A stretch of DNA of 64,000 nt from Eukaryota sp. GEM-RC1 (Eukaryota). The notes under the pieces were generated by a model, which ran no database searches, was not told the origin of the DNA, and was given only the letters and a program-made list of their open reading frames with translations. Within the stretch, counting starts at the first letter, position 1. Every line of letters begins with the position of its first letter. The position numbers and the translations under genes were made by a program. The DNA is taken from positions 1,736,001 through 1,800,000 of the forward strand of contig JAUFOQ010000001.1 of NCBI GenBank assembly GCA_040285855.1. Direction: 5' to 3'. Of the stretch, positions 1 to 64,000 are shown in pieces.

Positions 1-30
1 ACGAAATCTTATCTCTCACCCGTCAACTCT

Positions 31-2572
31 TTGCAGCAATGCAACTCTCCTATTCTCTTGAAGAACCCCGTTCCCAACCACCAGCTCCCAGTCGAACAAC
101 TAACCGACAACCCAGAACTCAACCTCGCTCTTCTAGACCCTCTCATTCCTCTTCTCACCTCACTTGCGCTTATTGTAAGGAGCCGGGACATGTCAACCGA
201 CTGTCCAGATCCCAGCTGCCGAGCAAGTCGATTTCACCGTCCCCTATCCACTCCTCAATACCCTGCCCAACAAAATCGAAGCCCTAGACCCCCTGCTCGA
301 GGAAATCCCCCACGAAGCGTTCCAAGAGACCAGCCACGAAGCCAGCCTGTCCATCGCAGAAATCAAAGAGAACCCACCATTAACCGCCGACCTAATACCC
401 GTTCTTCTAACCAACGCCAGGTCAACGCCGTGGACACCACCTTACCTGCTCCAGAATTTGTGGATCACATCCCCCTTTGTCTACCTGTAGACCTTGGGAT
501 TGATGATTCACAGAGCAATTCTGTCAATGCTATTTCAACTCACTTAACTTCAGACCCTTGTAAACTTTCCCACAAGAATGACTTTTTAAAAATTAATCTT
601 ACAATCAATGGAGTACCTACTATGGGTACCATTGATACTGCTGCTAAGACTTCCTGCATTACCCAGGATATTGCCTCCAATGCCAACATGGAAATTTCTG
701 AGAAACAAATTCCAATCTTCCTAGCCAATCAATCTAGAATTTACTCCCCCGGCCTTGCTTGTGGCTACCTTACCTTCCTCTTCGAAGGCCCAGCCAAGAA
801 AGTTCACTTGAAGTCTACCCTGCCGATCTTACCCGGCAAAGACCAATTACTTATCGGGTGTGACATTCTGACCAAACTAGGTCTTATGGATGCCAACGGT
901 GTCTACATTAAACTTGACGAAGAACATCGAAGATTTATCTCCGCTGAATCTGCCTTTGACCAATTTATGACTGCTCCCCCCTGAAGTGTTTGCTACTAAC
1001 CCTAGTTCTCCTATTAACTCATTTAAGCAACATCTTGAACAGAAGAAAACCAGAATAGAACTTCCTCCCGTCGAGAAAGAAGCTTTAATTGACCTCCTTG
1101 CTGAATTCAGTGATGTGTTCAGTGATTTGCCTCATCCAGATGGCATCGACTGTGAACCGATGAGAATCCCTTTGCAGACGAATCAAAAATTGTAAGCCCC
1201 CCCCAGGAACCTTAGCCCCGAAAAATTAGAAATTGCGAACAAAGAATTCGACGACCTTCTCAAAAAGAATTTTGCTGTACCTAACGAGACCAAATGGTCC
1301 TCACCCATCTGTTTAGTGACCTACGCTGACAAAGCTCCTAGATTAACCGGTGATTTTAGTGGCAAGAATGGGATCAACGACCTCTCACTTACTCTGGAAG
1401 CCGATTTGCCTAAAATCGCTGACATCCTGCGCGTCCTGTCTAAGGCAAAATATATTGCTACTCTCGACTTACCTAAAGCCTTCTGGCAAGTCAAACTTCA
1501 CCCAGATGACGTGAAAAAAGCTTCACTTTCCATACCTGGACGTTCAATTTCTTTTACTCGAGCTGCTTTTGGACTGAAAAATGTCCCAGCTTTCTTTCAA
1601 AATTTAATGGTCTCATTTTTCGCCGATGAAGACATTTTTATTTACATCGATGACATAATCGTATGTTCGGAAGACTTTTCAGATCTACTCGCTAAACTCA
1701 GGAAAATTCTATCGAAAGCTCGTGACAAACGAGTTAGATTTGGCCTTCGCAAATGCGATTTTATTACTTTCAAGAGTAAAATCGAGATCGTAGGATGCAT
1801 CTTCCAAAATTTTCAACGCTCGATCAGTCCAGATCGAATTAAAGCTATCTGTTCACTCCCGCGACCAAAGACTTTATCAGAGGTTCGAAGTTTCGTTGGA
1901 TCGATTAACTTCATTAGAGACTGGATCCCCAACCTGGCCTCTGTACTAGAACCAATTTCAAATCTGCTAAGGAAAACAAACAAGATCATCTGGACCGCTG
2001 AAACCGAAACGTGTTTCAAAGAAATTTTAAAACTAATTTCCAGTAACATACCCTTGAACCTGCCTGACGCCAAAGCTACTATTTTGATTTCCACTGACGC
2101 CTCCGAAGTAGGCCTTTCCGGGATTATTTGGGAACAAATCGAAGACTGTGCTGATGGAACCCCTCTTATTGAAAGGAAAACCAGACCTCTCTGTTTTTAC
2201 AGCAAGAAGTTTACGGACAGCCAGAAGAACTGGCCCACCATCCAGAAAGAATTATACGCCATCCTGGCCACCCTAACTCTGTCCCCATTATCTTCCTTCC
2301 TCTTAACCAAAAGATTTACGTTATTTTGTGACCACAAAAACTTATCTTATTTAATTTCAGCTCCCGAAAAGAACAGGATCGTCACCCGATGGATCCCCAT
2401 CCTTGCTAACTTTGAATTCGAACTTGTCCATACCGCTGGTGAAGACAACCACTTCGCTGACTTGCTTTCCCGATGGTTCCCCGAACCTTCTTCTGTTAAC
2501 CCTAGCATTTTGATGTGCTCGTCTACGGTGCCGGATGCAGTCGAGGGGGAGACACTTGATGGCAGAGGATAG
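31..2572 (+). CDS. Gag C-terminus / protease / RT / RNase H, split by several small indels
   Basis: ORFs 39-287, 31-984, 986-1195 and 1316-2572 join through small indels, mostly in homopolymers (~980, ~1175-1205). Confidence 0.9.
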
Positions 2573-5198
2573 TAGGTTATCCTCTCCACAGACTTCTCAT
2601 CAACCCTCGGGACCTGTTTCAAACAGGGCTTCTGGAGCAACGTTTCAAACGTCGACGCAGATGATGCGACAATTTGACAAAGATTGTGAAGGACTCAGCC
2701 GAGAGGAACAAGTCCAGCTTTTCTGGGATAGAAAAGACGCCTTTATGGAAGCTCACGAACAAGAACAGGAGTACATAAACGCCCTAGAAGCCGAAATCAA
2801 AGAATCCACCGACGAACAACTCCGCTTGCAACTGGAAAGAGATGCCGCTGTTGCTCTAATTGAAGACGATATAGAAGACCAGGAATTCCATGATCATCTG
2901 AGAGGAAATGGCCTCTTCATTGACGAGGATGGACACATGTGTCAATTGCCATCCATTGACTCAGATGATGAATTCCGCATCTATATGACCGATATACCGG
3001 ATCATATAGATCTCAGCAGCTCTGATGAGTCTCCCATTCTAATCGTAGATGATGAGCATTCCCCAATGCTCGAAGACCTGCCATCGATCGAAGCGATCGG
3101 TGCTAGCTATCGCCTCTTTCCCCACCTGATCAGAGACACCTCTGAATTCCTTAGGATCTCGAATTCCGCCGCAACCTCGGCCGTGATCTCAGTCTCGTCG
3201 GAAGACGAAGACGACCTATACGAACAGTTCCTTGGAGAATCGCCCAAGGACACCCGTCTATTTGACAATCTAGGCAACGAACTGCCTGGCCCCTGGAACC
3301 CTCCAACCAACATTAACATTAACCCTAGACCCAACATTCCGCTAGCCCCTCCAAACTTTGACCATGTAGGTATCCATGATAACGCTGGATACTACAGCCC
3401 CTGTACCGACTCCGCTCTCACCGACGAAGGCCCCTTCGACATCATGATTGCTACCCTTGATGACTCCCGAGCTATTGAACCAGAAATTGACGAGGACAAC
3501 CTGTTCGCCGAACGGTTAACTATTGACCCCTTGTCCCACAACCTCCTTAGTAGCTCCGACAGTGATCTCCCCGAAGAGACCTCTTGGACACAGATCCCCG
3601 ACCCCAGCCATGTGTTCAACGATTGGTTGAAACTACTATCCCAAGAACAGGAACAGGCAACTAAAGACAATGACATCACCATGACCACCGACACAGAGCT
3701 TATCTCCATGACCGCTAATGATAAAGATTATGTGCTCACTTGGAACCATAGGAAGAAGAAGTTCGTAATCCCTGACTCCCTGAAACGACACTTGCTTCTA
3801 ACTATACACGGATCCACCAGAGCAGGACACCCGTCCAAGAAAGACTCCGTCTCTGCTTTAATGAGAAGTGACTACTGGTGGCCTAACTACCTTTACGATA
3901 TGAAGTCTCACGTAAAGAATTGTATTCCATGCCAAAAGACCGCTCCTGCCCCGGAATTGAAGCTTCCCTCTTCTGGAAATCTTTGGTCAGACCGCCCTTT
4001 CCAATGCTTACATGCCGACGTGATTGGACCGCTTTCCCCAGATTCAGAAGATTACAAATACATCTTAGTATTCGTGTGCTTTTTTTCCAGGTTCTCTGTT
4101 CTTGTACCCCTGAAAGTACTCAACGCCCAAGAAGTAGCGTACTCCATTCTATGGAATGTAGTTGGAAACTATGGGATCCCTTCACAAATCCTGAGTGACA
4201 ATGGCCCTGAGTTCGCTAATGCCGTCAACAAAAGCTTATGTTTATTTCTAAACATCGAGATAAAATTTTCAACCCCCTACTTCCATCAATCAAATGGTCT
4301 AGTAGAAAGAAGACACCGCGAAGTACTGCAAACCCTCCGTCGACTACTAATTGATCTCCAAGCCCACTCAAACTGGAGTACATACATTCCCATCACCCAA
4401 CTGATCCTGAACACCAGAACCAGTTCAATTACTAATTTCACTCCCTTCGAGCTTATCTTTGGTTCGAAAACTGATCCTAGACAACTCCCTCTCCAAGTAA
4501 TCCAGAACTGTACACTGGATGATCACTTACCGCAGAACTCATATGTTGACGCCTTGAAACAGAAAACTTCAACCATCTTAAACAAGTGGAAAGAGGCAGA
4601 AAACTCCTCCAATCTCAAGAAAAGATCGCTCTCATCCAGGAACTCCGCCACTAACAAAAAACTCATAGATGACATCAATCAAGGAGACTTCGTCTTGAAG
4701 CTCAGCGAACATCCCTCGAAGACCCATGGGAAGTGGACTGGTCCATACCTAGTCGAGGACGTCTCCTATCATCCCTCTAATTGCCTCGTCCGCAATCTTA
4801 TCACAGGTATCTCAGTAAGATGCTCCCTCTACCATGTCAAGAAGTGCCACACGAACCACTCCGAAAACGTGCTTCAAGCCTATGCTGCTACTGATTCAGA
4901 AGAAGTTGTGATTGACAAGATCATTGATCACGACTTGACCTCCCCGCAAGACCCTAAGTACCTAGTCCGCTGGCTGGATGGTACTACCACCTGGGAAGGC
5001 CGCTCAGTAGAGAACACCGCCGCCTACTATGCTTACCGCAGGAAGTACATTGATGAACCTCCTCAAGCTAGAGGTCCCGCAACTGCCCGTGCTAACTCTA
5101 AACTAGACGCTGCTTGGAAAGCTCAACACCACAAGTCCGCCCCTGTTGTAGCTCGCAATCAGCATCGTATGAAAACAAGAAATCGTACATCTCACTAG
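2535..5198 (+). CDS. Acidic spacer + integrase (HHCC, DDE) + C-terminal chromodomain
   Basis: H..GH..C..C zinc motif, LHADVIGP, ILSDNGPEF, SNGLVERRH; chromo-like VIDKIIDH..KYLVRWLDGTTTWE. Confidence 0.93.
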   Translation: MQSRGRHLMAEDSRLSSPQTSHQPSGPVSNRASGATFQTSTQMMRQFDKDCEGLSREEQVQLFWDRKDAFMEAHEQEQEYINALEAEIKESTDEQLRLQLERDAAVALIEDDIEDQEFHDHLRGNGLFIDEDGHMCQLPSIDSDDEFRIYMTDIPDHIDLSSSDESPILIVDDEHSPMLEDLPSIEAIGASYRLFPHLIRDTSEFLRISNSAATSAVISVSSEDEDDLYEQFLGESPKDTRLFDNLGNELPGPWNPPTNININPRPNIPLAPPNFDHVGIHDNAGYYSPCTDSALTDEGPFDIMIATLDDSRAIEPEIDEDNLFAERLTIDPLSHNLLSSSDSDLPEETSWTQIPDPSHVFNDWLKLLSQEQEQATKDNDITMTTDTELISMTANDKDYVLTWNHRKKKFVIPDSLKRHLLLTIHGSTRAGHPSKKDSVSALMRSDYWWPNYLYDMKSHVKNCIPCQKTAPAPELKLPSSGNLWSDRPFQCLHADVIGPLSPDSEDYKYILVFVCFFSRFSVLVPLKVLNAQEVAYSILWNVVGNYGIPSQILSDNGPEFANAVNKSLCLFLNIEIKFSTPYFHQSNGLVERRHREVLQTLRRLLIDLQAHSNWSTYIPITQLILNTRTSSITNFTPFELIFGSKTDPRQLPLQVIQNCTLDDHLPQNSYVDALKQKTSTILNKWKEAENSSNLKKRSLSSRNSATNKKLIDDINQGDFVLKLSEHPSKTHGKWTGPYLVEDVSYHPSNCLVRNLITGISVRCSLYHVKKCHTNHSENVLQAYAATDSEEVVIDKIIDHDLTSPQDPKYLVRWLDGTTTWEGRSVENTAAYYAYRRKYIDEPPQARGPATARANSKLDAAWKAQHHKSAPVVARNQHRMKTRNRTSH

Positions 5199-5239
5199 TT
5201 TATTTTTAATATGAATTACCCAATAAGAAGAAAAGGCAG

Positions 5240-5370
5240 TGTTGTAGTTGTAGATTTGTGTAATTTCATATTAGGTTTTTTATCTTCCCCCTTACATCTA
5301 TAGAGGTTCTTCTCCTTATAAAGGTTCTCCTCTACATAGTATGTCCATTTATAGTGCACAAAGACCAACA
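5240..5370 (+). repeat. 3' LTR (~131 bp) preceded by a polypurine tract
   Basis: AAGAAGAAAAGGCAG then TGTTG...CAACA; a homologous LTR at 48513-48640 (minus) shares the same 3' boundary. Confidence 0.8.
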
Positions 5371-5433
5371 AAAGTCATTAATGTTTGGATTTGCTTTTGA
5401 TATATAAATCTTACACAAAGTAATCCTCGCTTC

Positions 5434-6921
5434 GTGTCATTTTCCCTTTCCCCAGCAGAAACTCTTTCAATTATTCTCAATGAACCGTCCCTTAGTAACC
5501 AAACCATTTCATTTGGTGGGGAATCTATCGAAGACAACAAATCAGTTCTTGCAACACACTCTACGTACTTCAGATCTCTCTGGTTTCTGGAGTTTAGTGA
5601 TAAGCTGGAGAACTCTATTGATTTCTCTCATCTACCCGTGGATTCCGACAACTTCTTCGTGTTTTTCAAGTCTTTCTTTGGAAAGTCATTCACCATCAAT
5701 GAGAACAATGCTCATGACTTTTACTACCTCGTCCACTACTTCAAAGTGGACGAACTGATTGACCAAGTGGAAAATCACCTAAACACTCATCTCGTAACCT
5801 GGGCTTGGTTAAAGTCTTTCATTAATGAAGCAGATGAAAGAAGTGACTTGAGAGCTCTGGAATTCGTTGGTCCCTGCTTTTCCAAGATTGATGACCTATT
5901 GATTGATGACGTGATGGCAATCACTACTGAAGGGTATAAAACGCTTTCAAAATACTGTATCTCTACTCAATCACAGTCGTGGTTCATCAAATCTCTGGTG
6001 GAATCGTTTTTGAATCAAAGTTTCGATTTGAATGAATTTTTAACTGTGTTTAATTATTGCGCAATACAAACCTTTTCTTTTCAACATTGGAATGAGTTTT
6101 TGTTTGTTCCTTTAAAAGATGTTGAAACCGACTTGATGAAGTTTTTGTTTACAAAAGTTAAGAATCTCTATTTTGACTCTTTGTTGCAGCAAAATTCTGT
6201 GCTGAATGAGGAACCTTTTAAATTAAGTTCTTGTTTGGATGTACAGAATTCTAAATCGACAGCTACAATATATCATTTAGAAAGCAACAATTGTGACTTA
6301 AACGCAATCAGCACTGATTTAACACGAGAAATGCATGATTCAGAAAACTCTCGTTTAAAGTCGACAATTATTCAATTAAAACGAGACGTAGAACAATTAA
6401 AGCCGAATTCTACCCAAAAACGGTCAGTTTATCAATCAAAAACGATTAAATTCTCTCAAACTCGAAAGAATTCTCAGTTACAAGTTAGTAATGATAAAAC
6501 AAGAGTTGTTAATATCGGTGCTTGTTTAGGGGGTGCTAAAGGAAATATCTTGGGAGAAGATCCACTTCTTCCAGGGAATGTTTCTACTTGGAAGTTGAGG
6601 TACCACGGGAACACAAGTTATCTTCTTGTTGGAGTCATTGACGAGTCAAAGTTTTGTGTTGATGGAAAATGTTTCAATAACGCTCACTGTTTTCTTAATA
6701 ATAATGCTGTTTGTGGTTGTCTCTCAGGAAACAGTGACCAATGGAATCCTGGGAAATTACTGGAAATCAATGCAAATTTAATTAATTACATTTTAACAAT
6801 CAAATCCTTGAGTAATTCTTCAATTAACCTTACTGGAACTCTTCCCAGATTAAGTAGTGGTAATTATTATCCGTTTGCTTTCTAAGGTCGTAGAGATCAT
6901 CTTCTTGAACTCGTTGAATAA
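5434..6921 (+). pseudogene. BTB/POZ + coiled-coil + SPRY-like protein, probably disabled
   Basis: Paralog of 38833-40317; start is GTG rather than ATG; in-frame TAA at 6883-6885 where paralogs have Leu; reading resumes GRRDHLLELVE* to 6921. Confidence 0.75.
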
Positions 6922-7539
6922 ATTTGATAACATTTCATTTTGAATAATTCGCCTCCGTTAGAGAAGTAGACAACAACTTCTGACATTGGTTTAATTAGTT
7001 TCAAATGGACTAGTTTTCCAAACAAAATATTAAGTGTACATAATTCGTTCATAAGAAAATGTTGTAATGGTAGTCAATTGAAGCTGTATTTTTCGAAATA
7101 TCCATTATCCTTATACTTCAGTCAGTAATGATGTTTGGTATCTCAACAACATAAATCTGATGTACTATAACAACAACATAGCGTATTCAGCGTTGTTGAA
7201 ATCATCACTTGTGCTTTTATTGTTGTGTTGAACTTTTTCTTTCATAAGATCAAATATCCATTGATCAGTTATGTTCAATCTCATACCACATCAAGTCATT
7301 TCTACAGGATCATTTGTAATACCACCACAGTCAATCGATTGATGCATAAACAATATTATAAACATCATTTGTACAATAATTAGTCAACTCCATCCAGTAA
7401 AACGGGGTTTATGAGCAATCGGTGAAATAGATGATTTCGCAGAACATAATAACTAACAGACACTAACCAAAGCATCTAAACTATGATTCTTCTGTCCATC
7501 ACCCAACAACTTACCTAAAATTGAATTAAAAAATCTGTG

Positions 7540-7860
7540 CATTGAACGAAACAACACAAACGTTAACCTGCTCAACCAAAAATGTTAATCAATGGACCAC
7601 TACAATAAGACTTCGTTGTTGTTTATGGCCATATAATTTGCCAAAGGATCTTCAATGTAGCTGTGGAAAACAATTAACGTTTTCTCATCTGTTAAGTTGT
7701 AATCGCTACATAACTTATCGAACGTGTATGCATGATGCTGTAAGAGATCAAATACATGCTATGTGTAAGTCTTACAACATTGAGTCATTCGTTGAACCAC
7801 TTCTAAGATCTTAAGAACCAAGTTATAATTATAATGTCGAAAAACAGAACCAATTTTTTA
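7540..7860 (+). mobile_element. CRE-like non-LTR (RLE) retrotransposon fragment
   Basis: IRLRCCLWP..CSCG..HLLSC..HDAVRDQI..VEPLL zinc-finger/pre-endonuclease motif. Confidence 0.75.
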
Positions 7861-8087
7861 GTTGATTTTCAAAGCTTCTGACAGTGACATGGCACATTGA
7901 GCACCAATGGAGTTCATTCACGAAACGTTAGATTTATCAAAAGACACTGCTGAAATCCTCTATTACAGACATGGTAAAGACTGTTGTTGTATTGTATGTA
8001 AAGTTGTATCAGAACCTCAATGACAACTAATTATCGTGTACTTTTCTAATACAACCTCAATATTTTTGTATTCAATTCAAATCTTCT

Positions 8088-8525
8088 TCAGTAACAGCTC
8101 TTCTTCATTGATCTCTTTAAGCGATTGCGGCGATTTTGATGCCAAACTTTAACCTGTTTTACCGTCAAGCCGGTACGTTGAGACAACAGTTCAACCTGGC
8201 ACACATCTGGACGTTGATCTTTCATGAATGAGTTCATTAAAATGTCATTTTGTTCAAAAGAAAACCTACTATACTGTGGGAAGATTTGGAAGCAGTTTGG
8301 TGGGGAGGAGTCAAGAGGATTAGCGATTGCGCAAGTCACTTCCGTTTCTATCGACCTTGCATTCATTTTCACGTAACACTTAGGAGAACCTTGCATGGCC
8401 CAAATCCCTTCCTCTCTCACTCTTATAGGATAAACTGGGATGGGCTTTACGATCCTGTCAAAAGTAGGTTGAACGTTGTCTAAGGAAGAACATCCTGACG
8501 AAGTCCCACAAATGGAAGAGAACAT
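8088..8525 (-). CDS. Homeodomain protein
   Basis: RFSFEQNDILMNSF..LSQRTGLTVKQVKVWHQNRRNRLKR matches the homeodomain consensus; ATG at 8525. Confidence 0.88.
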   Translation of the reverse strand: MFSSICGTSSGCSSLDNVQPTFDRIVKPIPVYPIRVREEGIWAMQGSPKCYVKMNARSIETEVTCAIANPLDSSPPNCFQIFPQYSRFSFEQNDILMNSFMKDQRPDVCQVELLSQRTGLTVKQVKVWHQNRRNRLKRSMKKSCY

Positions 8526-9583
8526 CTTGAGTGAGCTAGCAGAGAGAACATACTGGCTATTGGTGTAGAAAATTGCTTAGATTGGTTGTTTACAGTCACT
8601 ACAGATTTGGGTTGATTTGATTTGACTTCGTGGTTAATTACCAAATTCAAGATTAGACTTTTCCCATGAAAGAAGTAACTCCTCTTTAACCTCAATGAAG
8701 GCTGATTTTGTACAACTCGATGTGAACGTCAATTTTAGATGTTGATCATTGATTAATCATGAATGTTTTCTACATCAAATCCATATCAGAAAGTGTTGAA
8801 TTGGACAGCTTAAAAAGCTCAAAAGACTAACCCAATTTTATAAAGAAAAGTGAAGTAAATACAGTGACAAAATCTACAAAACAGTTAAACTAGAGAAATA
8901 ATCTCTGACTGACGGACGGTGGTGATACTTCAGTTTTGTTAGAGTTCTTTAAGCCAGATTGATGAACCTTGAAACATGATAACATTGGTTCAAACAGGGA
9001 GAGAAACTCAACTGTATCAGCTTCATTAAAAAACTCTTGGCCAATTAGGGTTCCAAGGCATGATCAGTAAGTTGGCTCTGCTCAACAGCTACTAGAAGCA
9101 CTCCTAGTAAAAGTGTATCTTTTGATGAAAACGAGTCTATGTATAGTAAAGAGATGGCGAACAAGATACAGAAATCTACAATGGAAGACAGCTGCGGCCT
9201 AGATGATAAACCAGAGCAAGTTATTGAAAGAGATTGCGGAGGAAAAAAGAATCTTGGATGTAGTTCAGTAGGCGAGCGAATTCAACTTCAAACACTCGAT
9301 CTGGGCAAAGAACTACGCGGTAAACACAACGGTAATCAGTTGAGTGGAAGTTTAGAGACAGGAAATACGACACTAAAGCGATAAGTTCCAGGTCGTTAGA
9401 TAGTGGTTGAGTACCAAGAAAGTTAAAAACCAAACGGCATCAAGGGTAACATGGTGGGAAAGAGCAAGTTCTTCTGAGAGAAGGTAGAATCGAGAAACGA
9501 TCGTAGATGTAGTACACGTCATTGTTTCAGACAATGAGACCAGATATCAGTGTCACTTGTGCATGTAGAAAAATCTCGATGGA

Positions 9584-10530
9584 CACCAATCGGTTTAAAT
9601 AGTCTGGACCAGAATAATTCTTATAATGGTTTTTAGACCCCAAAAATAAGAATTAGTCTGGACCAGACTAATTGTTGAGAAAAATAAAATAGTCTGGATC
9701 CTTTTTTTGTTTACATCATCATATTTGTTGTTCTAAAAACTTAGTTGACACTACTAAGAACTCAAAAATGATTTTGTATGAAAGCTTTTTCTAATGTCTG
9801 GACATAAATAAACACCTTCTCTTAATTCAAACTGCAACTGAGACTTCGCAGCATCTTGAATGATAAACGACCAAAAATCGATGTTATATCTAGTGAACTA
9901 TATGTTGTCTTCGTCAATTTTTTCGTTTGATTATCTAATACATTCTCGTGCTACTTTCCTAAACAGCGTTTCTCAAAGTGTATCTACTCTTTAGACACCA
10001 AAGATTGCTACTAATTTATGGCCCGTGTCTAGTGTATCATTAGAACAACAACGAACATCAGGAACAGAGTTTGTCGCAAATATAGAGCACTAACAACGTT
10101 AGTCTTGAGTAGTCTTCCATTCTATGTACCTTTTTAAATTCCCTAAACAGGACCTTTATGTGATTAATTATGACTGATACATCACGAGTTAGAATCACCT
10201 CAGAAATTTAATGTCTGCTGAAGCATCATCAAGGCATTTAATATGCTGAGTACTTCCAGAATCTGGTGTTTCTGCATTGTTAGTGTTAATTATGGACTGT
10301 TTCATCAAAAGTGTGGACACTGTCTGATGTTCAATAGCAACTGAATACCATGTGAGTTGTTACTATATCACTCCTAACTTCAGTAACTACAAGTAAACAG
10401 GTCAAATCGAACGTTTTTACAGAATTATGACAAAAAACAGTCAACTCCAGACTAATTTCTATAAAAGTGAGATTCTAAAAAGTTCCAAAATATGAATTAG
10501 TCTGGACCAGACTAATTATACCGATTGGTG
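9584..10530. mobile_element. Non-autonomous pogo-like element
   Basis: TIRs CACCAATCGGT.../...ACCGATTGGTG followed by TA; subterminal TAGTCTGGACCAGACTA repeats as in the pogo element at 51659. Confidence 0.8.
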
Positions 10531-10551
10531 TAGATCATTTGACCTATTTGC

Positions 10552-11311
10552 CAGGAGTTGGAAAAATTGCATTGTCAATTAATTGTTCTCAGTTTTTCAG
10601 AGGCAATGAATTATTGCAATTATCACATGTGCTACAATTAATTGGGCAATTAATTGGTTTGTGATAAAGTGACCATTTGCACTTAAAAGAAAGTTCAAAA
10701 GTTTGTTCTTTATGATAACAAAACTAGTCTTCAGTGTACAATCAGTGTTCACCAACGTCTTGCAGGATATTGTGCGCTTAATACCGCAAAATTACCTATT
10801 GAGTTCGTTTTCCACAAAGTTGAACGGTCTAAGGCCTTTAACAACCCAATTCATCCATTTAAAGTATTCTGAGTATTTGTCTTCAATTACAAATGTGTCA
10901 AGGGTGCTCATTTGCCTTTCATCAAGTCATTGTGCTCCTGTTGAAGGTTAACATGCTTTGTTCTCAGATGGTTGGAAAGGTTTGTTCACAGGTTACCTTT
11001 CAATATCATTGCTTTGCACTTACAAGTGTAGTGTTGCCCTTTGCCATGAGCACTTTTTCCAGAATCGGACGGAGAAAAGAAAGTCAAGCACATAGTACGA
11101 TTGTCTGTAGGTAAAGGAAGCAAAGTGTTTTATTGTACATCTGTATTCTGTTATCTGTTTGTAATTTCTATTCATTTCGTGCATTTGAAACCCCCGTGAT
11201 AATTGCAATTAATTGCCCAATTAATTGTCGTCCTATTTTTGGGGCCAATTACTTATTGCAATTAATTAATTGGTAATAATTTAATTGGCAATGCAATTTT
11301 TCCAACTCCTG
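10552..11311 (-). mobile_element. Non-autonomous hAT element
   Basis: TIR CAGGAGTTGGAAAAATTGCATTG; perfect 8-bp TSD CTATTTGC; transposase relic on minus strand (KWMNWVVKGLRPFNFVE; NLSNHLRTKH). Confidence 0.92.
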
Positions 11312-11479
11312 CTATTTGCTATTTTACTAAATGACATTGGTTCCTGTTTTGAGATTCTCAAACAGAAAGCAGAAAAGTACAGTAATGTACGATCAAATGA
11401 CAGCAGTTTCATGCTGATGCGAGTTTAATAAACAATGATGTGCAATAATTGAAAAACATCTTTTATCTCTTAAAGATAC

Positions 11480-12330
11480 ATAAAATCTAAAGACGTGAAC
11501 AAAATTAACAATACTATTCCCTGACATTATCTTGAACCCCAAAGAGCTTCTTCAAAATTCCGTCAAAATGCTCAAACATTGAACGCAATATAAAAAAACA
11601 AGACGACCCTACAAAAACTAATGCTGAACTTCATGCCAAATTTGCAACACAATTGATTAAAAGATGACAAAAACGTTTGAGCTGCAGAACCGAAATTCCC
11701 ACAAATGGAAATACCGAATAGTTGAAACACCAAAGCATTATGTCTTTGTGAATTCAATTTAGAAATATAATCACAATAACGAAGACATTTCTTATCTTCA
11801 GCAATACTCAAATGTGAATATTGATCATCCAATATTTTACTACTAGTAGTATCATTACATGGATCCACAGTGGTGAAATCCAAAACAACGTGTTCTCAAT
11901 TTAACCATGGACCAATTAAATCACCACGACTCTTATCACGAATGAAAGAATCAGAAAATGAGGACAATAGAGGTTCATTTTTGCCATGTATCCGTTTGAT
12001 TTAAATAAAGAAAGACATTGATCGCGAATACTGTTGTGAAGAATAGATCTCGTATGAATAAATAAAGGGCAATTAACAATGTGATAAAACGAAGCAGGCT
12101 TTAAAGAACTATAGATGCACTTAGTTTGTTGAACTAAGCCATTAGGCCAGAACACCAATCTCAAACGCATGTTAATTACCCATTCGTGATCCTTCAATTT
12201 AAAATTAAAGCGTTGAGGATAGCGTATCACTGTAGAAGACGCAACAGAACTTGAAATGTCCTTTTACAAAGGGAAAAATTTGTTATTAATTGACTGAATT
12301 AGTGTAGGTCTATCAACTAAAAAATACATG
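11480..12330 (-). mobile_element. CRE-like non-LTR retrotransposon 3' fragment
   Basis: NMRLRL..C..HIVNC..HNSIRDQC, then DFTTVDP RLE-like region. Confidence 0.8.
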
Positions 12331-13379
12331 TACCATGTCTTGATATTAGGATACGCCACACGGCGACACGGCGACACATGGGGGCAATTTATGACACCGG
12401 GTGTTTGCGAACCCCAACTAATACACTCAAAAATATGATATATCCCTTTTAAAAATCAAGTTTTAAACGAAAAAATACTAAATAAGGAGGGTATTTATGT
12501 CTGTTATTCTAGTTTTTTATTGAAACCAAGTTGCTCATGTCAACTTCCAGAAATAAGTTGTTTTCGCTGTTCCAAGTAGCTTCAGAATTCAAAAAAAATC
12601 AAAATCATTTCCATACATGATGTGTCTTACCCAACATCACAACACTATCAACTGAATGAAACGATTTCCAGGTCATAATCACTTCATTACAAGTCCTGCA
12701 AAGTCCTGACACTGGGCTACGGTAACCGTTTTTGTTTTTCAGAGTTTTTACACCGAAACAAACAAGCGATGTGTTAAATGAGTGAATGTTGTTTAAATTA
12801 TTATTTGCGACTATTGTTGTAATAGTTCCGAGATAGAGTCGAGCACAATGTGTATAATTCTGTCTGTTGTTACACTTAAGTAGGGGTAGGAGTAGTAAGA
12901 GAATCAATCACTATGGTACATGTCGGGTATTAGAAAACTTCAATACAGAAATTTCCAACAAATGGTATTTTGTGTAAAACCAATAATATATTACAGAATA
13001 GAACAGCTAAAAACTACTCTGGTAGATCTTCTCATAAAATAATTCCAAATTATTTGCTCTAAACAAAAGGCAGCAAAGCAAATGTGAAATGAACAAAAAT
13101 AAATGAAACTAACACACAACTAAAACAATAATATACTTACTTCAAGTCAATTTATGGGAAACCGCAATTCTACGGACCGTATCTGGTACCACAAAACCCA
13201 TCTAACCATTCCCGTTTTATGATTGCTCGATAAGTGTTGTCATTCCATCAAGGTCGATGGTTTATCAAGCAAAAGGCTATCAAGATTCTTCCTCACTGTT
13301 CTAGTCCAGAGCATACATGGAAATTCAAATGCTGTATTTTTGTATTTCGTTCAACGTTCAGATATAGTTCAGATATACA

Positions 13380-14050
13380 CGGGTTTAATTTTTCATTTAT
13401 TCTATATACACAAATATACATATACATTTGTATATACTGTGATATACACTAAGTTACAATTGTATATACAGTTGATACACATATACATCAACACATACGT
13501 GTTTATAAAATACGTTATTCAACAACAAGTCTAATCATCAGCCACAAAACGTTTAACGGTCTTTTTTTGTAGTTTTTCTTCTTTTACACCTGCATCTTTG
13601 GATACAGATGCCATGATCACGTCCTCCTCCATTTCCGAGCAGAAACCAGATAGTCCATCATCATCACTTACCGTAATCTCTTCACGTCTGTATTCAACAT
13701 TGATTTTTGGCACCTCTCCAAACGCTTTATTTAAGTCAAATAAATATTACATGAACTGAGGTTAATAAGTGAAATATCATTTGGGAATCGATTATCAAAT
13801 TCAAAAATGAAATTTTTTCCGCCCCTTAAAAAAGCAGGTTTACAAAGCATTGAAGATTTGGTAAAATCAATACCACCAAAATGAGCAGAAGTAAACAAGT
13901 GATTTCTAAGGAACTTTGAATTAACTTCTAACAATGAAGCAAAAAATTTAATCCTCAACTCGTTAAAAGATCTAGAAAAATTCAGAGCGATTGAAGGAGC
14001 TGTAGATCTAAAAAGATGTGTGATTTTTCCGGAGTATCAAATTTTTAAAA
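13380..14050 (-). mobile_element. CRE-like non-LTR fragments (post-RT region and 3' end)
   Basis: LFTSAHFGGIDFT motif; 13420-13560 clearly homologous to 50505-50645. Confidence 0.6.
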
Positions 14051-15534
14051 TATAAAACGTAATATGTTATTCAATGTCATATGAAGAAATTTTGTTGAGT
14101 TCTGGGGGTATTTAGCCTAGCCCATTTCAATTGGTCATTACTTATTTGCTCAATGACCTGAATCTTTGTCCTTGACAATGGACTAATACAGTCTGGTCAT
14201 CCATTAGACTCTAACAAGTTCATAAACCTTTGTATAACATGTAAATGAACTCATATACAAATATACACCGTTAACCAACATCTTGGGGATGTTAATATAC
14301 ACTGTATATACAGTATATGCAGTGTATACGTAGATCTGAACTACGTTTCGTTGTACTAAATTAAAACTGTGCTTTTTACAATTTTGGTGGTTACAATGGT
14401 ACTAGATGAAGATGTGTTGATCACGTTGTTGTTTTAGTTGTACGTGTTGGTCGTATTTTTCAAACAAGACAGAACGATTGAGCTTATCTTGACCATTAAG
14501 AGACAAGGAATGACAGAAATGTCTTTCACACGTAACATTGGATAGGTCTCGAGGACTTTTGTTGAATTTAATCCATGAAGAGCTTAATTGTGAGCTACAA
14601 GTTATATATAAAAGACAGTTTATCAAACAGTTCTTCAAATACCCTCTTCAATTTCCGCGTTGGATCTTACTGACTGGACAATATCATCATACGATTCGAT
14701 TTGTGATATAAATAACCTCTTCTTATTCATACAAACTGCTGTTGTTATTCAGGGGTACTAGAACGTTTTCTCATTTGCTACAGATCCACGTGTTAGTCAA
14801 TTGAGAATTTGTGTTAGTTACAAGCCAATTCCAAATTCCGTATGTTTAATTTATAAACATCTTTCTCCTTCCTAATAGGTGTCTGTTGCAAACTACGAAG
14901 TATTGAAATAAAGAAAAAGTAAAAAAATCAGGGAGAAAAATTAGGAATTCACTTCCTAAAATTGGTATAAATAATAATGATGAACCAATGGTTGCCAATT
15001 TCATGTGAACAAAATGATACTTGTTAAATGCTGGCTAGGATGTGAATATCAAATACATTAATTAAAATGAAATTCACAACGAGAAGTGTATGAATTGGCG
15101 ATCTCAATGATGATGGTGTTTCCTTAAGAGTCCACTGTACCGTGGCTAGATTTGCAGGACAGCCCCAAATTTGTTGCAGTAGAGTAAATGTTAATTGTCT
15201 CTATTTTAGACCTATTTCTTTTTGTGTGTACCCATTTCCGCACGTAAATCCTATGTCAACATTTCCACTCCAACTGTTGTATTAGTATAAGTACTTCAAT
15301 ACTACAACAATGCCACTCTGATAGACATTGAAGTGTTTTCAAAGAAACTGACGTTTCCTCGTTTAGACAAAGTCATTTCTTTAACATAACCGCTGCACCC
15401 TTATCGTCAAATTGACGATGAAGGAGTCATCTAGACAACGTCAAAAGTACTACTACATTTACTTCAACAAACTTTTAGAATTGTAATTACTAATCAAATA
15501 CAGTGTACTATAGAACACCCCGATACACTAAAGA

Positions 15535-15760
15535 CTACAGATTCAGAAAACAAACTCCCTCTATTTTAGTTTTGATATTAAAATTTAACGCATGTGCTAA
15601 AAATATAACACTGTCAGTTCCGATATAGTTCGAAGCTGTATTAACGTTTATAATGATAGCGTTGACTTTCAGCCATTTTATCAAAAGCGCCATAAAAATA
15701 GAATGATTAACACAAAAATTTACCAGTAGATTGATGGGCATGCTTTAGAGAATGCTGTCA
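15535..15760 (-). pseudogene. Relic of NLRC3-type LRR gene
   Basis: LKVNAIIINVN..NYIGTDSVIFLAHALNFN..KIEG resembles the repeats and C-terminus of 46672-47823. Confidence 0.5.
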
Positions 15761-16318
15761 GTGAATGTCAGAAATGGTTATCTGATACCTCTTTTCTGAA
15801 ACTCACTGATCACGACTCGCAGTCCTGAAACTTCTTGTCGTTTTGTATGTGACAGAAGTGCATAATATTTTTCTAGAACCAGTGATCTTCTTCAACAAGG
15901 CGAAGAAGACGGTTTGTGACTGCTTCTCGTTTCTCCCGTGGTCACTGTTTTGACATCGAGAGCAGTACGATACCTAAACGACAATTTAATTCCATATGAG
16001 CATCTTTGTAAGAGAGCAATAAGAGTTAAGATGAAAATAGAAATTAAGGGACATGCCTAAAATTGAGAGGGGACATGCGTAATAATCTTTTTGTATTTCG
16101 TTAATTTATAACATAAAACCTTTTTGTATATTAATTTAGAACTGATGTTGTGAATGTTAATCTAATTTTCTATTGAAACAAGACACTAATCATAAATCTA
16201 AAGACCTCATCTTCCATTAGTTGATGTCTTCTACTCGAATTAACTTCAGAATTCATAAATAAATTTTAATGACTGCTTTAAATGAGGAGACTAACTAACA
16301 AAGACAATGATATCAACT

Positions 16319-16989
16319 TTATTCAAGGATTTCAAGTTCATGATTATTATAAATTAATGAAGCAAATGGATAATAATTACCACTACTAAAATTGGGAAGG
16401 GTTCTAGTAAGATTAATTGAAGAATTACTCTCACAGATTTGATTGTTAAACTGAAATTAACTAGATTTGCATTAATTTCGACATATTCACAGGATAAATC
16501 ATCAACCTTTGCAACTTGAACATCATCATTCTCCATTTGTAACAAGATATTTCCAGGAGATATGTTTCCATGAACATAACCAGCATTATGGAAAGCAGCC
16601 AAACCTACTACAACATCCTGAATGATTGACGCTGCGACTTCCTCAGAAAACGACTCCTTCGCGTTGAGTCTCTGTTGCAGAGAACACGTTAAACGCTCCT
16701 GTACTATCCCAGGAGGGTCGAGGACAACCCCAAGAGTGGAGACAACATTAGAGTTGGAAGTTAGTGCCTTGTAAGTTTCGTAGACCCGCTTAACGTTACA
16801 TTGAACCACTTGAAGATTGTCCTCAGAGATGTATGGTTGCTTTAAGACAATGTCTTGTGACTTGTATTGGTCATAGTGTATAACTTTATGAGGTGTACGG
16901 GAGGCAAGTTTAAGTTTGCGTAGATGAGAAGGGTTGATAATGACTGGTGAAACGGTATCCTTCAGTTCACGAATCTGATAGCGTGACAT
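16319..16989 (-). pseudogene. Degenerate kinase fragment fused to the distal part of a SPRY module
   Basis: VHGNISPGNILL (catalytic Asp absent) joined to EINANLVNFSLTIKSV..GNYYPFASLIYNNHELEILE* across a frameshift. Confidence 0.7.
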
Positions 16990-17669
16990 GAAGTCGAAGA
17001 TTTACAGTAGATGTTCAGCCCATAGACAAGTTTCCCTTACTACTTAAGGCTATCTTCCTCCTCTTCTCAGTTTAACAGTTCAGTTACTCCCCTGGTCAAC
17101 ACTACCACAATATATTTTACTTCACATTTACAATTTGTAATTGGTATCAGCAATATTCTAATGAAAATATTTTTTCAATAAAACCGTGAAAGCCTTTCAT
17201 GGTGTATATGCTAATTTACGTTTAGTTTCAGTGATATCTCATTAAGCCAAAGTGATTCCTTGATAACCTTGTTACCCTTCATTCCTGGGTTACTACCAAA
17301 TTTAATGGTCCTCTTCATTGCAGAACTGAAGACTAGCTCAGGAAGTGTTAACCCATGTTCTTTTCATATACATTGGACGTAACAGATACATTAAATTTCG
17401 CTACATTAACCAGGTTCAGTCCTGTACTTACAATGAGAGTCCACTTAAAATCTATTCACCACAATTCAAACATAACTCACCTACTAGTTTTCATTCATTT
17501 CTTTAGTGGTAGAACTCAGCGTACAAATCTACACAAAATTAAGAGATCACTGAAACAGATTATACTGAAAAACAAGCTGCAGCTTCCAATAGTTGTCATT
17601 AATTCATAAATTAATTTGAATCACTGCTTTAAATGAGAAGACTTGCCCACAATGACAATGTGATCAACT

Positions 17670-18117
17670 TTATTCAACGATTTCCAGTTCATGATCACTC
17701 CAATATAATGAAGCAAATGGATAATAATTACCACTAGTTAATCTGGGAAGAGTTCCAGTAAGATTAATTGAAGAATTACTCACAGATTTGATTGTTAAAA
17801 TGTTGTTGATTAGATTTACAATGATTTGGAGTAATTCACCAGGATTCCACTGAGTTTTGTTTCCTGAGAGACAACCATAAATGGAAGAACCATTGGCAAA
17901 ACAGAGAGGATTCCCAACACCACCACCAAGATTAAACTTTGACTCGTCAATGACTCCAACATAAAGACCAGAGGGATTTGAAGTACTTGGAGTGTGCAGC
18001 GAGGATAGATTTGTTTACTTCGATGGATTCCTCACCAAATGAAATGGTTTGGTTACACAAGGAAGGTTCATCAAGAATGATGGAAAGAGTTTTCTTTGAG
18101 GGGAGAGAAAAGGACAT
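17670..18117 (-). pseudogene. Internally deleted BTB-SPRY paralog
   Basis: MSFSLPSKKTLSIILDEPSLCNQ..AHSKYFKSLW joined near 17967, out of frame, to LYVGVIDESKF..YPFASLYWSDHELEIVE*. Confidence 0.85.
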
Positions 18118-18194
18118 GAGAAGTAGGAAGGAGAGAAGAAAAGACGTAAGATAGGAACTTGGTTGATTTGGATCGAATTTCGTTCCGCTGGTCA

Positions 18195-18798
18195 CAGGGA
18201 TTGGAACAATAAAATTGATAGTTATTGTCCACCAACAATATTTATTGACAATAAGAGATCTGGAACAATATGGTATTGTTGTTGTGAACAGTAAATGTAT
18301 ATTTATGGACAATGTGTTGCAATATTGGAAAATACAGTTTGTTTGTAACAACAGTTTTTCCTGCGAGTTGAAAATCCTGAGATTTGTTTTATCGTTCTGC
18401 AATTGTTTTTCTATGATAAAATGATCTAAAGCATGTCTATGACAACCTAAAGTGAGTTTTGAGCGACTGAAGAGTCTCTGCACTTATTTCAATCAATCAT
18501 TGGGTGTATGATTGATTGAAAGGACAATGTCTTCTGAATTACTGATGCTTGAAGCAGTAAGTTGACAGTTGAAGGCGAATGTAGACATGGTCTTGTTTAG
18601 TTTCCTTCTTATTAAGGAGGCAAAGTCTATTCTATTGCACAATGTACTCTCCCACAAAAATGCTTTAAAACACTGATGTACCAAATTTTGACTAACAATA
18701 ACCCATCAGTATATTGTTAATGTGGGTGTACCAACAATACCGTATTGTTATTGTACTTATTGGAATATATTATATCAATATATTGTTTCCAATCCCTG
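18195..18798. mobile_element. hAT-type MITE
   Basis: TIR CAGGGATTGGAA(A)CAATA at both ends; AACAATA subterminal repeats; only a degenerate TSD. Confidence 0.75.
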
Positions 18799-18879
18799 CA
18801 CTGGTTTTTTTCCTAGTGCATGAACAAAATCTTCGATTTTACACGAAAAGTTTCGGCTTACGAATCTGCTAACATAATA

Positions 18880-19440
18880 GTTAATTAAAAAGGTTTATAG
18901 ATGAAAGGACACAGAAACAAATACCAAACTGGAGTCTGTGAAACACTTGACTCGGAGAATTCCATGTCAACAGTACAGTTCTTATACAACTTCGTCGTAA
19001 TTGATTTGACAAATTTGGACATAGATCCGAACAGAGAAAAAATGAATAAATTGATACGTTGAATCTCGTATTCTGAGACTTCCACACATATCTAGAATCA
19101 GTTAAAACCAGAAAATCTATTAAGTGTTTAATATATTACTGACAAAGCTGAATTCTTGTTGACAAAATGCATTGGTCGGTCAACTTTATGCAATAACATT
19201 GTTCGGAGTCTTATAGCTATTTTGAACTGAAGCTTCTTTTGCCATGTTCGAAATTGTGTTAAATATATGTGAAAACGGTTAGCGAACGTCAAATCATTCA
19301 TATACCAATTACAATTATCATTCACATGCAATTGGATGTATAAAATTAATTTATTCAATATGGTATTGTGATTCGATGAAAACATTGATATTGTGCAATT
19401 TACATCGCACCCTTTAAATATATATGGAACTCAGTTGATG
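18880..19440 (-). mobile_element. CRE-like non-LTR 3' fragment
   Basis: Translations similar to 41457-42330 (KSQNTRFNVS; SLFGSMSKFVKSITTKLYKNC). Confidence 0.65.
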
Positions 19441-19887
19441 GTATTTTTGGTAGTAAACAAACAACTAAATGTATTTGAAACAACTTTACTCATCATCACT
19501 AAAGTCTATGACCTCCTCGACATCTCATGCTCTTTTCTATTCTTTGCCTACAAATGGAAATGTGCAAGTGCCCATTGCTCATGGTGTTCGTGTGGTCATT
19601 GTTTTCCATACTGACTGACTTAAACACGAGTTGATAAATTCCTGGCCTTTGTTTAGCTTTTCTGTCCACTCGTTGGGATTTCTTTGCGGAAAGATGTATC
19701 AAATCCAAGTCGATATCCTTGTTCTTTCACGTTACTCCTTATGATTTTGATTTTCAGTTGCACCTATTTGTTGTTGCGACAAATGATTGAAAAGAACAAC
19801 CTAACAGGTGATCAACAGATGCATTTGAGGTCACATGTATGTGCCCTCCCTGTGTTGAACTCTAAGTGTTTGAACTTTCTGTAAATA

Positions 19888-20578
19888 CAGTGAACCCCCT
19901 ATAATTGTACAGTATTTTTCAGTACATATTTAAATGACAGAAGAACCAAATTAATTGTACACTCTGCACGTGCACACCAAAAGAGGATAAAACAATTTCT
20001 AATTGCACACATTGACCTCTTTTGTCTCTACAAGTTAGTCACTACCGCAAAACAATGCGTTTTATTACGAGAACACTGTAATGGGTCACCCAAAAACTCT
20101 ACACTAGTATTAAAAACGGATTTCACTTTTGGATTTGCAGCGCAGATGTGTTATGATGAGGAAGTGATCCAGTTAATGTATATAGCTCAATGCAGATATA
20201 GTTACCTCTATGTCTCAACCACGTAACAGATGAATGAATACTACAGTAGTGTATAAATTTATATATAATAGACTTCTCTTGTCACCATCAAAGAAAATTG
20301 GTTCGTCAGTCTTTAGATGTGCTTGAAGTGTTGTGTTTGTAAAAGAAGTGTTAATTTACTGGACAAAGTAGAGATACCATTGTAACTATTTGATTCAAGT
20401 ACAGACAACAATGTAAAGTAGTACAGTTCTTTGAACAGCATTTATAAACGAACTGCACGGAATCTAATTCTTGGGTTTTTCTCGATCAGAGAAACAAACG
20501 ATCTGATTTTAAGACATATTTATAATTTCACCCTCCCTAATTGCACACAGATTGCGTACAATTATGGAGGGTTCACTG
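19888..20578. mobile_element. Tc1/pogo-type MITE
   Basis: TA|CAGTGAACCCCCTATAATTGTAC ... GTACAATTATGGAGGGTTCACTG near-perfect TIRs. Confidence 0.8.
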
Positions 20579-20843
20579 CATTGTAATGTTGGACAATAAA
20601 TTTTGTGCTGCTGAAACGATAGTATGTGAATTACACGTATTAATTTAAACACTGCAATTTAAAAATTCTTTAGCCTTCCCTATTGCCATTGGCTACAAGT
20701 TGTCAACGGCTACAAAGCAAATCATCCGGTCTAGGTCCATCTTTTCCGTTGAAACTCCCCTTTAACTCACACACACGTGATAGAAAAGCAAAGAGAAAAA
20801 ATAGTACATTTAAATTTATTAACAATATACAACAAACGTAGAA

Positions 20844-22373
20844 TTAAAGACTTTCAAGAATCTTCACCAAGAAATCCATAGTCTTATTAACTGAATTAAT
20901 CGAACACTCCTCCTTAGAAGTATGTGGATAAGCAATATAAGGCCCAATAGAGATAGCACTCATAGCCTTATCAGGACGTTTAGCCATAAGAATAGAAGCT
21001 TCAAGTCCAGCATGAACAGAGTACACCTTTGCATACTCATTGAACAGAATTTGATGACACTCTTGAGCAATCTGTAAGACACGGGAGTCCAGGTCTGGGT
21101 TCCATCCTACAAATCTACAGGCAGGTCCCAACAACTCAGCACCAGTAAGCTTAGCCAAAGACTTCATCTCCAAATGGAACAAATCCATTTCACTTTCAGC
21201 AGATGATCTTGAGAACAACTCAACAACAAACTTATCTTCCTTAATGTTAGCCAATGCACAATTGACTGAGGTCTGGACTGCTCCTACAATACCAGGATTC
21301 ATACGGATAACTCCATGGGGACAGACCATCAAAGTGTCAATGATCAACTCTGACAATTCCTTGCTCATTACCTTTTCAGGAATCTCAGCAGCCTCACATA
21401 AGAGAAGAGGAGGCTTGGTCTCAATGATCTTGTATTCTTCATAGAATTCTGCAAAAGATTCAGCAAGAGCAGTCTTCCAATCCTCAACATTCTCCACCAT
21501 CACAACAACTTCGGCTGAGCTTGGGATAACATTACGAGCTCTACCAGCAGTGAAAGAGGCAATGTTGAACTCACCTTCTACTTTGTTCATGGCGTGAGAG
21601 ATGATACGAGCCATGACCTTAATAGCGTTTCCTCGATTTTCACCAATTTGGATACCACTGTGACCACTTCGAAGGTCCTTGACAATGATCTTCATTGGGC
21701 TAATTTCAGGAACGTCTTCACTGAAGGTAATGGGAAGGTGGAGCTCGTGTTCTTGACCTCCGGATGATCCAACACAGATAGCGTGATCTTCTTCACTGTC
21801 TAAAGTCAATAAGGTGATTCGGGCATACCGAGATTAATGATAACAGTGGCTTCAAAAGGAACCTCGCACTCATCAGCTCCAACCATGGTAGTTTCCTCAT
21901 CGATCTGTGATAAGGTAATGAGAGAAAGAGCAAACGGTAAAGAGAGCTTCAATGGGACCATGTACGAGAGTATCTGCCTCCAGAACAGCCAGGGCCATAG
22001 CGACACCCATGCCGTTGTCAGCACCAAGAGAAGTGTTTTGAGCTAAGAGAAGATCGCCTTCGATGTTGAGACTGATGGGATCGGACTCGAAATTGATGGC
22101 TACATTCTCATCACAAACACAGACCATATCAAGATGACCTTGGAGAAGAACAACAGGAGAGTCCTCTTTTCCTTGAGTGGCAGGCTTTTGAATAAGAACA
22201 TTACCAACACGATCTCTGTGAGTTTTGAGCCCCCAGGTTTTAGCCATTTCTTCGATGCGGTCTCCAAGATGTGTACAGTTACCGGAACCGTGAGGAATGG
22301 AGCAGATCCAAAGGAAGTGTTCGAATGCACGTTTCTGAATGGGAGTGTAGGCGAAGTCTGTTAAGTTGGACAT
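20844..22373 (-). CDS. pepD: Aminoacyl-histidine dipeptidase (PepD-like, M20), 3 exons
   Basis: QGHLDMV, LGADNG, DEE, NLDSEE, HAGLE, SIGP..HT motifs; introns 21905-21935 and 21800-21828 restore the frame. Confidence 0.93.
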
Positions 22374-22833
22374 GAACTAGAAGCAAAAATTGTTGTACCT
22401 AATTTCGAACAATAACAGAACTGCAGTTTTACATTACTAGTAATAAAGAATCTCACCAACTACAAATGTATATGAATCAAAAAGGTCATGTATACTGCTA
22501 GCGTGGAAAACTATAAATCATTCGGATACATTCTAGGCAAATAGTATTATGGAACTAATATCACCTCCATTCCCTTTGTCTTACATATGCAAAAGAAAAC
22601 CTTTGTCGTTGATCTAAAAAACTATAACGTTGACGTAATAAAATTATGCCAACTTCATTGTCACAGTTATGCCTATAATAGAACTAACTGTGCAACAGAG
22701 TATAAGAATGATCCACACAAGTAATGTGCGAATTGACCCAAACAATCAAATATTGCGTTTCAACAAGAAACGAAAAGCAGTAGCTTAATATCACAATTAA
22801 TCTGCAGATACAGATGGACATGTCAAATAGGAG

Positions 22834-23100
22834 CTAATCGTGAACTGCAGAAAATACGGAATTACAGAAGAGTTCTCGATAAGCAGGACTGGCAGTCAAG
22901 AGAAAACTGTGGATATCTTCAGTGACTACTTCACAGTGGTCACAGCGAACCCCAGAATGGTCGAGACAAAGAGTATGTATATCATTTTCAAAAGTACATA
23001 TAGTTAACACCAATGAGCAATCATCATGGGAAACAACGTTTAGAGACTTAACAAACTTAGCGTACTGTTGGAGATCCTGAAGTTCCTGCTGGATGAACAT
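22834..23100 (-). CDS. GSKIP-domain (DUF727) protein
   Basis: C-terminal EDIHSFLLTASPAYRELFCNSV resembles the GSKIP LL..LSPAYR..FG..L motif; ATG at 23100. Confidence 0.7.
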   Translation of the reverse strand: MFIQQELQDLQQYAKFVKSLNVVSHDDCSLVLTICTFENDIHTLCLDHSGVRCDHCEVVTEDIHSFLLTASPAYRELFCNSVFSAVHD

Positions 23101-23125
23101 CGGAGAAGAAAATCTTTCCTTCCAT

Positions 23126-23707
23126 ATGCGACGAAGCTTTGACAACAATTATCCTCCTTCTGAAGTTCTTGGTATATACCTTACATCCACTCTCTTATTA
23201 CAGAGTTTGCTACCGTCTCACACGAAGTTGAACAGCATCTCTTCTGCAATCTTCTTTCAACAGATCAAATTCCTCATTTCAATGCCGATATCTTCCTTGA
23301 GAACAAGTCATCCATAGGTAAAGTTGCCGAGGTGCTAGGTTCGACGACAGACGCTTACTTTACTGTGAAAATGGCAGAGGGTATACCTGCAGCTTCCTTT
23401 AAAAAGGGTACGAAGGTCTACATTGATGCTGCCAAACTTCTCCCCCCTTACACGTTTCACAAATCCTCAAGCTCCTGGTGGTAGAGGCGGACGCGGTGGT
23501 AGAGGAGGTCGTGGCGGACGAGGAGGCCGTGGTGGTAGAGGCATGTCTCGTGGTCGTGGTGGAGATCGTGGACGTGGCTTTGGTGGACGAGGAGGCGGTA
23601 GAGGAGGTCGCGGTGGACGAGGTGGAGATCGTGGACGTGGTTTTGGTGGACGAGGTGGTGGTAGAGGTCGCGGCGGTGGAGATCGTGGTGGTTTCCGTCG
23701 ATTCTAG
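23126..23707 (+). CDS. GAR1: H/ACA snoRNP subunit GAR1
   Basis: PP.EV..IPHFNADIFLENKSSIGKVAEVLG..KLLPLTRF core plus RGG tail; intron 23172-23203; one extra C in the run near 23445. Confidence 0.93.
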
Positions 23708-24179
23708 TGTTTTAACTAATTTAAATGTATTCTTTTATTTAGTATTTCTTTCTTCTCTTGTTTTACGCATTGATTCATCGTTGTTTCTATTTTTAAAAAA
23801 TTCTTTTTCTGTAAATGAAAACAATGAGCAAATATGATTGAATTTGACCAATTCATAGACAAAATATATCCCAGAGAAATGGATTTAATGTGCAGCATGA
23901 AGCATATCTTGAGCTGAATCAGTCACCTTCATTTAAATCATACCATATCAATCAGAATTTCTCATCAACTTGAGTAATTTTAAACCTTGAATTAATCTAT
24001 TTATTTCACAATCAGCTCAATGGTGGATGAGAAAACATCATCTGTTGTTCAGTGTAATATTGTAATTATCCTGTCTGAACATTGAAACCAGCTGATATCT
24101 ACCAGATATCTTACAATCTAACAAAAAGATTGTAGTAATGATGTTCATTCGCAGGGTTTCTTTCACAGAGTCTTTCTGA

Positions 24180-24971
24180 ATGAGTTTCCCCCGGCTACAC
24201 TGTACTTTCAGCGATGAACAAATCACTGTTCCACTTCCTGACAAGGTCAACATCATCATAGTGTCTGAAAAAAAAGCAGCATATAACATTGGGAAACAGT
24301 GGCGATCACTTATTACTGAGAGAATCTCTTCACAAATCTTTTGCTTACATGTTCGGTTGTCATCCAAAGTGTTTTTTGTGGCTAAAAGGTATAAGACTTT
24401 TATGGAATCTCTAGATGAAGAAGAACGGCTGTCAACAGTCGTCTTCTATGGAGATAATGCCAAGAAAGTGACGACATTTGTTAGGAATCCAGATGTGAAT
24501 TATCCTGTTATTTATGTGGTTGGAAAAACCGGATCCATTATAGAACAGCTGACGGGTTCAAAAGCAACACCAGCAGATTCTCAAATGCGAGTGTGGGATG
24601 AGAACATGGAAGATGAAAAGCATGTTGTGGGATTGTTGGCTGAAATAAGACCCCAAATAACAGGGATAGAATGTCCGAAAGAGAAAAGTCCAAATAGCGC
24701 ATGTAGAAATGAAGCAAGAGCAATTACGATAGAATACAGCGAACCCGGAGATCACACAAAGGTGGATATTGCTGGATCATTCTCCAAGTGGAAATGGACA
24801 CCGATGGATATTGTTGCAGATTCTGCTGGTGGTGTGGTGTACATCAAGAAATTTCAACTCCACGATTTAGATGCAGAGACTCTTTTTCATTTCCGAGTTG
24901 ATGGTTCTGAGGCTATCAGTCTAAACTACAGAACAAAAATGAATCCAAGGGGAATGGTTAATGTTTTATAG
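24180..24971 (+). CDS. Protein with C-terminal AMPK-beta-type glycogen-binding (CBM48) domain; true 5' end probably upstream
   Basis: KVDIAGSFSKW..FHFRVDG..MVNVL. Confidence 0.7.
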   Translation: MSFPRLHCTFSDEQITVPLPDKVNIIIVSEKKAAYNIGKQWRSLITERISSQIFCLHVRLSSKVFFVAKRYKTFMESLDEEERLSTVVFYGDNAKKVTTFVRNPDVNYPVIYVVGKTGSIIEQLTGSKATPADSQMRVWDENMEDEKHVVGLLAEIRPQITGIECPKEKSPNSACRNEARAITIEYSEPGDHTKVDIAGSFSKWKWTPMDIVADSAGGVVYIKKFQLHDLDAETLFHFRVDGSEAISLNYRTKMNPRGMVNVL

Positions 24972-25215
24972 TCCGTGTAACCAACACAATAAAGAAAGTA
25001 ACTTATTATACCACCGTAAAATTACCGTAAATTGAATCAATTTGGATCAATTGAATAAAACTGGGCCGAAAGTGATATTATATGCCTACACGTAGTATTA
25101 ATTAGTCTTCAGTTCTTAAACCAAACGGCATCAGTTGATTTTACTGGTTTTGAAATCCAGACATCTATATTCAAGATATCATTTACATACTGTACTTACA
25201 CTTGGTTTTCTACTA

Positions 25216-25571
25216 ATGTCATTTGCCAGAGATAAACTAAAAAGTAAGTTTCACAGCGAAAAGAGAAGCAACTTCGAGAAACAGGAAGTGTTGAGCATTG
25301 TATTGATGTACCAGCAGAAGCAGTTAAAGCAGAAGTAGAAACATCTGATTATGGAACTGAAGAAGACAGCTTCCTTCTTGAGCCTGTTCTGAGAACAAGA
25401 ATTCAACATGAAAAATTTGAACGACTAACTAGAATAGATGAACCCATTTCTCAGGAAGAAGCAGATTTGAAAAGTGAAGTAGTTGAATCTCGTAGCATGA
25501 GAAGACCTCAAGGATATACTAGAGCAGTTCTAAAGGAAGCAAAAGACCAAGGACATAGAATTGAAGAGTAA
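25216..25571 (+). CDS. Hypothetical charged protein (one probable homopolymer frameshift)
   Basis: MSFARDKLKSKFHSEK then an open frame EKQLRETG..AKDQGHRIEE*, inside the gene-dense block. Confidence 0.4.
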
Positions 25572-25593
25572 TAAAATTGTTTATTTTCGACAA

Positions 25594-26235
25594 ATGTCAC
25601 TAAGACTACCCGAACCTGTACCAGAAGAGAGTCAGACCTTCGAAGACTCGCAACAGTTCTGGTTGACAAGCCAGACGCCTCCAGTAGTGGTACAAAGAAC
25701 CAGCTCTCAGCCGGTGGCCATTCCCTACACTGTGAACCCTGAGATACCAATTGAATACCAGCCCACTGAAGAGAAGAAGGCATACAAGCCTGGAGACAAA
25801 AAGGGAATAAGTCAACTCACTCATGACTTAGTGTTATTTCTGCAGCGAAATGGATCTGCAACACTACAAGAGTTAGAACGAGAGGCCGGAATAGACTATA
25901 GAAGGGGATATGAGATTCTGCAGATACTGGTCTCAATAGGTGTAGTTGAGAAGATAAGGGAGAGTTGTCCTGAGGGAAAGGAGCATATAGTAGTATTCAA
26001 CTATCTTGGCGGTGATCCAATTGATGTACCATTGCCGTTGAAGGATATTGTGACGGAAGTGGAAAGGCGTCAGGTAAACATATTATACCTAGACAAACTC
26101 AATCACAGACTAGACCAGATGATCAACAGCAAGGATGAGAAAGATCCATTCGATCCTGAGTTGTTGGACATAATGTGTCAAGTTCAAGAAATTGAAAACA
26201 GTGGTGCAAAAAATGAGAAAGATCGTTTACTTTAG
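25594..26235 (+). CDS. E2F/DP-family winged-helix transcription factor
   Basis: KGISQLTHDLVLFLQ..GIDYRRGYEILQILVSIGVVEK resembles the E2F RRxYD..NVL..IG.IEK motif. Confidence 0.75.
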   Translation: MSLRLPEPVPEESQTFEDSQQFWLTSQTPPVVVQRTSSQPVAIPYTVNPEIPIEYQPTEEKKAYKPGDKKGISQLTHDLVLFLQRNGSATLQELEREAGIDYRRGYEILQILVSIGVVEKIRESCPEGKEHIVVFNYLGGDPIDVPLPLKDIVTEVERRQVNILYLDKLNHRLDQMINSKDEKDPFDPELLDIMCQVQEIENSGAKNEKDRLL

Positions 26236-26427
26236 TACAGGATGTATTACCAGTAAATATACTTAAGATCTAAATTGCATATTTTCAGAGTAAACTTGTA
26301 GTCCAAGCTGGGTTATTTTCGACCGTTTTGGACAAGTTTCAGAAACTGATATAGCCATTGTGATAATTTGTTTATGATTGAGCAAATGGGAATGATTTAA
26401 CACACAAAAAGAAACCTCAAGTGAAGT

Positions 26428-26788
26428 CTACTGAGATATCTGGGGAGACTTCCGTTGTCTTTGTTTCTTCTTCATTACTTTACTTTTAGTCTTCAGCTCG
26501 AGGAAAGATGCGTTCATTATAGTAGAGAGCTGTTGATTGAACTTGTTGTGGTCTTTTGTAAGACAACTGTACTGATTTTTTCTCCGGTTTTACGGCCTGT
26601 TGTTGCACGTATTAGACATGCTCCTATATCTTTCTGTGTTGTTGGAGACGGTGTAGATACTGAGATCAAAGAAGTAGAGGAGACATACTGCGTTTCATTG
26701 AGATCCACACACTATGCTTCTCCCTAGAGTTTTTATACAGGTCTTCTAAAGCATTGAGAAAGGCGTTGTTACTTAATCGGGATGTCAT
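26428..26788 (-). CDS. SRP14: Signal recognition particle 14 kDa subunit
   Basis: LSNNAFLNALEDLY..SVWISMKR..CLIRAT..KISTVV..Lys-rich tail; intron 26660-26688; one A missing near 26555. Confidence 0.88.
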
Positions 26789-26861
26789 ATCAAGAATGAT
26801 GAGGCTAGATGCAAGTCTAGAAGAATGACAAGTTTTCTTAACATAACAATTCATCAACTCC

Positions 26862-27806
26862 ATGAACATCGATCTTCCACTCATCATCTCTGAAGAAGTC
26901 CAATCTGCTCTTGAATCTGGACTTCCCATTGTTGCTCTTGAATCTACTATCATAACACATGGCAGTATGTCTTTAGCTGCGCTCATATAAGTGCCATATC
27001 CTCAAAATCTTGAAACTGCCCGTGACGTGGAAGCTATTGTTAGAGAACATGGATCTATACCAGCCACAATTGCCATCATTAACGGTATCATCCATGCAGG
27101 TCTTGTTGATGTTCAACTTGAGTCTCTTGCTAAAGGAGGAGATAATGTTGTTAAGGCCTCAAGACGTGATTTAGGTTACGTCCTGATGAAGAAACTATCT
27201 GCCGGAACCACCGTCAGTGCCACAATGTTGATCTGTAAACTTGCCAACATTCCCATCTTCGCAACTGGTGGTCTAGGTGGGGTATCTCGTGGCTATGACC
27301 AGATTCTAGATATATCCACTGATCTGACTGAATTCGCAAAGAGTAACATTATGGTTGTAAGTGCTGGTTGTAAGAGTATCATGGATATCCCTAATACATT
27401 GGAATACCTAGAAACCGAAGGAATCCCTGTAGTTGGATATCAAACGCTTGACTGCCCTTCGTTCTATTCCCAACGCTCTGGTATCAAGCTCCCATGTTCA
27501 GTTGATTCTGCTCTGGAGGCTGCAGTGCTGTACAAATACACTCAGGCTATCTCTCCTTCTGGAGTTTTGGTGGCTAATCCTATTCCAAAGGAGTTTGAGA
27601 TTCCTAATGAAGAGATTGAGCCAGTTATAAGTGAAGCTTTGGATGATGCTAGTAGTAATGATGTTAGTGGGAAGGATGTTACACCGTATTTATTGAAAGC
27701 TATTGTGGAGAAAACTGGAGGTAAAAGTTTAGTTACGAATATTCATTTAATTAAGAATAATGCAAAGTTGGCCTCTCAAATTGCTGTAGAACTTAGTAAG
27801 TTGTAG
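26862..27806 (+). CDS. psuG: Pseudouridine-5'-phosphate glycosidase (stand-alone)
   Basis: VALESTIITHGMPYPQN (after 27-nt intron 26965-26991), TTVSATM, FATGGLGGV, GKDVTPYLL. Confidence 0.95.
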
Positions 27807-28109
27807 ATTGCCCACCGATGTCCACCATCTTCTGAATATTGATTGACTTGTTTTCTCAAGGTTTTTTATGAGATTTTCTTAGTTCAAAATTCGTATTCTG
27901 AGCTAAATTATTGATAACAACAATACAAGATTACTGATTATTGGTAGTATTTCCGGTTGATTTTCGCTTTCTGTTCGTCAATGTGATAGTTTACCGTTTC
28001 AATTTTTGTTTCTGTGAATGGGGTGATATACGTTGTTCGTCAACCAATGGTACTGTACAAAACACATCAAACAAGTCTAGATTTTAAAATTCTGTCCGCT
28101 ACTACAACC

Positions 28110-28673
28110 ATGTTCTCAACAACCAAAACTAGACCACGCTATGGCACACGCGAAGGGCGCGTCACTCCCAAGGAAGATACTACACACACACTGTTGCTCG
28201 ATTTGCCAGATTTGCTTCACAAGATGAGGATGAATCACATTGACGAAATACACTTAACGTCAACCAGAATTTCTTCCTATGAGATCACTTCTATCGCTGA
28301 AGGACTGAACCGCAATTCTTCAGTTCAGTATCTCTTCCTTAGTCACACAGGTATAGGTGATTCAGGGGCTGCTGCGATTGCTAGGGCTTTAGGAAGGAAC
28401 CAAACTGTGTCTAGTGTTTACCTTATTGGAAACAATATCGGAGATGAAGGAGCCATCGCATTGGCTGAAACTTTGAAAACGAACACATCGCTTCGGCTTC
28501 TCAATCTATCTAGGAATTCCATCAGCTACAATGGTGCTGTTGCTCTAGCTGAAGCCTTAAAGGTGAATTCCGTTGTCAAACTGATATATGATGGTAACTC
28601 TTTTGGCTTTGATGGGTCCACGTTACTCAGTGAAGCGAGAAATAGACCCTATCTCACATATCCACGGTTTTGA
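28110..28673 (+). CDS. NLRC3/RI-like LRR protein
   Basis: 28-aa repeats LxxNxIGDxGAxAIAxAL. Confidence 0.85.
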   Translation: MFSTTKTRPRYGTREGRVTPKEDTTHTLLLDLPDLLHKMRMNHIDEIHLTSTRISSYEITSIAEGLNRNSSVQYLFLSHTGIGDSGAAAIARALGRNQTVSSVYLIGNNIGDEGAIALAETLKTNTSLRLLNLSRNSISYNGAVALAEALKVNSVVKLIYDGNSFGFDGSTLLSEARNRPYLTYPRF

Positions 28674-29036
28674 ATTACTGGTGGAAACTCCATGTATCAT
28701 AGTTGTTATTGTTGGTCGTAAGACTAAAACACCAATAAAAATTGATATTTATGGCAAGTTGTTTGTTTGAAGTTTAACTAACAACACACGTGCCAAAAAG
28801 ATGACAGCAGGGCTATTCTGCAGAACAATGTTGGATCAACGAGAATGTCTGCAGTAGAGTACTATGTGTGCTTGTACACAAATTTTTCACAGTCCCTTAT
28901 AAGTGTTTGATGCAGTAAACAGAAGCAATATTAAGTGTGTAAGCATACACGTTATCCTTCTAAGGACTACAAATTATGTCAAGAAAATTGGAAAAGTGAA
29001 GAGTAGAATTTAATTTTTCCCACTCTTCCACACAAT

Positions 29037-29540
29037 ATGCCACCATCACCTGAATTGAGCAGCATTCTACACCACCTAAAGGCCAATGATATACATGAGA
29101 TCTACTTAACTGGCAAGTCCATTACGACTGAAGATGCTTTTGAGATTGCAAAGCTACTTAAAATTAATTCGTCAGTACACTACGTGTTTCTAGGCCATAA
29201 CACTATCGGAACGGAAGGAGCAATTGCTATTGCGGCAGCATTAAAGGTGAATTCCTCTGTCACCAATATCTATCTTGAAGGAAACGCCATAGGAGATGGG
29301 GGAGCCATAGCAATCGCTGAAGCCATCAAAGAGAGTAAAACGCTGACTTGGTTAAACCTGGGAGACAACTCCATTGAGAACCGTGGTGCCCTTGCCATAG
29401 CCGAATCTTTGCGAGTCAACTCTTCTGTCACTAAAATCTATCTTGGTGGAAACAAGTTTGACCAAGGTGCAATTGACGCACTGATAAGCGCAGCTAACAA
29501 AGAGGTCGAACTATTACCTAATTTCCGGGCAAGCTCCTAA
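29037..29540 (+). CDS. NLRC3/RI-like LRR protein (tandem paralog)
   Basis: Same 28-aa repeat and shared EIYLT cap. Confidence 0.85.
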   Translation: MPPSPELSSILHHLKANDIHEIYLTGKSITTEDAFEIAKLLKINSSVHYVFLGHNTIGTEGAIAIAAALKVNSSVTNIYLEGNAIGDGGAIAIAEAIKESKTLTWLNLGDNSIENRGALAIAESLRVNSSVTKIYLGGNKFDQGAIDALISAANKEVELLPNFRASS

Positions 29541-30198
29541 TCTTTGGATAATTTTCAAAGATCAATATTTCAAAAAAATACATGTATATCAGAACTCGAA
29601 TTTATAAACAACACAACATCATAAGTGTCACAGATTCATTGTTCAAAACGCTATCATCTTCTATCTACTGAGAAAGTATAGAGTTTGAATGTCAACCAAT
29701 ATCATACTCTGACTGACAGTCTGTTCCCTCACAATCGTTGAAATGATGGACTTCAATGTTTCACAATCTGTGTTTGTAACCGATAGAAAAACCACCGGAG
29801 AGCATCGTCAAACACAAACAGTCCATGTAGTATTGAAAGACAATGAAGCTGTAAATAGTCCACAAATAGGATTCAAACAGTGTGCCGCAGGGAAACTACT
29901 TTGCACTGATTCTTCAGGAATATTGCATCTACCACATCTACCACAGAGAAGAAGACTAAGAGAACAAACACAGGATTTGTGTCGATAAGAAAGCAAAATT
30001 AATGAAATTAAATTAATGATTTTCTTCTTCAATTTTTGATCATGGTCATCTCAAGCTAAATATCGTAAGCGTTCTATTTATGACAATACAGCAAAACTGA
30101 CCGATCAAGATTGTGTTGGTGCTTTAACTGCTCCAGTAGTTCGTTAGTTATCAGTTCAAAATTGAAATACAAATTTGCAACTTCTCAACCAAGTGTCT

Positions 30199-30915
30199 AT
30201 GAGTTCTTCCGAACACAAGTGCGGCATTTGCAAGAACACTTTCATGACACCTGTTACTATTGGCTGTGATCACAGTTTCTGTTACTCTTGTCTGTTACAA
30301 TATTTGGATGACAACAACTCCTGTCCAATCTGTCATTCTCTTGTTAACTTATCAACACTTAAACCCAACTTAGAGTTACAGGAAGAAGTAGAAAACTCTA
30401 AACCCAGACCTATATACATTCCTGACAAAGTGAAGGGTATCGTTCGTGTCCTTGAACTCAATTGCTCGACTGAAGTGTATCTTACGAGTAGATCCATTGG
30501 ATCTGAAGCAGCCATCGCGATTGCAGACCGCTTGAAATCCAACACGTCCGTTCGCTACCTATTTCTAGGAGACAACTCCATTGGCCCTGAAGGAGCAATC
30601 GCTATATCCAATGCACTAAGGTACAATTCCTCCATAACTAGTATTTACCTCGGGGCAAACTCTATCGGTGACGTTGGAGTAATTGCAATAGCAGAGGCAC
30701 TAAAGGTCAACTCATCAGTTCAACGTATCAATCTTGGTGATAATGCTATCATCAGTGACCGTGGAGCTCTTGCTCTTGCCAGTGCCTTGAAAGTCAATTC
30801 ATCTGTGATTACAATTTACCTTGGAGGTAATTGTTTAAGCTCAGATGCGATCGGTGTCTTGAAAGAAGCCGTACGAAAAAATGGTAAGCACCGTGATGTT
30901 CAATTGATTCTTTAA
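30199..30915 (+). CDS. RING finger + RI-like LRR protein
   Basis: CGIC..CDHSFCYSC..CPIC C3HC4 RING followed by LRRs. Confidence 0.9.
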   Translation: MSSSEHKCGICKNTFMTPVTIGCDHSFCYSCLLQYLDDNNSCPICHSLVNLSTLKPNLELQEEVENSKPRPIYIPDKVKGIVRVLELNCSTEVYLTSRSIGSEAAIAIADRLKSNTSVRYLFLGDNSIGPEGAIAISNALRYNSSITSIYLGANSIGDVGVIAIAEALKVNSSVQRINLGDNAIISDRGALALASALKVNSSVITIYLGGNCLSSDAIGVLKEAVRKNGKHRDVQLIL

Positions 30916-31488
30916 TTAATAATTGTCTCAATTCTTGACATTTGTAAAATATCTATAAAAAAATTGTCTATTCTTGCAACTCTTTCTCTATGGATGATAC
31001 AAATACATACTCAAGTAATAACTCTCAATGAAAAACCTTCATACATGAATCGATGTGGACACCAGACACTACATTTGCGCTTTTGATAGATTTACTTATA
31101 TCTTGGCAAGGTCCCTTAACACTAACAACAATGATAGGTATGGAACAATAATGTTGATCATTTACTTCACGTGTGTTAGCAGTAAGTAGAAGTGCTTTTC
31201 ATGTGTAATTCTGTTATACTTGCCTCATTTTTTTACTTGTTTTGATTTCGGTAAAAAGTTCAACAGTGGTTTTTAGAGAGATCGTCTAGTATTTGCTGTA
31301 TTTCGTTCTATGAACAATTACTTTGATGATATCTTGAAGATTTTGTTTGGTGATGGAGAATTTTGTGTGATGGGGTAGGTTTATCTGTCTGTATATTTCC
31401 TTTAGTGTCAGTTTATAGAATACAGCACTTTTTTACTTGTCTGACTGAATTTAAATGGTACGAGAAATCTCCTTTTATTATCATGCTT

Positions 31489-33466
31489 TTACTCAGTAGG
31501 CTCAACTGAAGCGAAACTAGAAAAAACGACAGAAATAAATATACAAAGTACAGCAAAATACCAGAAGCGAGTATACTTCGACTTTTTAGGTATGATTTCA
31601 AGCACATGATTACGATACCATAACCCAGCAAATGGATAATAATAACCAATACTTAATCTGGGAAGCGTTCCAGTGAGATTAACTGAAGAATTGCCCACGG
31701 ACTTAATTGTTAACGTATAATTAATCAGATTTGCAGTGATTTCGAGTAACTTCCCCGGATTCCAGTGACCTTGATTTCCTGAGAGACAACCCCGAATAGC
31801 ACCATTGTTGTGAAAACAATGAGCATTCATCCAACAACAACTTCCAACAACATCAAAATTAGACTGGTCAATGACTCCAACAACAAGGCTACTAATATTC
31901 CCCTGGTACTTCAACTTCCAAGCATATACATTACCTGGAAGAAGTGGATATTCACCCAAGATACTTTTGACACCATCAACACCACTACCAACAACTCTCT
32001 TACCATCCCGACTAACTCTTAAAGCAGAATGTTTCCTAGCTTGAGAGAATCTAATCATTTTAGATTGACATCCTCTAGTGGTCTTTTTTGTTCGTTCAAT
32101 TTCCCGTTGTAAATGACTTATGTTGGCAACAATTCTGGAAGTTTCTGCCTCTAAACGAGAATTTTGATACAAGTGAATCGTCTTTAATTGTTGGATCTCT
32201 ACTTGTAAATTCTCAACATTTTTCGAGTATTTTTCTTTTAAATTCTGAATTTTTGAATCAAAAATAGAAACTTTTTTAGATAAGTATGAATTTTTGCCTT
32301 TGAGACCAGAGTTTTCTTCTTTTAAAGAACGATTTTCAGTTAGACTTTCCTCTACAGAATTCTTTAAAGACACGTTTTCCTCATCAAGTCTACTGATTTC
32401 TAGATTTAATTTCAAATTTTCATCAACAAGAACATCAGTATTAGCATTTAAAGAAGATTCATTTTCTTTTATCAATGAAGATCGGCCAGCATCACTACCA
32501 GCAGCTTCCAAAACCACGGAATTTTTCAAAACTTCAATTATTTCATTAATTTTTGGTCTTGATAAAGGATCTGGGTTCATACATTTCTTAATTAATTCCT
32601 TTAAACACGTGGGTGTTGATTTGTCGAAAGGTAATGGTTTGTCCCTCATTTTGGCGTCATAAATCTGCGTACATGTACATCCTTCAAAGGCTTCTTTCCC
32701 AGTAAGAAGTTCATATAAAACTACTCCAAGTGAATATATATCACTAGCAGGACTAGAACCGAAATCAAACTGCTCAGGAGCAGCATACTTTGGGGTCATT
32801 GCATTAGATCTGGTAATAAGCGTTGTAGCAGAAAGGTTTTTAGAGGTACCGAAATCAGAAACTCTAACGTGATCATCGACCAGTAGAATGTTTGCTGGTT
32901 TTAGATCTCCATGAATTACGGACTTTAGGTGGAGAAATTTAACTGCTTGGGACAACTCCTTGGCGTATCTCAAAGTTGATGGCGTGAGGGAGTTTGGGGA
33001 GGTGAGGGAAGAAGAAGCTCGTTCCATAACAATGCCAATGGAATCTTGGAAGGAGGACATTCCAAAGACACGAAGTATGGACGGATGGTTGAGGTTAGTT
33101 AGGAGATTCAGTTCTTGTTGGAGTTTGATTCTTCCTTTCTCTGTGAGAGACACCATTTTGACAACAACGGGGAGATCGAACCATTTGGCAGAGTATACAA
33201 CTGCAAACCCTCCTTCCGCAATTTTTTCTCCAAGATCGATCTGATCAGGAAGGAATTTGGGGGCAAAGATCACCATTACGAGAAGCCTGAACAAGATCTT
33301 GCAGGGCAAAGTTCACCTTTCTCTCCTTCAGGCAAATACTGGTACAAAGAGGACATTTATTTAGCTGCGCTGAACATCCGGAGCAAACGGTGTGACCTTC
33401 GCCACAGATAAGTAGGGGAATGCGATCAGAGAGATTGAAAGACTCACAGCAACAGAAGCATTCCAT
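31489..33466 (-). CDS. RING + protein kinase + coiled coil + SPRY-like + C-terminal hydrophobic segment
   Basis: MECFCC..GHTVCSGC..CPLC; HGDLKPANILL, DFG, YAAPE; one extra C near 33249 separates ORFs 33245-33613 and 31489-33309. Confidence 0.88.
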
Positions 33467-34874
33467 GAAGCGGTGATTGAAGATCAAAACATGTCTCTCA
33501 CTTCGAATTTTTAAGGTGTTTGCAATTACTTCTATAGTCAAACCTCTATAATTGCACGGAAATTGTGTGTAATTAGAACTCTGTGTCAGATAACTTGTTG
33601 TTCCTATTAACAAATATGAATCTGACGGTTTTCTCCTAATGTGTTGTTTGTTAGCAGAAATACAGTTGATTTCATTTGCATCTTCGTTTCTGTGTGGTAA
33701 GATGTTACAACAGTGAATCTGATTGCATTCAAAGACTCAGTTTCAGTGACTTTATTCATCAATCATTAGAAGAATCTTTATTGAAATGAGAATTAATTGC
33801 CACAATCTGAAAAAGAACATCTAAGGCACCATACAATGTGATGTATTCTTCCAACTATATTTCAAAAGCCGATTGCTGGTACAGCTTGATCAAGATTCTT
33901 ACTTCCATCAACAAGTCATTCTTACACGATAGCTATGGTAATTGTGAGTGATTTGATGTTGTGCTATTTTAAAGTGATTGAGTTCTGTGGTTTATTAAAG
34001 AGCATTTCGTTGAAGAACTATCGTACTTCAAAACCCATACTACTATTTACTCAAATATATCAGCATGAGCATCACTAAGGTAGTAAAGACTACACGAAAA
34101 TTGTGCGTAACAGTTGAAAGGACCAATGTTGAGTTGTCGAGCAATTCAGTCAAAACGAGAAACTCTTGATTATTGCCAGTACAGTACAGGGTCAATAATA
34201 CGTTTGCTAGTTTTAGTCTGTTGTATGGAATAGTATGGTAATAGATTTCGATATTGCACCCATGGGAGTTCATGTTCAATCTCCGAAGCCTTTGTCAAAC
34301 AACAGAGAAGCTTAATGATGTAGAAAAAGCGTACAATATATGTGATCATTTGGTTGTTAGAACTCGAAAGACGACTTTTGTCATAAATGAGTTCATGTAG
34401 GTAAGTCTATTCTTCGTCCTGTCTTTGTATCTATAACTACTTTCGGTGTAGCTTGCTCTATTAGCTCTCAGTAGTTTTTATGAAGAACAAGCTGATGTGA
34501 GTTAAATGGCAATGATTGTTGCTTTAATGATATTGAGTTCTAGTTTTTGTGTTTATCTTACTGTTTTTGTTCCATAAAGAATAAGTGATTATACAAAAAA
34601 CTTTGACTGATCATTTCTGTCAATTTTTAAATGTGATGGTTTGGTCAGTGTGAACAAGACTCTTTCAAACAATGCTTGAAGTTAGCTACATAACATCCTT
34701 GAAATGCACAAAACAAGAAATTAAAAAATTTATCGACGATTTTTACAAAAATTTGAACAATTGTGTATCGAAAAGCGATGTTTACTTCTTACAACATGTT
34801 CCCGAAACAGTGATTGAATTTTGTGACTTTGGTCTCATTCAAAGTGTAATGTCAAGAAAACTCGGTCTTAATTA

Positions 34875-36803
34875 TCAAGTTGGTACTATTGGTAAACAAG
34901 TTTTCACACAGTTACATGAATGCTTATAATAAAGCATTAAAAAGAAACAGAAAAACACTGATATCAAAAGGAAATACGAATATGCAGTGTACTTGCTAGG
35001 TATGATTTCAAGTACGTGATTACTATTAGACAACCAGACATATGGATAGTAATAACTACTACTTAATCTGGGAAGAGTTCCAGTAAGATTAATTGATGAC
35101 CGACTCACAGATTTGATTGTTAAAGAGTAATTAATCAGATTTACAGTGATTTCGAGTAATTCACCGGGACTCCACTGGACCATGTTTCCTGAGAGACAAC
35201 CACCAAAACTACCATTATTGTGGAAACAGTGAGCACTGTTCCAACAACTTCCATCAACACTAAACTTAGATTCGTCAATGATTCCAACAATAAGACCTTC
35301 AGTAGACCCCTGGTACCTCAACTTCCAGGTATACTTTTTACCTGGAAGAAGTGGATTTTCTCCCAAGATACTTCTGGCACTAATGTTTCTTCTTCTACCG
35401 GTAACAACTCTCGTTCCATCCTGAGTAACTTGTAAATCAGAATGTTTTCTTGTTTTAGAGAATTTGATCAATTTTGATTGAGGAACTGAATGGCCACATC
35501 TAGTGGTCCTTTTGAACAATTTCATTAACCGTTCGAAATGAATTTTGTAGTCAATAACTCTAGAATTTGCAGGTTTTAGACGATTAAATCCATTAACCAC
35601 CGTATTTAATTTGTCAATCTCTTCCTGTAAATCCCTAACAATGTCTGAGTGTTGTACTTTTAAAGTCTGAAGTTCTGCACGATAACTGGAAACTGTTCTA
35701 GATAAATGAGAGTTTTGTTCATCAAGTCTACTGATTTCCTGGATTAACTTCAGATTTTCACAATCAAGAACCTCATTTCTAGCCTTCAAAGAAGATGCAT
35801 TTTCTTTGTTCATAAGAGACCGGGCATAATCATCATCAACAGCTTCCAAAACCACGGAATTTTTCAAAACTTCAATTATTTCATTAATTTTTGGTCTTAA
35901 TAAAGGATCTGGGTTCATACATTTCTTAATCAATTCCTTTAAACACGTGGGTGTTGATTTGTCGAAAGGCAATGGTTTGTCCCTCATTTTGGCGTCATAA
36001 ATCTGCGTGCATGTACATCCTTCAAAGGCTTCTTTCCCAGTAAGAAGTTCATACAAAACTACTCCAAGTGAATATATATCACTAGCAGGACTAGGATCTG
36101 AATAATATTGCTCAAGAGCAGCATACTTTGGGGTCATTGCATTAGATCTGGTAATAAGAGTAGTAGCTGAAAGGTTTTTAGAGGTACCAAAATCGGCAAC
36201 TCTAACGTGATCATCGACCAGTAGTATGTTTGCTGGTTTTAGATCTCCATGAACTACAGACTTTAGGTGGATGAATTTCACAGCTTGACATAGCTCCTTG
36301 GCGTATCTCAAAGTTGATGACGTGAGAGAGTTAGGGGAAGGGATGGAAGAAGAAGCTCTTTCCATTACAATACCAATGGAATCGTGGAAGAAGGAGATGC
36401 CAAAGACACGGAGTATGGACGGATGGTTGAGGTTGATCAGGAGATTCAGTTCTTGTTTAAGTTTGATTCTGCCCTTCTCAGTTAGAGACACTATTTTGAC
36501 AGCAACGGGGAGATCGAACCATTTGGCGGCACATACAAGAGCAAAGCCTCCTTCAGCAATTTTTTGTCCGAGAACGATCTCAGTGGAAGGAATTTGGGGA
36601 CATAGATCACCACTACTAGAAGCCTGTAAAAGATCTTGCAAGGCGAAGTTCTCCTCCGTCTTTTTCAGACAGTTGATATCACAGAGAGGACATTTATACA
36701 GTTGTGATGAGCATCGAGAACAGACAGTGTGACCTTCGGTACAGATCAGTAGAGGACGGCGATCAGAGAGATCGAAAGATTTGTAGCAAGAGAAGCATTC
36801 CAT
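34875..36803 (-). CDS. RING + protein kinase + coiled coil + SPRY-like + C-terminal hydrophobic segment
   Basis: Intact ORF from MECFSC; tandem paralog of 31489-33466; tail YFLLISVFFCFFLMLYY. Confidence 0.92.
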   Translation of the reverse strand: MECFSCYKSFDLSDRRPLLICTEGHTVCSRCSSQLYKCPLCDINCLKKTEENFALQDLLQASSSGDLCPQIPSTEIVLGQKIAEGGFALVCAAKWFDLPVAVKIVSLTEKGRIKLKQELNLLINLNHPSILRVFGISFFHDSIGIVMERASSSIPSPNSLTSSTLRYAKELCQAVKFIHLKSVVHGDLKPANILLVDDHVRVADFGTSKNLSATTLITRSNAMTPKYAALEQYYSDPSPASDIYSLGVVLYELLTGKEAFEGCTCTQIYDAKMRDKPLPFDKSTPTCLKELIKKCMNPDPLLRPKINEIIEVLKNSVVLEAVDDDYARSLMNKENASSLKARNEVLDCENLKLIQEISRLDEQNSHLSRTVSSYRAELQTLKVQHSDIVRDLQEEIDKLNTVVNGFNRLKPANSRVIDYKIHFERLMKLFKRTTRCGHSVPQSKLIKFSKTRKHSDLQVTQDGTRVVTGRRRNISARSILGENPLLPGKKYTWKLRYQGSTEGLIVGIIDESKFSVDGSCWNSAHCFHNNGSFGGCLSGNMVQWSPGELLEITVNLINYSLTIKSVSRSSINLTGTLPRLSSSYYYPYVWLSNSNHVLEIIPSKYTAYSYFLLISVFFCFFLMLYYKHSCNCVKTCLPIVPT

Positions 36804-36959
36804 TGAAATATACACCTTTGTATTTTAATTAGGGTGGAGATGAACGTGATTTTCTTCAATCAAAAATAAGAAATGATCTAATTCTCATCTACAAGTTCAT
36901 GAGGATAAAGCATGATCAGTTCGGTAATGAACTAAGATATATCTTCCATGTGATCAGTA

Positions 36960-37140
36960 CACATGAAAGTTGAGGTACCATGGTTGCAGTGTTTTTGTTT
37001 TTGTTGGAGTTATTGACGAGTGAAAATGCATTGTGAAGGTAGTTGTCATCTGAATGCTCTTCCTAGTCTAAGTAGTGACAATTATAATGTATTCGCGGTG
37101 TTGTTACACCGTGACGATGTCCTTAAAGTTATTGAATAGT
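36960..37140 (+). pseudogene. Decayed solo SPRY-module relic
   Basis: AAGTTGAGGTACC, GTTGGAGTTATTGACGAG and CTTCCTAGTCTAAGTAGTG blocks match the family tail. Confidence 0.6.
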
Positions 37141-37772
37141 CAGGTGCTGACAAAATTGCCACATTGTGAATTGTTTTTCCTTGACAGCAGATAGTCAAAT
37201 AAACTTTGCATTCAGAAGCATTGACGAGTATAATACATGTATTTGCTAGTGATGGCTAACACTTAACTCATCCTAAAATGGATCACTAACTGTGAACAAA
37301 TCGGGGGTTAATTTTCGTAAGAAATGAAGCCACATTTTGATCAAAGTGCGGTAGGTTTCATTTTTAAAATTAATAATTCTAGGTGTTGAGATATTTCTGC
37401 TGACGTACAAAATCTCCTCAGTACTGCTCTGAGTGGTAATCATTTTGCCCTTTAGTTAAACAAGCAACAAAGTACTATCCAATACCGACCAATCTGTTAC
37501 CCTTCATTACTAAGTAGAAGGCTCTCGACTGTGTTAAAGGAATACATGAATTATTGGTATACAGTTGAGTTAGGATTTTGTATAACATATTACATGTATT
37601 CTGAACACGTGTTATGGTTTGATACATACCGATTTTTGCTGAGAAATTGACTCTAATGTGGATCGAATACAAGGTTTGGAAGCATTCACTTTACTTTTTT
37701 CAAAAAATATGTGAAAACTTTGGAATAATAAGTGATTCTATAAAAGATACATAACATTGCAATAACACAAAT

Positions 37773-38289
37773 TTATCGTTGTGATGTTCTAATAAAGGCG
37801 GTAATCTCATTGCCATCACGCCAAACGTCACAGGGATGGGTCTTCTCCTTAGTATCTACAATTCTACAAAGGAAATCGCTTGGCCAGCTAAGGTAACCAT
37901 CTTCGTCTGCCATAATATCAATAATGATCCACTCCTTCGGATTTCCAAACATTGCTGTGATGAGGGCATAACGTAACAACAAACTGTGAGTGGTCCAAAT
38001 TAACCGTTCATGACTCCGTTGACGAGGAGTGACGTATATTACCATATACCAAAAGTGATAGGTCCCAGTGGTTCCGTAAGGAATGTTGTCAGGTGAACCA
38101 CCTTGCCAAGCGTCTTGGATTAAAGAGAAGATCTGTACATACATCCAACACCACCAATGACTTTTGATTCAAGGAAGTGAAAATCATACCATGAATTGGG
38201 ATTCACCACTTAAAGGTATATGTCGGAGCGTTGGCCAATACAAGCGTAAGGATCAATCCAAAGAAGAACAGTACGAAAGGTCGATTCAT
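37773..38289 (-). CDS. Hypothetical secreted protein
   Basis: Signal-peptide-like MNRPFVLFFFGLILTLVLA; 29-nt intron 38114-38142; one G missing near 38205. Confidence 0.6.
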
Positions 38290-38832
38290 CGCGGATCTGA
38301 ACAAGTTGTGGAAGAAGTTTTGAGGTGTTGAAAAGTTTTTATGTTTGTTATTTTTAAATTCTACACATCTAGTAGATCGATCGATCCAAAAAACTCTCAC
38401 ATTAACACTCTACGATACCAAAAACCAAGCTGACCTCGCATTGATGAAATTAGACTCCTAAAGACGTTTCAAAACCAAATTGTTACTCTTTGACAGAATA
38501 TCTGACATCGATTATGAACTAACAACTCTAGTTTGAGCTCCTTGGAATGACCAACCACGACTACATTTATACTACGAGAAGTTTCAATTCAAAAAATGAC
38601 CGTACGACAGATGTTGATGTTTCTTATCAGCTCCATCGAAACTGGTTTCTCTGCTGGTTGTTCTCTCAATCACTAGACTGGAACAGTCTCTCCAAATCCA
38701 GTGTTACCGCTTATAATGAGTCTATTGTACAATGTGAATGATCAATACGGTACAATTGACATTATTAGTATAACCTGTTGATAGCTATAGTAGTACATCA
38801 AGATTCACATATTCTTTTCCTTCATTAACTTT

Positions 38833-40317
38833 ATGTCAGTGTCGCTTCCCCCAACAGAAACGCTTTCCATCATCCTAGATGAACCTTCCTTATGTAATCA
38901 AACCATTACATTTGGTGAAGACTCAATGGAAGTGAACAGATTCATCCTTGCTGCCCACTCTACATACTTTCAATCTCTTTGGTTCATGAAGGTTGGTGGT
39001 AGCGAGGAAGAACTAATTGACTTCTCCCATCTCCCTGTCAGACCGGATAACTTCTTTCGCTTCATCAAGTCCTTCTTCGGAATATCATTTACTCTTAATG
39101 AGAGCAATTCGTGTGAATTCTACTATCTTGTCCACTACTTCCAAGTGGACAAACTGATTGTACAGGTGGAAAACCAGATCAAACCTCATTTCGTGACCTG
39201 GGCTTGGTTAAAACCATTCATTAAAGAAGCAGATCAAGGAAATGACTTGCAAGCTCTGGAATTTGCCGGTCCTTTCTTTTCCAAGGTTTCTGACCTTGTG
39301 GTTGATGACGTGATGGCTATCACTACTGAGGGATTACTAACCCTCTCCAAGTATTGCACGTCTACTCAATCACAGTCATGGTTTATTAAATCAATGGTGG
39401 TATCATTATTTGATCAAAATTTTGATTTAACTGAGTTTTTAAATATTTTAAATTCTTGTTCAATTGAAGCTCTTTCTTTTCAACAATGGGATGAGTTTCT
39501 ATTTGTTCCTTTAAAAGATGTTGCAGAATTGGAAGCCGATTTGATGGAGTTTTTGTTTACAAGAGTTAAGAATCTTTATTTTGATTCTACAGGGAAGAAA
39601 AAATCCCACTCAAAACCACAAAATTCTGGAGTCAGATCCAAATTTTCTCCAAAGTCAGACTCTGACTCGAATGTTCTTACTGCTGACCTGGCCATCGAAA
39701 GTCAAAGTTTTTCTACAGAATTTTCCACTTTTAAAGCAGATATTTCTCAATTTGATACACAATTTTCTGATATTCAAGGAGAAATTGAAACATCAGAACC
39801 TCAACCTACAACAACTGCAATCATTCCACAATCAAATGTGATTAGATTCTCACAAATCGCAAAACATTGCCAAATGGAAGTGAGTGATGACCAAAAAACT
39901 GTTTTTGTTGTCGGAAGTGATGATATCGAAGTAAGAAACATCTTGGGAGATTATCCACTTCTTCCTGGTCATGATTACACTTGGAAGTTGAGGTACCAGG
40001 GGAATACTGACATGCTTTTTGTTGGAGTTATTGACGAGTCAGAGTTTAGTGCTGATGGGTATTGTTCTATGAATGCTCACTGTTTCGTGAATCATGGATC
40101 TTCTGCTTATGGTTGTCTCTCAGGAAGTAGAGCTAAGTGGAATCTTGGTGAATTACTCGAAATCAATGCAAATCTAATTGATTTTACTTTAACCATCAAA
40201 TCTGTAAGTGATTCTTCAATTAATCTTACTGGAACTCTTCCCATATTAAGTATTGGTAATTATTATCCATTTGCCTTTTTATATTGTGGTAATCATGTAC
40301 TAGAAATTGTTGAATAA
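38833..40317 (+). CDS. BTB/POZ + SPRY-like protein (intact)
   Basis: VNRFILAAHSTYFQSLW BTB motif; C-terminal ILGDYPLLPG..TWKLRYQG..VGVIDES..YYPFAFL. Confidence 0.92.
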   Translation: MSVSLPPTETLSIILDEPSLCNQTITFGEDSMEVNRFILAAHSTYFQSLWFMKVGGSEEELIDFSHLPVRPDNFFRFIKSFFGISFTLNESNSCEFYYLVHYFQVDKLIVQVENQIKPHFVTWAWLKPFIKEADQGNDLQALEFAGPFFSKVSDLVVDDVMAITTEGLLTLSKYCTSTQSQSWFIKSMVVSLFDQNFDLTEFLNILNSCSIEALSFQQWDEFLFVPLKDVAELEADLMEFLFTRVKNLYFDSTGKKKSHSKPQNSGVRSKFSPKSDSDSNVLTADLAIESQSFSTEFSTFKADISQFDTQFSDIQGEIETSEPQPTTTAIIPQSNVIRFSQIAKHCQMEVSDDQKTVFVVGSDDIEVRNILGDYPLLPGHDYTWKLRYQGNTDMLFVGVIDESEFSADGYCSMNAHCFVNHGSSAYGCLSGSRAKWNLGELLEINANLIDFTLTIKSVSDSSINLTGTLPILSIGNYYPFAFLYCGNHVLEIVE

Positions 40318-40618
40318 AGTTGAAAACATTGTTGCTGTGGGTACTCGTATTTAAAGTAGTGACTCTTCATGTAGTTCATTTTTGAATTGAACTAGACGTC
40401 AACTACAATGTTCTAGAGACCTTTGTTGGTCATAACAGTACTGGACTGGAACTAAGAACTCTGCTTTGTGATACTTCAGTATATCTCAAAGTGCAAACAC
40501 AAAAGCAGACTACATGTACGGGTTTCTAGCTATTTTAATTGTTCTATATCAAAAATGTTATAGAAGAATATTACACACGGCTAGAAACACTTAAGATTGA
40601 TTTGCTTTGATTTGGTGC

Positions 40619-41382
40619 CAGGAATGTGTATCGATAAAATCTTATTGTTCGACAACGATATATCTAGTTATCGATATCTTATCGACCCGACAATTCTGAA
40701 GGATATATTTATCGACTGTCTCCAACAATATTGCGATAAATAAGATAAATTTTTGGAGACAAAATAGACAATTGCCCTGGTTTCAATTCTCAAAAACATG
40801 GATTCAAAATTGTAGTAAGGACTGATAAATGATGTTGGAGAAAATGTTTGTTGCTACACAATTACAGGTGAATCTAACTATCTCAATCTGGATTGGATAC
40901 CCGCCACAAGTTGTGAGGGTGGAACGCTTGTTCAGCGCTGCTAAGAAAACCTATGGTACCACACGTCCAAACCTAACTCCTGCTTCTCTTGAGAAACAAC
41001 TTTTTCTCATGTACTGGGATTACGAAACCATTCAGCGAGTAGTATCAGGGAACGATCTGGAAGAAACTGGTCTTGACAGCGACGATGACGAAGGATTGAA
41101 TGAAGATCATGTAGTACACATGGTTTGATTAATGAATACTGACATCATTTTTAAGCCTGATGGAATCCGTCCAATTGCAGTTGGAGAATCAATTTCTCGT
41201 TTATTCGCATCAATTGTAACATTCTTGCACATTTCTAATGTACGTCATTCAATTATCGAAGATATATTTATCGATTCATGGCTCAATAGTCGATAAATAA
41301 ATAAGATATTTTCCCGACAATATATTTATCGAAGTTGCCTAACAAAAAGATAAATAAAAGATATCGATAATACACATTCCTG
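40619..41382 (+). mobile_element. Non-autonomous hAT element with dimerization-domain relic
   Basis: TIR CAGGAATGTGTAT; perfect 8-bp TSD TTTGGTGC; VERLFSAAK..RPNLTPASLEKQLFL. Confidence 0.93.
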
Positions 41383-41439
41383 TTTGGTGCTGTATCGTTG
41401 CTATGTACAGTACTTGACTTTGTACAATAAAGTGTATAA

Positions 41440-42340
41440 CTTCAATAAAGAACAGTTTATTGATGGAGTGTACAAAAATACATATCATAATAGAAGCTAT
41501 GAAACACTAGACAGTGTCTAGTAGACACCGAAAATTCCTGGTCAAGAGTACCACAGTTTATATACAACTTTGTGAAAATTGATTTAAAAAACTTAGGCAC
41601 CAAACGGAACAAAGAAAAAATCAAACGTTTATGCCAAATTGATAAGTTAAATCTCTTATTCCGAGACTTACACATAGATCCAAAATCAGTTAAAAACTGA
41701 GAAGCCATTTCACCAATACTACCAAAAATATAAATAGCAAATGTAACAAATACATATTTTGAATATATTAATTTTGATTGAGTTTAGCAACATCTTTGGA
41801 ATACAAATCAATTTTACGTTTTTCAGCTGTTTCTAGGTGATTAAAACCTTTTGAATTCAAACCTTTAACATAAGTTTGAGCACATGGATCAACTGTTGTA
41901 ACATCAAGGATAATTAGACTAGAAGCAACAACATGACCATGTAAGTCACCCCGACGAGAATTATTATTTAACTCAAGACCCAACTTACTAAATAAAGGTT
42001 CAACTTTGGCATGAAATCCATGAGCCTTAAACATTTCAAATGTAACATCTCTTACAGCATTATGAACTGAACGAAATTGAATTAATTTGGGGTAATTAAT
42101 TACATGTCTAAAAATTGCAATGTGACGATGACTACATACACATTCAGAATTGTCCAGCAATTCTGCAGGAAACAAACCTAAACGCAATCGCATATTTAAT
42201 TTCCAAGCCTCATCAGACACATGCAAACCAAAAGGACGTGGTTGTTGAGTGATCAAACAAGTTGAATTCTTAATATCATTTTAGAAAGCAGCAAAAACGA
42301 CATTATTAATTTTAGTAACTCTAAAACGATTTTCAAAATC
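41440..42340 (-). mobile_element. CRE-like non-LTR retrotransposon 3' fragment
   Basis: NMRLRLGL..CVC..HVIN..HNAVRD..EP..RRGDL..LDVTTVDP..AEKRK RLE signature. Confidence 0.85.
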
Positions 42341-42659
42341 CAGGTTTTCGGGTGCCTTCAAAAGCTTATTTTAAAGTTAACTTCAATACTGTGACTCAGT
42401 TTCTCATGGTACACTAGTGACTCAAACCCACTTATTGATTGTAGGAGCTTCAGTATTGGGAGCATTCCGAGGCTACATAATTAGTGGACTTCAATTAGTC
42501 TGGTTCAGACTAAGTCCTATTTTGATCTGGTTCAAAAGGTATCGACTCCATCTCAAAGGTGTTATTAACAACACTAGCCTGGAATCGTTACTGTTGACAT
42601 TTCAAGTCTGAAAAATTGACATCATCCAGAAGACCATCTTTTTCAAAAACACAGTTCTT

Positions 42660-44841
42660 ATGCACAATCTCCCCACTCCAACGATTCTGTGTCAAAAACT
42701 CGACCAGTTCCGTGAATTTTCCTCTTTAACAGATGTCATCATCACCTATGTCGATCAAGAATTCCCTGTCCATAGAGCGATCGTCTCCCTCCACAGCTCC
42801 TTCCTTGATTCCTTACCCAGTCGTAGTAGATGCAGTGCTGTTTACGAAATCCCCAAAATCCCCACCGTCGGCGACTCTTTGGTCGATTCAGTTCTTCGGA
42901 CTTTCTATGGCAAACCTTTGACAATCAATACTTCAAACATCAGTCCCCTTATCATCCTTGCTTCTCATCTCAATTACCCCGCCTTATCCACGGCCTGTCA
43001 GTCTTGCCTCGTCAGTGGTTTGGCGACTGACTTTGTCTTCAAGCTGGACTCTTCCGATATTGTCCATAAGTTGAAGGAGAGTAGAACTTCTGACGTCATC
43101 ATTAAGTTCAAAAGTACTAAGATTCCGGCTCACTCAATGTTGCTCTGTTGTTGGTCTAAGTTCTTTGAGAATAGAATTATTGGACCATTGGCTGAGGACA
43201 ATGACGATGATTACGATTTTACTGAGAAGTTTGGTTTTTCTGATGAACTCTTTGAAAAGTTTTTTGCCGTATTCTATTGTCAGAACATCGACTTAAATAT
43301 CCGTAACTTTTTTGAATTTTTCCATCTCGCTGTCTACTTCCAAGTCGAATTCCTACAGAACATTTGCTTCGGTTTCCTATCTAATTACTCGTTGTCCATT
43401 GATGACGTCATCAATCTAATCAAAAAATCTGGTGACTTGAATGACTTTTACTTTGTCAATGAGTTCAAATACATCCTTAGTAAAGTTACCATTACCACTG
43501 ATTCAACTCCAATTAGATTACCACTCAGTTTTATCGTCAATCTGTTGGAACTTGAGGTTTTCAATAATCTTTATCTTTTGAAATGTGTAGTGGTTTCCTA
43601 TGACTTAGAATCCTCTGCACATGAAGAACTTATTTCAATTTTAAGGTACTTTTCCAATGGTGTCCCACTTGATCAAATATTTGAAATATTGGTTGATTTA
43701 TTTGATAATTCAGAGTGTACACATACCCTCTACGATTGGACTTTAGAGATCTTGAACTCTGATAAATCCACTAAATTACCTTGTAAATGGTTCTTTTTCT
43801 TGATAAAAACTGCAGATTTACTTGAAGATACCACAACAATGACAATTCTTTCCAGTTTATTTCCCAAGTTCTTACAGTCTACTCCAATTGAAAGTTTACC
43901 AGAACTTGTTTGTTCTCCAAAAACCTTCTGTCAATTATCCTCCAATGTTCTTTCTTCACATGTTTTGTGGTTTACTTCAAATTTAGTTAGTGCTTACAAC
44001 AATTCAAATTGGAACGTTGATGAATTTGAAAATTGTTTTTATTCTTTAGATTTTAGTTCTACTCCAATTAATCTACTTGTACAAGTTTTAGCTCCTTTAA
44101 AATCAGAAAAAGAATTAAGACGTTTTCTTTTGGAGTTCAACTCAGTTGTAATTGTTCCAAAATTAATTCAAATTTCAGAAGAACAACAAATAGAAATTTT
44201 GAATTTAAAAAGAACTATAAGTGATTCTTCTCGTTCACCTGCATTTAAAGTTAAAAAACTGGATGAATCATTTGAATCAGATATGTCAACAGCACTTACT
44301 CAACCAAGGCGAGAGTTACCACATGTAAAATGGAGTCAGGAAAGTCAATTACTTTCTCCGTCGAGAGCGATTCAATTCTCTCAAACTAGGGAAACATAAT
44401 GAGCTAAAAATTAGAAGGCATGGGAAGAGAGTTGAAGTTGTAAGAAGTGGTAATAAGTATAGAAATATCTTAGGGGAATATCCACTTCTTCCTGGTAATG
44501 TGTATACTTGGAAGTTGAGGTACCAGGGGACTACTAATAGTCTTGCTGTTGGTGTCATTCATGAGTCAAAGTTTAGTGTTGATGGTAGTTCTTTTGAGAA
44601 TGCTCACTGTTTTTTCAGTCATAACCCCGTGTGTGGTGGTCTCTTAGGAAACACTGATCAGTGGAATCCTGGTGAAGCACTCGAAATCAATGCAAATCTA
44701 AATGATCAGATCTTATCAATCAAATCCGTGAGTAATTCCTCAATTAATCTTACTGGAACTCTTCCCAGATTCAGTAGTGGTAATTATTATCTGTATGCCT
44801 TCTTATATTGGGCTGATCACGTGCTTGAAATTGGTGAATAA
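42660..44841 (+). CDS. Tandem BTB-BTB + SPRY-like protein
   Basis: Two BTB starts (FPVHRAIVSLHS; IPAHSMLLCCWSKFF); one extra G near 44390 separates the SPRY ORF 44500-44841. Confidence 0.85.
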
Positions 44842-44914
44842 AACTGATGACATTGTCATTGTTGCTATGTTTTTGTTCTTAAATAATTGATGATACTTCA
44901 TTTATGCATTCAAG

Positions 44915-45492
44915 CATACTTGGAAAATACAAACACATGTATTTTGTTGTATTTTGTATTTTGTATTTTTGAGTATTTGTATTTTTTGGCCGTTGTGATT
45001 TTCACCTGAGATCCTTAATTCACATTTTCACTCCAATTTTGGACCCAAATTTTACTGAACAGTTTCCTCAGAAGAAGGTGCGAGCTTAATTGATGAAAAT
45101 GATGAACTCCGTGATAGTACATTGATTCATGATTGTGTTGGTCCTTCAGCTGGCAAACTACGAAAATCTAAGAAAACCACTGCTCAACAGAAATCACGAA
45201 ATGTGCATTAACTTTAAGAGAATCGAATATTTATTGTATTATATACTTACCTTACTACATTGTAGTGGTGTTTTATAGACTTTAATCCAGAATTCAGTTT
45301 TGCGTATACAACTAAGTGAACAGAATGAACCAGCACCCAAAATACTAAGTTTAAATCAAAAAGTTTTCAGGGTGCAAGAATACACAAAATACAAAAACAA
45401 TCCAAATACAACAATGCAGATACATGTACTGTCTATTACATTGTTATGTTCTCATTTGTATTATGTTTTAGCCCATGTATTTTCCAAGTACG
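44915..45492. mobile_element. hAT-type MITE
   Basis: TIR C(A/G)TACTTGGAAAATAC; TSD CATTCAAG/AATTCAAG; GTATTT subterminal repeats. Confidence 0.75.
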
Positions 45493-46671
45493 AATTCAAG
45501 TACTCATCACCTGGCAGATACCTATTAAGATGGTCCTAATCAATACATACATAATTAATGAACAATTATTTTGATAGTGAGATTAAGAACGGTCTAGTGA
45601 AAAAGTATTTTTTTGTCCTGCTGGTGTTTTCATCCGTAATATATAATTCACCACTTTTCTGAGTTTTCTCACACCTTTTCACACACATAAAACCTCTTTA
45701 TTACGACCTTTGGAAGTCTTTTGATGGCCTCTATACATACTTCAGCATCTTTTACACTTCAGTAGATGATGTTGGTTACACTTTCAGCATCTTTTTTTTT
45801 CACATATGCGTGAAATTAGCTCATACCGGTGATTGATAATTTTATTATTATAGGTCACTTTTTAACTGAAGCAGAGAAATCCAAAATTTTGAAATGTGAA
45901 GCTGTGACGAAGAACATGAAACACATGAACCTTCCCAGTTGTGTGTCCATTTAAGTGTCTTCGTTTTTGTGCTGAAGGTTTGTTACTGCGCAATTTTACT
46001 TTTAAAAAAATGAGATAAGTGCTACAGTCTTCTTTGAAGGTTACAATAATTCTTTATTTTGTCTTTAATCGGAACATCGAAAATCACACTGAAAAATGTT
46101 AGCTGTATCAGTGTTCTAGATTGGTCAACATTGGATTAGTGCGTGACGTACCTTGGACAACCTTAGGGCAAGTAAACAAACACAAATAAATGTAATGGTG
46201 CTTGATCATCAAACAATGTCGAGTTGGATACACATCTGATTCTCCTTGATCCTTCAACCAAATTTATGGACGCTGTTGAATAGTACAATTTGGGTTAACA
46301 TTTCAGCATTTTTGTCAGTTTCAATAAAAGCGTTTTAAGAAAATACACATAATTCGAAAATATAGGATACAAATCATTGTTAGGGGATGCAGTGTATCTG
46401 TATTTCCTAGGTACGTGTATCATGTGACCACAACATGAAGTTCTTTGAGAACATCAGTCTATTACGTTGACTTTCCCTCATGATTCAACAATACTTGTAC
46501 TTTTCACAGTTCAATTCATGAAACAACTCTATCCATCAGGGACAAGTACTTGGATCCATCCCTCTCTTCTATTACATCTTTCTCACAATCTCACACCAAT
46601 ACAATCCAACACTCTCCGCTCCACCTTCATCATTCCTTCATCTTTCTTAGTACCTCCGTCTCCAACGACCT

Positions 46672-47823
46672 TTGTTGATTCTGATATGTCTTGATCTGCT
46701 GAAACGTCTCTCCGTGTCTTCTCTCATAGTAAATCATGACGACCCTCGTTGCTATCTCCGTAGTATGATACAGGAATTGCCTACCATCTTCAAAAACGTA
46801 GGCTATGTCAGCCACCACTTCTTTGAGACTGTTCTGCAGGCAGTCAATGTGTTTTTCCAAACAAACACGTTTCATATCATACCTCAAGATCTTGCTCAAC
46901 TCTGTTCGTTTGCTTCTCTTCTTGAATCCGAAGTTCATTCTGTTTTCTTACACGTCAACGAATCCTTTGAAGTAAAGGATTTCCTTAGTTGTTCCACTAT
47001 AATTACTGGTTTGAAATTGAATCTAGAACACGACAATGATTTAGAGTTTCTTAACAAATCTTCTCTTTTCTTTCCTCGTCTTGATCAACTTCAAGTTCGT
47101 GTTGATTCTTTCAATGACAGTGTGACACGTGTCGATCTGAGATCCAACTCTATTGGTTGTGTTGGTATTAGAGCATTGTCACAGTCATTGAAAGTCAATT
47201 CTACTGTAGAAAGTCTCAATCTGATGTACAATTATGTTAAAGATGATGGTGCTAGAGCTTGGGCAGATGCGTTGAAGGTCAATAGTTCAGTTACAAGTAT
47301 TGATCTGAGTGGTAACTTCATTGAAGGTGGAGGTGCTATTGCATTGGCCAACGTGTTAAAAGTGAATGTGACTGTTAAAAACATTAATCTAATGTCCAAT
47401 TTTATTGGACATGACGGTGCTGTGGCTTTGGCAGATATGTTGAAAGTCAATGCTTCTGTAACAAGTATTGATCTCAACGACAATTCTATTGGAGATGACG
47501 GTATTGTGGCTTTGGCAGATATGTTAAAACTTAGTTTTTCTGTAACAATTATTAATCTAAAGGACAACTCTATAGAAGCTGGAGGTGCAAGAGCTTTGGC
47601 TGATGCATTACAAGTCAATGTTACTGTCACAAACATTGACTTAGGTGAAAATAGTTTTGGAGATGAAGGTGCTGAAGCTTTGGCAGATATGTTGAACGTC
47701 AATTCTACCATAACAAGTCTTGATTTACGGGACTTCTCTATCGAAACTGCAGGTACTCTTGCTTTAAAAAGTGCCTTGAAAGTCAATAGCACAATCGAAA
47801 TATCAGGTGTAAGGTTTTCATAA
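46672..47823 (+). CDS. NLRC3-like LRR protein (start uncertain, possibly decayed)
   Basis: About eight 28-aa repeats LKVNxxVTxIDLxxNxIGxxGAxALAD. Confidence 0.8.
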   Translation: MLILICLDLLKRLSVSSLIVNHDDPRCYLRSMIQELPTIFKNVGYVSHHFFETVLQAVNVFFQTNTFHIIPQDLAQLCSFASLLESEVHSVFLHVNESFEVKDFLSCSTIITGLKLNLEHDNDLEFLNKSSLFFPRLDQLQVRVDSFNDSVTRVDLRSNSIGCVGIRALSQSLKVNSTVESLNLMYNYVKDDGARAWADALKVNSSVTSIDLSGNFIEGGGAIALANVLKVNVTVKNINLMSNFIGHDGAVALADMLKVNASVTSIDLNDNSIGDDGIVALADMLKLSFSVTIINLKDNSIEAGGARALADALQVNVTVTNIDLGENSFGDEGAEALADMLNVNSTITSLDLRDFSIETAGTLALKSALKVNSTIEISGVRFS

Positions 47824-48512
47824 TCATTACGTCTTCTTCACCTTTTTCTGGAATTATTGGTTCCTTAACTAGCAAACATACACATATTGAAGTTTCTCAC
47901 TGTGACGTGATAGTATTGTCGTTGATTGGACTAACAGTGGCTAGTGAGATTCACAGCCTTCTTTGTTGAATGAAAAACTATCATCAAACCTCAAAGAGAA
48001 ATCAGTCTATTCAGTTCAGATCACGTGTGTTTATGAGCTGATGGTGGGTTTGAAAGTTACGGTGACCCATCAACAACAATCTTGTATTATTATTTCAAGA
48101 CATAATTCTTGAAGTACCATCACCTTCTTGACATCACCCGTTTTTACCACTGTTTTTTTTTCCTTTTTTATTGAACTTGCGTTTGGAATTCTCTTTTGCT
48201 ATTACAAATCAGGCAAACTGCGATCTTGATTTTTTCCAGTTGAATCACTGAGTTTTGGTACGTTTACATGTCGTGATTCCATCCAGCGTAGGAAGAAAGT
48301 TCCTGTACTTGGAGTCTCTGCTTACGAATTGCTCAGTTACGGTTTTGAAGTCTGTGACTTGATTTCTAAAGCCACTGGTAACAAGGACTGAAAATCTACT
48401 GTTAAAATTCTTTTACTTTTTTTGGAGAGATGACAGTGCCTCCAGTGTATACATGTATAAAGAATAATTAGTTGATTCTCTAGTCATCGTTCGGGACTTT
48501 TTCTTAGAATTG

Positions 48513-49420
48513 TGTTGGTCGTTGTACACTAATATTGAACATTCTAGTCAGGAGAACCTTTATAAGGAGAAGTACCTCTATGATGTAAGGGAGAAGTTAG
48601 AATCGTATTTTGAAATTACTCAGTACTGTAAATCTCGTCGTCTTTTCTTCTGGTTGGATAAAGCATATAATTATAACAGTACTATTAAAACAAACTAGCG
48701 GTGTGGCTTCAAGTTCTCTCTCGTTGGCGTTGCTGGGCCTTCTATGCGGGGTCTAATTTGGTGTTATGTAAGTATAGTGTACACACCGAGAGATTTATAT
48801 CAAATGTATCCTACTAATGATATCTGTGACAGCAGTTCTAAAAACGGAATCAACAGTTAGCTCTTTGGTTGGCGGGACCGTCGGTCTTGGGATGCTCGTC
48901 TATCTGTTTCACGTGGTAAGTATAGTAGACGGTACTATTCTCAATGGAACGATCTTCCCAGGTGGTGGTACCGTCCAACAAGCGTACTAGGTACTTGGGG
49001 TCTTGTGGATCAGTGAAGTCGTGGTCAATAAGCTTGTCAATAACTACTTCTTCGGAGTCAGTAGCAGCGTAGGCTTGCAAAACATTGTCTGCGTGGTTAG
49101 TAATACATGTGATCTTATTACTGAGAATACAGTTCGAAGGATGAAAAGAGACAGACTCGACCAAATAAATGCCAGTCCATTTACCATGGGTTTTAGAAGG
49201 GTGTTCGCATAGCTTAAGGACAAAGTCACCAGATTCGTCAATAAGCTTGTTGTTGGTGGTGTTGTTTGTGGGAGAGAGACGTTTTCTTGAGATTGGAGGT
49301 CTGTTCCGCCTCTTTCCATTTGTTGAGAATGATAGAAGTCTTTTGCGTTAGTACATAAGAGTTAGGTTGGATGTGATTGTCATGGGCACATTCTTGTATA
49401 ACTTTCAAACTTTCGCAGGG
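48513..49420 (-). mobile_element. Decayed 3' end of a related Gypsy copy (integrase tail, chromodomain, PPT, LTR)
   Basis: NVLQAYAATDSEEVVIDKLIDH..DPKYLVR nearly identical to the first element; LTR homology 48513-48640. Confidence 0.9.
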
Positions 49421-49426
49421 CTAAAG

Positions 49427-50255
49427 CAGGGTTGCGATACCATTGGGCTGGGCTTGACTGTGATGTGACTTATTTGGACAGCTGTTATAAAGTACTGGCC
49501 CATGTAAGACACCATTAGTATATTAAATAAATACTGGCCTTGTGGGATGGTCCAATCATCACCCACCAATGTACACCCAGTTGTTTCAATAGTGTCTAGA
49601 AAGAGAGGTCTGCTCTAATAATTCCTGATGAATTACTGGGCTCTCAGTGTACTTCAGAGTTTTAGCTGTAGTAGGTTTGTATTGACCATCAGTAGCAATC
49701 TTCATAGTGAAGTTGAATGACCTTGACTCAACCAAATTAACACTAAGGAACTTCTATGCTATCAAAAGAGAGACTGACTAAATCACCCACTTTTTACACA
49801 ACTTTACTTATCAGTTTTCTATCAACTAATCCTCTTCAGTGTTACTATTGAAGAAGTATTACATCCTAGTTTTTTGGAGTATCCTTCTTCTGTAGTATCC
49901 TTAAATGGTTTAAGAAGTTGGATTAAGTTTCGAATAGTGAAAAGAGAAGCTGAATCGATACGAAGGTAACTATATCCATTTTCTTGTGAACGAAATTGTT
50001 CGATTGAAAATGTCTGTTCAGCATAGTTTTTCAGAATCATCATGATGATCAACGTACTGTTCCAGCGTGTTTTGACATCCAAAGGAATTGTTTTTGGGGT
50101 AGCAATTCCGTTTCTTTTACAAAATTCTACATAAGTCTGCTTAAACAAAGAGGAAGTATGTATCAAAAACAAAAATTCCTTACAATTTGAATACGTTCTT
50201 CTAAAATTTTGTGGGCTTTTCCTACAACAATGTTCAAGAAATGAGCAATACAACG
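49427..50255 (-). mobile_element. Truncated hAT transposon relic
   Basis: IPLDVKTRWNST..LLKPFKDTT transposase motif; CAGGGTTG terminus at 49427. Confidence 0.8.
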
Positions 50256-50259
50256 TCTT

Positions 50260-50720
50260 AAAAACATGATGCTGTAAGAGACCAAATACATGTTGTGTTC
50301 AAGTATTAGAAAATTGAATCATTTGTTGAACCACTTCTAAAAGCTTTAGAGTTAAATAATTGAAATGACGAAAAATAGAACCAAGTTTCTGGTAAACGTA
50401 AAGCAAATATTGTTATGGTTGAATAGTATCGTATTTACTGTTTTAAAACAATTCACCTAATCACTTCCAAAGCTTTTCTAGCCTTGAGTTTTATGTTCAG
50501 GACATATACATTTGTATACACTGAGATATACACTAAGTAACAATTCTATATACAGTTCATACACACATACAACAACAAATACAGGTATATAAATTACTTA
50601 ATTCAGCAAAAGTCTAATCATAAGCCACAACACGTTTAACAGTCTAACTGAACGTCCAGTGCTATAAAGCAGAATATCCACATCAATGACTCAACCTCCA
50701 CTTCAGAATCTCTACTCCAC
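50260..50720. mobile_element. CRE-like non-LTR fragments
   Basis: 50260-50395 matches 7730-7860 (HDAVRDQIH..FVEPLL); 50505-50645 matches 13420-13560. Confidence 0.7.
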
Positions 50721-51658
50721 AATAATCTCAAAAACCTACTAAAATTGACAAAGAATAGCGTTTTTCTGAAACTGAAAATGTCAGCATTGTAGAGTGTCAG
50801 GAACAGATGCAAATTCATGTTCCTAAAAAAAACAACTTGGACAAGTAGTAATGAACTGAAAACTAAAAAATCAAAAAACTAACGAACAACTCTGTATTGT
50901 TTGTATATTATTTCTATTACTTAATACAATTTCTTTTCTTTATATACAGTTGTTTTGTTTGTATTCTTTTGCAGGGCTACTCCGAGTCTCTGACACGGTC
51001 TCACTTTTAACTTCACAATAAAGAATATTAGCCTAAAGACACCAGTTTCTCAATATCAAACAACTAAATTGAACAACTGTACTTACGACAAAAGATTAAC
51101 AATTTGATGACGATTTTAAAATTGAAAATTGAAAACAATAATTCAGAAGATAGTTTATTTTTACGTGCTGCTTAATCAAGCTTTGGACAAAAAGACTGTG
51201 TTTGATAAGCAATCAGCATTACCACGTGTTCTTCTTGTTCTACATGAGAAAATAGAAATTCAAGTATCCTTTACATCCTTCACATTCTTGTTTCACGTCT
51301 GACTGCTATAACTAACGACAATCAGCATTTGTCAATAAAAATACTGCATTGTATACACAGATCTATTTACAAGGAAGTACTACATTTCGTCTAATCGCTC
51401 CACTGATTTCAATCGAGTGTTAGAATAAATACTTTTCAAATTGACGTATCTGCGCGTAAGTTTTGAAGCACCCAGTAGGATTTCCATGGTGTTCGTAGTA
51501 ACTACATTCTTCAAATCAGAGAGAAATTTTGAAAAGCAAATGCATTCTCAGCATTCTTGTAATGTGCCACCAACATATGATTATACAACATATTTTCCTC
51601 GCCAAACCAACATTGTTTCCAATGCTCCTAGTTCCGGGGAAGAAATGCCCTGAAACTA

Positions 51659-53741
51659 CAGTATTCAGTGTATTTAGTCTGGATAAAGAATTAGTCTGGA
51701 CTTAAATTAGTCTGGACCATACTAATTTATATTTTGATCTCTTTCAAAAGATGGATTTTTTACAACAATTAGTCTGGATAGCACAATTAATTGTTTAACA
51801 TACTACACAACAAAGATATTAGACATATAAGTACTACACTCTTCAGTAGCTGGTTGTGATTTCATTCAATTTCTTCACCCAATGTATGGTTCTCCAATTT
51901 TACAATCTTTCGCAAATGCAAGAGAGTCTCAAGCACCTCGTGTCTTTCTTGTACAAGACTCATCAGACGATGACCTTCCTGAAATCCCTATCGACCAGCA
52001 ACTCTCTCCCGAAAATGAACCTGAAAGACGTCGCCAGCGCCGCTGTCAAAACGTAGTTACACTTGCTGATAGAAAGAAGGTACTGGACTGGATGGAAACT
52101 TTTGTTCAGGAACATGATACTGAAACAGGACTGTTTGCGTCCACAGCACGCAAGTTTTCGCAATACTTCGGCGCTACAAGTTACAAAGCTAATGTAGAAA
52201 AGGCATCCAACTGGTGGAAGACCAGAGACACTTTCTGTCTTAAGTATTCAGAACTGACCAAAAGTGTTTCGTCACTGCAAAATGGTGTTAAAAGGACTAT
52301 CCGTCGAAAAAGTTTCAATGGTAGAGGGCGACAAAGGTCCGATTGGGTTGTGTGGCTCTACGATATCCTTATTGATGAATTTCGGCGTTTGACTCGAGCT
52401 GGACTAAATGTTTCGAACTCTTTATTATTGGAAATGGCTCAACACCTACTCTACCATTCTGATCATCCTATTTTCATTGCAACTTACGTTTGTCCAAGAG
52501 ATAAGAAGCAGCAACCAATCGTTGAAAAGATCACAACATCATGGATACAAGCATTTACAGTTTACTTCAATTTAGTGATTCGAAAGCAGACTGGTAAATT
52601 GAGTATCTCTCCTAGTAAAACAGCAGAAATCGAGCGTGAAGTTGCCTTTCACTTGGGGAAACTCAAACGCTTATTTGACAGTGGGGACTTAAACGAATAC
52701 CTGGTGGAAAATTTTGATGAAACACATTTCATTTTGAATGTCGACTCTGGGTATACTTTAGCTCAAAGAGGTCAGAAAGAAATTAAGTATGCAGATGTTG
52801 TATCTGGTACGGTGGGATTTACTATGGTCGTCAGGTTAACAGGAGGAGCTCAAGGTAAGTTGACACCAATCTTTATTATTTTTCAGAATGCGAGTTCGTC
52901 GTATCCAATTCGTGATGTTGATGATGATATGCCTTTAGTTGGATACCGTTCATCAAAGAAGGGATGGATGACAAGAAAGTTGCTATCACAGTACTTTTCG
53001 AATCGTAAGGTATACAAGCGAGATCGTTATAACCGGCAGAAAATCATTTTTTGTGACAACGCTCCATGTCATATGAAGAACACTGAAGTAGATGAAGCAC
53101 TTAACTCTTTGAAAGCGAAACTCGTATACCTTCCAAAAAATGCAACTCATCTAGTCCAACCTGCTGACAGTTTTGTCATTCAAAAACTAAAAACAGTTTG
53201 GCTCAGGAAATGGAACAAGAAAAAGAAAGACATGATAGAAAGTGGACTATGGGCATCAAGTGGAAAGTTACAGAATCCAGGAAAGCACTACTCTTTGGAA
53301 TTGGCAGAAGAGACTTTGAGAGAAGTAAACGACCAAAGAGATAAAAACGGATTAACGTATGCTCGTAAAGCAATGATTCTTTGTGGATTGTCGTTAAACA
53401 CAAACGGATTATGGGAAACGAGACAGTTGAAACCAGAGCTGCAAGCAATCATAGCTAGGTATCCAGAAGAGTTTGACGGAAGGTTGCCAGACACTGTTTC
53501 TGACAGTGATTGGGTTTAGGGTAGATATAGTTGTATGTTTCATAGTGTATCTGATACTACAAGTTGTAAAAAGTTGATCCAGATTAATTCTTTTTCACTT
53601 AATATAGTCTGGTCCAGATTAATTCTTTTTTATATTTAATAGTCTGGACTTAAATTAGTCTGGACCAGACTAATTAAAGTTTTGAGCTATAAATATCACA
53701 CTAGAAATTAGTCTGGTTCAGACTAAATACACTGAATACTG
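51659..53741 (+). mobile_element. Intact pogo/Tigger-like DNA transposon
   Basis: Perfect 23-bp TIRs CAGTATTCAGTGTATTTAGTCTG; TA on both sides; uninterrupted transposase. Confidence 0.96.
51882..53519 (+). CDS. pogo-family DDD transposase
   Basis: NFDETHF, KGWMT, FCDNAPCH, YLPKNATHLVQPAD motifs. Confidence 0.95.
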   Translation: MYGSPILQSFANARESQAPRVFLVQDSSDDDLPEIPIDQQLSPENEPERRRQRRCQNVVTLADRKKVLDWMETFVQEHDTETGLFASTARKFSQYFGATSYKANVEKASNWWKTRDTFCLKYSELTKSVSSLQNGVKRTIRRKSFNGRGRQRSDWVVWLYDILIDEFRRLTRAGLNVSNSLLLEMAQHLLYHSDHPIFIATYVCPRDKKQQPIVEKITTSWIQAFTVYFNLVIRKQTGKLSISPSKTAEIEREVAFHLGKLKRLFDSGDLNEYLVENFDETHFILNVDSGYTLAQRGQKEIKYADVVSGTVGFTMVVRLTGGAQGKLTPIFIIFQNASSSYPIRDVDDDMPLVGYRSSKKGWMTRKLLSQYFSNRKVYKRDRYNRQKIIFCDNAPCHMKNTEVDEALNSLKAKLVYLPKNATHLVQPADSFVIQKLKTVWLRKWNKKKKDMIESGLWASSGKLQNPGKHYSLELAEETLREVNDQRDKNGLTYARKAMILCGLSLNTNGLWETRQLKPELQAIIARYPEEFDGRLPDTVSDSDWV

Positions 53742-55567
53742 TAACTTTTGCTCCAAAGATACACCAATAGAGTTCGACTTAAAACTCCCGAAATTCTTAA
53801 ACAACCCTTATCCTGGATCGGATACTTATACCGTTTCCAACCTCCTCCCTATTACTTCCACCACCTTAAACTCTAGCAAAATCTCTTCATACAAGCTCTC
53901 TAGCGACATCGTCTCTGTTCCTGAGGAAGTAACCTCCCCGTTGAGGCGAAAAAGGACGTTAGCTACAGCTACGGACAACCTCACGCTTTGAACTCAGTTC
54001 TTAGCAATGGCGCGAACGATCGAAGCATGAGAACCTGGATGCGGAGACTATGTTCAGAACTTCTTCCCCTCCGCACTCTAACTTGATGAAACTTATGACA
54101 AAAGATCACTTTCTTCAACTCGAGATCTTGATGAAAACACTCTCAAGGTCATCGCTTGCCGAAGTTGAAAACAGATTAGATGGACCGCCCTTGTAGAATT
54201 TTCGAAGAGTCGCCGTCTGATGAAGAACATGTCTTGCCTATTGTTGTACCTCCTGTTGCCGCACCTGTTGGAGCTGTCTCCGGGTTGCTGAATGCTTGCC
54301 TCGAAGCTAGAGATCTCTTTTCTCCTCCTAGATCTCCTCCCATTGTTCATCGTTGATATTAAATTGATTGCACAATTGGCAAGATCATCTTATCTTCATC
54401 TTATTATAAATACAAAAATAAACATTGTTAATCAGTGTTGAGAATTCTGTGTGGGGAAATTCCTTCCCCACTGAATAGAACTACAGAGGAATAATAACAC
54501 TAGGAAAAATATATAAGATGACAGAAACACGTTCATCCGAATACAACAGCCAACAGGGTCTTCAAAGCTCGGCGGCTACGACTTGAAAACGAAATGTATA
54601 GGGACTGGTAACAACAAAGATGGATTAACACTAGTAGTTATGGCAAGCACGAAGTTCTATTAGAAGGCATTTACCTCGAAAGGGATGCTTGCCGGTAAGA
54701 GAACTAGCTACTGCATCCATGTTGGAAATCACAGTCATACTACCACTACCTCAGATTAGTTAATAAAGTCATCATACTGAAAGAGACATCTTGATACAGA
54801 TGTTGAAGCTGTGAAAATATTGAACAAATGCAAGTTACTAGCCTTCTTAAGGATATAGGTCAAAATTCAAGGAGATACCTCACGAATCTTGGTGACTCAA
54901 CAGGATTTCTGTTGTGACTGAGCAACACGTCATGTTTCAGGTATATATGTATGATGTATTCAGTACTGGGAAACAAGTACATGTACATGTTCTTTTATAT
55001 AAAACAACTTGAAGCTTCTTAGATTTAGTCCTTTTGTGTTTCTCTTATTCAGGACATTGCTTCCACTTCTATTCTGCTTGTACTATGCACCACTTTCTTT
55101 CACAATCTTGATGTTGCTTTGAGAAGAACCCTCCCCATGTACTCTTTCAACAAACACCATCTTAGACCCACTCAAACAATACACCACGTAGAGAAGTTTC
55201 TTCGACTCAATTATGTCTTCCCTGGTGAATTCAACTCATCCCATGGTTCTCTAGTAAGTGATAATGTCAAATACCGAAGGTTGTCAGTATTCTAAGAAAT
55301 TTACCGATTCAATTCTATGGACCTTCTTCAACGAGAAGCAGAATGGTGAAAAGTTGAACCAGTTCTCCAAGATAAAAGAGGGTTGAAGTTCTTGTTGAAG
55401 CAAATTTCTTTCTCCACATCATAATACTGGTTTCAGTACAATTTATACACAAATATATATAATGAAGTAAAACATGGATACTGTGATTTTCACATGAGAT
55501 CCTTAATTCACATTTTCACTCTCAATTTTGGACCCAATTTTTTCCTTCTTTCGTTTAGTGTTTCCAC

Positions 55568-56439
55568 CATAGATGGGAAATACAGAATACATGTATTCTG
55601 TGTATTTTGTATTTGTATTTGTATTTGTATTAATACCAAGCCCTTATTTGTATTATTTGTTTGGTATTTTTAGTATCAGTATTTAGTCTTATTTATTCCA
55701 ATTATTTGCATATTCAATGCAGATTCATGTGACAAAAATACTGCTTGAGTACCAAATACATTGTTGCTTCTGCAAAGGTACGTACAATTGTAGTATGAAG
55801 TTGTGTGTGTACAGTAAATTCTAATTCATCAATTATGTTATGACTTCTACTGACTCAAAGAAACTTGTCTCCTCTCCCACTATGTTGTTTACATCTCAGC
55901 TGCCCGGATATTAGCGCAACAAGGTAATCTCTGACAACCTAATATAGAATAGGTGCTCGTTGAAATGGAGAGTCAAGGGGCATGGTATTTATTTCTCTTC
56001 AATTTTTCTGAAAAATAAGGGGAGAAACTTCATCTTTGGCTTGATTAAATGCAATTGTTTACAAACACCAACTGTAATCACATCAGAGACCTTAGAAGTT
56101 GAATCTACCAGTAGATGAAGCTGTATACTTTTAGTTCATAATTATCTTGAGTGCTCACCCACTCTCTATCATAGTATTTGGTTTTTGTTGAGTTTCTATA
56201 GTATAGAACCAAAGTTTAACTACTTGTGGCGTGAAAACGATGAAACGCAGAAAGTTTTTCGTACTACCACTTCATATTATAGTTGATTATTTGATATGGT
56301 CTTATCAAAGTAACACATATGTTTCCACCTGAAATACAATTGAAATACTCACGTGATAGAAATAGTGTATTTGTATTCGTTGTATTTGTATTTGTATTTG
56401 TATTAATACAGAGGCATGAAGTTGTATTTCACATCTATG
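55568..56439. mobile_element. hAT-type MITE
   Basis: TIR CATAGATG(G/T)GAAATAC; perfect 8-bp TSD GTTTCCAC; GTATTT arrays at both ends. Confidence 0.9.
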
Positions 56440-56599
56440 GTTTCCACAACACTTTTCATTGGATGACCATAAACAACACGTTTGTGTCTTTTATAGTTCT
56501 CTACACAGACTATATCCTTGCTTGCGGATGCTCTTGCTTCCTTTCTTCGTCTTGATTCAACCTTTTGTTGAAATGAAATGCCACAAACTGTGACAGATC

Positions 56600-57240
56600 A
56601 TCTTTTACACTCCTTCCCAGTCACTGGGTTGGTCTTTGCATCGAATCATACGTTGATTTTATTTCATCAGAACGACTCTGAAATTGTGAAAGTCTTCTCA
56701 TGCTTCATCTATCTTTTTGTATCGTCACCATCTTCTCTGCTAAGTTGTACTTTATGGACATCATTTGGTTTGTAGATACTGAAATGTAAGGATCTTTTAT
56801 GAGAGAACACGGGTGTGCAGGATCTGATAACTGTGTAGAACTATTTAGCGTCACTGTAGGATACGTTTCTGTATCATTTGTTTCATAAAGAATACAGTTT
56901 TTGCTTATGTTTTTCTGGTCCACTGTCTTTTTATGAACAAGGTAGCGATGAGGTGACACGCTTTTATTGAGATAAGTCTGAACTACTTTGGAGATTTCGT
57001 GTAGGAACAGAAGAGGTTTCTGGGAAAGAACATTCTCAATAAAATCACCGTCATAATTACTGAGAATACAACAGGAGTCCTGAGGATGTACTAGTTTGGG
57101 GTTAAAGAGATCTTTGATCCATCTACTGATAGTTGTTTGGTGAAACCAGAATACTTGAGAAATTTCGGACTGAGAGCGTTCAAGAAAAAAGTATGTATGT
57201 AACTCTGGTCCGAACTCTGGTATCGGAAGTGGTGTGATAA
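56600..57240 (-). mobile_element. Possible Tc1/IS630-type transposase relic
   Basis: HTH-like RSQSEISQVFWFHQTTISRWIK near 57115-57180; remainder broken. Confidence 0.3.
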
Positions 57241-58039
57241 CGGAGTTTTGTCAAGTCAGTTATGGCAACATCATCCAGACGCCGAACTCCTCCTGTTCAC
57301 TGTGAACAAGTAAAAGATCAGATTTATAGGGCATATCAGCTGGACAAAAATGAAAGACTAGAAATTGGGAATCAGGACAAAAATGGAGTGAAAATTCTTG
57401 ATAAGCAGTGAAATCAAGACAAAGGAACAATTAGAAACCCATGCTGAATTAATTACTGAAATTTTCGGAATATTAAACAATAGAAGTCCAATTGGTGCTG
57501 AATTGGAAAATGTTATTAAGCACCCGAAATAAAATCCACAGTATGTTCCTAAATTTAATCTCTGCATCGTTTTAAAAAATTGAAAACCATACAATGTCAT
57601 CATTTGAGAAGTTCAATCGCCAACAATGTGAGTGATCAGAAAATGAATCAAAATATGTCGAACACAGACAAGCCATGGTACACATGAAAAATATCTGGCC
57701 AAACAAAAATAGAACATGGAAATCAAGCAAGTCGAAACTCAACCACAAACCTGCTACTGTACTGTACCATCTTCCTTGAAAGACCTCTTCAATCAAATCC
57801 TTTTCCCTTTTTGGTCATGTTGCATCATTGAGTAACATCGTGAACGCAACACAATCCTCACAATTTGAACAAGTCTGCTGAACCATGAGTTGTCCTTTTG
57901 TTGGATGCTTCAGTCTTGATGGTTGTCTTCTACTACTTTGTATCACTTCCGTTGATGATCTTGCATTTCTTCCTCCATTCATCTTACTTTCACTCTAACA
58001 CAATGCTCAACACTCTATCATCGCCGAAACTAAAATCAA

Positions 58040-58530
58040 ATCTGGGGACATCGTTCTCCCCTCTTTTCTCAGTGTATATACTTGAACCGTTTGTCTATCA
58101 TATATCCTCAAATCACCAATGATAGTTACTTCATTCTTCGTGACTTCGATGTCGTTCCTCCCGCTGCCTGAACTAACATCGAACTAACGCTAAACCAAGA
58201 TGGAGAAGTTGGTGACGGAACAACATCAGTCATGATCCTCGCTTCTGAACTCCTTGCCTACGCTAAACCTCTCTTCAACAGTCACGCCACCATCATCGTT
58301 GAAGACTACAACAAGCTTGTCTCCATTGCTTTCGCCGTACTTACTTACATGAAACAACAAGAAGGAGGTTTCAAACTTTGTCAAGTCTACTCTTGGTAGT
58401 ATGTTTGTCTTGGTCTCGAACTCATGTATATTCCTCCAGTTGACGTTGTTTCCACCCTAACTCAGACTATTTATGATTAAACTAAGGAAATTGACTTTAA
58501 GGAGTTTGTTAGGGAAAGTATTAAGTGAAG
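58040..58530 (+). pseudogene. CCT/TCP-1 chaperonin (gamma-like) pseudogene fragment
   Basis: TND..ILRD, QDGEVGDGTTSVMILASELL and KEIDFKEFVR, with in-frame stops. Confidence 0.75.
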
Positions 58531-58785
58531 ATTACCTCAACTTTGATATCATCCACCTTCAAATGAAGCGAATACTTGAGAATCATCGAGTTGTTTATTT
58601 ATGCTACTATTTGTATATTTGTTAAATTATCGTTCAGTTCTGACATCCAATCACGATAGTGAAAGCAACTTTCTTTATTGATTTAGCTTCCTTTAGTATG
58701 TAGCGAGGACACTTGTTGCGTTATTTAAGGTAAGTGTATTGAGTATTCACCAAATCTTTTTTTAAATCTAAATATGATTAGCTGT

Positions 58786-59307
58786 TCAAACCGGGATTCT
58801 ATCATGGTTTAACATGAAGGTTAGTTTTTTTCTACTTTTTATTAATAATAATATTTCACAATATATGATTTCTATAGGTAAATCCAAATAAATATCCAAA
58901 CTATAAGTGGTCCTATCAAAATTTTTATAAAAATCATTTACTTTTACAATATATGATAAACGATTATCGAATCTAATATTAACTTTATAATCACCTGCCA
59001 TAGTGTTAACATAAAATTCATGAGTATAAAGATAGGAATATAATGCACAATATTTTGGATAATCCCATGGAGTTTTCCAAAATAAACCATGTAAAAATTT
59101 TATCTTTAAATCAATTGGAATGATGGGATTATCTATAGTTTCTTTTATTATACAACAATACAATAATCCATTATCATCAATTGGTTGATCATGATATAAT
59201 GAGTTATATGCAGCAAAAATCGTAATTCCAGAAACATTTACATTTCTAATCTTTATATATTTTGGTAATCCTGTAATTAAATAAAATAAATATTCTGGAT
59301 ACGACAT
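58786..59307 (-). CDS. Hypothetical protein (virus-like region)
   Basis: Open frame from MSYPEY; shared upstream motif. Confidence 0.65.
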   Translation of the reverse strand: MSYPEYLFYLITGLPKYIKIRNVNVSGITIFAAYNSLYHDQPIDDNGLLYCCIIKETIDNPIIPIDLKIKFLHGLFWKTPWDYPKYCALYSYLYTHEFYVNTMAGDYKVNIRFDNRLSYIVKVNDFYKNFDRTTYSLDIYLDLPIEIIYCEILLLIKSRKKLTFMLNHDRIPV

Positions 59308-59324
59308 TACTAAAAAAATAAAAA

Positions 59325-59969
59325 TCATTTTTTATAAAATCTATTAAAAACACAATGTCCATTATAATTATTTTCACCACGTGGAGTATAACCTAAACTT
59401 TTCAACTTCTTTATATAGGTCCACATATTTCCTAAATCAGATTTCATAAACACGACATCTCCATCATGTTCACCAATTCCAACAACAAATCCACGAATAT
59501 TCTTCAATGTAAAATGTTTAAACTTTGTGCCGTATATTAAATATTCATGGAAATCATGCTCATCTCGATTATTAGTTCCATCCTCAAGAATAGGCAAATC
59601 AGAAATTACTGTGAATTTGATTTCATTTGCAAAATCGTATTTGGAAAATCCTTGAGCATACATTTGCCAAGGTTCTGTTGACTTGAATTCAACTTCCTGA
59701 TAAAACTGTTTGTAATCATTATCCCATACTTTTTTGGTTTTTGTTTTGAATGTTAGATCAATGTGGTTTTGATATCTCTTTAGAAATGATTCTTTGAATT
59801 TTTCCTTAACGAATTCTTTGAATTGTTCCTTATCATATTCTTCATATTTCTTCTTTAGTCCTTCTCCGAATATACACTCAAGAGTACCCTCATCCAAATC
59901 TTTCTCAATTTCTTCAATTTGGATATCAATGGTATCTTCAATTTGTTTATCCAGAGATTCGTTTGTCAT
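59325..59969 (-). CDS. Hypothetical protein (virus-like region)
   Basis: Likely start MTNESLDK, which avoids overlap with the next ORF. Confidence 0.7.
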   Translation of the reverse strand: MTNESLDKQIEDTIDIQIEEIEKDLDEGTLECIFGEGLKKKYEEYDKEQFKEFVKEKFKESFLKRYQNHIDLTFKTKTKKVWDNDYKQFYQEVEFKSTEPWQMYAQGFSKYDFANEIKFTVISDLPILEDGTNNRDEHDFHEYLIYGTKFKHFTLKNIRGFVVGIGEHDGDVVFMKSDLGNMWTYIKKLKSLGYTPRGENNYNGHCVFNRFYKK

Positions 59970-60000
59970 TTTACATAAAAAAATAATCACTTTTTTTTTG

Positions 60001-60552
60001 TTAATATTCGTCATCACTTTCAAATTGAATAGTAAATTTAGTTCCATCCTTTTTATTGGATTGAAGTAATCGATCATCCATTTCAGGAACATGTCGTGCA
60101 ACGATATCAGTATCTCTAATCATGATGTATCCATCAGTATATTCAATATATCTACCATCATCATTTAAACCTCCCCAAGTAATAAAATCTCTTCCTAACT
60201 CAGTTTTTCCCGTTCGATTAAAGTAATGTCCAGTTTCAAGATTTTGGAAATAATCAAAACCATCATTATAATGATAAATCCATATAAATCTATTACTACC
60301 AGTATCTTCTTTTACTAATGGCATGAATCTAGGATCACCATATGTAGTGGTAACATGTGTTGGTGATTGTTTTATTGCATATCCGGATTTTGTAATAAAT
60401 TTAAACTTTTTACCATCATCAGCTTCAGTGAATTTATGATAATATGTTTGTGGACCAGGAGGTTTATTATTTCGTAATAATAAAAATATTAATAATCCTC
60501 CTATTAATAAAGCTCCTATTATTCCTGCTATTATTTTTTGTTTCTTATTCAT
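60001..60552 (-). CDS. N-terminally membrane-anchored protein with beta-rich domain
   Basis: IIAGIIGALLIGGLLIFLLL TM segment; WIYHYND..YFQNLETGHYF. Confidence 0.75.
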   Translation of the reverse strand: MNKKQKIIAGIIGALLIGGLLIFLLLRNNKPPGPQTYYHKFTEADDGKKFKFITKSGYAIKQSPTHVTTTYGDPRFMPLVKEDTGSNRFIWIYHYNDGFDYFQNLETGHYFNRTGKTELGRDFITWGGLNDDGRYIEYTDGYIMIRDTDIVARHVPEMDDRLLQSNKKDGTKFTIQFESDDEY

Positions 60553-60603
60553 TTTATTATATTGTTTTTAGTTGATTTTTAAAAAAAAATATTTTTTTGA
60601 AAT

Positions 60604-60792
60604 TTAATTAAGTACCCGATCAAGTACAGGTAGATGATGTTCCAAACTACGCCTGGCCCATATGTGAGTTGGATGATCTTTTGTGAATTTAGCACACACT
60701 TTTTCTAATTCATTAATAAAGTCAATATAGATTCTATCCACTCCTTCTACACCATAATTATCATCAGATTCGTATTCATGTTCAACAACCAT
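60604..60792 (-). CDS. Small hypothetical protein (virus-like region)
   Basis: 62-aa ORF with the shared upstream motif. Confidence 0.5.
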   Translation of the reverse strand: MVVEHEYESDDNYGVEGVDRIYIDFINELEKVCAKFTKDHPTHIWARRSLEHHLPVLDRVLN

Positions 60793-62080
60793 TTTTTATT
60801 ATTAATAATCATTTTTTTCATTATTGAATTTTCATTCGAGATTTTCTGTAAGAGCTCATGAATATTGAATGATTCTATTCCTAATATCAGAATCACTATC
60901 GTCAAATTTCTAAAAAATAAAAATTTAATATTCATTCTTTTCAAGATTTCTAAAACTTCACTATAAGAATACTTTCTACATAATCCTACTAATTTTGCAT
61001 GACTTAATTCATTCAAATTGAAATCAATTACAACATTATCTAATTCATACATTAATTTCAAAATATTTTCTACATCATCCTTGGTAGCATAATCCATTTT
61101 CAAATCAATATCAATTCTACCTGGTCTTCTTAATGCTGGGTCAATCTTCTCTGGATGATTAGTTGTCATTATCAAGATTCTTCCGTCACCTTCTATTAAT
61201 CCATCAATTGCATTTAACAATCCGCTCATATCAATCTTCTTTGGTCTTTTATCATCTTCTTTAGCCTCAATCTTTCTTTCCATACAATCAACATCTTCGA
61301 ATACAATAAAGCTATCTAACTGAAATCTCGCTTTGACATGTGATTCGAGAGTATCAAAATTCAAAAGTGTTACATTTTTCATTGTTAATTTTGCCAATGC
61401 TTTAATGAAAGAGGTCTTTCCCGTTCCAGGAGGTCCATGAAGTAATATTCCAAGAGTATGAGGAATTCCTCTTTTGGCATACCATTCTTTGTTATTAAGA
61501 AAGAAATTAATTTGTTTTAAAACAGATTCTTTTCCTTTGAAAAAACGATTATTAAAATTGGTGTTTGTTGTTAATATAGGATCTTCAAAATCACTATAAA
61601 AATCTCTCAACCTCACCTCATTTAAACTTTGTTCATATAAACTATATTCGTTCTGTATGTCTTTAATCCATAATTCAATATCATATACATTTTTCGTATA
61701 TGAAGATATTGTAATGACATTTTTATTGTAACACCATCATCATTTGCTTCCTCACTATAAGTAGCAGACATATAAATGTCATCAGCAATTTTGATCATTT
61801 TTAAATCATTAAAATATAGACAATGTCTATGTATCATATTTACGTTTATATCTGGGTTGTATTTTTTCAAATAATATTTCAAAGATCGACTAACAACATC
61901 CTTATTAATATAAGTTACATTATTCAATGTTTTTCTTTTCATTAATTTTGGAATCAATTCTCGTTTGGAATAAATGAAATTAACAATCATTATCCCCAAC
62001 ATTATACAAATCTGGAAATTGTCTTGTTTATCGAATAATGATTTAAAGGCCATTATTTTGTAAAACCATTCATTGTCCAT
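60747..62080 (-). CDS. BCS1-like AAA+ ATPase with N-terminal TM segment (3' end uncertain)
   Basis: WYAKRGIP..ILLHGPPGTGKTS, VFEDVD, SGLLNAIDG, MTTNHPEKIDPALRRPGRID; N-terminal ORF joins through an indel near 61722. Confidence 0.88.
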
Positions 62081-62103
62081 TGTAAAAAAATAAATATCTT
62101 TTA

Positions 62104-62758
62104 TTAACATAAAAAGGATTTAAGTTTTCTCACATTTATAGAATGATATGAAGATATATCATTACCTTGACATTCTAATCGTTTCAAACTTTTTAATCCA
62201 GATATATCAGTTAGTAAATTATGAAAACAATACAATTCTTCTAATTTATTCAAACCAGATATTTCCTTTAATTGATTATTACCACAATACATAATTACAA
62301 GATTTGGATAATCATGAATGGTTTCCATCAAGTTATGAGAACAATTCAGATACAATAATCCTTCAATAAATGGTAAAGATTTAAACTTATTATACATGAC
62401 GTTCAAACCCTTGAGTTTTTTTAAGTGGAGGAAGCGTTTCCATACCATTACCTATACATTCAAAATATTCAAGATTTGGATAATCACGAATTGTTTTTAC
62501 ATTGTTGTGATTTATGTCCAATAATATTAATGATTCAATATATGGCACTTCAGTAATATCACAATATTCAAGACTCAATGCAATTAAATTTGGCATTTCT
62601 ATATTTTCTAAAAACATTACGTCTGAATAATCTTCGACAATCAGTCTGTTAATTGTATCCTTTTCTTTTATGAATTCATCATAGTTATTTGGATTCAAAT
62701 GGAATGTTTTATCTCTATTTAAAAAGACACCATCACAATCATCTCCATTAAGAAACAT
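62104..62758 (-). CDS. Short (20-aa) LRR protein
   Basis: LxxLxCxxNxLxxI repeats; two ORFs join at the A-run near 62418. Confidence 0.8.
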
Positions 62759-62796
62759 TAAAGGATCTCAAGGTATCATATTTGTAAAAATTTATT

Positions 62797-64000
62797 TTAA
62801 AAATCCATTGTCCAAATCTTAATTGTTTCATCATCATATCCTCGTTCTTTTAATTCCCTGGTAAATGTATTTTTATTAAATTCATCGCGTAATTTTAACC
62901 TATCAATTATATTCATAATTTGTTCATTTGATGATATTTCCAATTTTATATTTTCATCAAAACCAACCAATACATTTACCAATCTAGTTACCCTACCAAC
63001 AAAACATTTACCTTCACCATCTTTTATTTCTTCGTTTAATCTAATCATTAATTCCTTTTGAACCTCTTCATCAAAATGATTAATTCTATTAATTACTAAT
63101 TTATAAATATCAGATAGTGTTAGCTTTAAATCACTAAAAGAGTATCATCAGTAAATGGTGATTTGATATTGTTTGTATTGTCTGAATACTTTTCTAATAA
63201 ATATTCCAGTGATTTAATTAATGATTTTTGGATATTGGTATCATGGACATTTTGAGTATCTGTAAATATATTTTCTCTGGGGTTTCTTCTCCGTCTTCTT
63301 CTAAATCTATCGACCACTAATTCAGGAATATCATTATTCTCACAACGTATTGACATTAATTCGTCCAATGGAGGTAAAGTAGTTAATTGGTTATAATGAC
63401 AATGTAATGATTGAAGTATTGGATAATTTGGCAAGAATGTTAAAAGATTATTATTACAACATAAATGAAGCAATGTGAATAAAAATGGCAATTCAGTTAA
63501 TTCATTATATTCACAATATAATTCTCTGAGATTATTCATTGGTGGAATCATGATTAACTTATTATGATCACATCGTAACATTGTAAGTTCATTTAATTGT
63601 GGTAAAAATAACAATTTATTATGATCACATGTTAATCTTAAAAGATATGGAGATATCTCTATTTCTTCAATTTCATTATATTCACAATTAATTCTAGTAA
63701 CCTTTGGTAAGGAGGGAATGATTTTTATTTTATTATGATTGCATTGTAGATATCGTAGATTCTTAAATTTGGGAAGATATGTTAATTTGTTGTACTGACA
63801 AAATAAATCAATAAGATTTGGTAAATTGGAAATAAATCTTATTTCATTATGTGAGCATTTTAAAATTTTCAACATTGGTAATGAAGGAATATACCGTATC
63901 TTATTATGTCGACAATGTAAATGTTCAAGGGTCTCATATTTAGGTATGGTAGTTAATAAATTGCGATTACAAAATATTTTTTTAATATTTTTTAGATATG
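62797..64000 (-). CDS. Short-LRR protein with C-terminal QNVHD...CFVGRVTRLVN domain (5' end outside window)
   Basis: 20-aa LRRs, then DTQNVHD; indel near 63140 joins ORF 62797-63048 (GKCFVGRVTRLVNVLVGF). Confidence 0.82.

Follow-up and report, generated by a model that had tools for sequence, protein, structure and literature searches.

A predicted PRYSPRY module in a large, hypervariable family of likely Cullin-3 receptors from the metamonad Eukaryota sp. GEM-RC1

What does a protein module do that recurs at eight loci within 64 kb of the genome of Eukaryota sp. GEM-RC1, a free-living, anaerobic Skoliomonas metamonad? The window, meaning the whole stretch of 64,000 nucleotides that was analyzed, had been described in an earlier note as carrying eight copies, and tblastn with the 160-aa module recovers all of them: six loci have E values of 1e-111 to 1e-35, 16319 has 8e-13 and 36960 has 9e-5, whereas the match ranked after these is at E 2.6. 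Pfam confirms BTB at 5434, 17670 and 38833, two BTB domains at 42660, and a kinase together with a RING-like domain at 31489 and 34875. The features are as follows.

5434..6921, plus strand: BTB-BACK-coil-SPRY pseudogene; module at 6439-6918
16319..16989, minus strand: debris chimera of a kinase N-terminal part and the final ~55 module residues; frameshift near 16430
17670..18117, minus strand: internally deleted BTB-SPRY pseudogene
31489..33466, minus strand: RING-kinase-coil-SPRY with hydrophobic C-terminal tail; module at 31591-32061
34875..36803, minus strand: intact RING(C3HC4)-kinase-coil-SPRY with hydrophobic tail, 642 aa; module at 35001-35474
36880..37139 (start approximate), plus strand: degenerate module relic (the 36960 locus) with stops and an internal deletion
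38833..40317, plus strand: intact BTB-BACK-coil-SPRY, 494 aa (P0001); BTB-BACK at 38833-39582
39835..40314, plus strand: module of P0001, predicted B30.2/PRYSPRY fold
42660..44841, plus strand: BTB-BTB-helical-SPRY, its frame broken by an additional G near 44389, barely within the module; either a pseudogene or an assembly error

Open reading frames are intact at two of the eight loci (38833 and 34875), another two carry a single frame-breaking base each, and four are pseudogenes or debris. The extra base at 31489 lies near 33248, between RING and kinase, and marks a pseudogene or an assembly error; both single-base breaks could stem from long-read assembly. At 5434, GTG stands in place of the paralogues' ATG and a premature TAA at 6883-6885 removes the last strand of the module, while at 17670 a BTB stub of ~50 aa is fused out of frame to module residues ~57-160 (~100 aa). 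The fusions to BTB, BTB-BTB and RING-kinase that the note had listed are thus upheld as Pfam domains, but as intact reading frames only at 38833 and 34875. Its "dead kinase" at 16319 and "stand-alone" module at 36960 are decay products rather than established protein forms, since these loci are debris and a relic; the kinase fragment at 16319 stops before the C-lobe and shows no match to the G-loop, HxD, DFG and APE motifs. The kinase at 34875 has G-loop, VAVK, HGDLKP and DFG all present, and its RING matches Pfam Sina_RING with 27.5 bits, slightly below the cut-off.

The module is predicted to fold as a B30.2/PRYSPRY domain. Its model (pLDDT 95.1) displays 14 short strands plus an edge element, in keeping with the 13-strand twisted beta-sandwich of PRY and SPRY, and its best Foldseek match is the TRIM67 PRYSPRY (E 1e-8). 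Comparison with TRIM67 by VIA gives Z 17.9 and an rmsd of 2.5 A over 150 of the 160 module residues; ranks 1-33 are all SPRY/B30.2/NHR-type chains, with lectins at Z ≤10.5. The top ESM Atlas clusters are SPRY (score 0.97), and a broadened profile matches the SPRY domains of HERC1, RanBP9 and TRIM9/67 by sequence (E 8e-7 to 9e-4). Identity to solved B30.2 domains is 11-21%; Pfam SPRY/PRY matches none of 28 family members and none of the window proteins, and searching Pfam and PDB by sequence with the narrow family did not bring up SPRY, while the distant relatives P0148 and, weakly, P0146 do match Pfam SPRY (PF00622). The earlier suggestion of a SPRY-like module, with structure prediction as its check, is therefore borne out by the model.

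Protein searches place the module in a close family of 115 proteins, the window's own and 114 labelled Eukaryota sp. GEM-RC1, of which 94 lie on one contig. This census comprises annotated proteins clustered at 90%, so that unannotated pseudogenes are missed and the window's two RING-kinase proteins are absent among the matches. Taken with the six broken loci in the window, it agrees with the high-copy, lineage-specific, pseudogene-rich family proposed earlier. The proposed mixture of architectures holds in so far as the module stands behind several unrelated N-termini; however, one of them dominates (BTB-BACK with a full module in 52 of 115, compared to kinase in five and BTB-BTB in one), and debris accounts for two of the five architectures listed. 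Among intact members, BTB-BACK-coil-SPRY makes up the majority, with a heptad coiled coil in the linker (0/300 shuffles as high in P0001, P0008 and P0002). RING is limited to kinase members, all seven RING-kinase proteins checked containing the C3HC4 pattern, and is lacking in BTB members; no B-box occurs in the window proteins or among the Pfam domains precomputed for the 115 members. Retroposition and a common duplication unit were rejected as routes of amplification: similarity between copies stops at the start codon and at most ~80 bp past the stop, and no poly(A) tail was seen.

Twenty residues of the module are hypervariable (31-33, 57, 59, 60, 62, 76, 78-80, 85, 87-90, 92, 148, 150 and 151 in module numbering). 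Entropy reaches at least 2.5 bits at 15 of the 19 scored variable module sites versus none of 250 BTB-BACK positions, and the variable-site string is unique in 50 of 51 paralogues. Across 14 core paralogues the median difference is 7.6% in BTB-BACK, 7.3% in the strict frame, 19.6% in the coiled coil and 79% at the variable sites, the last still being 73% when sites are picked from non-core sequences only. Strand order and the end-to-end residue ranges of the TRIM match would place these sites in the beta2/3 and beta5/6 loops, in beta6 and at the ends of beta7 and beta12, elements which line the TRIM pocket (PMC12355088); the variable sites would hence, by strand order, line a TRIM-type ligand face. 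Residue-level binding data were not found in the accessible part of PMC9180843. The variable recognition surface of the earlier note fits this pattern, in which the presumed binding face holds most of the variation and varies independently of the N-terminus. Patch shuffling is minor and was rejected as the main diversifier because so few patch pairs are identical (2-7 of 4753 pairs for each patch, and roughly half of these are recent duplicates).

With a probability of roughly one half (0.52), these are eight copies, two of them intact, of a family of more than 100 members with a predicted PRYSPRY fold and a hypervariable surface, likely Cullin-3 receptors that each have a different, probably foreign target. 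The sequences directly show more than 100 copies, several architectures, ~20 hypervariable sites in a conserved frame and many broken copies, a pattern best read as a birth-and-death repertoire of likely Cullin-3 substrate receptors in a presumed arms race. Passive amplification also fits, because 94 of 115 copies share one contig and the window is full of mobile-element fragments: a BTB-BACK-SPRY gene may have multiplied by drift in a repeat-rich chromosome (48% of the genome is repetitive; PMC11316075 Table 1), its partnerless binding face evolving freely with the fold kept. The six broken window copies suit such drift, which has been argued for plant F-box genes as far as the accessible part of PMC3030570 goes, and so do some of the codon tests, made on six window copies of which three are broken. 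M7 vs M8 (p=0.0012) and a fixed-site model in which the synonymous clock is shared (omega 1.4-2.5; five of six settings at p<0.05) point to the diversifying selection that the note had looked for; on the other hand, M1a vs M2a (p=0.19), M8a vs M8 (p=0.12), the model in which the variable partition has its own free rate (omega 0.6-1.1, p>0.05 in all six settings) and pN/pS within variable codons (1.24, 95% 0.85-1.89) count against an arms race, and positive selection at the variable sites is only partly shown. Drift nevertheless appears unlikely: the variable sites are ~4x more divergent than the weakly constrained coiled-coil linker of the same 14 paralogues and differ, by a rough figure, ~2.5-6 times as much as a neutral codon; they also exceed the neutral estimate of 20-41%. 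Furthermore, purifying selection acts on the framework (omega 0.24-0.48), therefore the copies have been made as folded proteins. W, Y, F and H make up about 29% of variable-site residues, although the N-terminal comparison comprises three sites and is uninformative; a paratope-like composition was set aside for want of a usable control.

Separate trees for module and N-terminus had been proposed earlier as a check; monophyly tests give no sign of domain shuffling. Distances of the module framework and of BTB are broadly in step (Mantel rho 0.62). An AU test that rejected monophyly of kinase-type-A modules (p 0.001) was discarded because the truncated member P0095 had been left out of the group, and a repeat without P0095 and three other rows rejected none of three groupings (p 0.31-0.49). 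The large module tree is a quick tree that leaves 69 of its 122 inner branches without resolution and from which partial modules (<130 profile positions), P0142 and P0147 were excluded.

The receptor reading also draws on the N-terminus, where a predicted model (pLDDT 89) consists of BTB followed by 3-box/BACK helices. Its best Foldseek matches are the BTB-BACK domains of vaccinia A55 (E 3e-6) and KLHL11 (E 3e-5), with TM about 0.5-0.56 for these top matches, both adaptors in Cullin-3 complexes; among the relatives, Pfam BACK matches P0141 and, weakly, P0146. BTB-only transcription-factor domains also match, which counts against the receptor reading, and BTB by itself is therefore no proof of Cullin-3 binding. 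At the position of phi-x-E, the Cullin-3 contact motif, 48 of 51 full-length members have F-x-D/E (F-G-D in 43); the 38833 gene is one of the three exceptions with V-G-G, again a point against. By analogy with known BTB-BACK adaptors, family members are likely Cullin-3 ubiquitin-ligase substrate receptors, in which BTB would dimerise and bind Cullin-3, the coiled coil would space the SPRY domains and bound targets would be ubiquitinated; RING-kinase-SPRY members would tie this module for recognition to a RING E3 and a kinase of their own. The family would then likely tag foreign proteins for destruction, as animal TRIM immune proteins do. Alternatively, BTB-BACK and coiled coil might only oligomerise SPRY into avid, TRIM5-like sensors or lattices that signal by way of the RING-kinase-SPRY members or sequester targets, all without Cullin-3. 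The heptad coiled coil, F-G-D instead of phi-x-E, the catalytic motifs kept in kinase members and the relative P0118 (MLKL_N-like domain, kinase, B-box) would accommodate this, yet the acidic residue is kept in 48 of 51, the best fold matches are Cullin-3-bound proteins and all other N-termini found with the module (RING, RING-B-box, UBA) point to ubiquitin. A ubiquitin-independent role is the least probable of the explanations weighed.

For diversified Cullin-3 receptors, the evolutionary pattern suggests as a possible driver a conflict in which the opponents would be viruses, intracellular bacteria or mobile elements. The targets might also be internal, i.e., the host's transposon, selfish-element or other fast-evolving self proteins instead of pathogens. 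Such a conflict would leave the same sequence signature, an LTR retrotransposon and a DDE transposase lie in the window together with fragments of non-LTR-like elements, and the expansion is seen in a high-repeat genome. Internal targets are, however, about as improbable as drift. The sister species has even more repeats (55%; PMC11316075 Table 1), and counting against this reading it gave only four module proteins among 30 distant matches looked up, a number which the clustered searches may undercount. The "virus-like insert" of the earlier note is an AT-rich segment at 58.6-64 kb, ~14 kb from the nearest module copy, whose viral origin was not confirmed: scans of viral contigs returned one 19-residue match only, phages none and the Atlas no usable match.

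Older relatives from the sister species have the full TRIM-type architecture. P0126 and P0139 combine RING, two B-boxes, a coiled coil and a C-terminal SPRY module (E 6e-26 and 4e-16), with zf-C3HC4 and two zf-B_box stretches above the Pfam cut-off; both fail a strict C3HC4 pattern because one spacer is a residue longer, and shuffles score as high for the coiled coil in 1/300 and 25/300 cases, respectively. The tripartite motif has been called exclusive to metazoans (in the accessible part of PMC2533329), and outside animals only the MATH-bearing subfamily was found (PMC3503706); these metamonad proteins fit neither statement. P0141 and the amoebozoan P0146 share BTB-BACK-SPRY with the window family and group in the module tree (SH-aLRT 83), but are divergent from the expanded GEM-RC1 clade and without sign of expansion; this conserved protist form is likely ancestral. 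That skoliomonads independently built a TRIM-like cell-autonomous immunity, with SPRY joined to RING-B-box-coil, RING-kinase, an MLKL_N-like kinase or, above all, BTB-BACK, the last expanded in one species to more than 100 Cullin-3 receptors whose antibody-like faces track pathogens, is a tentative proposition to which we give somewhat less than even odds. The literature searched, mostly outside subscription journals, contains no description of the family or of non-animal RING-B-box-SPRY proteins, and the genome paper's main text mentions neither BTB nor SPRY.

Cytoplasmic defence of free-living protists is largely unknown, and a culturable anaerobic flagellate with more than 100 diversified SPRY receptors would offer a direct handle, as pulled-down targets would name the enemy. 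If the reading is true, variable recognition by B30.2 with a link to ubiquitin either emerged or was retained well beyond the animals. The family is also a natural library in which PRYSPRY binding faces vary while the scaffold stays nearly constant.

Among known systems, the Cullin-3 adaptors KLHL/KBTBD and poxvirus A55 (BTB-BACK-Kelch) share the predicted BTB-BACK fold, whereas the GEM-RC1 family has PRYSPRY for Kelch, an inserted coiled coil, hypervariability and many copies. The F-box and MATH-BTB cullin-adaptor expansions of nematodes and plants, reportedly treated by Thomas in 2006, carry FTH, FBA2 or MATH as substrate domains; here the substrate domain is a predicted PRYSPRY, the order is BTB-BACK-coil-SPRY and the host is unicellular. 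According to the accessible part of PMC8665587, these expansions resemble the present family in birth-and-death evolution and in combining a cullin-binding N-terminus that is conserved with a substrate-binding C-terminus that evolves fast, foreign proteins being proposed as targets. In SPSB1-4/GUSTAVUS (SPRY-SOCS box), which are cullin-RING ligase adaptors, substrates are likewise bound by SPRY, with the loops of one face making the contact; these proteins, however, are few and conserved, carry a SOCS box at the C-terminus and recognise a peptide motif that is fixed (accessible part of PMC2923778). Fish finTRIMs and vertebrate group-2 TRIMs of the TRIM5alpha type, as covered by the accessible parts of PMC2657112 and PMC2533329, show a similar lineage-specific expansion, an E3-type N-terminus followed by coiled coil and B30.2, variation on the B30.2 loops and a module common to unrelated protein families. 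In contrast to these, the expanded GEM-RC1 family has BTB-BACK or RING-kinase in place of RING-B-box and no B-box, its module escapes Pfam, the case for positive selection is only partly made, and its host is a single-celled metamonad.

The C-terminal module shared by these genes is, on its modelled structure, a divergent B30.2/PRYSPRY domain. When the narrow family alone is searched by sequence against Pfam and the PDB, SPRY goes undetected. An AlphaFold2 model built from 99 sequences is all-beta (mean pLDDT 95.1), and Foldseek ranks domains of TRIM67, RanBP9, TRIM25, TRIM9 and TRIM7 highest (E 1e-8 to 3e-8), with TRIM67 first. By an independent structure aligner the match to TRIM67 reaches Z 17.9 (rmsd 2.5 Å over 150 residues), as opposed to 10.5 or less for lectins. 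A profile widened with distant relatives matches HERC1, RanBP9/10, RNF135 and TRIM9/67 by sequence, and the ESM Atlas result agrees, so that the SPRY-like fold proposed in the earlier note is upheld. The N-terminal 250 residues are modelled as BTB plus a helical BACK (pLDDT 89), a fold matched best by the Cullin-3 complexes of vaccinia A55 and KLHL11, and a heptad coiled coil links BACK to the module.

Searched by tblastn with the last 160 residues of ORF 38833, the window returns the module at all eight places named from sequence and no further match with E below 2.6. Five near-complete copies are 57–62% identical to the query, and Pfam confirms the N-terminal domains. On reading the DNA, two of the eight loci are intact:

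38833-40317, intact, 494 aa, BTB first
34875-36803, intact, 642 aa, RING-kinase first
31489-33466, broken by a single extra base within a short run
42660-44841, broken by a single extra base within a short run
5434, decayed, ATG lost and a premature stop
17670, decayed, internal deletion
16319, decayed, half a kinase fused to one third of a module
36960, decayed, relic

The two single extra bases may be assembly errors, since the source assembly is of long-read type (accessible part of PMC11316075). Over 560 residues the 42660 locus shares 99.6% identity with the family protein P0063, and the window accordingly most likely comes from Eukaryota sp. GEM-RC1. The loci at 16319 and 36960, previously counted as a dead-kinase fusion and a stand-alone module, drop out as architectures because both are decayed.

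Protein searches assemble a family of 115 distinct proteins, one from the window itself and 114 labelled Eukaryota sp. GEM-RC1; this census covers annotated proteins and leaves out unannotated pseudogenes. In PMC11316075 the organism goes under the name Skoliomonas sp. GEM-RC; it is a metamonad that lives free in soda lakes and feeds on bacteria. A single 3.98-Mb contig carries 94 of the 115, at about 24 per Mb versus 0.7 per Mb elsewhere. BTB-BACK precedes a full module in 52 proteins and a partial one in 7, while 2 have BTB only, 8 BACK only, 4 RING-kinase, 1 kinase, 1 BTB-BTB and 1 a fragment of the BTB-BTB type. The remaining 39 lack a recognised N-terminal domain; many begin within BACK or the coil and look like truncated models.

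A full profile search gave 56 matches, 39 of them new, and sources among 30 looked-up relatives were GEM-RC1 (20), its sister species Eukaryota sp. TZLM1-RC (4) and the amoebozoan Gocevia (1). In these relatives the module follows BTB-BACK, RING-kinase, B-box-UBA or B-box-B-box. Two TZLM1-RC proteins, P0126 and P0139, carry a complete RING-B-box-B-box-coil ahead of it. A third, P0118, has an MLKL_N-like domain that scores 29 in Pfam against a cut-off of 27, together with a kinase, a B-box, the SPRY module and a hydrophobic C-terminus; in this metamonad it may be a fusion of sensor and executioner. The GEM-RC1 proteins P0128 and P0143 are also of TRIM-architecture type with a SPRY module, their models being probably truncated. 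P0109 and P0134, also GEM-RC1, are unusual fusions of module genes, with a reticulon-like N-terminus and a Ras fragment as partners; either gene capture or faulty gene models could account for them. A single shallow clade (SH-aLRT 90) in the module tree takes in 98 rows and no TZLM1-RC member, although clustering at 50% identity could conceal an expansion in the sister species. Older members include the cross-species pairs P0125 with P0131 (98) and P0139 with P0143 (94). The family thus looks long established among skoliomonads, where its E3-type N-termini are varied, and recently expanded in a single species; the proposed lineage-specific multi-copy family is borne out.

Across 99 modules, about 20 hypervariable positions lie inside a conserved frame (module residues 31-33, 57, 59, 60, 62, 76, 78-80, 85, 87-90, 92, 148, 150 and 151), compared with none among the 250 positions of BTB-BACK. 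The residue set at these sites is unique in 50 of 51 full-length paralogues. In TRIM structures the sheet of six strands bears the ligand site, to whose shape the loops beta2/3 and beta5/6, strand beta6 and the C-terminal ends of beta7 and beta12 contribute (PMC12355088). Within a near-colinear range (model 2-160 = TRIM67 609-767), TRIM67 Met680 (beta5/6 loop) and Tyr691 (beta6) fall at about module residues 73 and 84, and TRIM10 Trp471 (end of beta12) at about 150. On this evidence the predicted ligand face seems to be lined by the variable sites, with positions transferred from ranges rather than by superposition.

Among 14 paralogues (91 pairs; 78 for the linker), the median difference is 7.6% in BTB-BACK, 7.3% in the strict module frame, 19.6% in the linker and 79% at the variable sites, or 73% at sites chosen from the other 37 sequences only. 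Neutral drift, a rival account of this variation, would be expected, by rough estimate, to give about 20–41% at the variable sites. Codon analyses used the DNA of six of the window copies. Here, pairwise counts give a ratio of pN at variable sites to pS in the frame of 1.75 (95% 1.41–2.21), and a pN/pS within variable codons of 1.24 (0.85–1.89). The site-model comparison M7/M8 favours selection (p=0.0012), whereas M1a/M2a (p=0.19) and M8a/M8 (p=0.12) do not. With sites picked from non-window proteins, fixed-site models under a shared synonymous clock give omega 1.4–2.5 (p<0.05 in 5/6 settings), while those with a free rate give 0.6–1.1 (not significant in 6/6 settings). Diversifying selection at the variable sites, anticipated in the earlier note, is likely on these sequence comparisons, though short of formal proof: the protein-level excess, M7/M8 and the shared-clock models speak for it, the other site tests and the free-rate models do not. 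In the window copies, synonymous divergence of the variable codons appears to exceed that of the frame 2–3 times, which could reflect saturation, changes of several bases at once, or an older ancestry of the variable patches while the frame was homogenised.

The separate histories suggested for module and N-terminus apply to part of the module. Its frame follows the N-terminus (Mantel rho 0.62–0.70, about equal to BTB versus BACK), but at the variable sites little such coupling is left (0.17–0.28). The RING-kinase parts of P0047 and P0065 share 94% identity and their modules 60%; in coil and module, kinase P0002 shares 85% identity with the BTB gene P0010, compared with 75% and 58% with its kinase siblings. 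Both pairs suggest exchange. The clearest sign of module transfer between N-termini is a support-100 clade uniting P0128 (B-boxes), P0130 (BTB-BACK) and P0135 (RING only). Monophyly tests rejected no single origin of a module group. A few loops are identical across otherwise dissimilar paralogues, such as the 9-residue beta5/6 loop common to P0014 and the 34875 gene. Exchange takes place, though occasionally.

By analogy with known BTB-BACK adaptors and in view of the fold matches, the most likely role of every intact BTB-BACK-coil-SPRY protein is that of a Cullin-3 substrate receptor, with a SPRY face that would capture a target particular to the paralogue for ubiquitination. At the putative Cullin-3 contact motif, F-x-D/E is kept in 48 of 51 members; window gene 38833 is without it. 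In a rival reading, ubiquitin-independent sensing, recognition would proceed without Cullin-3. The kinase members retain catalytic motifs and both window kinase copies end in a hydrophobic tail, so they may act in signalling or ubiquitination from a membrane.

The surroundings of the module genes are as follows:

1196-5198, plus strand, LTR-retrotransposon pol region (RT, RNase H, integrase; Pfam)
7530-7814, 11572-12263 and 41457-42280, related fragments, two of the three adjoining SPRY genes
20844-27806, island of ordinary genes amid repeats
27990-30915, plus strand, LRR_6 genes, three in tandem, ending with an intact RING-LRR (237 aa)
46651-47823, plus strand, further LRR_6 gene with 84-bp repeats
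about 48500-49350, decayed copy of the LTR pol region
51831-53519, plus strand, intact DDE_1 transposase ORF, 562 aa
about 58600-64000, minus strand, GC 25–28%, densely packed ORFs (LRR proteins, AAA ATPase, orphans)

The pol region, whose C-terminus looks chromodomain-like, stops about 240 bp before the 5434 pseudogene. The three fragments look like the endonuclease portion of non-LTR retroelements, and 41771-42280 has no Pfam match. Related short repeats flank the DDE_1 ORF (near 51674 and at 53578-53736), and the island holds an M20 peptidase, a glycine/arginine-rich ORF, a CBM-containing ORF, an E2F/DP-like ORF and an Indigoidine_A family enzyme. With the LRR_6 genes, a second family that pairs a recognition module with an E3 lies next to the SPRY genes. 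Foreign targets are suggested by the evolutionary pattern alone, and a rival reading is conflict with elements of the genome itself. The low-GC block, earlier described as a virus-like insert, looks foreign; no search linked it to a virus, and it lends no support to an immune reading.

The genes described here are a real, lineage-specific, hypervariable family of putative receptors. Neither a protist repertoire of BTB-BACK-coil-PRYSPRY proteins nor RING-B-box-coil-SPRY proteins outside animals were found described in main texts, mostly outside subscription journals (for the latter including the accessible parts of PMC2533329 and PMC3503706). Expanded repertoires of cullin adaptors and of B30.2 proteins are already known in animals and plants. 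Since the window genes have no B-box they are not TRIMs, although they share a predicted TRIM-like logic, and their evolutionary pattern resembles that of fish finTRIMs (PMC2657112) and nematode F-box genes (PMC8665587), as portrayed in the accessible parts of both sources.

Follow-up and report, generated by a model that had tools for sequence, protein, structure and literature searches.

A giant-virus-like gene block probably marks the edge of a Nucleocytoviricota insertion in a skoliomonad chromosome

Endogenous giant viruses are known in algae, euglenids, fungi and other eukaryotes. In Euglena gracilis, eight eroded Asfuvirales elements (GEVEs) are reported (PMC12455990), and the locus described here resembles these protist elements as they are reported in having nucleocytovirus-type genes in a chromosome, a distinct composition, several copies and signs of erosion. 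It differs in that the host is an anaerobic free-living metamonad, and in that the 5 kb seen here has neither transposon or intron invasion nor marker genes. The evidence for giant viruses in metamonads has so far rested on gut parabasalids and on inteins. Egovirus-related genes and polintons are reported in Parabasalia (10.1101/2024.03.23.586382; 10.1101/2025.04.19.649669), and are likewise evidence of large DNA viruses infecting metamonads, but the reported cases are scattered genes or polintons in gut hosts, whereas here there is a contiguous virus-style block in a free-living skoliomonad. For skoliomonads and barthelonids, a literature search turned up no account of either a virus or a viral insertion; the kind of element is known, and the host group is new.

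The window is the whole 64,000-nucleotide stretch of DNA that was analysed, and sequence comparison assigns its host, an anaerobic flagellate, to the skoliomonad metamonads: one of the host genes matches a protein labelled Eukaryota sp. GEM-RC1 at 100% identity and its orthologues in two other skoliomonads at 68% and 61%, and this gene and gene 2 (g2) of the AT-rich block lie together on one NCBI contig of 3,977,043 bp (3.98 Mb). The sequence-only reading had placed a sharp transition to AT-rich DNA near 58.75 kb, and the computed values bear this out, with GC falling from 0.366 (positions 6,001–58,750) to 0.265 (58,751–64,000); to the left of the step, no 5,250-nt segment falls below 0.330. 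The left edge of the block, which is the host-insert junction as assembled, lies at 58720..58745, the best GC change point being 58,720 and Markov models of order 1–3 giving 58,720–58,743 (58,712–58,836 within 2 nats). In dinucleotide composition the block stands at a distance of 170 from the host part, whereas host segments of the same size reach at most 75, and the five nearest signatures among the loci compared are all viral contigs, at 76–91. GC at third codon positions is 19% in the block (1,619 codons) and 35% in the host (3,882 codons), such that the GC and codon profile proposed as a check does set the block apart. On the host side, a broken TCP-1/CCT chaperonin remnant stands beside the junction (58172..58399, plus strand; PF00118, E 2.8e-10), with pieces from about 58,030 to 58,590 in three frames and with stops. 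The block has no blastn match to the transposon-holding first 53.5 kb of the window, in keeping with the earlier impression that it is free of transposable elements.

The block is 96% coding, and its seven genes are all on the minus strand, with spacers of 17, 31, 51, 23 and 38 nt; the open frame of g5 overlaps g4 by 46 nt and g7 continues past the window end. The co-orientation and very short spacers are thus as first read, and the spacers are far below the mimivirus mean of 157 nt given in PMC5294985. A Pfam scan of the ten ORF pieces shows no capsid, PolB or packaging ATPase in the window, as was also first noted, nor VLTF3, RNA polymerase or other core genes. The nearest relatives of g5 and g7 are nucleocytovirus genes, g6 is a generic leucine-rich-repeat (LRR) gene, and the other four of the seven are orphans; the block has some of the attributes by which GEVEs are recognized, namely a distinct composition, gene-dense and intron-poor organization, and clustered genes (g5 and g7) nearest to those of nucleocytoviruses. 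Together, the composition, packing, gene families, virus-type signals and 3.98-Mb eukaryote contig fit an integrated nucleocytovirus segment, which supports the proposal of an integrated large DNA virus of a poorly sampled protist. We put at roughly 0.78 the probability that a piece of Nucleocytoviricota genome was inserted in a skoliomonad chromosome and that the block forms its left edge, more probably as a damaged remnant than as a working provirus; the integration, size and intactness of the element are what we infer from these features.

Gene g5 (60747..62080, minus strand) codes for a BCS1-like AAA+ ATPase of giant-virus type (PF00004, E 6.5e-18; trees), with a single AAA domain, Walker A and B motifs and RPGRID, and its nearest solved structure is mitochondrial BCS1. 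The N-terminal piece fits family profile positions 90–163 (E 9e-5); the relatives stop near 60,925, and the open frame of g5 continues into g4. In trees of 148 and 62 rows, a branch with support of 99 and 100/94, respectively, places g5 with the giant viruses, and in a tree of 47 rows a branch of 99/96 separates it, again with the giant viruses, from five named phages; an AU test forcing it with these phages gave p-AU 0.062 and did not reject the grouping. Its position inside the giant-virus clade is unresolved in the 62- and 47-row trees. The second-ranked of 7,315 ATPase matches is protein P0004 of the sister species TZLM1-RC, where the virus-type ATPase sits on a 4.04-Mb contig; P0004 groups with g5 at 83/83 in the 47-row tree, and the two are unresolved long branches in the other two. 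BCS1-like ATPases are also present in 105 phage records, and g5 scores 181 bits to phrog_7485 compared to 144–145 for two mimivirus-type relatives. Since jumbo phages carry these ATPases too, the gene alone is not diagnostic; g5 itself groups with giant-virus bins, in line with the initial view.

To our knowledge, metamonad hosts of this kind have no respiratory complex III, and a BCS1-like unfoldase could not serve that complex in a host without one. Clandestinovirus and medusavirus carry BCS1-like ATPases, the same ATPase class as g5, for which a role in mitochondrial support is proposed in PMC8383183; the host of g5 differs, as the mitochondrion-related organelles of skoliomonad-type hosts are described as extremely reduced (PMC11316075). 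If viruses of hosts that lack a respiratory chain carry such an ATPase, this would speak against a role of viral BCS1 proteins in mitochondrial respiration.

Two LRR genes lie beyond g5. Gene g6 (62104..62758, minus) encodes a short protein with PF12799 in both of its pieces, and g7 (62797..64000, minus, with its start beyond the window) encodes an LRR protein identified from motifs and aligned relatives by its C-terminal QNVHD ... CFxGRxxRLVN domain, the motifs as found being QNVHD and CFVGRVTRLVN. The link first drawn between such proteins and Nucleocytoviricota is upheld: of 191 pattern matches in viral contigs, 110 proved to be relatives of the domain, spread over 68 loci of which 39 are named giant-virus bins. 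The best locus (L030) has 52% identity and adjoins a MutS gene; the capsid gene PF04451 is above the cut-off in all six g7-relative bins tested, and the bins with g5 or g7 families span 0.35–1.06 Mb. Residues E, C, G, R, N and L are invariant across 45 aligned domains, and from the alignment the conserved cysteine may point to enzymatic activity, for example that of a ubiquitin ligase. A NEL-type (IpaH/SspH) E3 ligase is not supported, there being no NEL among the 25 Pfam families listed for the 45 domains, and NCBIfam matches to NEL-type ligases span the LRRs only; the domain has no PDB sequence match below E 0.2, and neither it nor g2 has a usable Atlas match. In the virus, these would be accessory genes: LRR substrate adaptors, g7 among them and perhaps an enzyme, and the BCS1-like unfoldase.

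The gene relatives are mostly from Imitervirales, at 30–52% identity. For g5 and g7, the closest relatives that carry a label are in Imitervirales (Mimiviridae IM_16, IM_13 and IM_14) and a Pimascovirales bin, as given in supplementary rows of PMC13524828, and none of the five bins for which an order was found is of Asfuvirales. These bins are similar to the block in AT content and dinucleotide signature, but differ in the low identities and in having no relatives of g1–g4. A contiguous insert of this kind ties a divergent nucleocytovirus lineage to an anaerobe that is free-living and in culture; none of the genes exceeds 52% identity to any sampled sequence.

Bacterial or jumbo-phage DNA that came from prey or a symbiont, and either entered the host genome or was assembled together with it, would account for a BCS1-like ATPase and for LRR repeats like those of bacterial LRR proteins, which the repeats of the block resemble. 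The prokaryote scan is a weak control, in that the g7 domain gave one weak match of 201, and the same single-protein query also found just one weak match in viral contigs. Against such a source are the separation of g5 from the five named phages and the g7 domain, which is abundant in giant-virus bins and has no match in 50,697 phage records; we regard this origin as far-fetched.

The four orphans occupy the left part of the block, and include g1 (58786..59307, minus, 173 aa), with a C-terminus that may be loosely F-box-like, g2 (59325..59969, minus, 214 aa), g3 (60001..60552, minus, 183 aa), with an N-terminal hydrophobic, likely membrane, segment, and g4 (60604..60792, minus, 62 aa), an ORF with a promoter-like motif at −24; g1, g3 and g4 belong to no Pfam, NCBIfam or PHROG family. 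None of the four has a relative in 185 fetched viral loci, none of seven pattern matches of g1 in viral contigs is a relative, and g2 has no relatives in viral contigs; g3 has two weak metagenome matches, to its N-terminal low-complexity part only, and its single-sequence fold is uninformative (pLDDT 33.6). A search with g2 yielded two matches among 134 candidates, itself and P0002, a diverged second copy on a 2,618,283-bp contig of the same organism. The copies have eight residue differences in 170 in-frame codons, and a stretch of 43 codons in P0002 is read out of frame. Seven of the eight readable changes are silent, compared to 21–35% expected (P 1e-4 to 3.5e-3), and the copies therefore diverged while functional. 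That P0002 is another species' gene or a recent transfer between hosts is rejected, as the host gene of the window bears the same organism label.

The preferred reading is that a compact-genome nucleocytovirus infecting anaerobic phagotrophs would have been taken up by the host and its DNA joined to host chromosomes at least two times. Because purifying selection acted on the g2 copies while they diverged, and one of them broke only afterwards, the source would be either a pair of viral genotypes or a pair of paralogues from a single virus. Repeated infection is suggested by the paired g2 copies together with the ATPase of the sister species.

Three of the genes are broken by frameshifts, at or beside an A5 run in g5 (near 61,720–61,740), an A7 run in g6 (near 62,415), where the repeat register goes on across the break, and a T4 run in g7 (near 63,135); a fourth is probable at the T6 run near 60,917. 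The lesions are thus mostly homopolymer indels, as was first noted, and there are no in-frame stops in the ten coding pieces; the block holds 11 homopolymer runs of at least seven. The host has tiny GT-AG introns, such as one of 27 nt in the gene at 26,862–27,806, and introns of this kind were considered and rejected as the cause of the breaks: with frames read by hand, none of six GT-AG candidates of 18–45 nt around three breaks restores the frame, consistent with the original observation of no evident tiny introns, and homologue spacing leaves no room for one. According to the preferred reading, the genes would be silent in the host without viral machinery and would gather slippage indels.

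Homopolymer breaks in AT-rich DNA also resemble long-read errors. If the breaks are such errors, the block could belong to a mostly intact large provirus of an undescribed nucleocytovirus lineage of anaerobic soda-lake metamonads, with mimivirus-like accessory genes, asfarvirus-like promoters and terminators, and repeated entry into skoliomonad chromosomes. We think this unlikely; if true, the culture would be a first host–giant-virus system from free-living metamonads, in a cell whose mitochondrion has all but vanished. The sharp boundary, indels confined to homopolymers and lack of in-frame stops would also suit an assembly chimera, in which DNA of a free giant virus living in the culture became fused to a host contig. 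Here the 3.98-Mb length of the contig and the diverged g2 copy on a second Mb-scale contig weigh to the contrary, since a chimera would need two viral genotypes, each mis-joined, as does the virus-type ATPase on a Mb-scale contig of the sister species; we judge a chimera quite improbable.

An equally improbable account is that the block is a small virus-derived gene island kept and used by the host, with the selection on g2 having acted there. It draws on the divergence of the g2 copies under selection and on the finding that g2 alone, among about seven insert ORFs looked up, is recorded as a gene of this contig. Opposed to it, third-position GC has not shifted towards the host, introns are lacking, virus-type spacers are retained, P0002 is frame-shifted and g5–g7 are broken.

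If the block is an inserted nucleocytovirus segment, its genes would be made for the virus's own RNA polymerase, with a short spacer that combines a T-run terminator and, about 25 nt ahead of the start, a AAAANTGA early promoter. Early-promoter-like AAAANTGA is at −25, −25 and −24 of three of the six block starts: AAAAATGA 25 nt before g1 (59325..59332, minus), where it runs across the final codons and the stop of g2, the only one of the three to overlap a stop codon, AAAAGTGA 25 nt before g2 (59987..59994, minus), and AAAAATGA 24 nt before g4 (60809..60816, minus). The one-mismatch variant AAATATGA is 25 nt before g6 (62776..62783, minus). AAAANTGA is not enriched in the block (0.48 per kb vs 0.50 in the host), and among 13 host starts, three carry the motif at −41 to −48; in 841 genes of AT-rich viral loci there are 175 at −70 to −33 and only eight at −32 to −18. 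Five terminator-like T6–T9 runs (59312..62090, minus; starts 62,090, 60,917, 60,589, 59,983 and 59,318) follow five of the seven gene ends, beginning 7–18 nt past them, and five of the six coding-strand runs of at least six T fall after gene ends. T-runs follow real stops in 4/6 block genes, 0/13 host genes and 56/841 genes of the AT-rich viral loci, counts made after the promoter and terminator patterns had been spotted and on a small sample (6–7 block genes).

The Mimiviridae signature is a AAAATTGA-type promoter about 35–70 nt upstream with long spacers, whereas the motif of the block is at −24/−25 and its spacers are 17–51 nt. Mimivirus-type long terminator hairpins are rejected, there being just short A/T stems (−5.5 to −8.6 kcal/mol, raw values). 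A smaller integrating DNA virus or element, such as a polinton-like virus, virophage or transpoviron, could have acquired giant-virus accessory genes together with giant-virus promoters: the spacers are very compact, there are several copies in one genome, four genes are orphans, transpovirons are reported to bear the same AAAATTGA promoter (PMC11788076), and polintons are described as abundant in parabasalid metamonads (10.1101/2024.03.23.586382). This is nonetheless a slender prospect, as both identifiable families occur in the large giant-virus bins, the 5.25 kb at the left edge has no integrase, protein-primed polymerase, own capsid or terminal repeat, and the copies are far more different than expected of recent transposition.

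The signals of the block appear more asfarvirus-like than mimivirus-like. A promoter near the start, very short leaders and poly(T) terminators are reported for Asfuvirales (ASFV, PMC7163114; pacmanvirus, PMC11788076), but no gene of the block is tied to that order and the signals come from 6–7 genes. The iridovirus IIV-6 promoter given in PMC5294985, AAAATTGATTATTTGTTTT, resembles the motif of the block too. Coding DNA shows no depletion of T5NT, the poxvirus terminator (five seen, 4.8 expected). No exact match to the complete pacmanvirus 15-mer occurs in the block, and the core of the pacmanvirus 3' motif, TTTATTTTTT, is present three times on the coding strand, each past a gene end, and not at all on the other strand.

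The AT-rich last ~5.25 kb of the window place a foreign, virus-style gene block directly against host DNA in the assembly, and we read this block, with a probability of about 0.78, as a segment of an endogenous giant virus. GC content is 36.6% in positions 6,001–58,750 and 26.5% in the last 5,250 bases of the window, the lowest value among host windows of 5,250 bases being 33.0%, and the GC change and Markov models agree on a boundary at 58,720–58,745. The dinucleotide signature of the block lies 170 units from the host part, with host windows at 75 or less, and GC3 is 19% in the block vs 35% in 11 host coding stretches. The seven genes (g1–g7) are all on the minus strand, from g1 next to the junction to g7, which runs off the end of the window; the spacers measure 17–51 nt and 96% of the block is coding; the left flank of the junction is a decayed TCP-1/CCT chaperonin remnant (58,030–58,590, plus strand). 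The composition step, the seven co-oriented genes and the short spacers of the sequence-only reading are accurate by GC, Markov models, dinucleotides and gene map, and its integrated large DNA virus of a poorly sampled protist finds support in composition, giant-virus gene families and a second, selected copy of g2.

The LRR protein g7 has a C-terminal domain bearing QNVHD and CFxGRxxRLVN, which is present in 4 of the best 150 of 7,818 matches. The suggestion that short-LRR proteins with these motifs are common in giant viruses was borne out in viral contigs, where, with an alignment of five as query, 110 of 191 pattern matches are relatives of the domain; 68 loci were retained, including 39 named giant-virus bins. 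The closest locus has 52% identity and adjoins a MutS gene, and the nucleocytovirus capsid family scored above cut-off in all six giant-virus bins searched. Six bins were looked up in the PMC13524828 supplement, with four listed as Imitervirales, one as Pimascovirales and one not found. The domain has no match in 50,697 phage records, and prokaryote genomes gave one weak match among 201, a weak control because the same query gave just one weak match in viral contigs. Searches returned no consistent Pfam family and no PDB sequence match; six residues, one of them a cysteine, are invariant across 45 aligned domains. The loci L030–L097 outline a large, multi-copy giant-virus family without a Pfam model. 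From its architecture, our guess is that g7 could be enzymatic, for example in ubiquitin ligation; the NEL family was considered, and g7 does not qualify as a member.

The BCS1-like AAA+ ATPase g5 likewise belongs to a class of genes that giant viruses carry (relatives account for 567 of the first 600 viral-contig pattern matches), and jumbo phages have such ATPases as well (105 records, best 122 bits; phrog_7485). Three trees, none with a named true eukaryotic BCS1, group g5 with giant-virus bins and away from phage-type rows: one of 148 rows (support 99), one of 62 rows with three identical duplicates removed (100/94), and one of 47 rows, thinned for speed and including five named phages (99/96). 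Constraining g5 with the five named phages is 13.5 log units worse, yet p-AU is 0.062 and the placement is not rejected. Second of 7,315 database matches to g5, at 37% identity, is P0004, a giant-virus-type protein without the N-terminal third, encoded on a 4.04-Mb contig of the sister species TZLM1-RC, a skoliomonad in which almost every mitochondrial pathway is reported lost. P0004 groups with g5 in the 47-row tree (83/83), is unresolved in the 148- and 62-row trees, and may mark a second viral insert, in TZLM1-RC. A host gene at 26,862–27,806 (plus strand; one GT-AG intron of 27 nt) encodes a pseudouridine-5'-phosphate glycosidase with 68% identity to the TZLM1-RC protein and 61% to that of TZLM3-RCL; since g5 and P0004 are 37% identical vs 68% for this host pair, separate insertions of related viruses would fit better than one inherited insert.

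Genes g1–g4 are orphans, and the only relative of g2 among 134 candidates is P0002, a protein from another GEM-RC1 contig (2.62 Mb), which differs at 8 residues over 170 in-frame codons. P0002 is read in a shifted frame across 43 codons, beginning at an A-run, and this stretch exposes third codon positions: of the 8 differences there, 7 are synonymous when read in the frame of g2, where the neutral expectation is 21–35% (P 1e-4 to 3.5e-3), for a copy known from its protein alone whose return to frame may be a gene-model artefact. The excess of silent changes shows that the two copies diverged while the gene was functional and did not arise by neutral duplication of an insert already dead. Most simply read, two viral genotypes or paralogues entered the host genome, the alternative being that selection acted in the host. 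The course of events would be that a compact nucleocytovirus infects the phagotrophic anaerobe, viral DNA joins host chromosomes more than once, and the inserted genes, silent without a viral polymerase, then decay by slippage.

The lesions lie at homopolymers, as had been proposed, with one frameshift each in g5, g6 and g7 and probably a second near the end of g5; no in-frame stops were seen in the coding pieces of the block, and none of the breaks is accounted for by tiny introns. The claim that the block holds neither transposons nor evident tiny introns is accurate. A blastn comparison of the block with the first 53.5 kb of the window, where transposons are plentiful, gave no match, and the lack of stops, transposons and introns suggests that the insert is young. 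Homopolymer runs of at least 7 number 11 in the block, and 11.6 kb of host coding sequence contain 1. The GEM-RC1 assembly is described as nanopore-plus-Illumina in PMC11316075; if the window comes from it, the g5–g7 breaks are possibly errors at long A/T runs.

The motif AAAANTGA, which PMC5294985 gives as the consensus for early promoters in poxviruses and mimiviruses, starts 25 nt before g1, 25 before g2 and 24 before g4, and a copy with one mismatch stands at -25 of g6; the copy of g1 overlaps the stop of g2. It is as frequent in host DNA as in the block, occurring at -41 to -48 in 3 of 13 host starts, and its distinctive feature in the block is the constant distance to starts. A set of 111 AT-rich viral loci with 841 genes has the motif at -70 to -33 in 175 genes and at -32 to -18 in 8. 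On the coding strand of the block, five of six runs of at least 6 T begin 7–18 nt past a gene end; within 25 nt of the end, none of the 13 host genes has such a run, compared with 56 of the 841 viral genes. Published work on ASFV describes short leaders together with poly(T) ends (PMC7163114), and that on pacmanvirus a 3' motif containing TTTATTTTTT (PMC11788076). These observations argue for viral transcription signals in a layout not typical of mimiviruses, and assign no order because the sample is six or seven genes, counting followed the noticing of the patterns, and short spacers force closeness.

Endogenous giant viruses are known from many protists, such as Euglena (PMC12455990), and the value of the GEM-RC1 insert is in adding its host and a divergent virus to a known kind. 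GEM-RC1, TZLM1-RC and TZLM3-RCL are skoliomonads, anaerobic soda-lake flagellates of the Metamonada (PMC11603281), with extremely reduced mitochondrion-related organelles (PMC11316075). Within metamonads, Parabasalia are described as carrying polintons and genes related to egoviruses (10.1101/2024.03.23.586382; 10.1101/2025.04.19.649669), and virus-related inteins are described in Anaeramoeba, where host proteins are said to be without obvious viral ancestry (PMC10710043). The skoliomonad genome paper (PMC11316075) has no word starting 'vir' in its main text and none of five search terms in six supplementary files, and 'virus' and 'viral' are absent from the available text of the genus paper (PMC11603281). 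The sources as available mention no viral insert in skoliomonads or Barthelona; the supplement of a 7,103-assembly survey (10.1101/2025.04.19.649669) may list GEM-RC1.

The insert gene g2 and 7 of 10 host ORFs looked up are annotated on the 3,977,043-bp GEM-RC1 contig, as is a protein with 100% identity to the pseudouridine-5'-phosphate glycosidase of the window. Genes numbered 268 and 1282 both belong to the contig, for which the published average of 14,268 proteins in 33.5 Mb predicts ~1,700 genes; the window thus probably lies inside the contig and not at one of its ends, allowing that gene density may be uneven. Beyond three skoliomonad proteins, the named matches of the pseudouridine-5'-phosphate glycosidase are bacterial (51–56%), which suggests a lateral transfer common to skoliomonads, and an M20 peptidase at 20,844–22,373 (minus strand; PepD-like by reading, PF07687), interrupted by small introns, is possibly of bacterial origin. 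An LTR retrotransposon at 1–5,198 (plus strand) encodes reverse transcriptase, RNase H and integrase across two frames that overlap, with a degraded, inverted relative at ~48,850–49,350 (minus strand). A DDE_1 (pogo/Tc1-type) transposon at 51,657–53,743 has terminal repeats built on TAGTCTGGAC; its protein falls in a 90% cluster with two further GEM-RC1 copies, one identical over 419 aa, and related ends occur at 9,589–10,517 and 42,480. Between 5,400 and 47,800, host families (BTB, RING-kinase, RING-LRR) are expanded and shuffled around a common C-terminal module, and several of these genes are truncated or frameshifted, as near 44,390.
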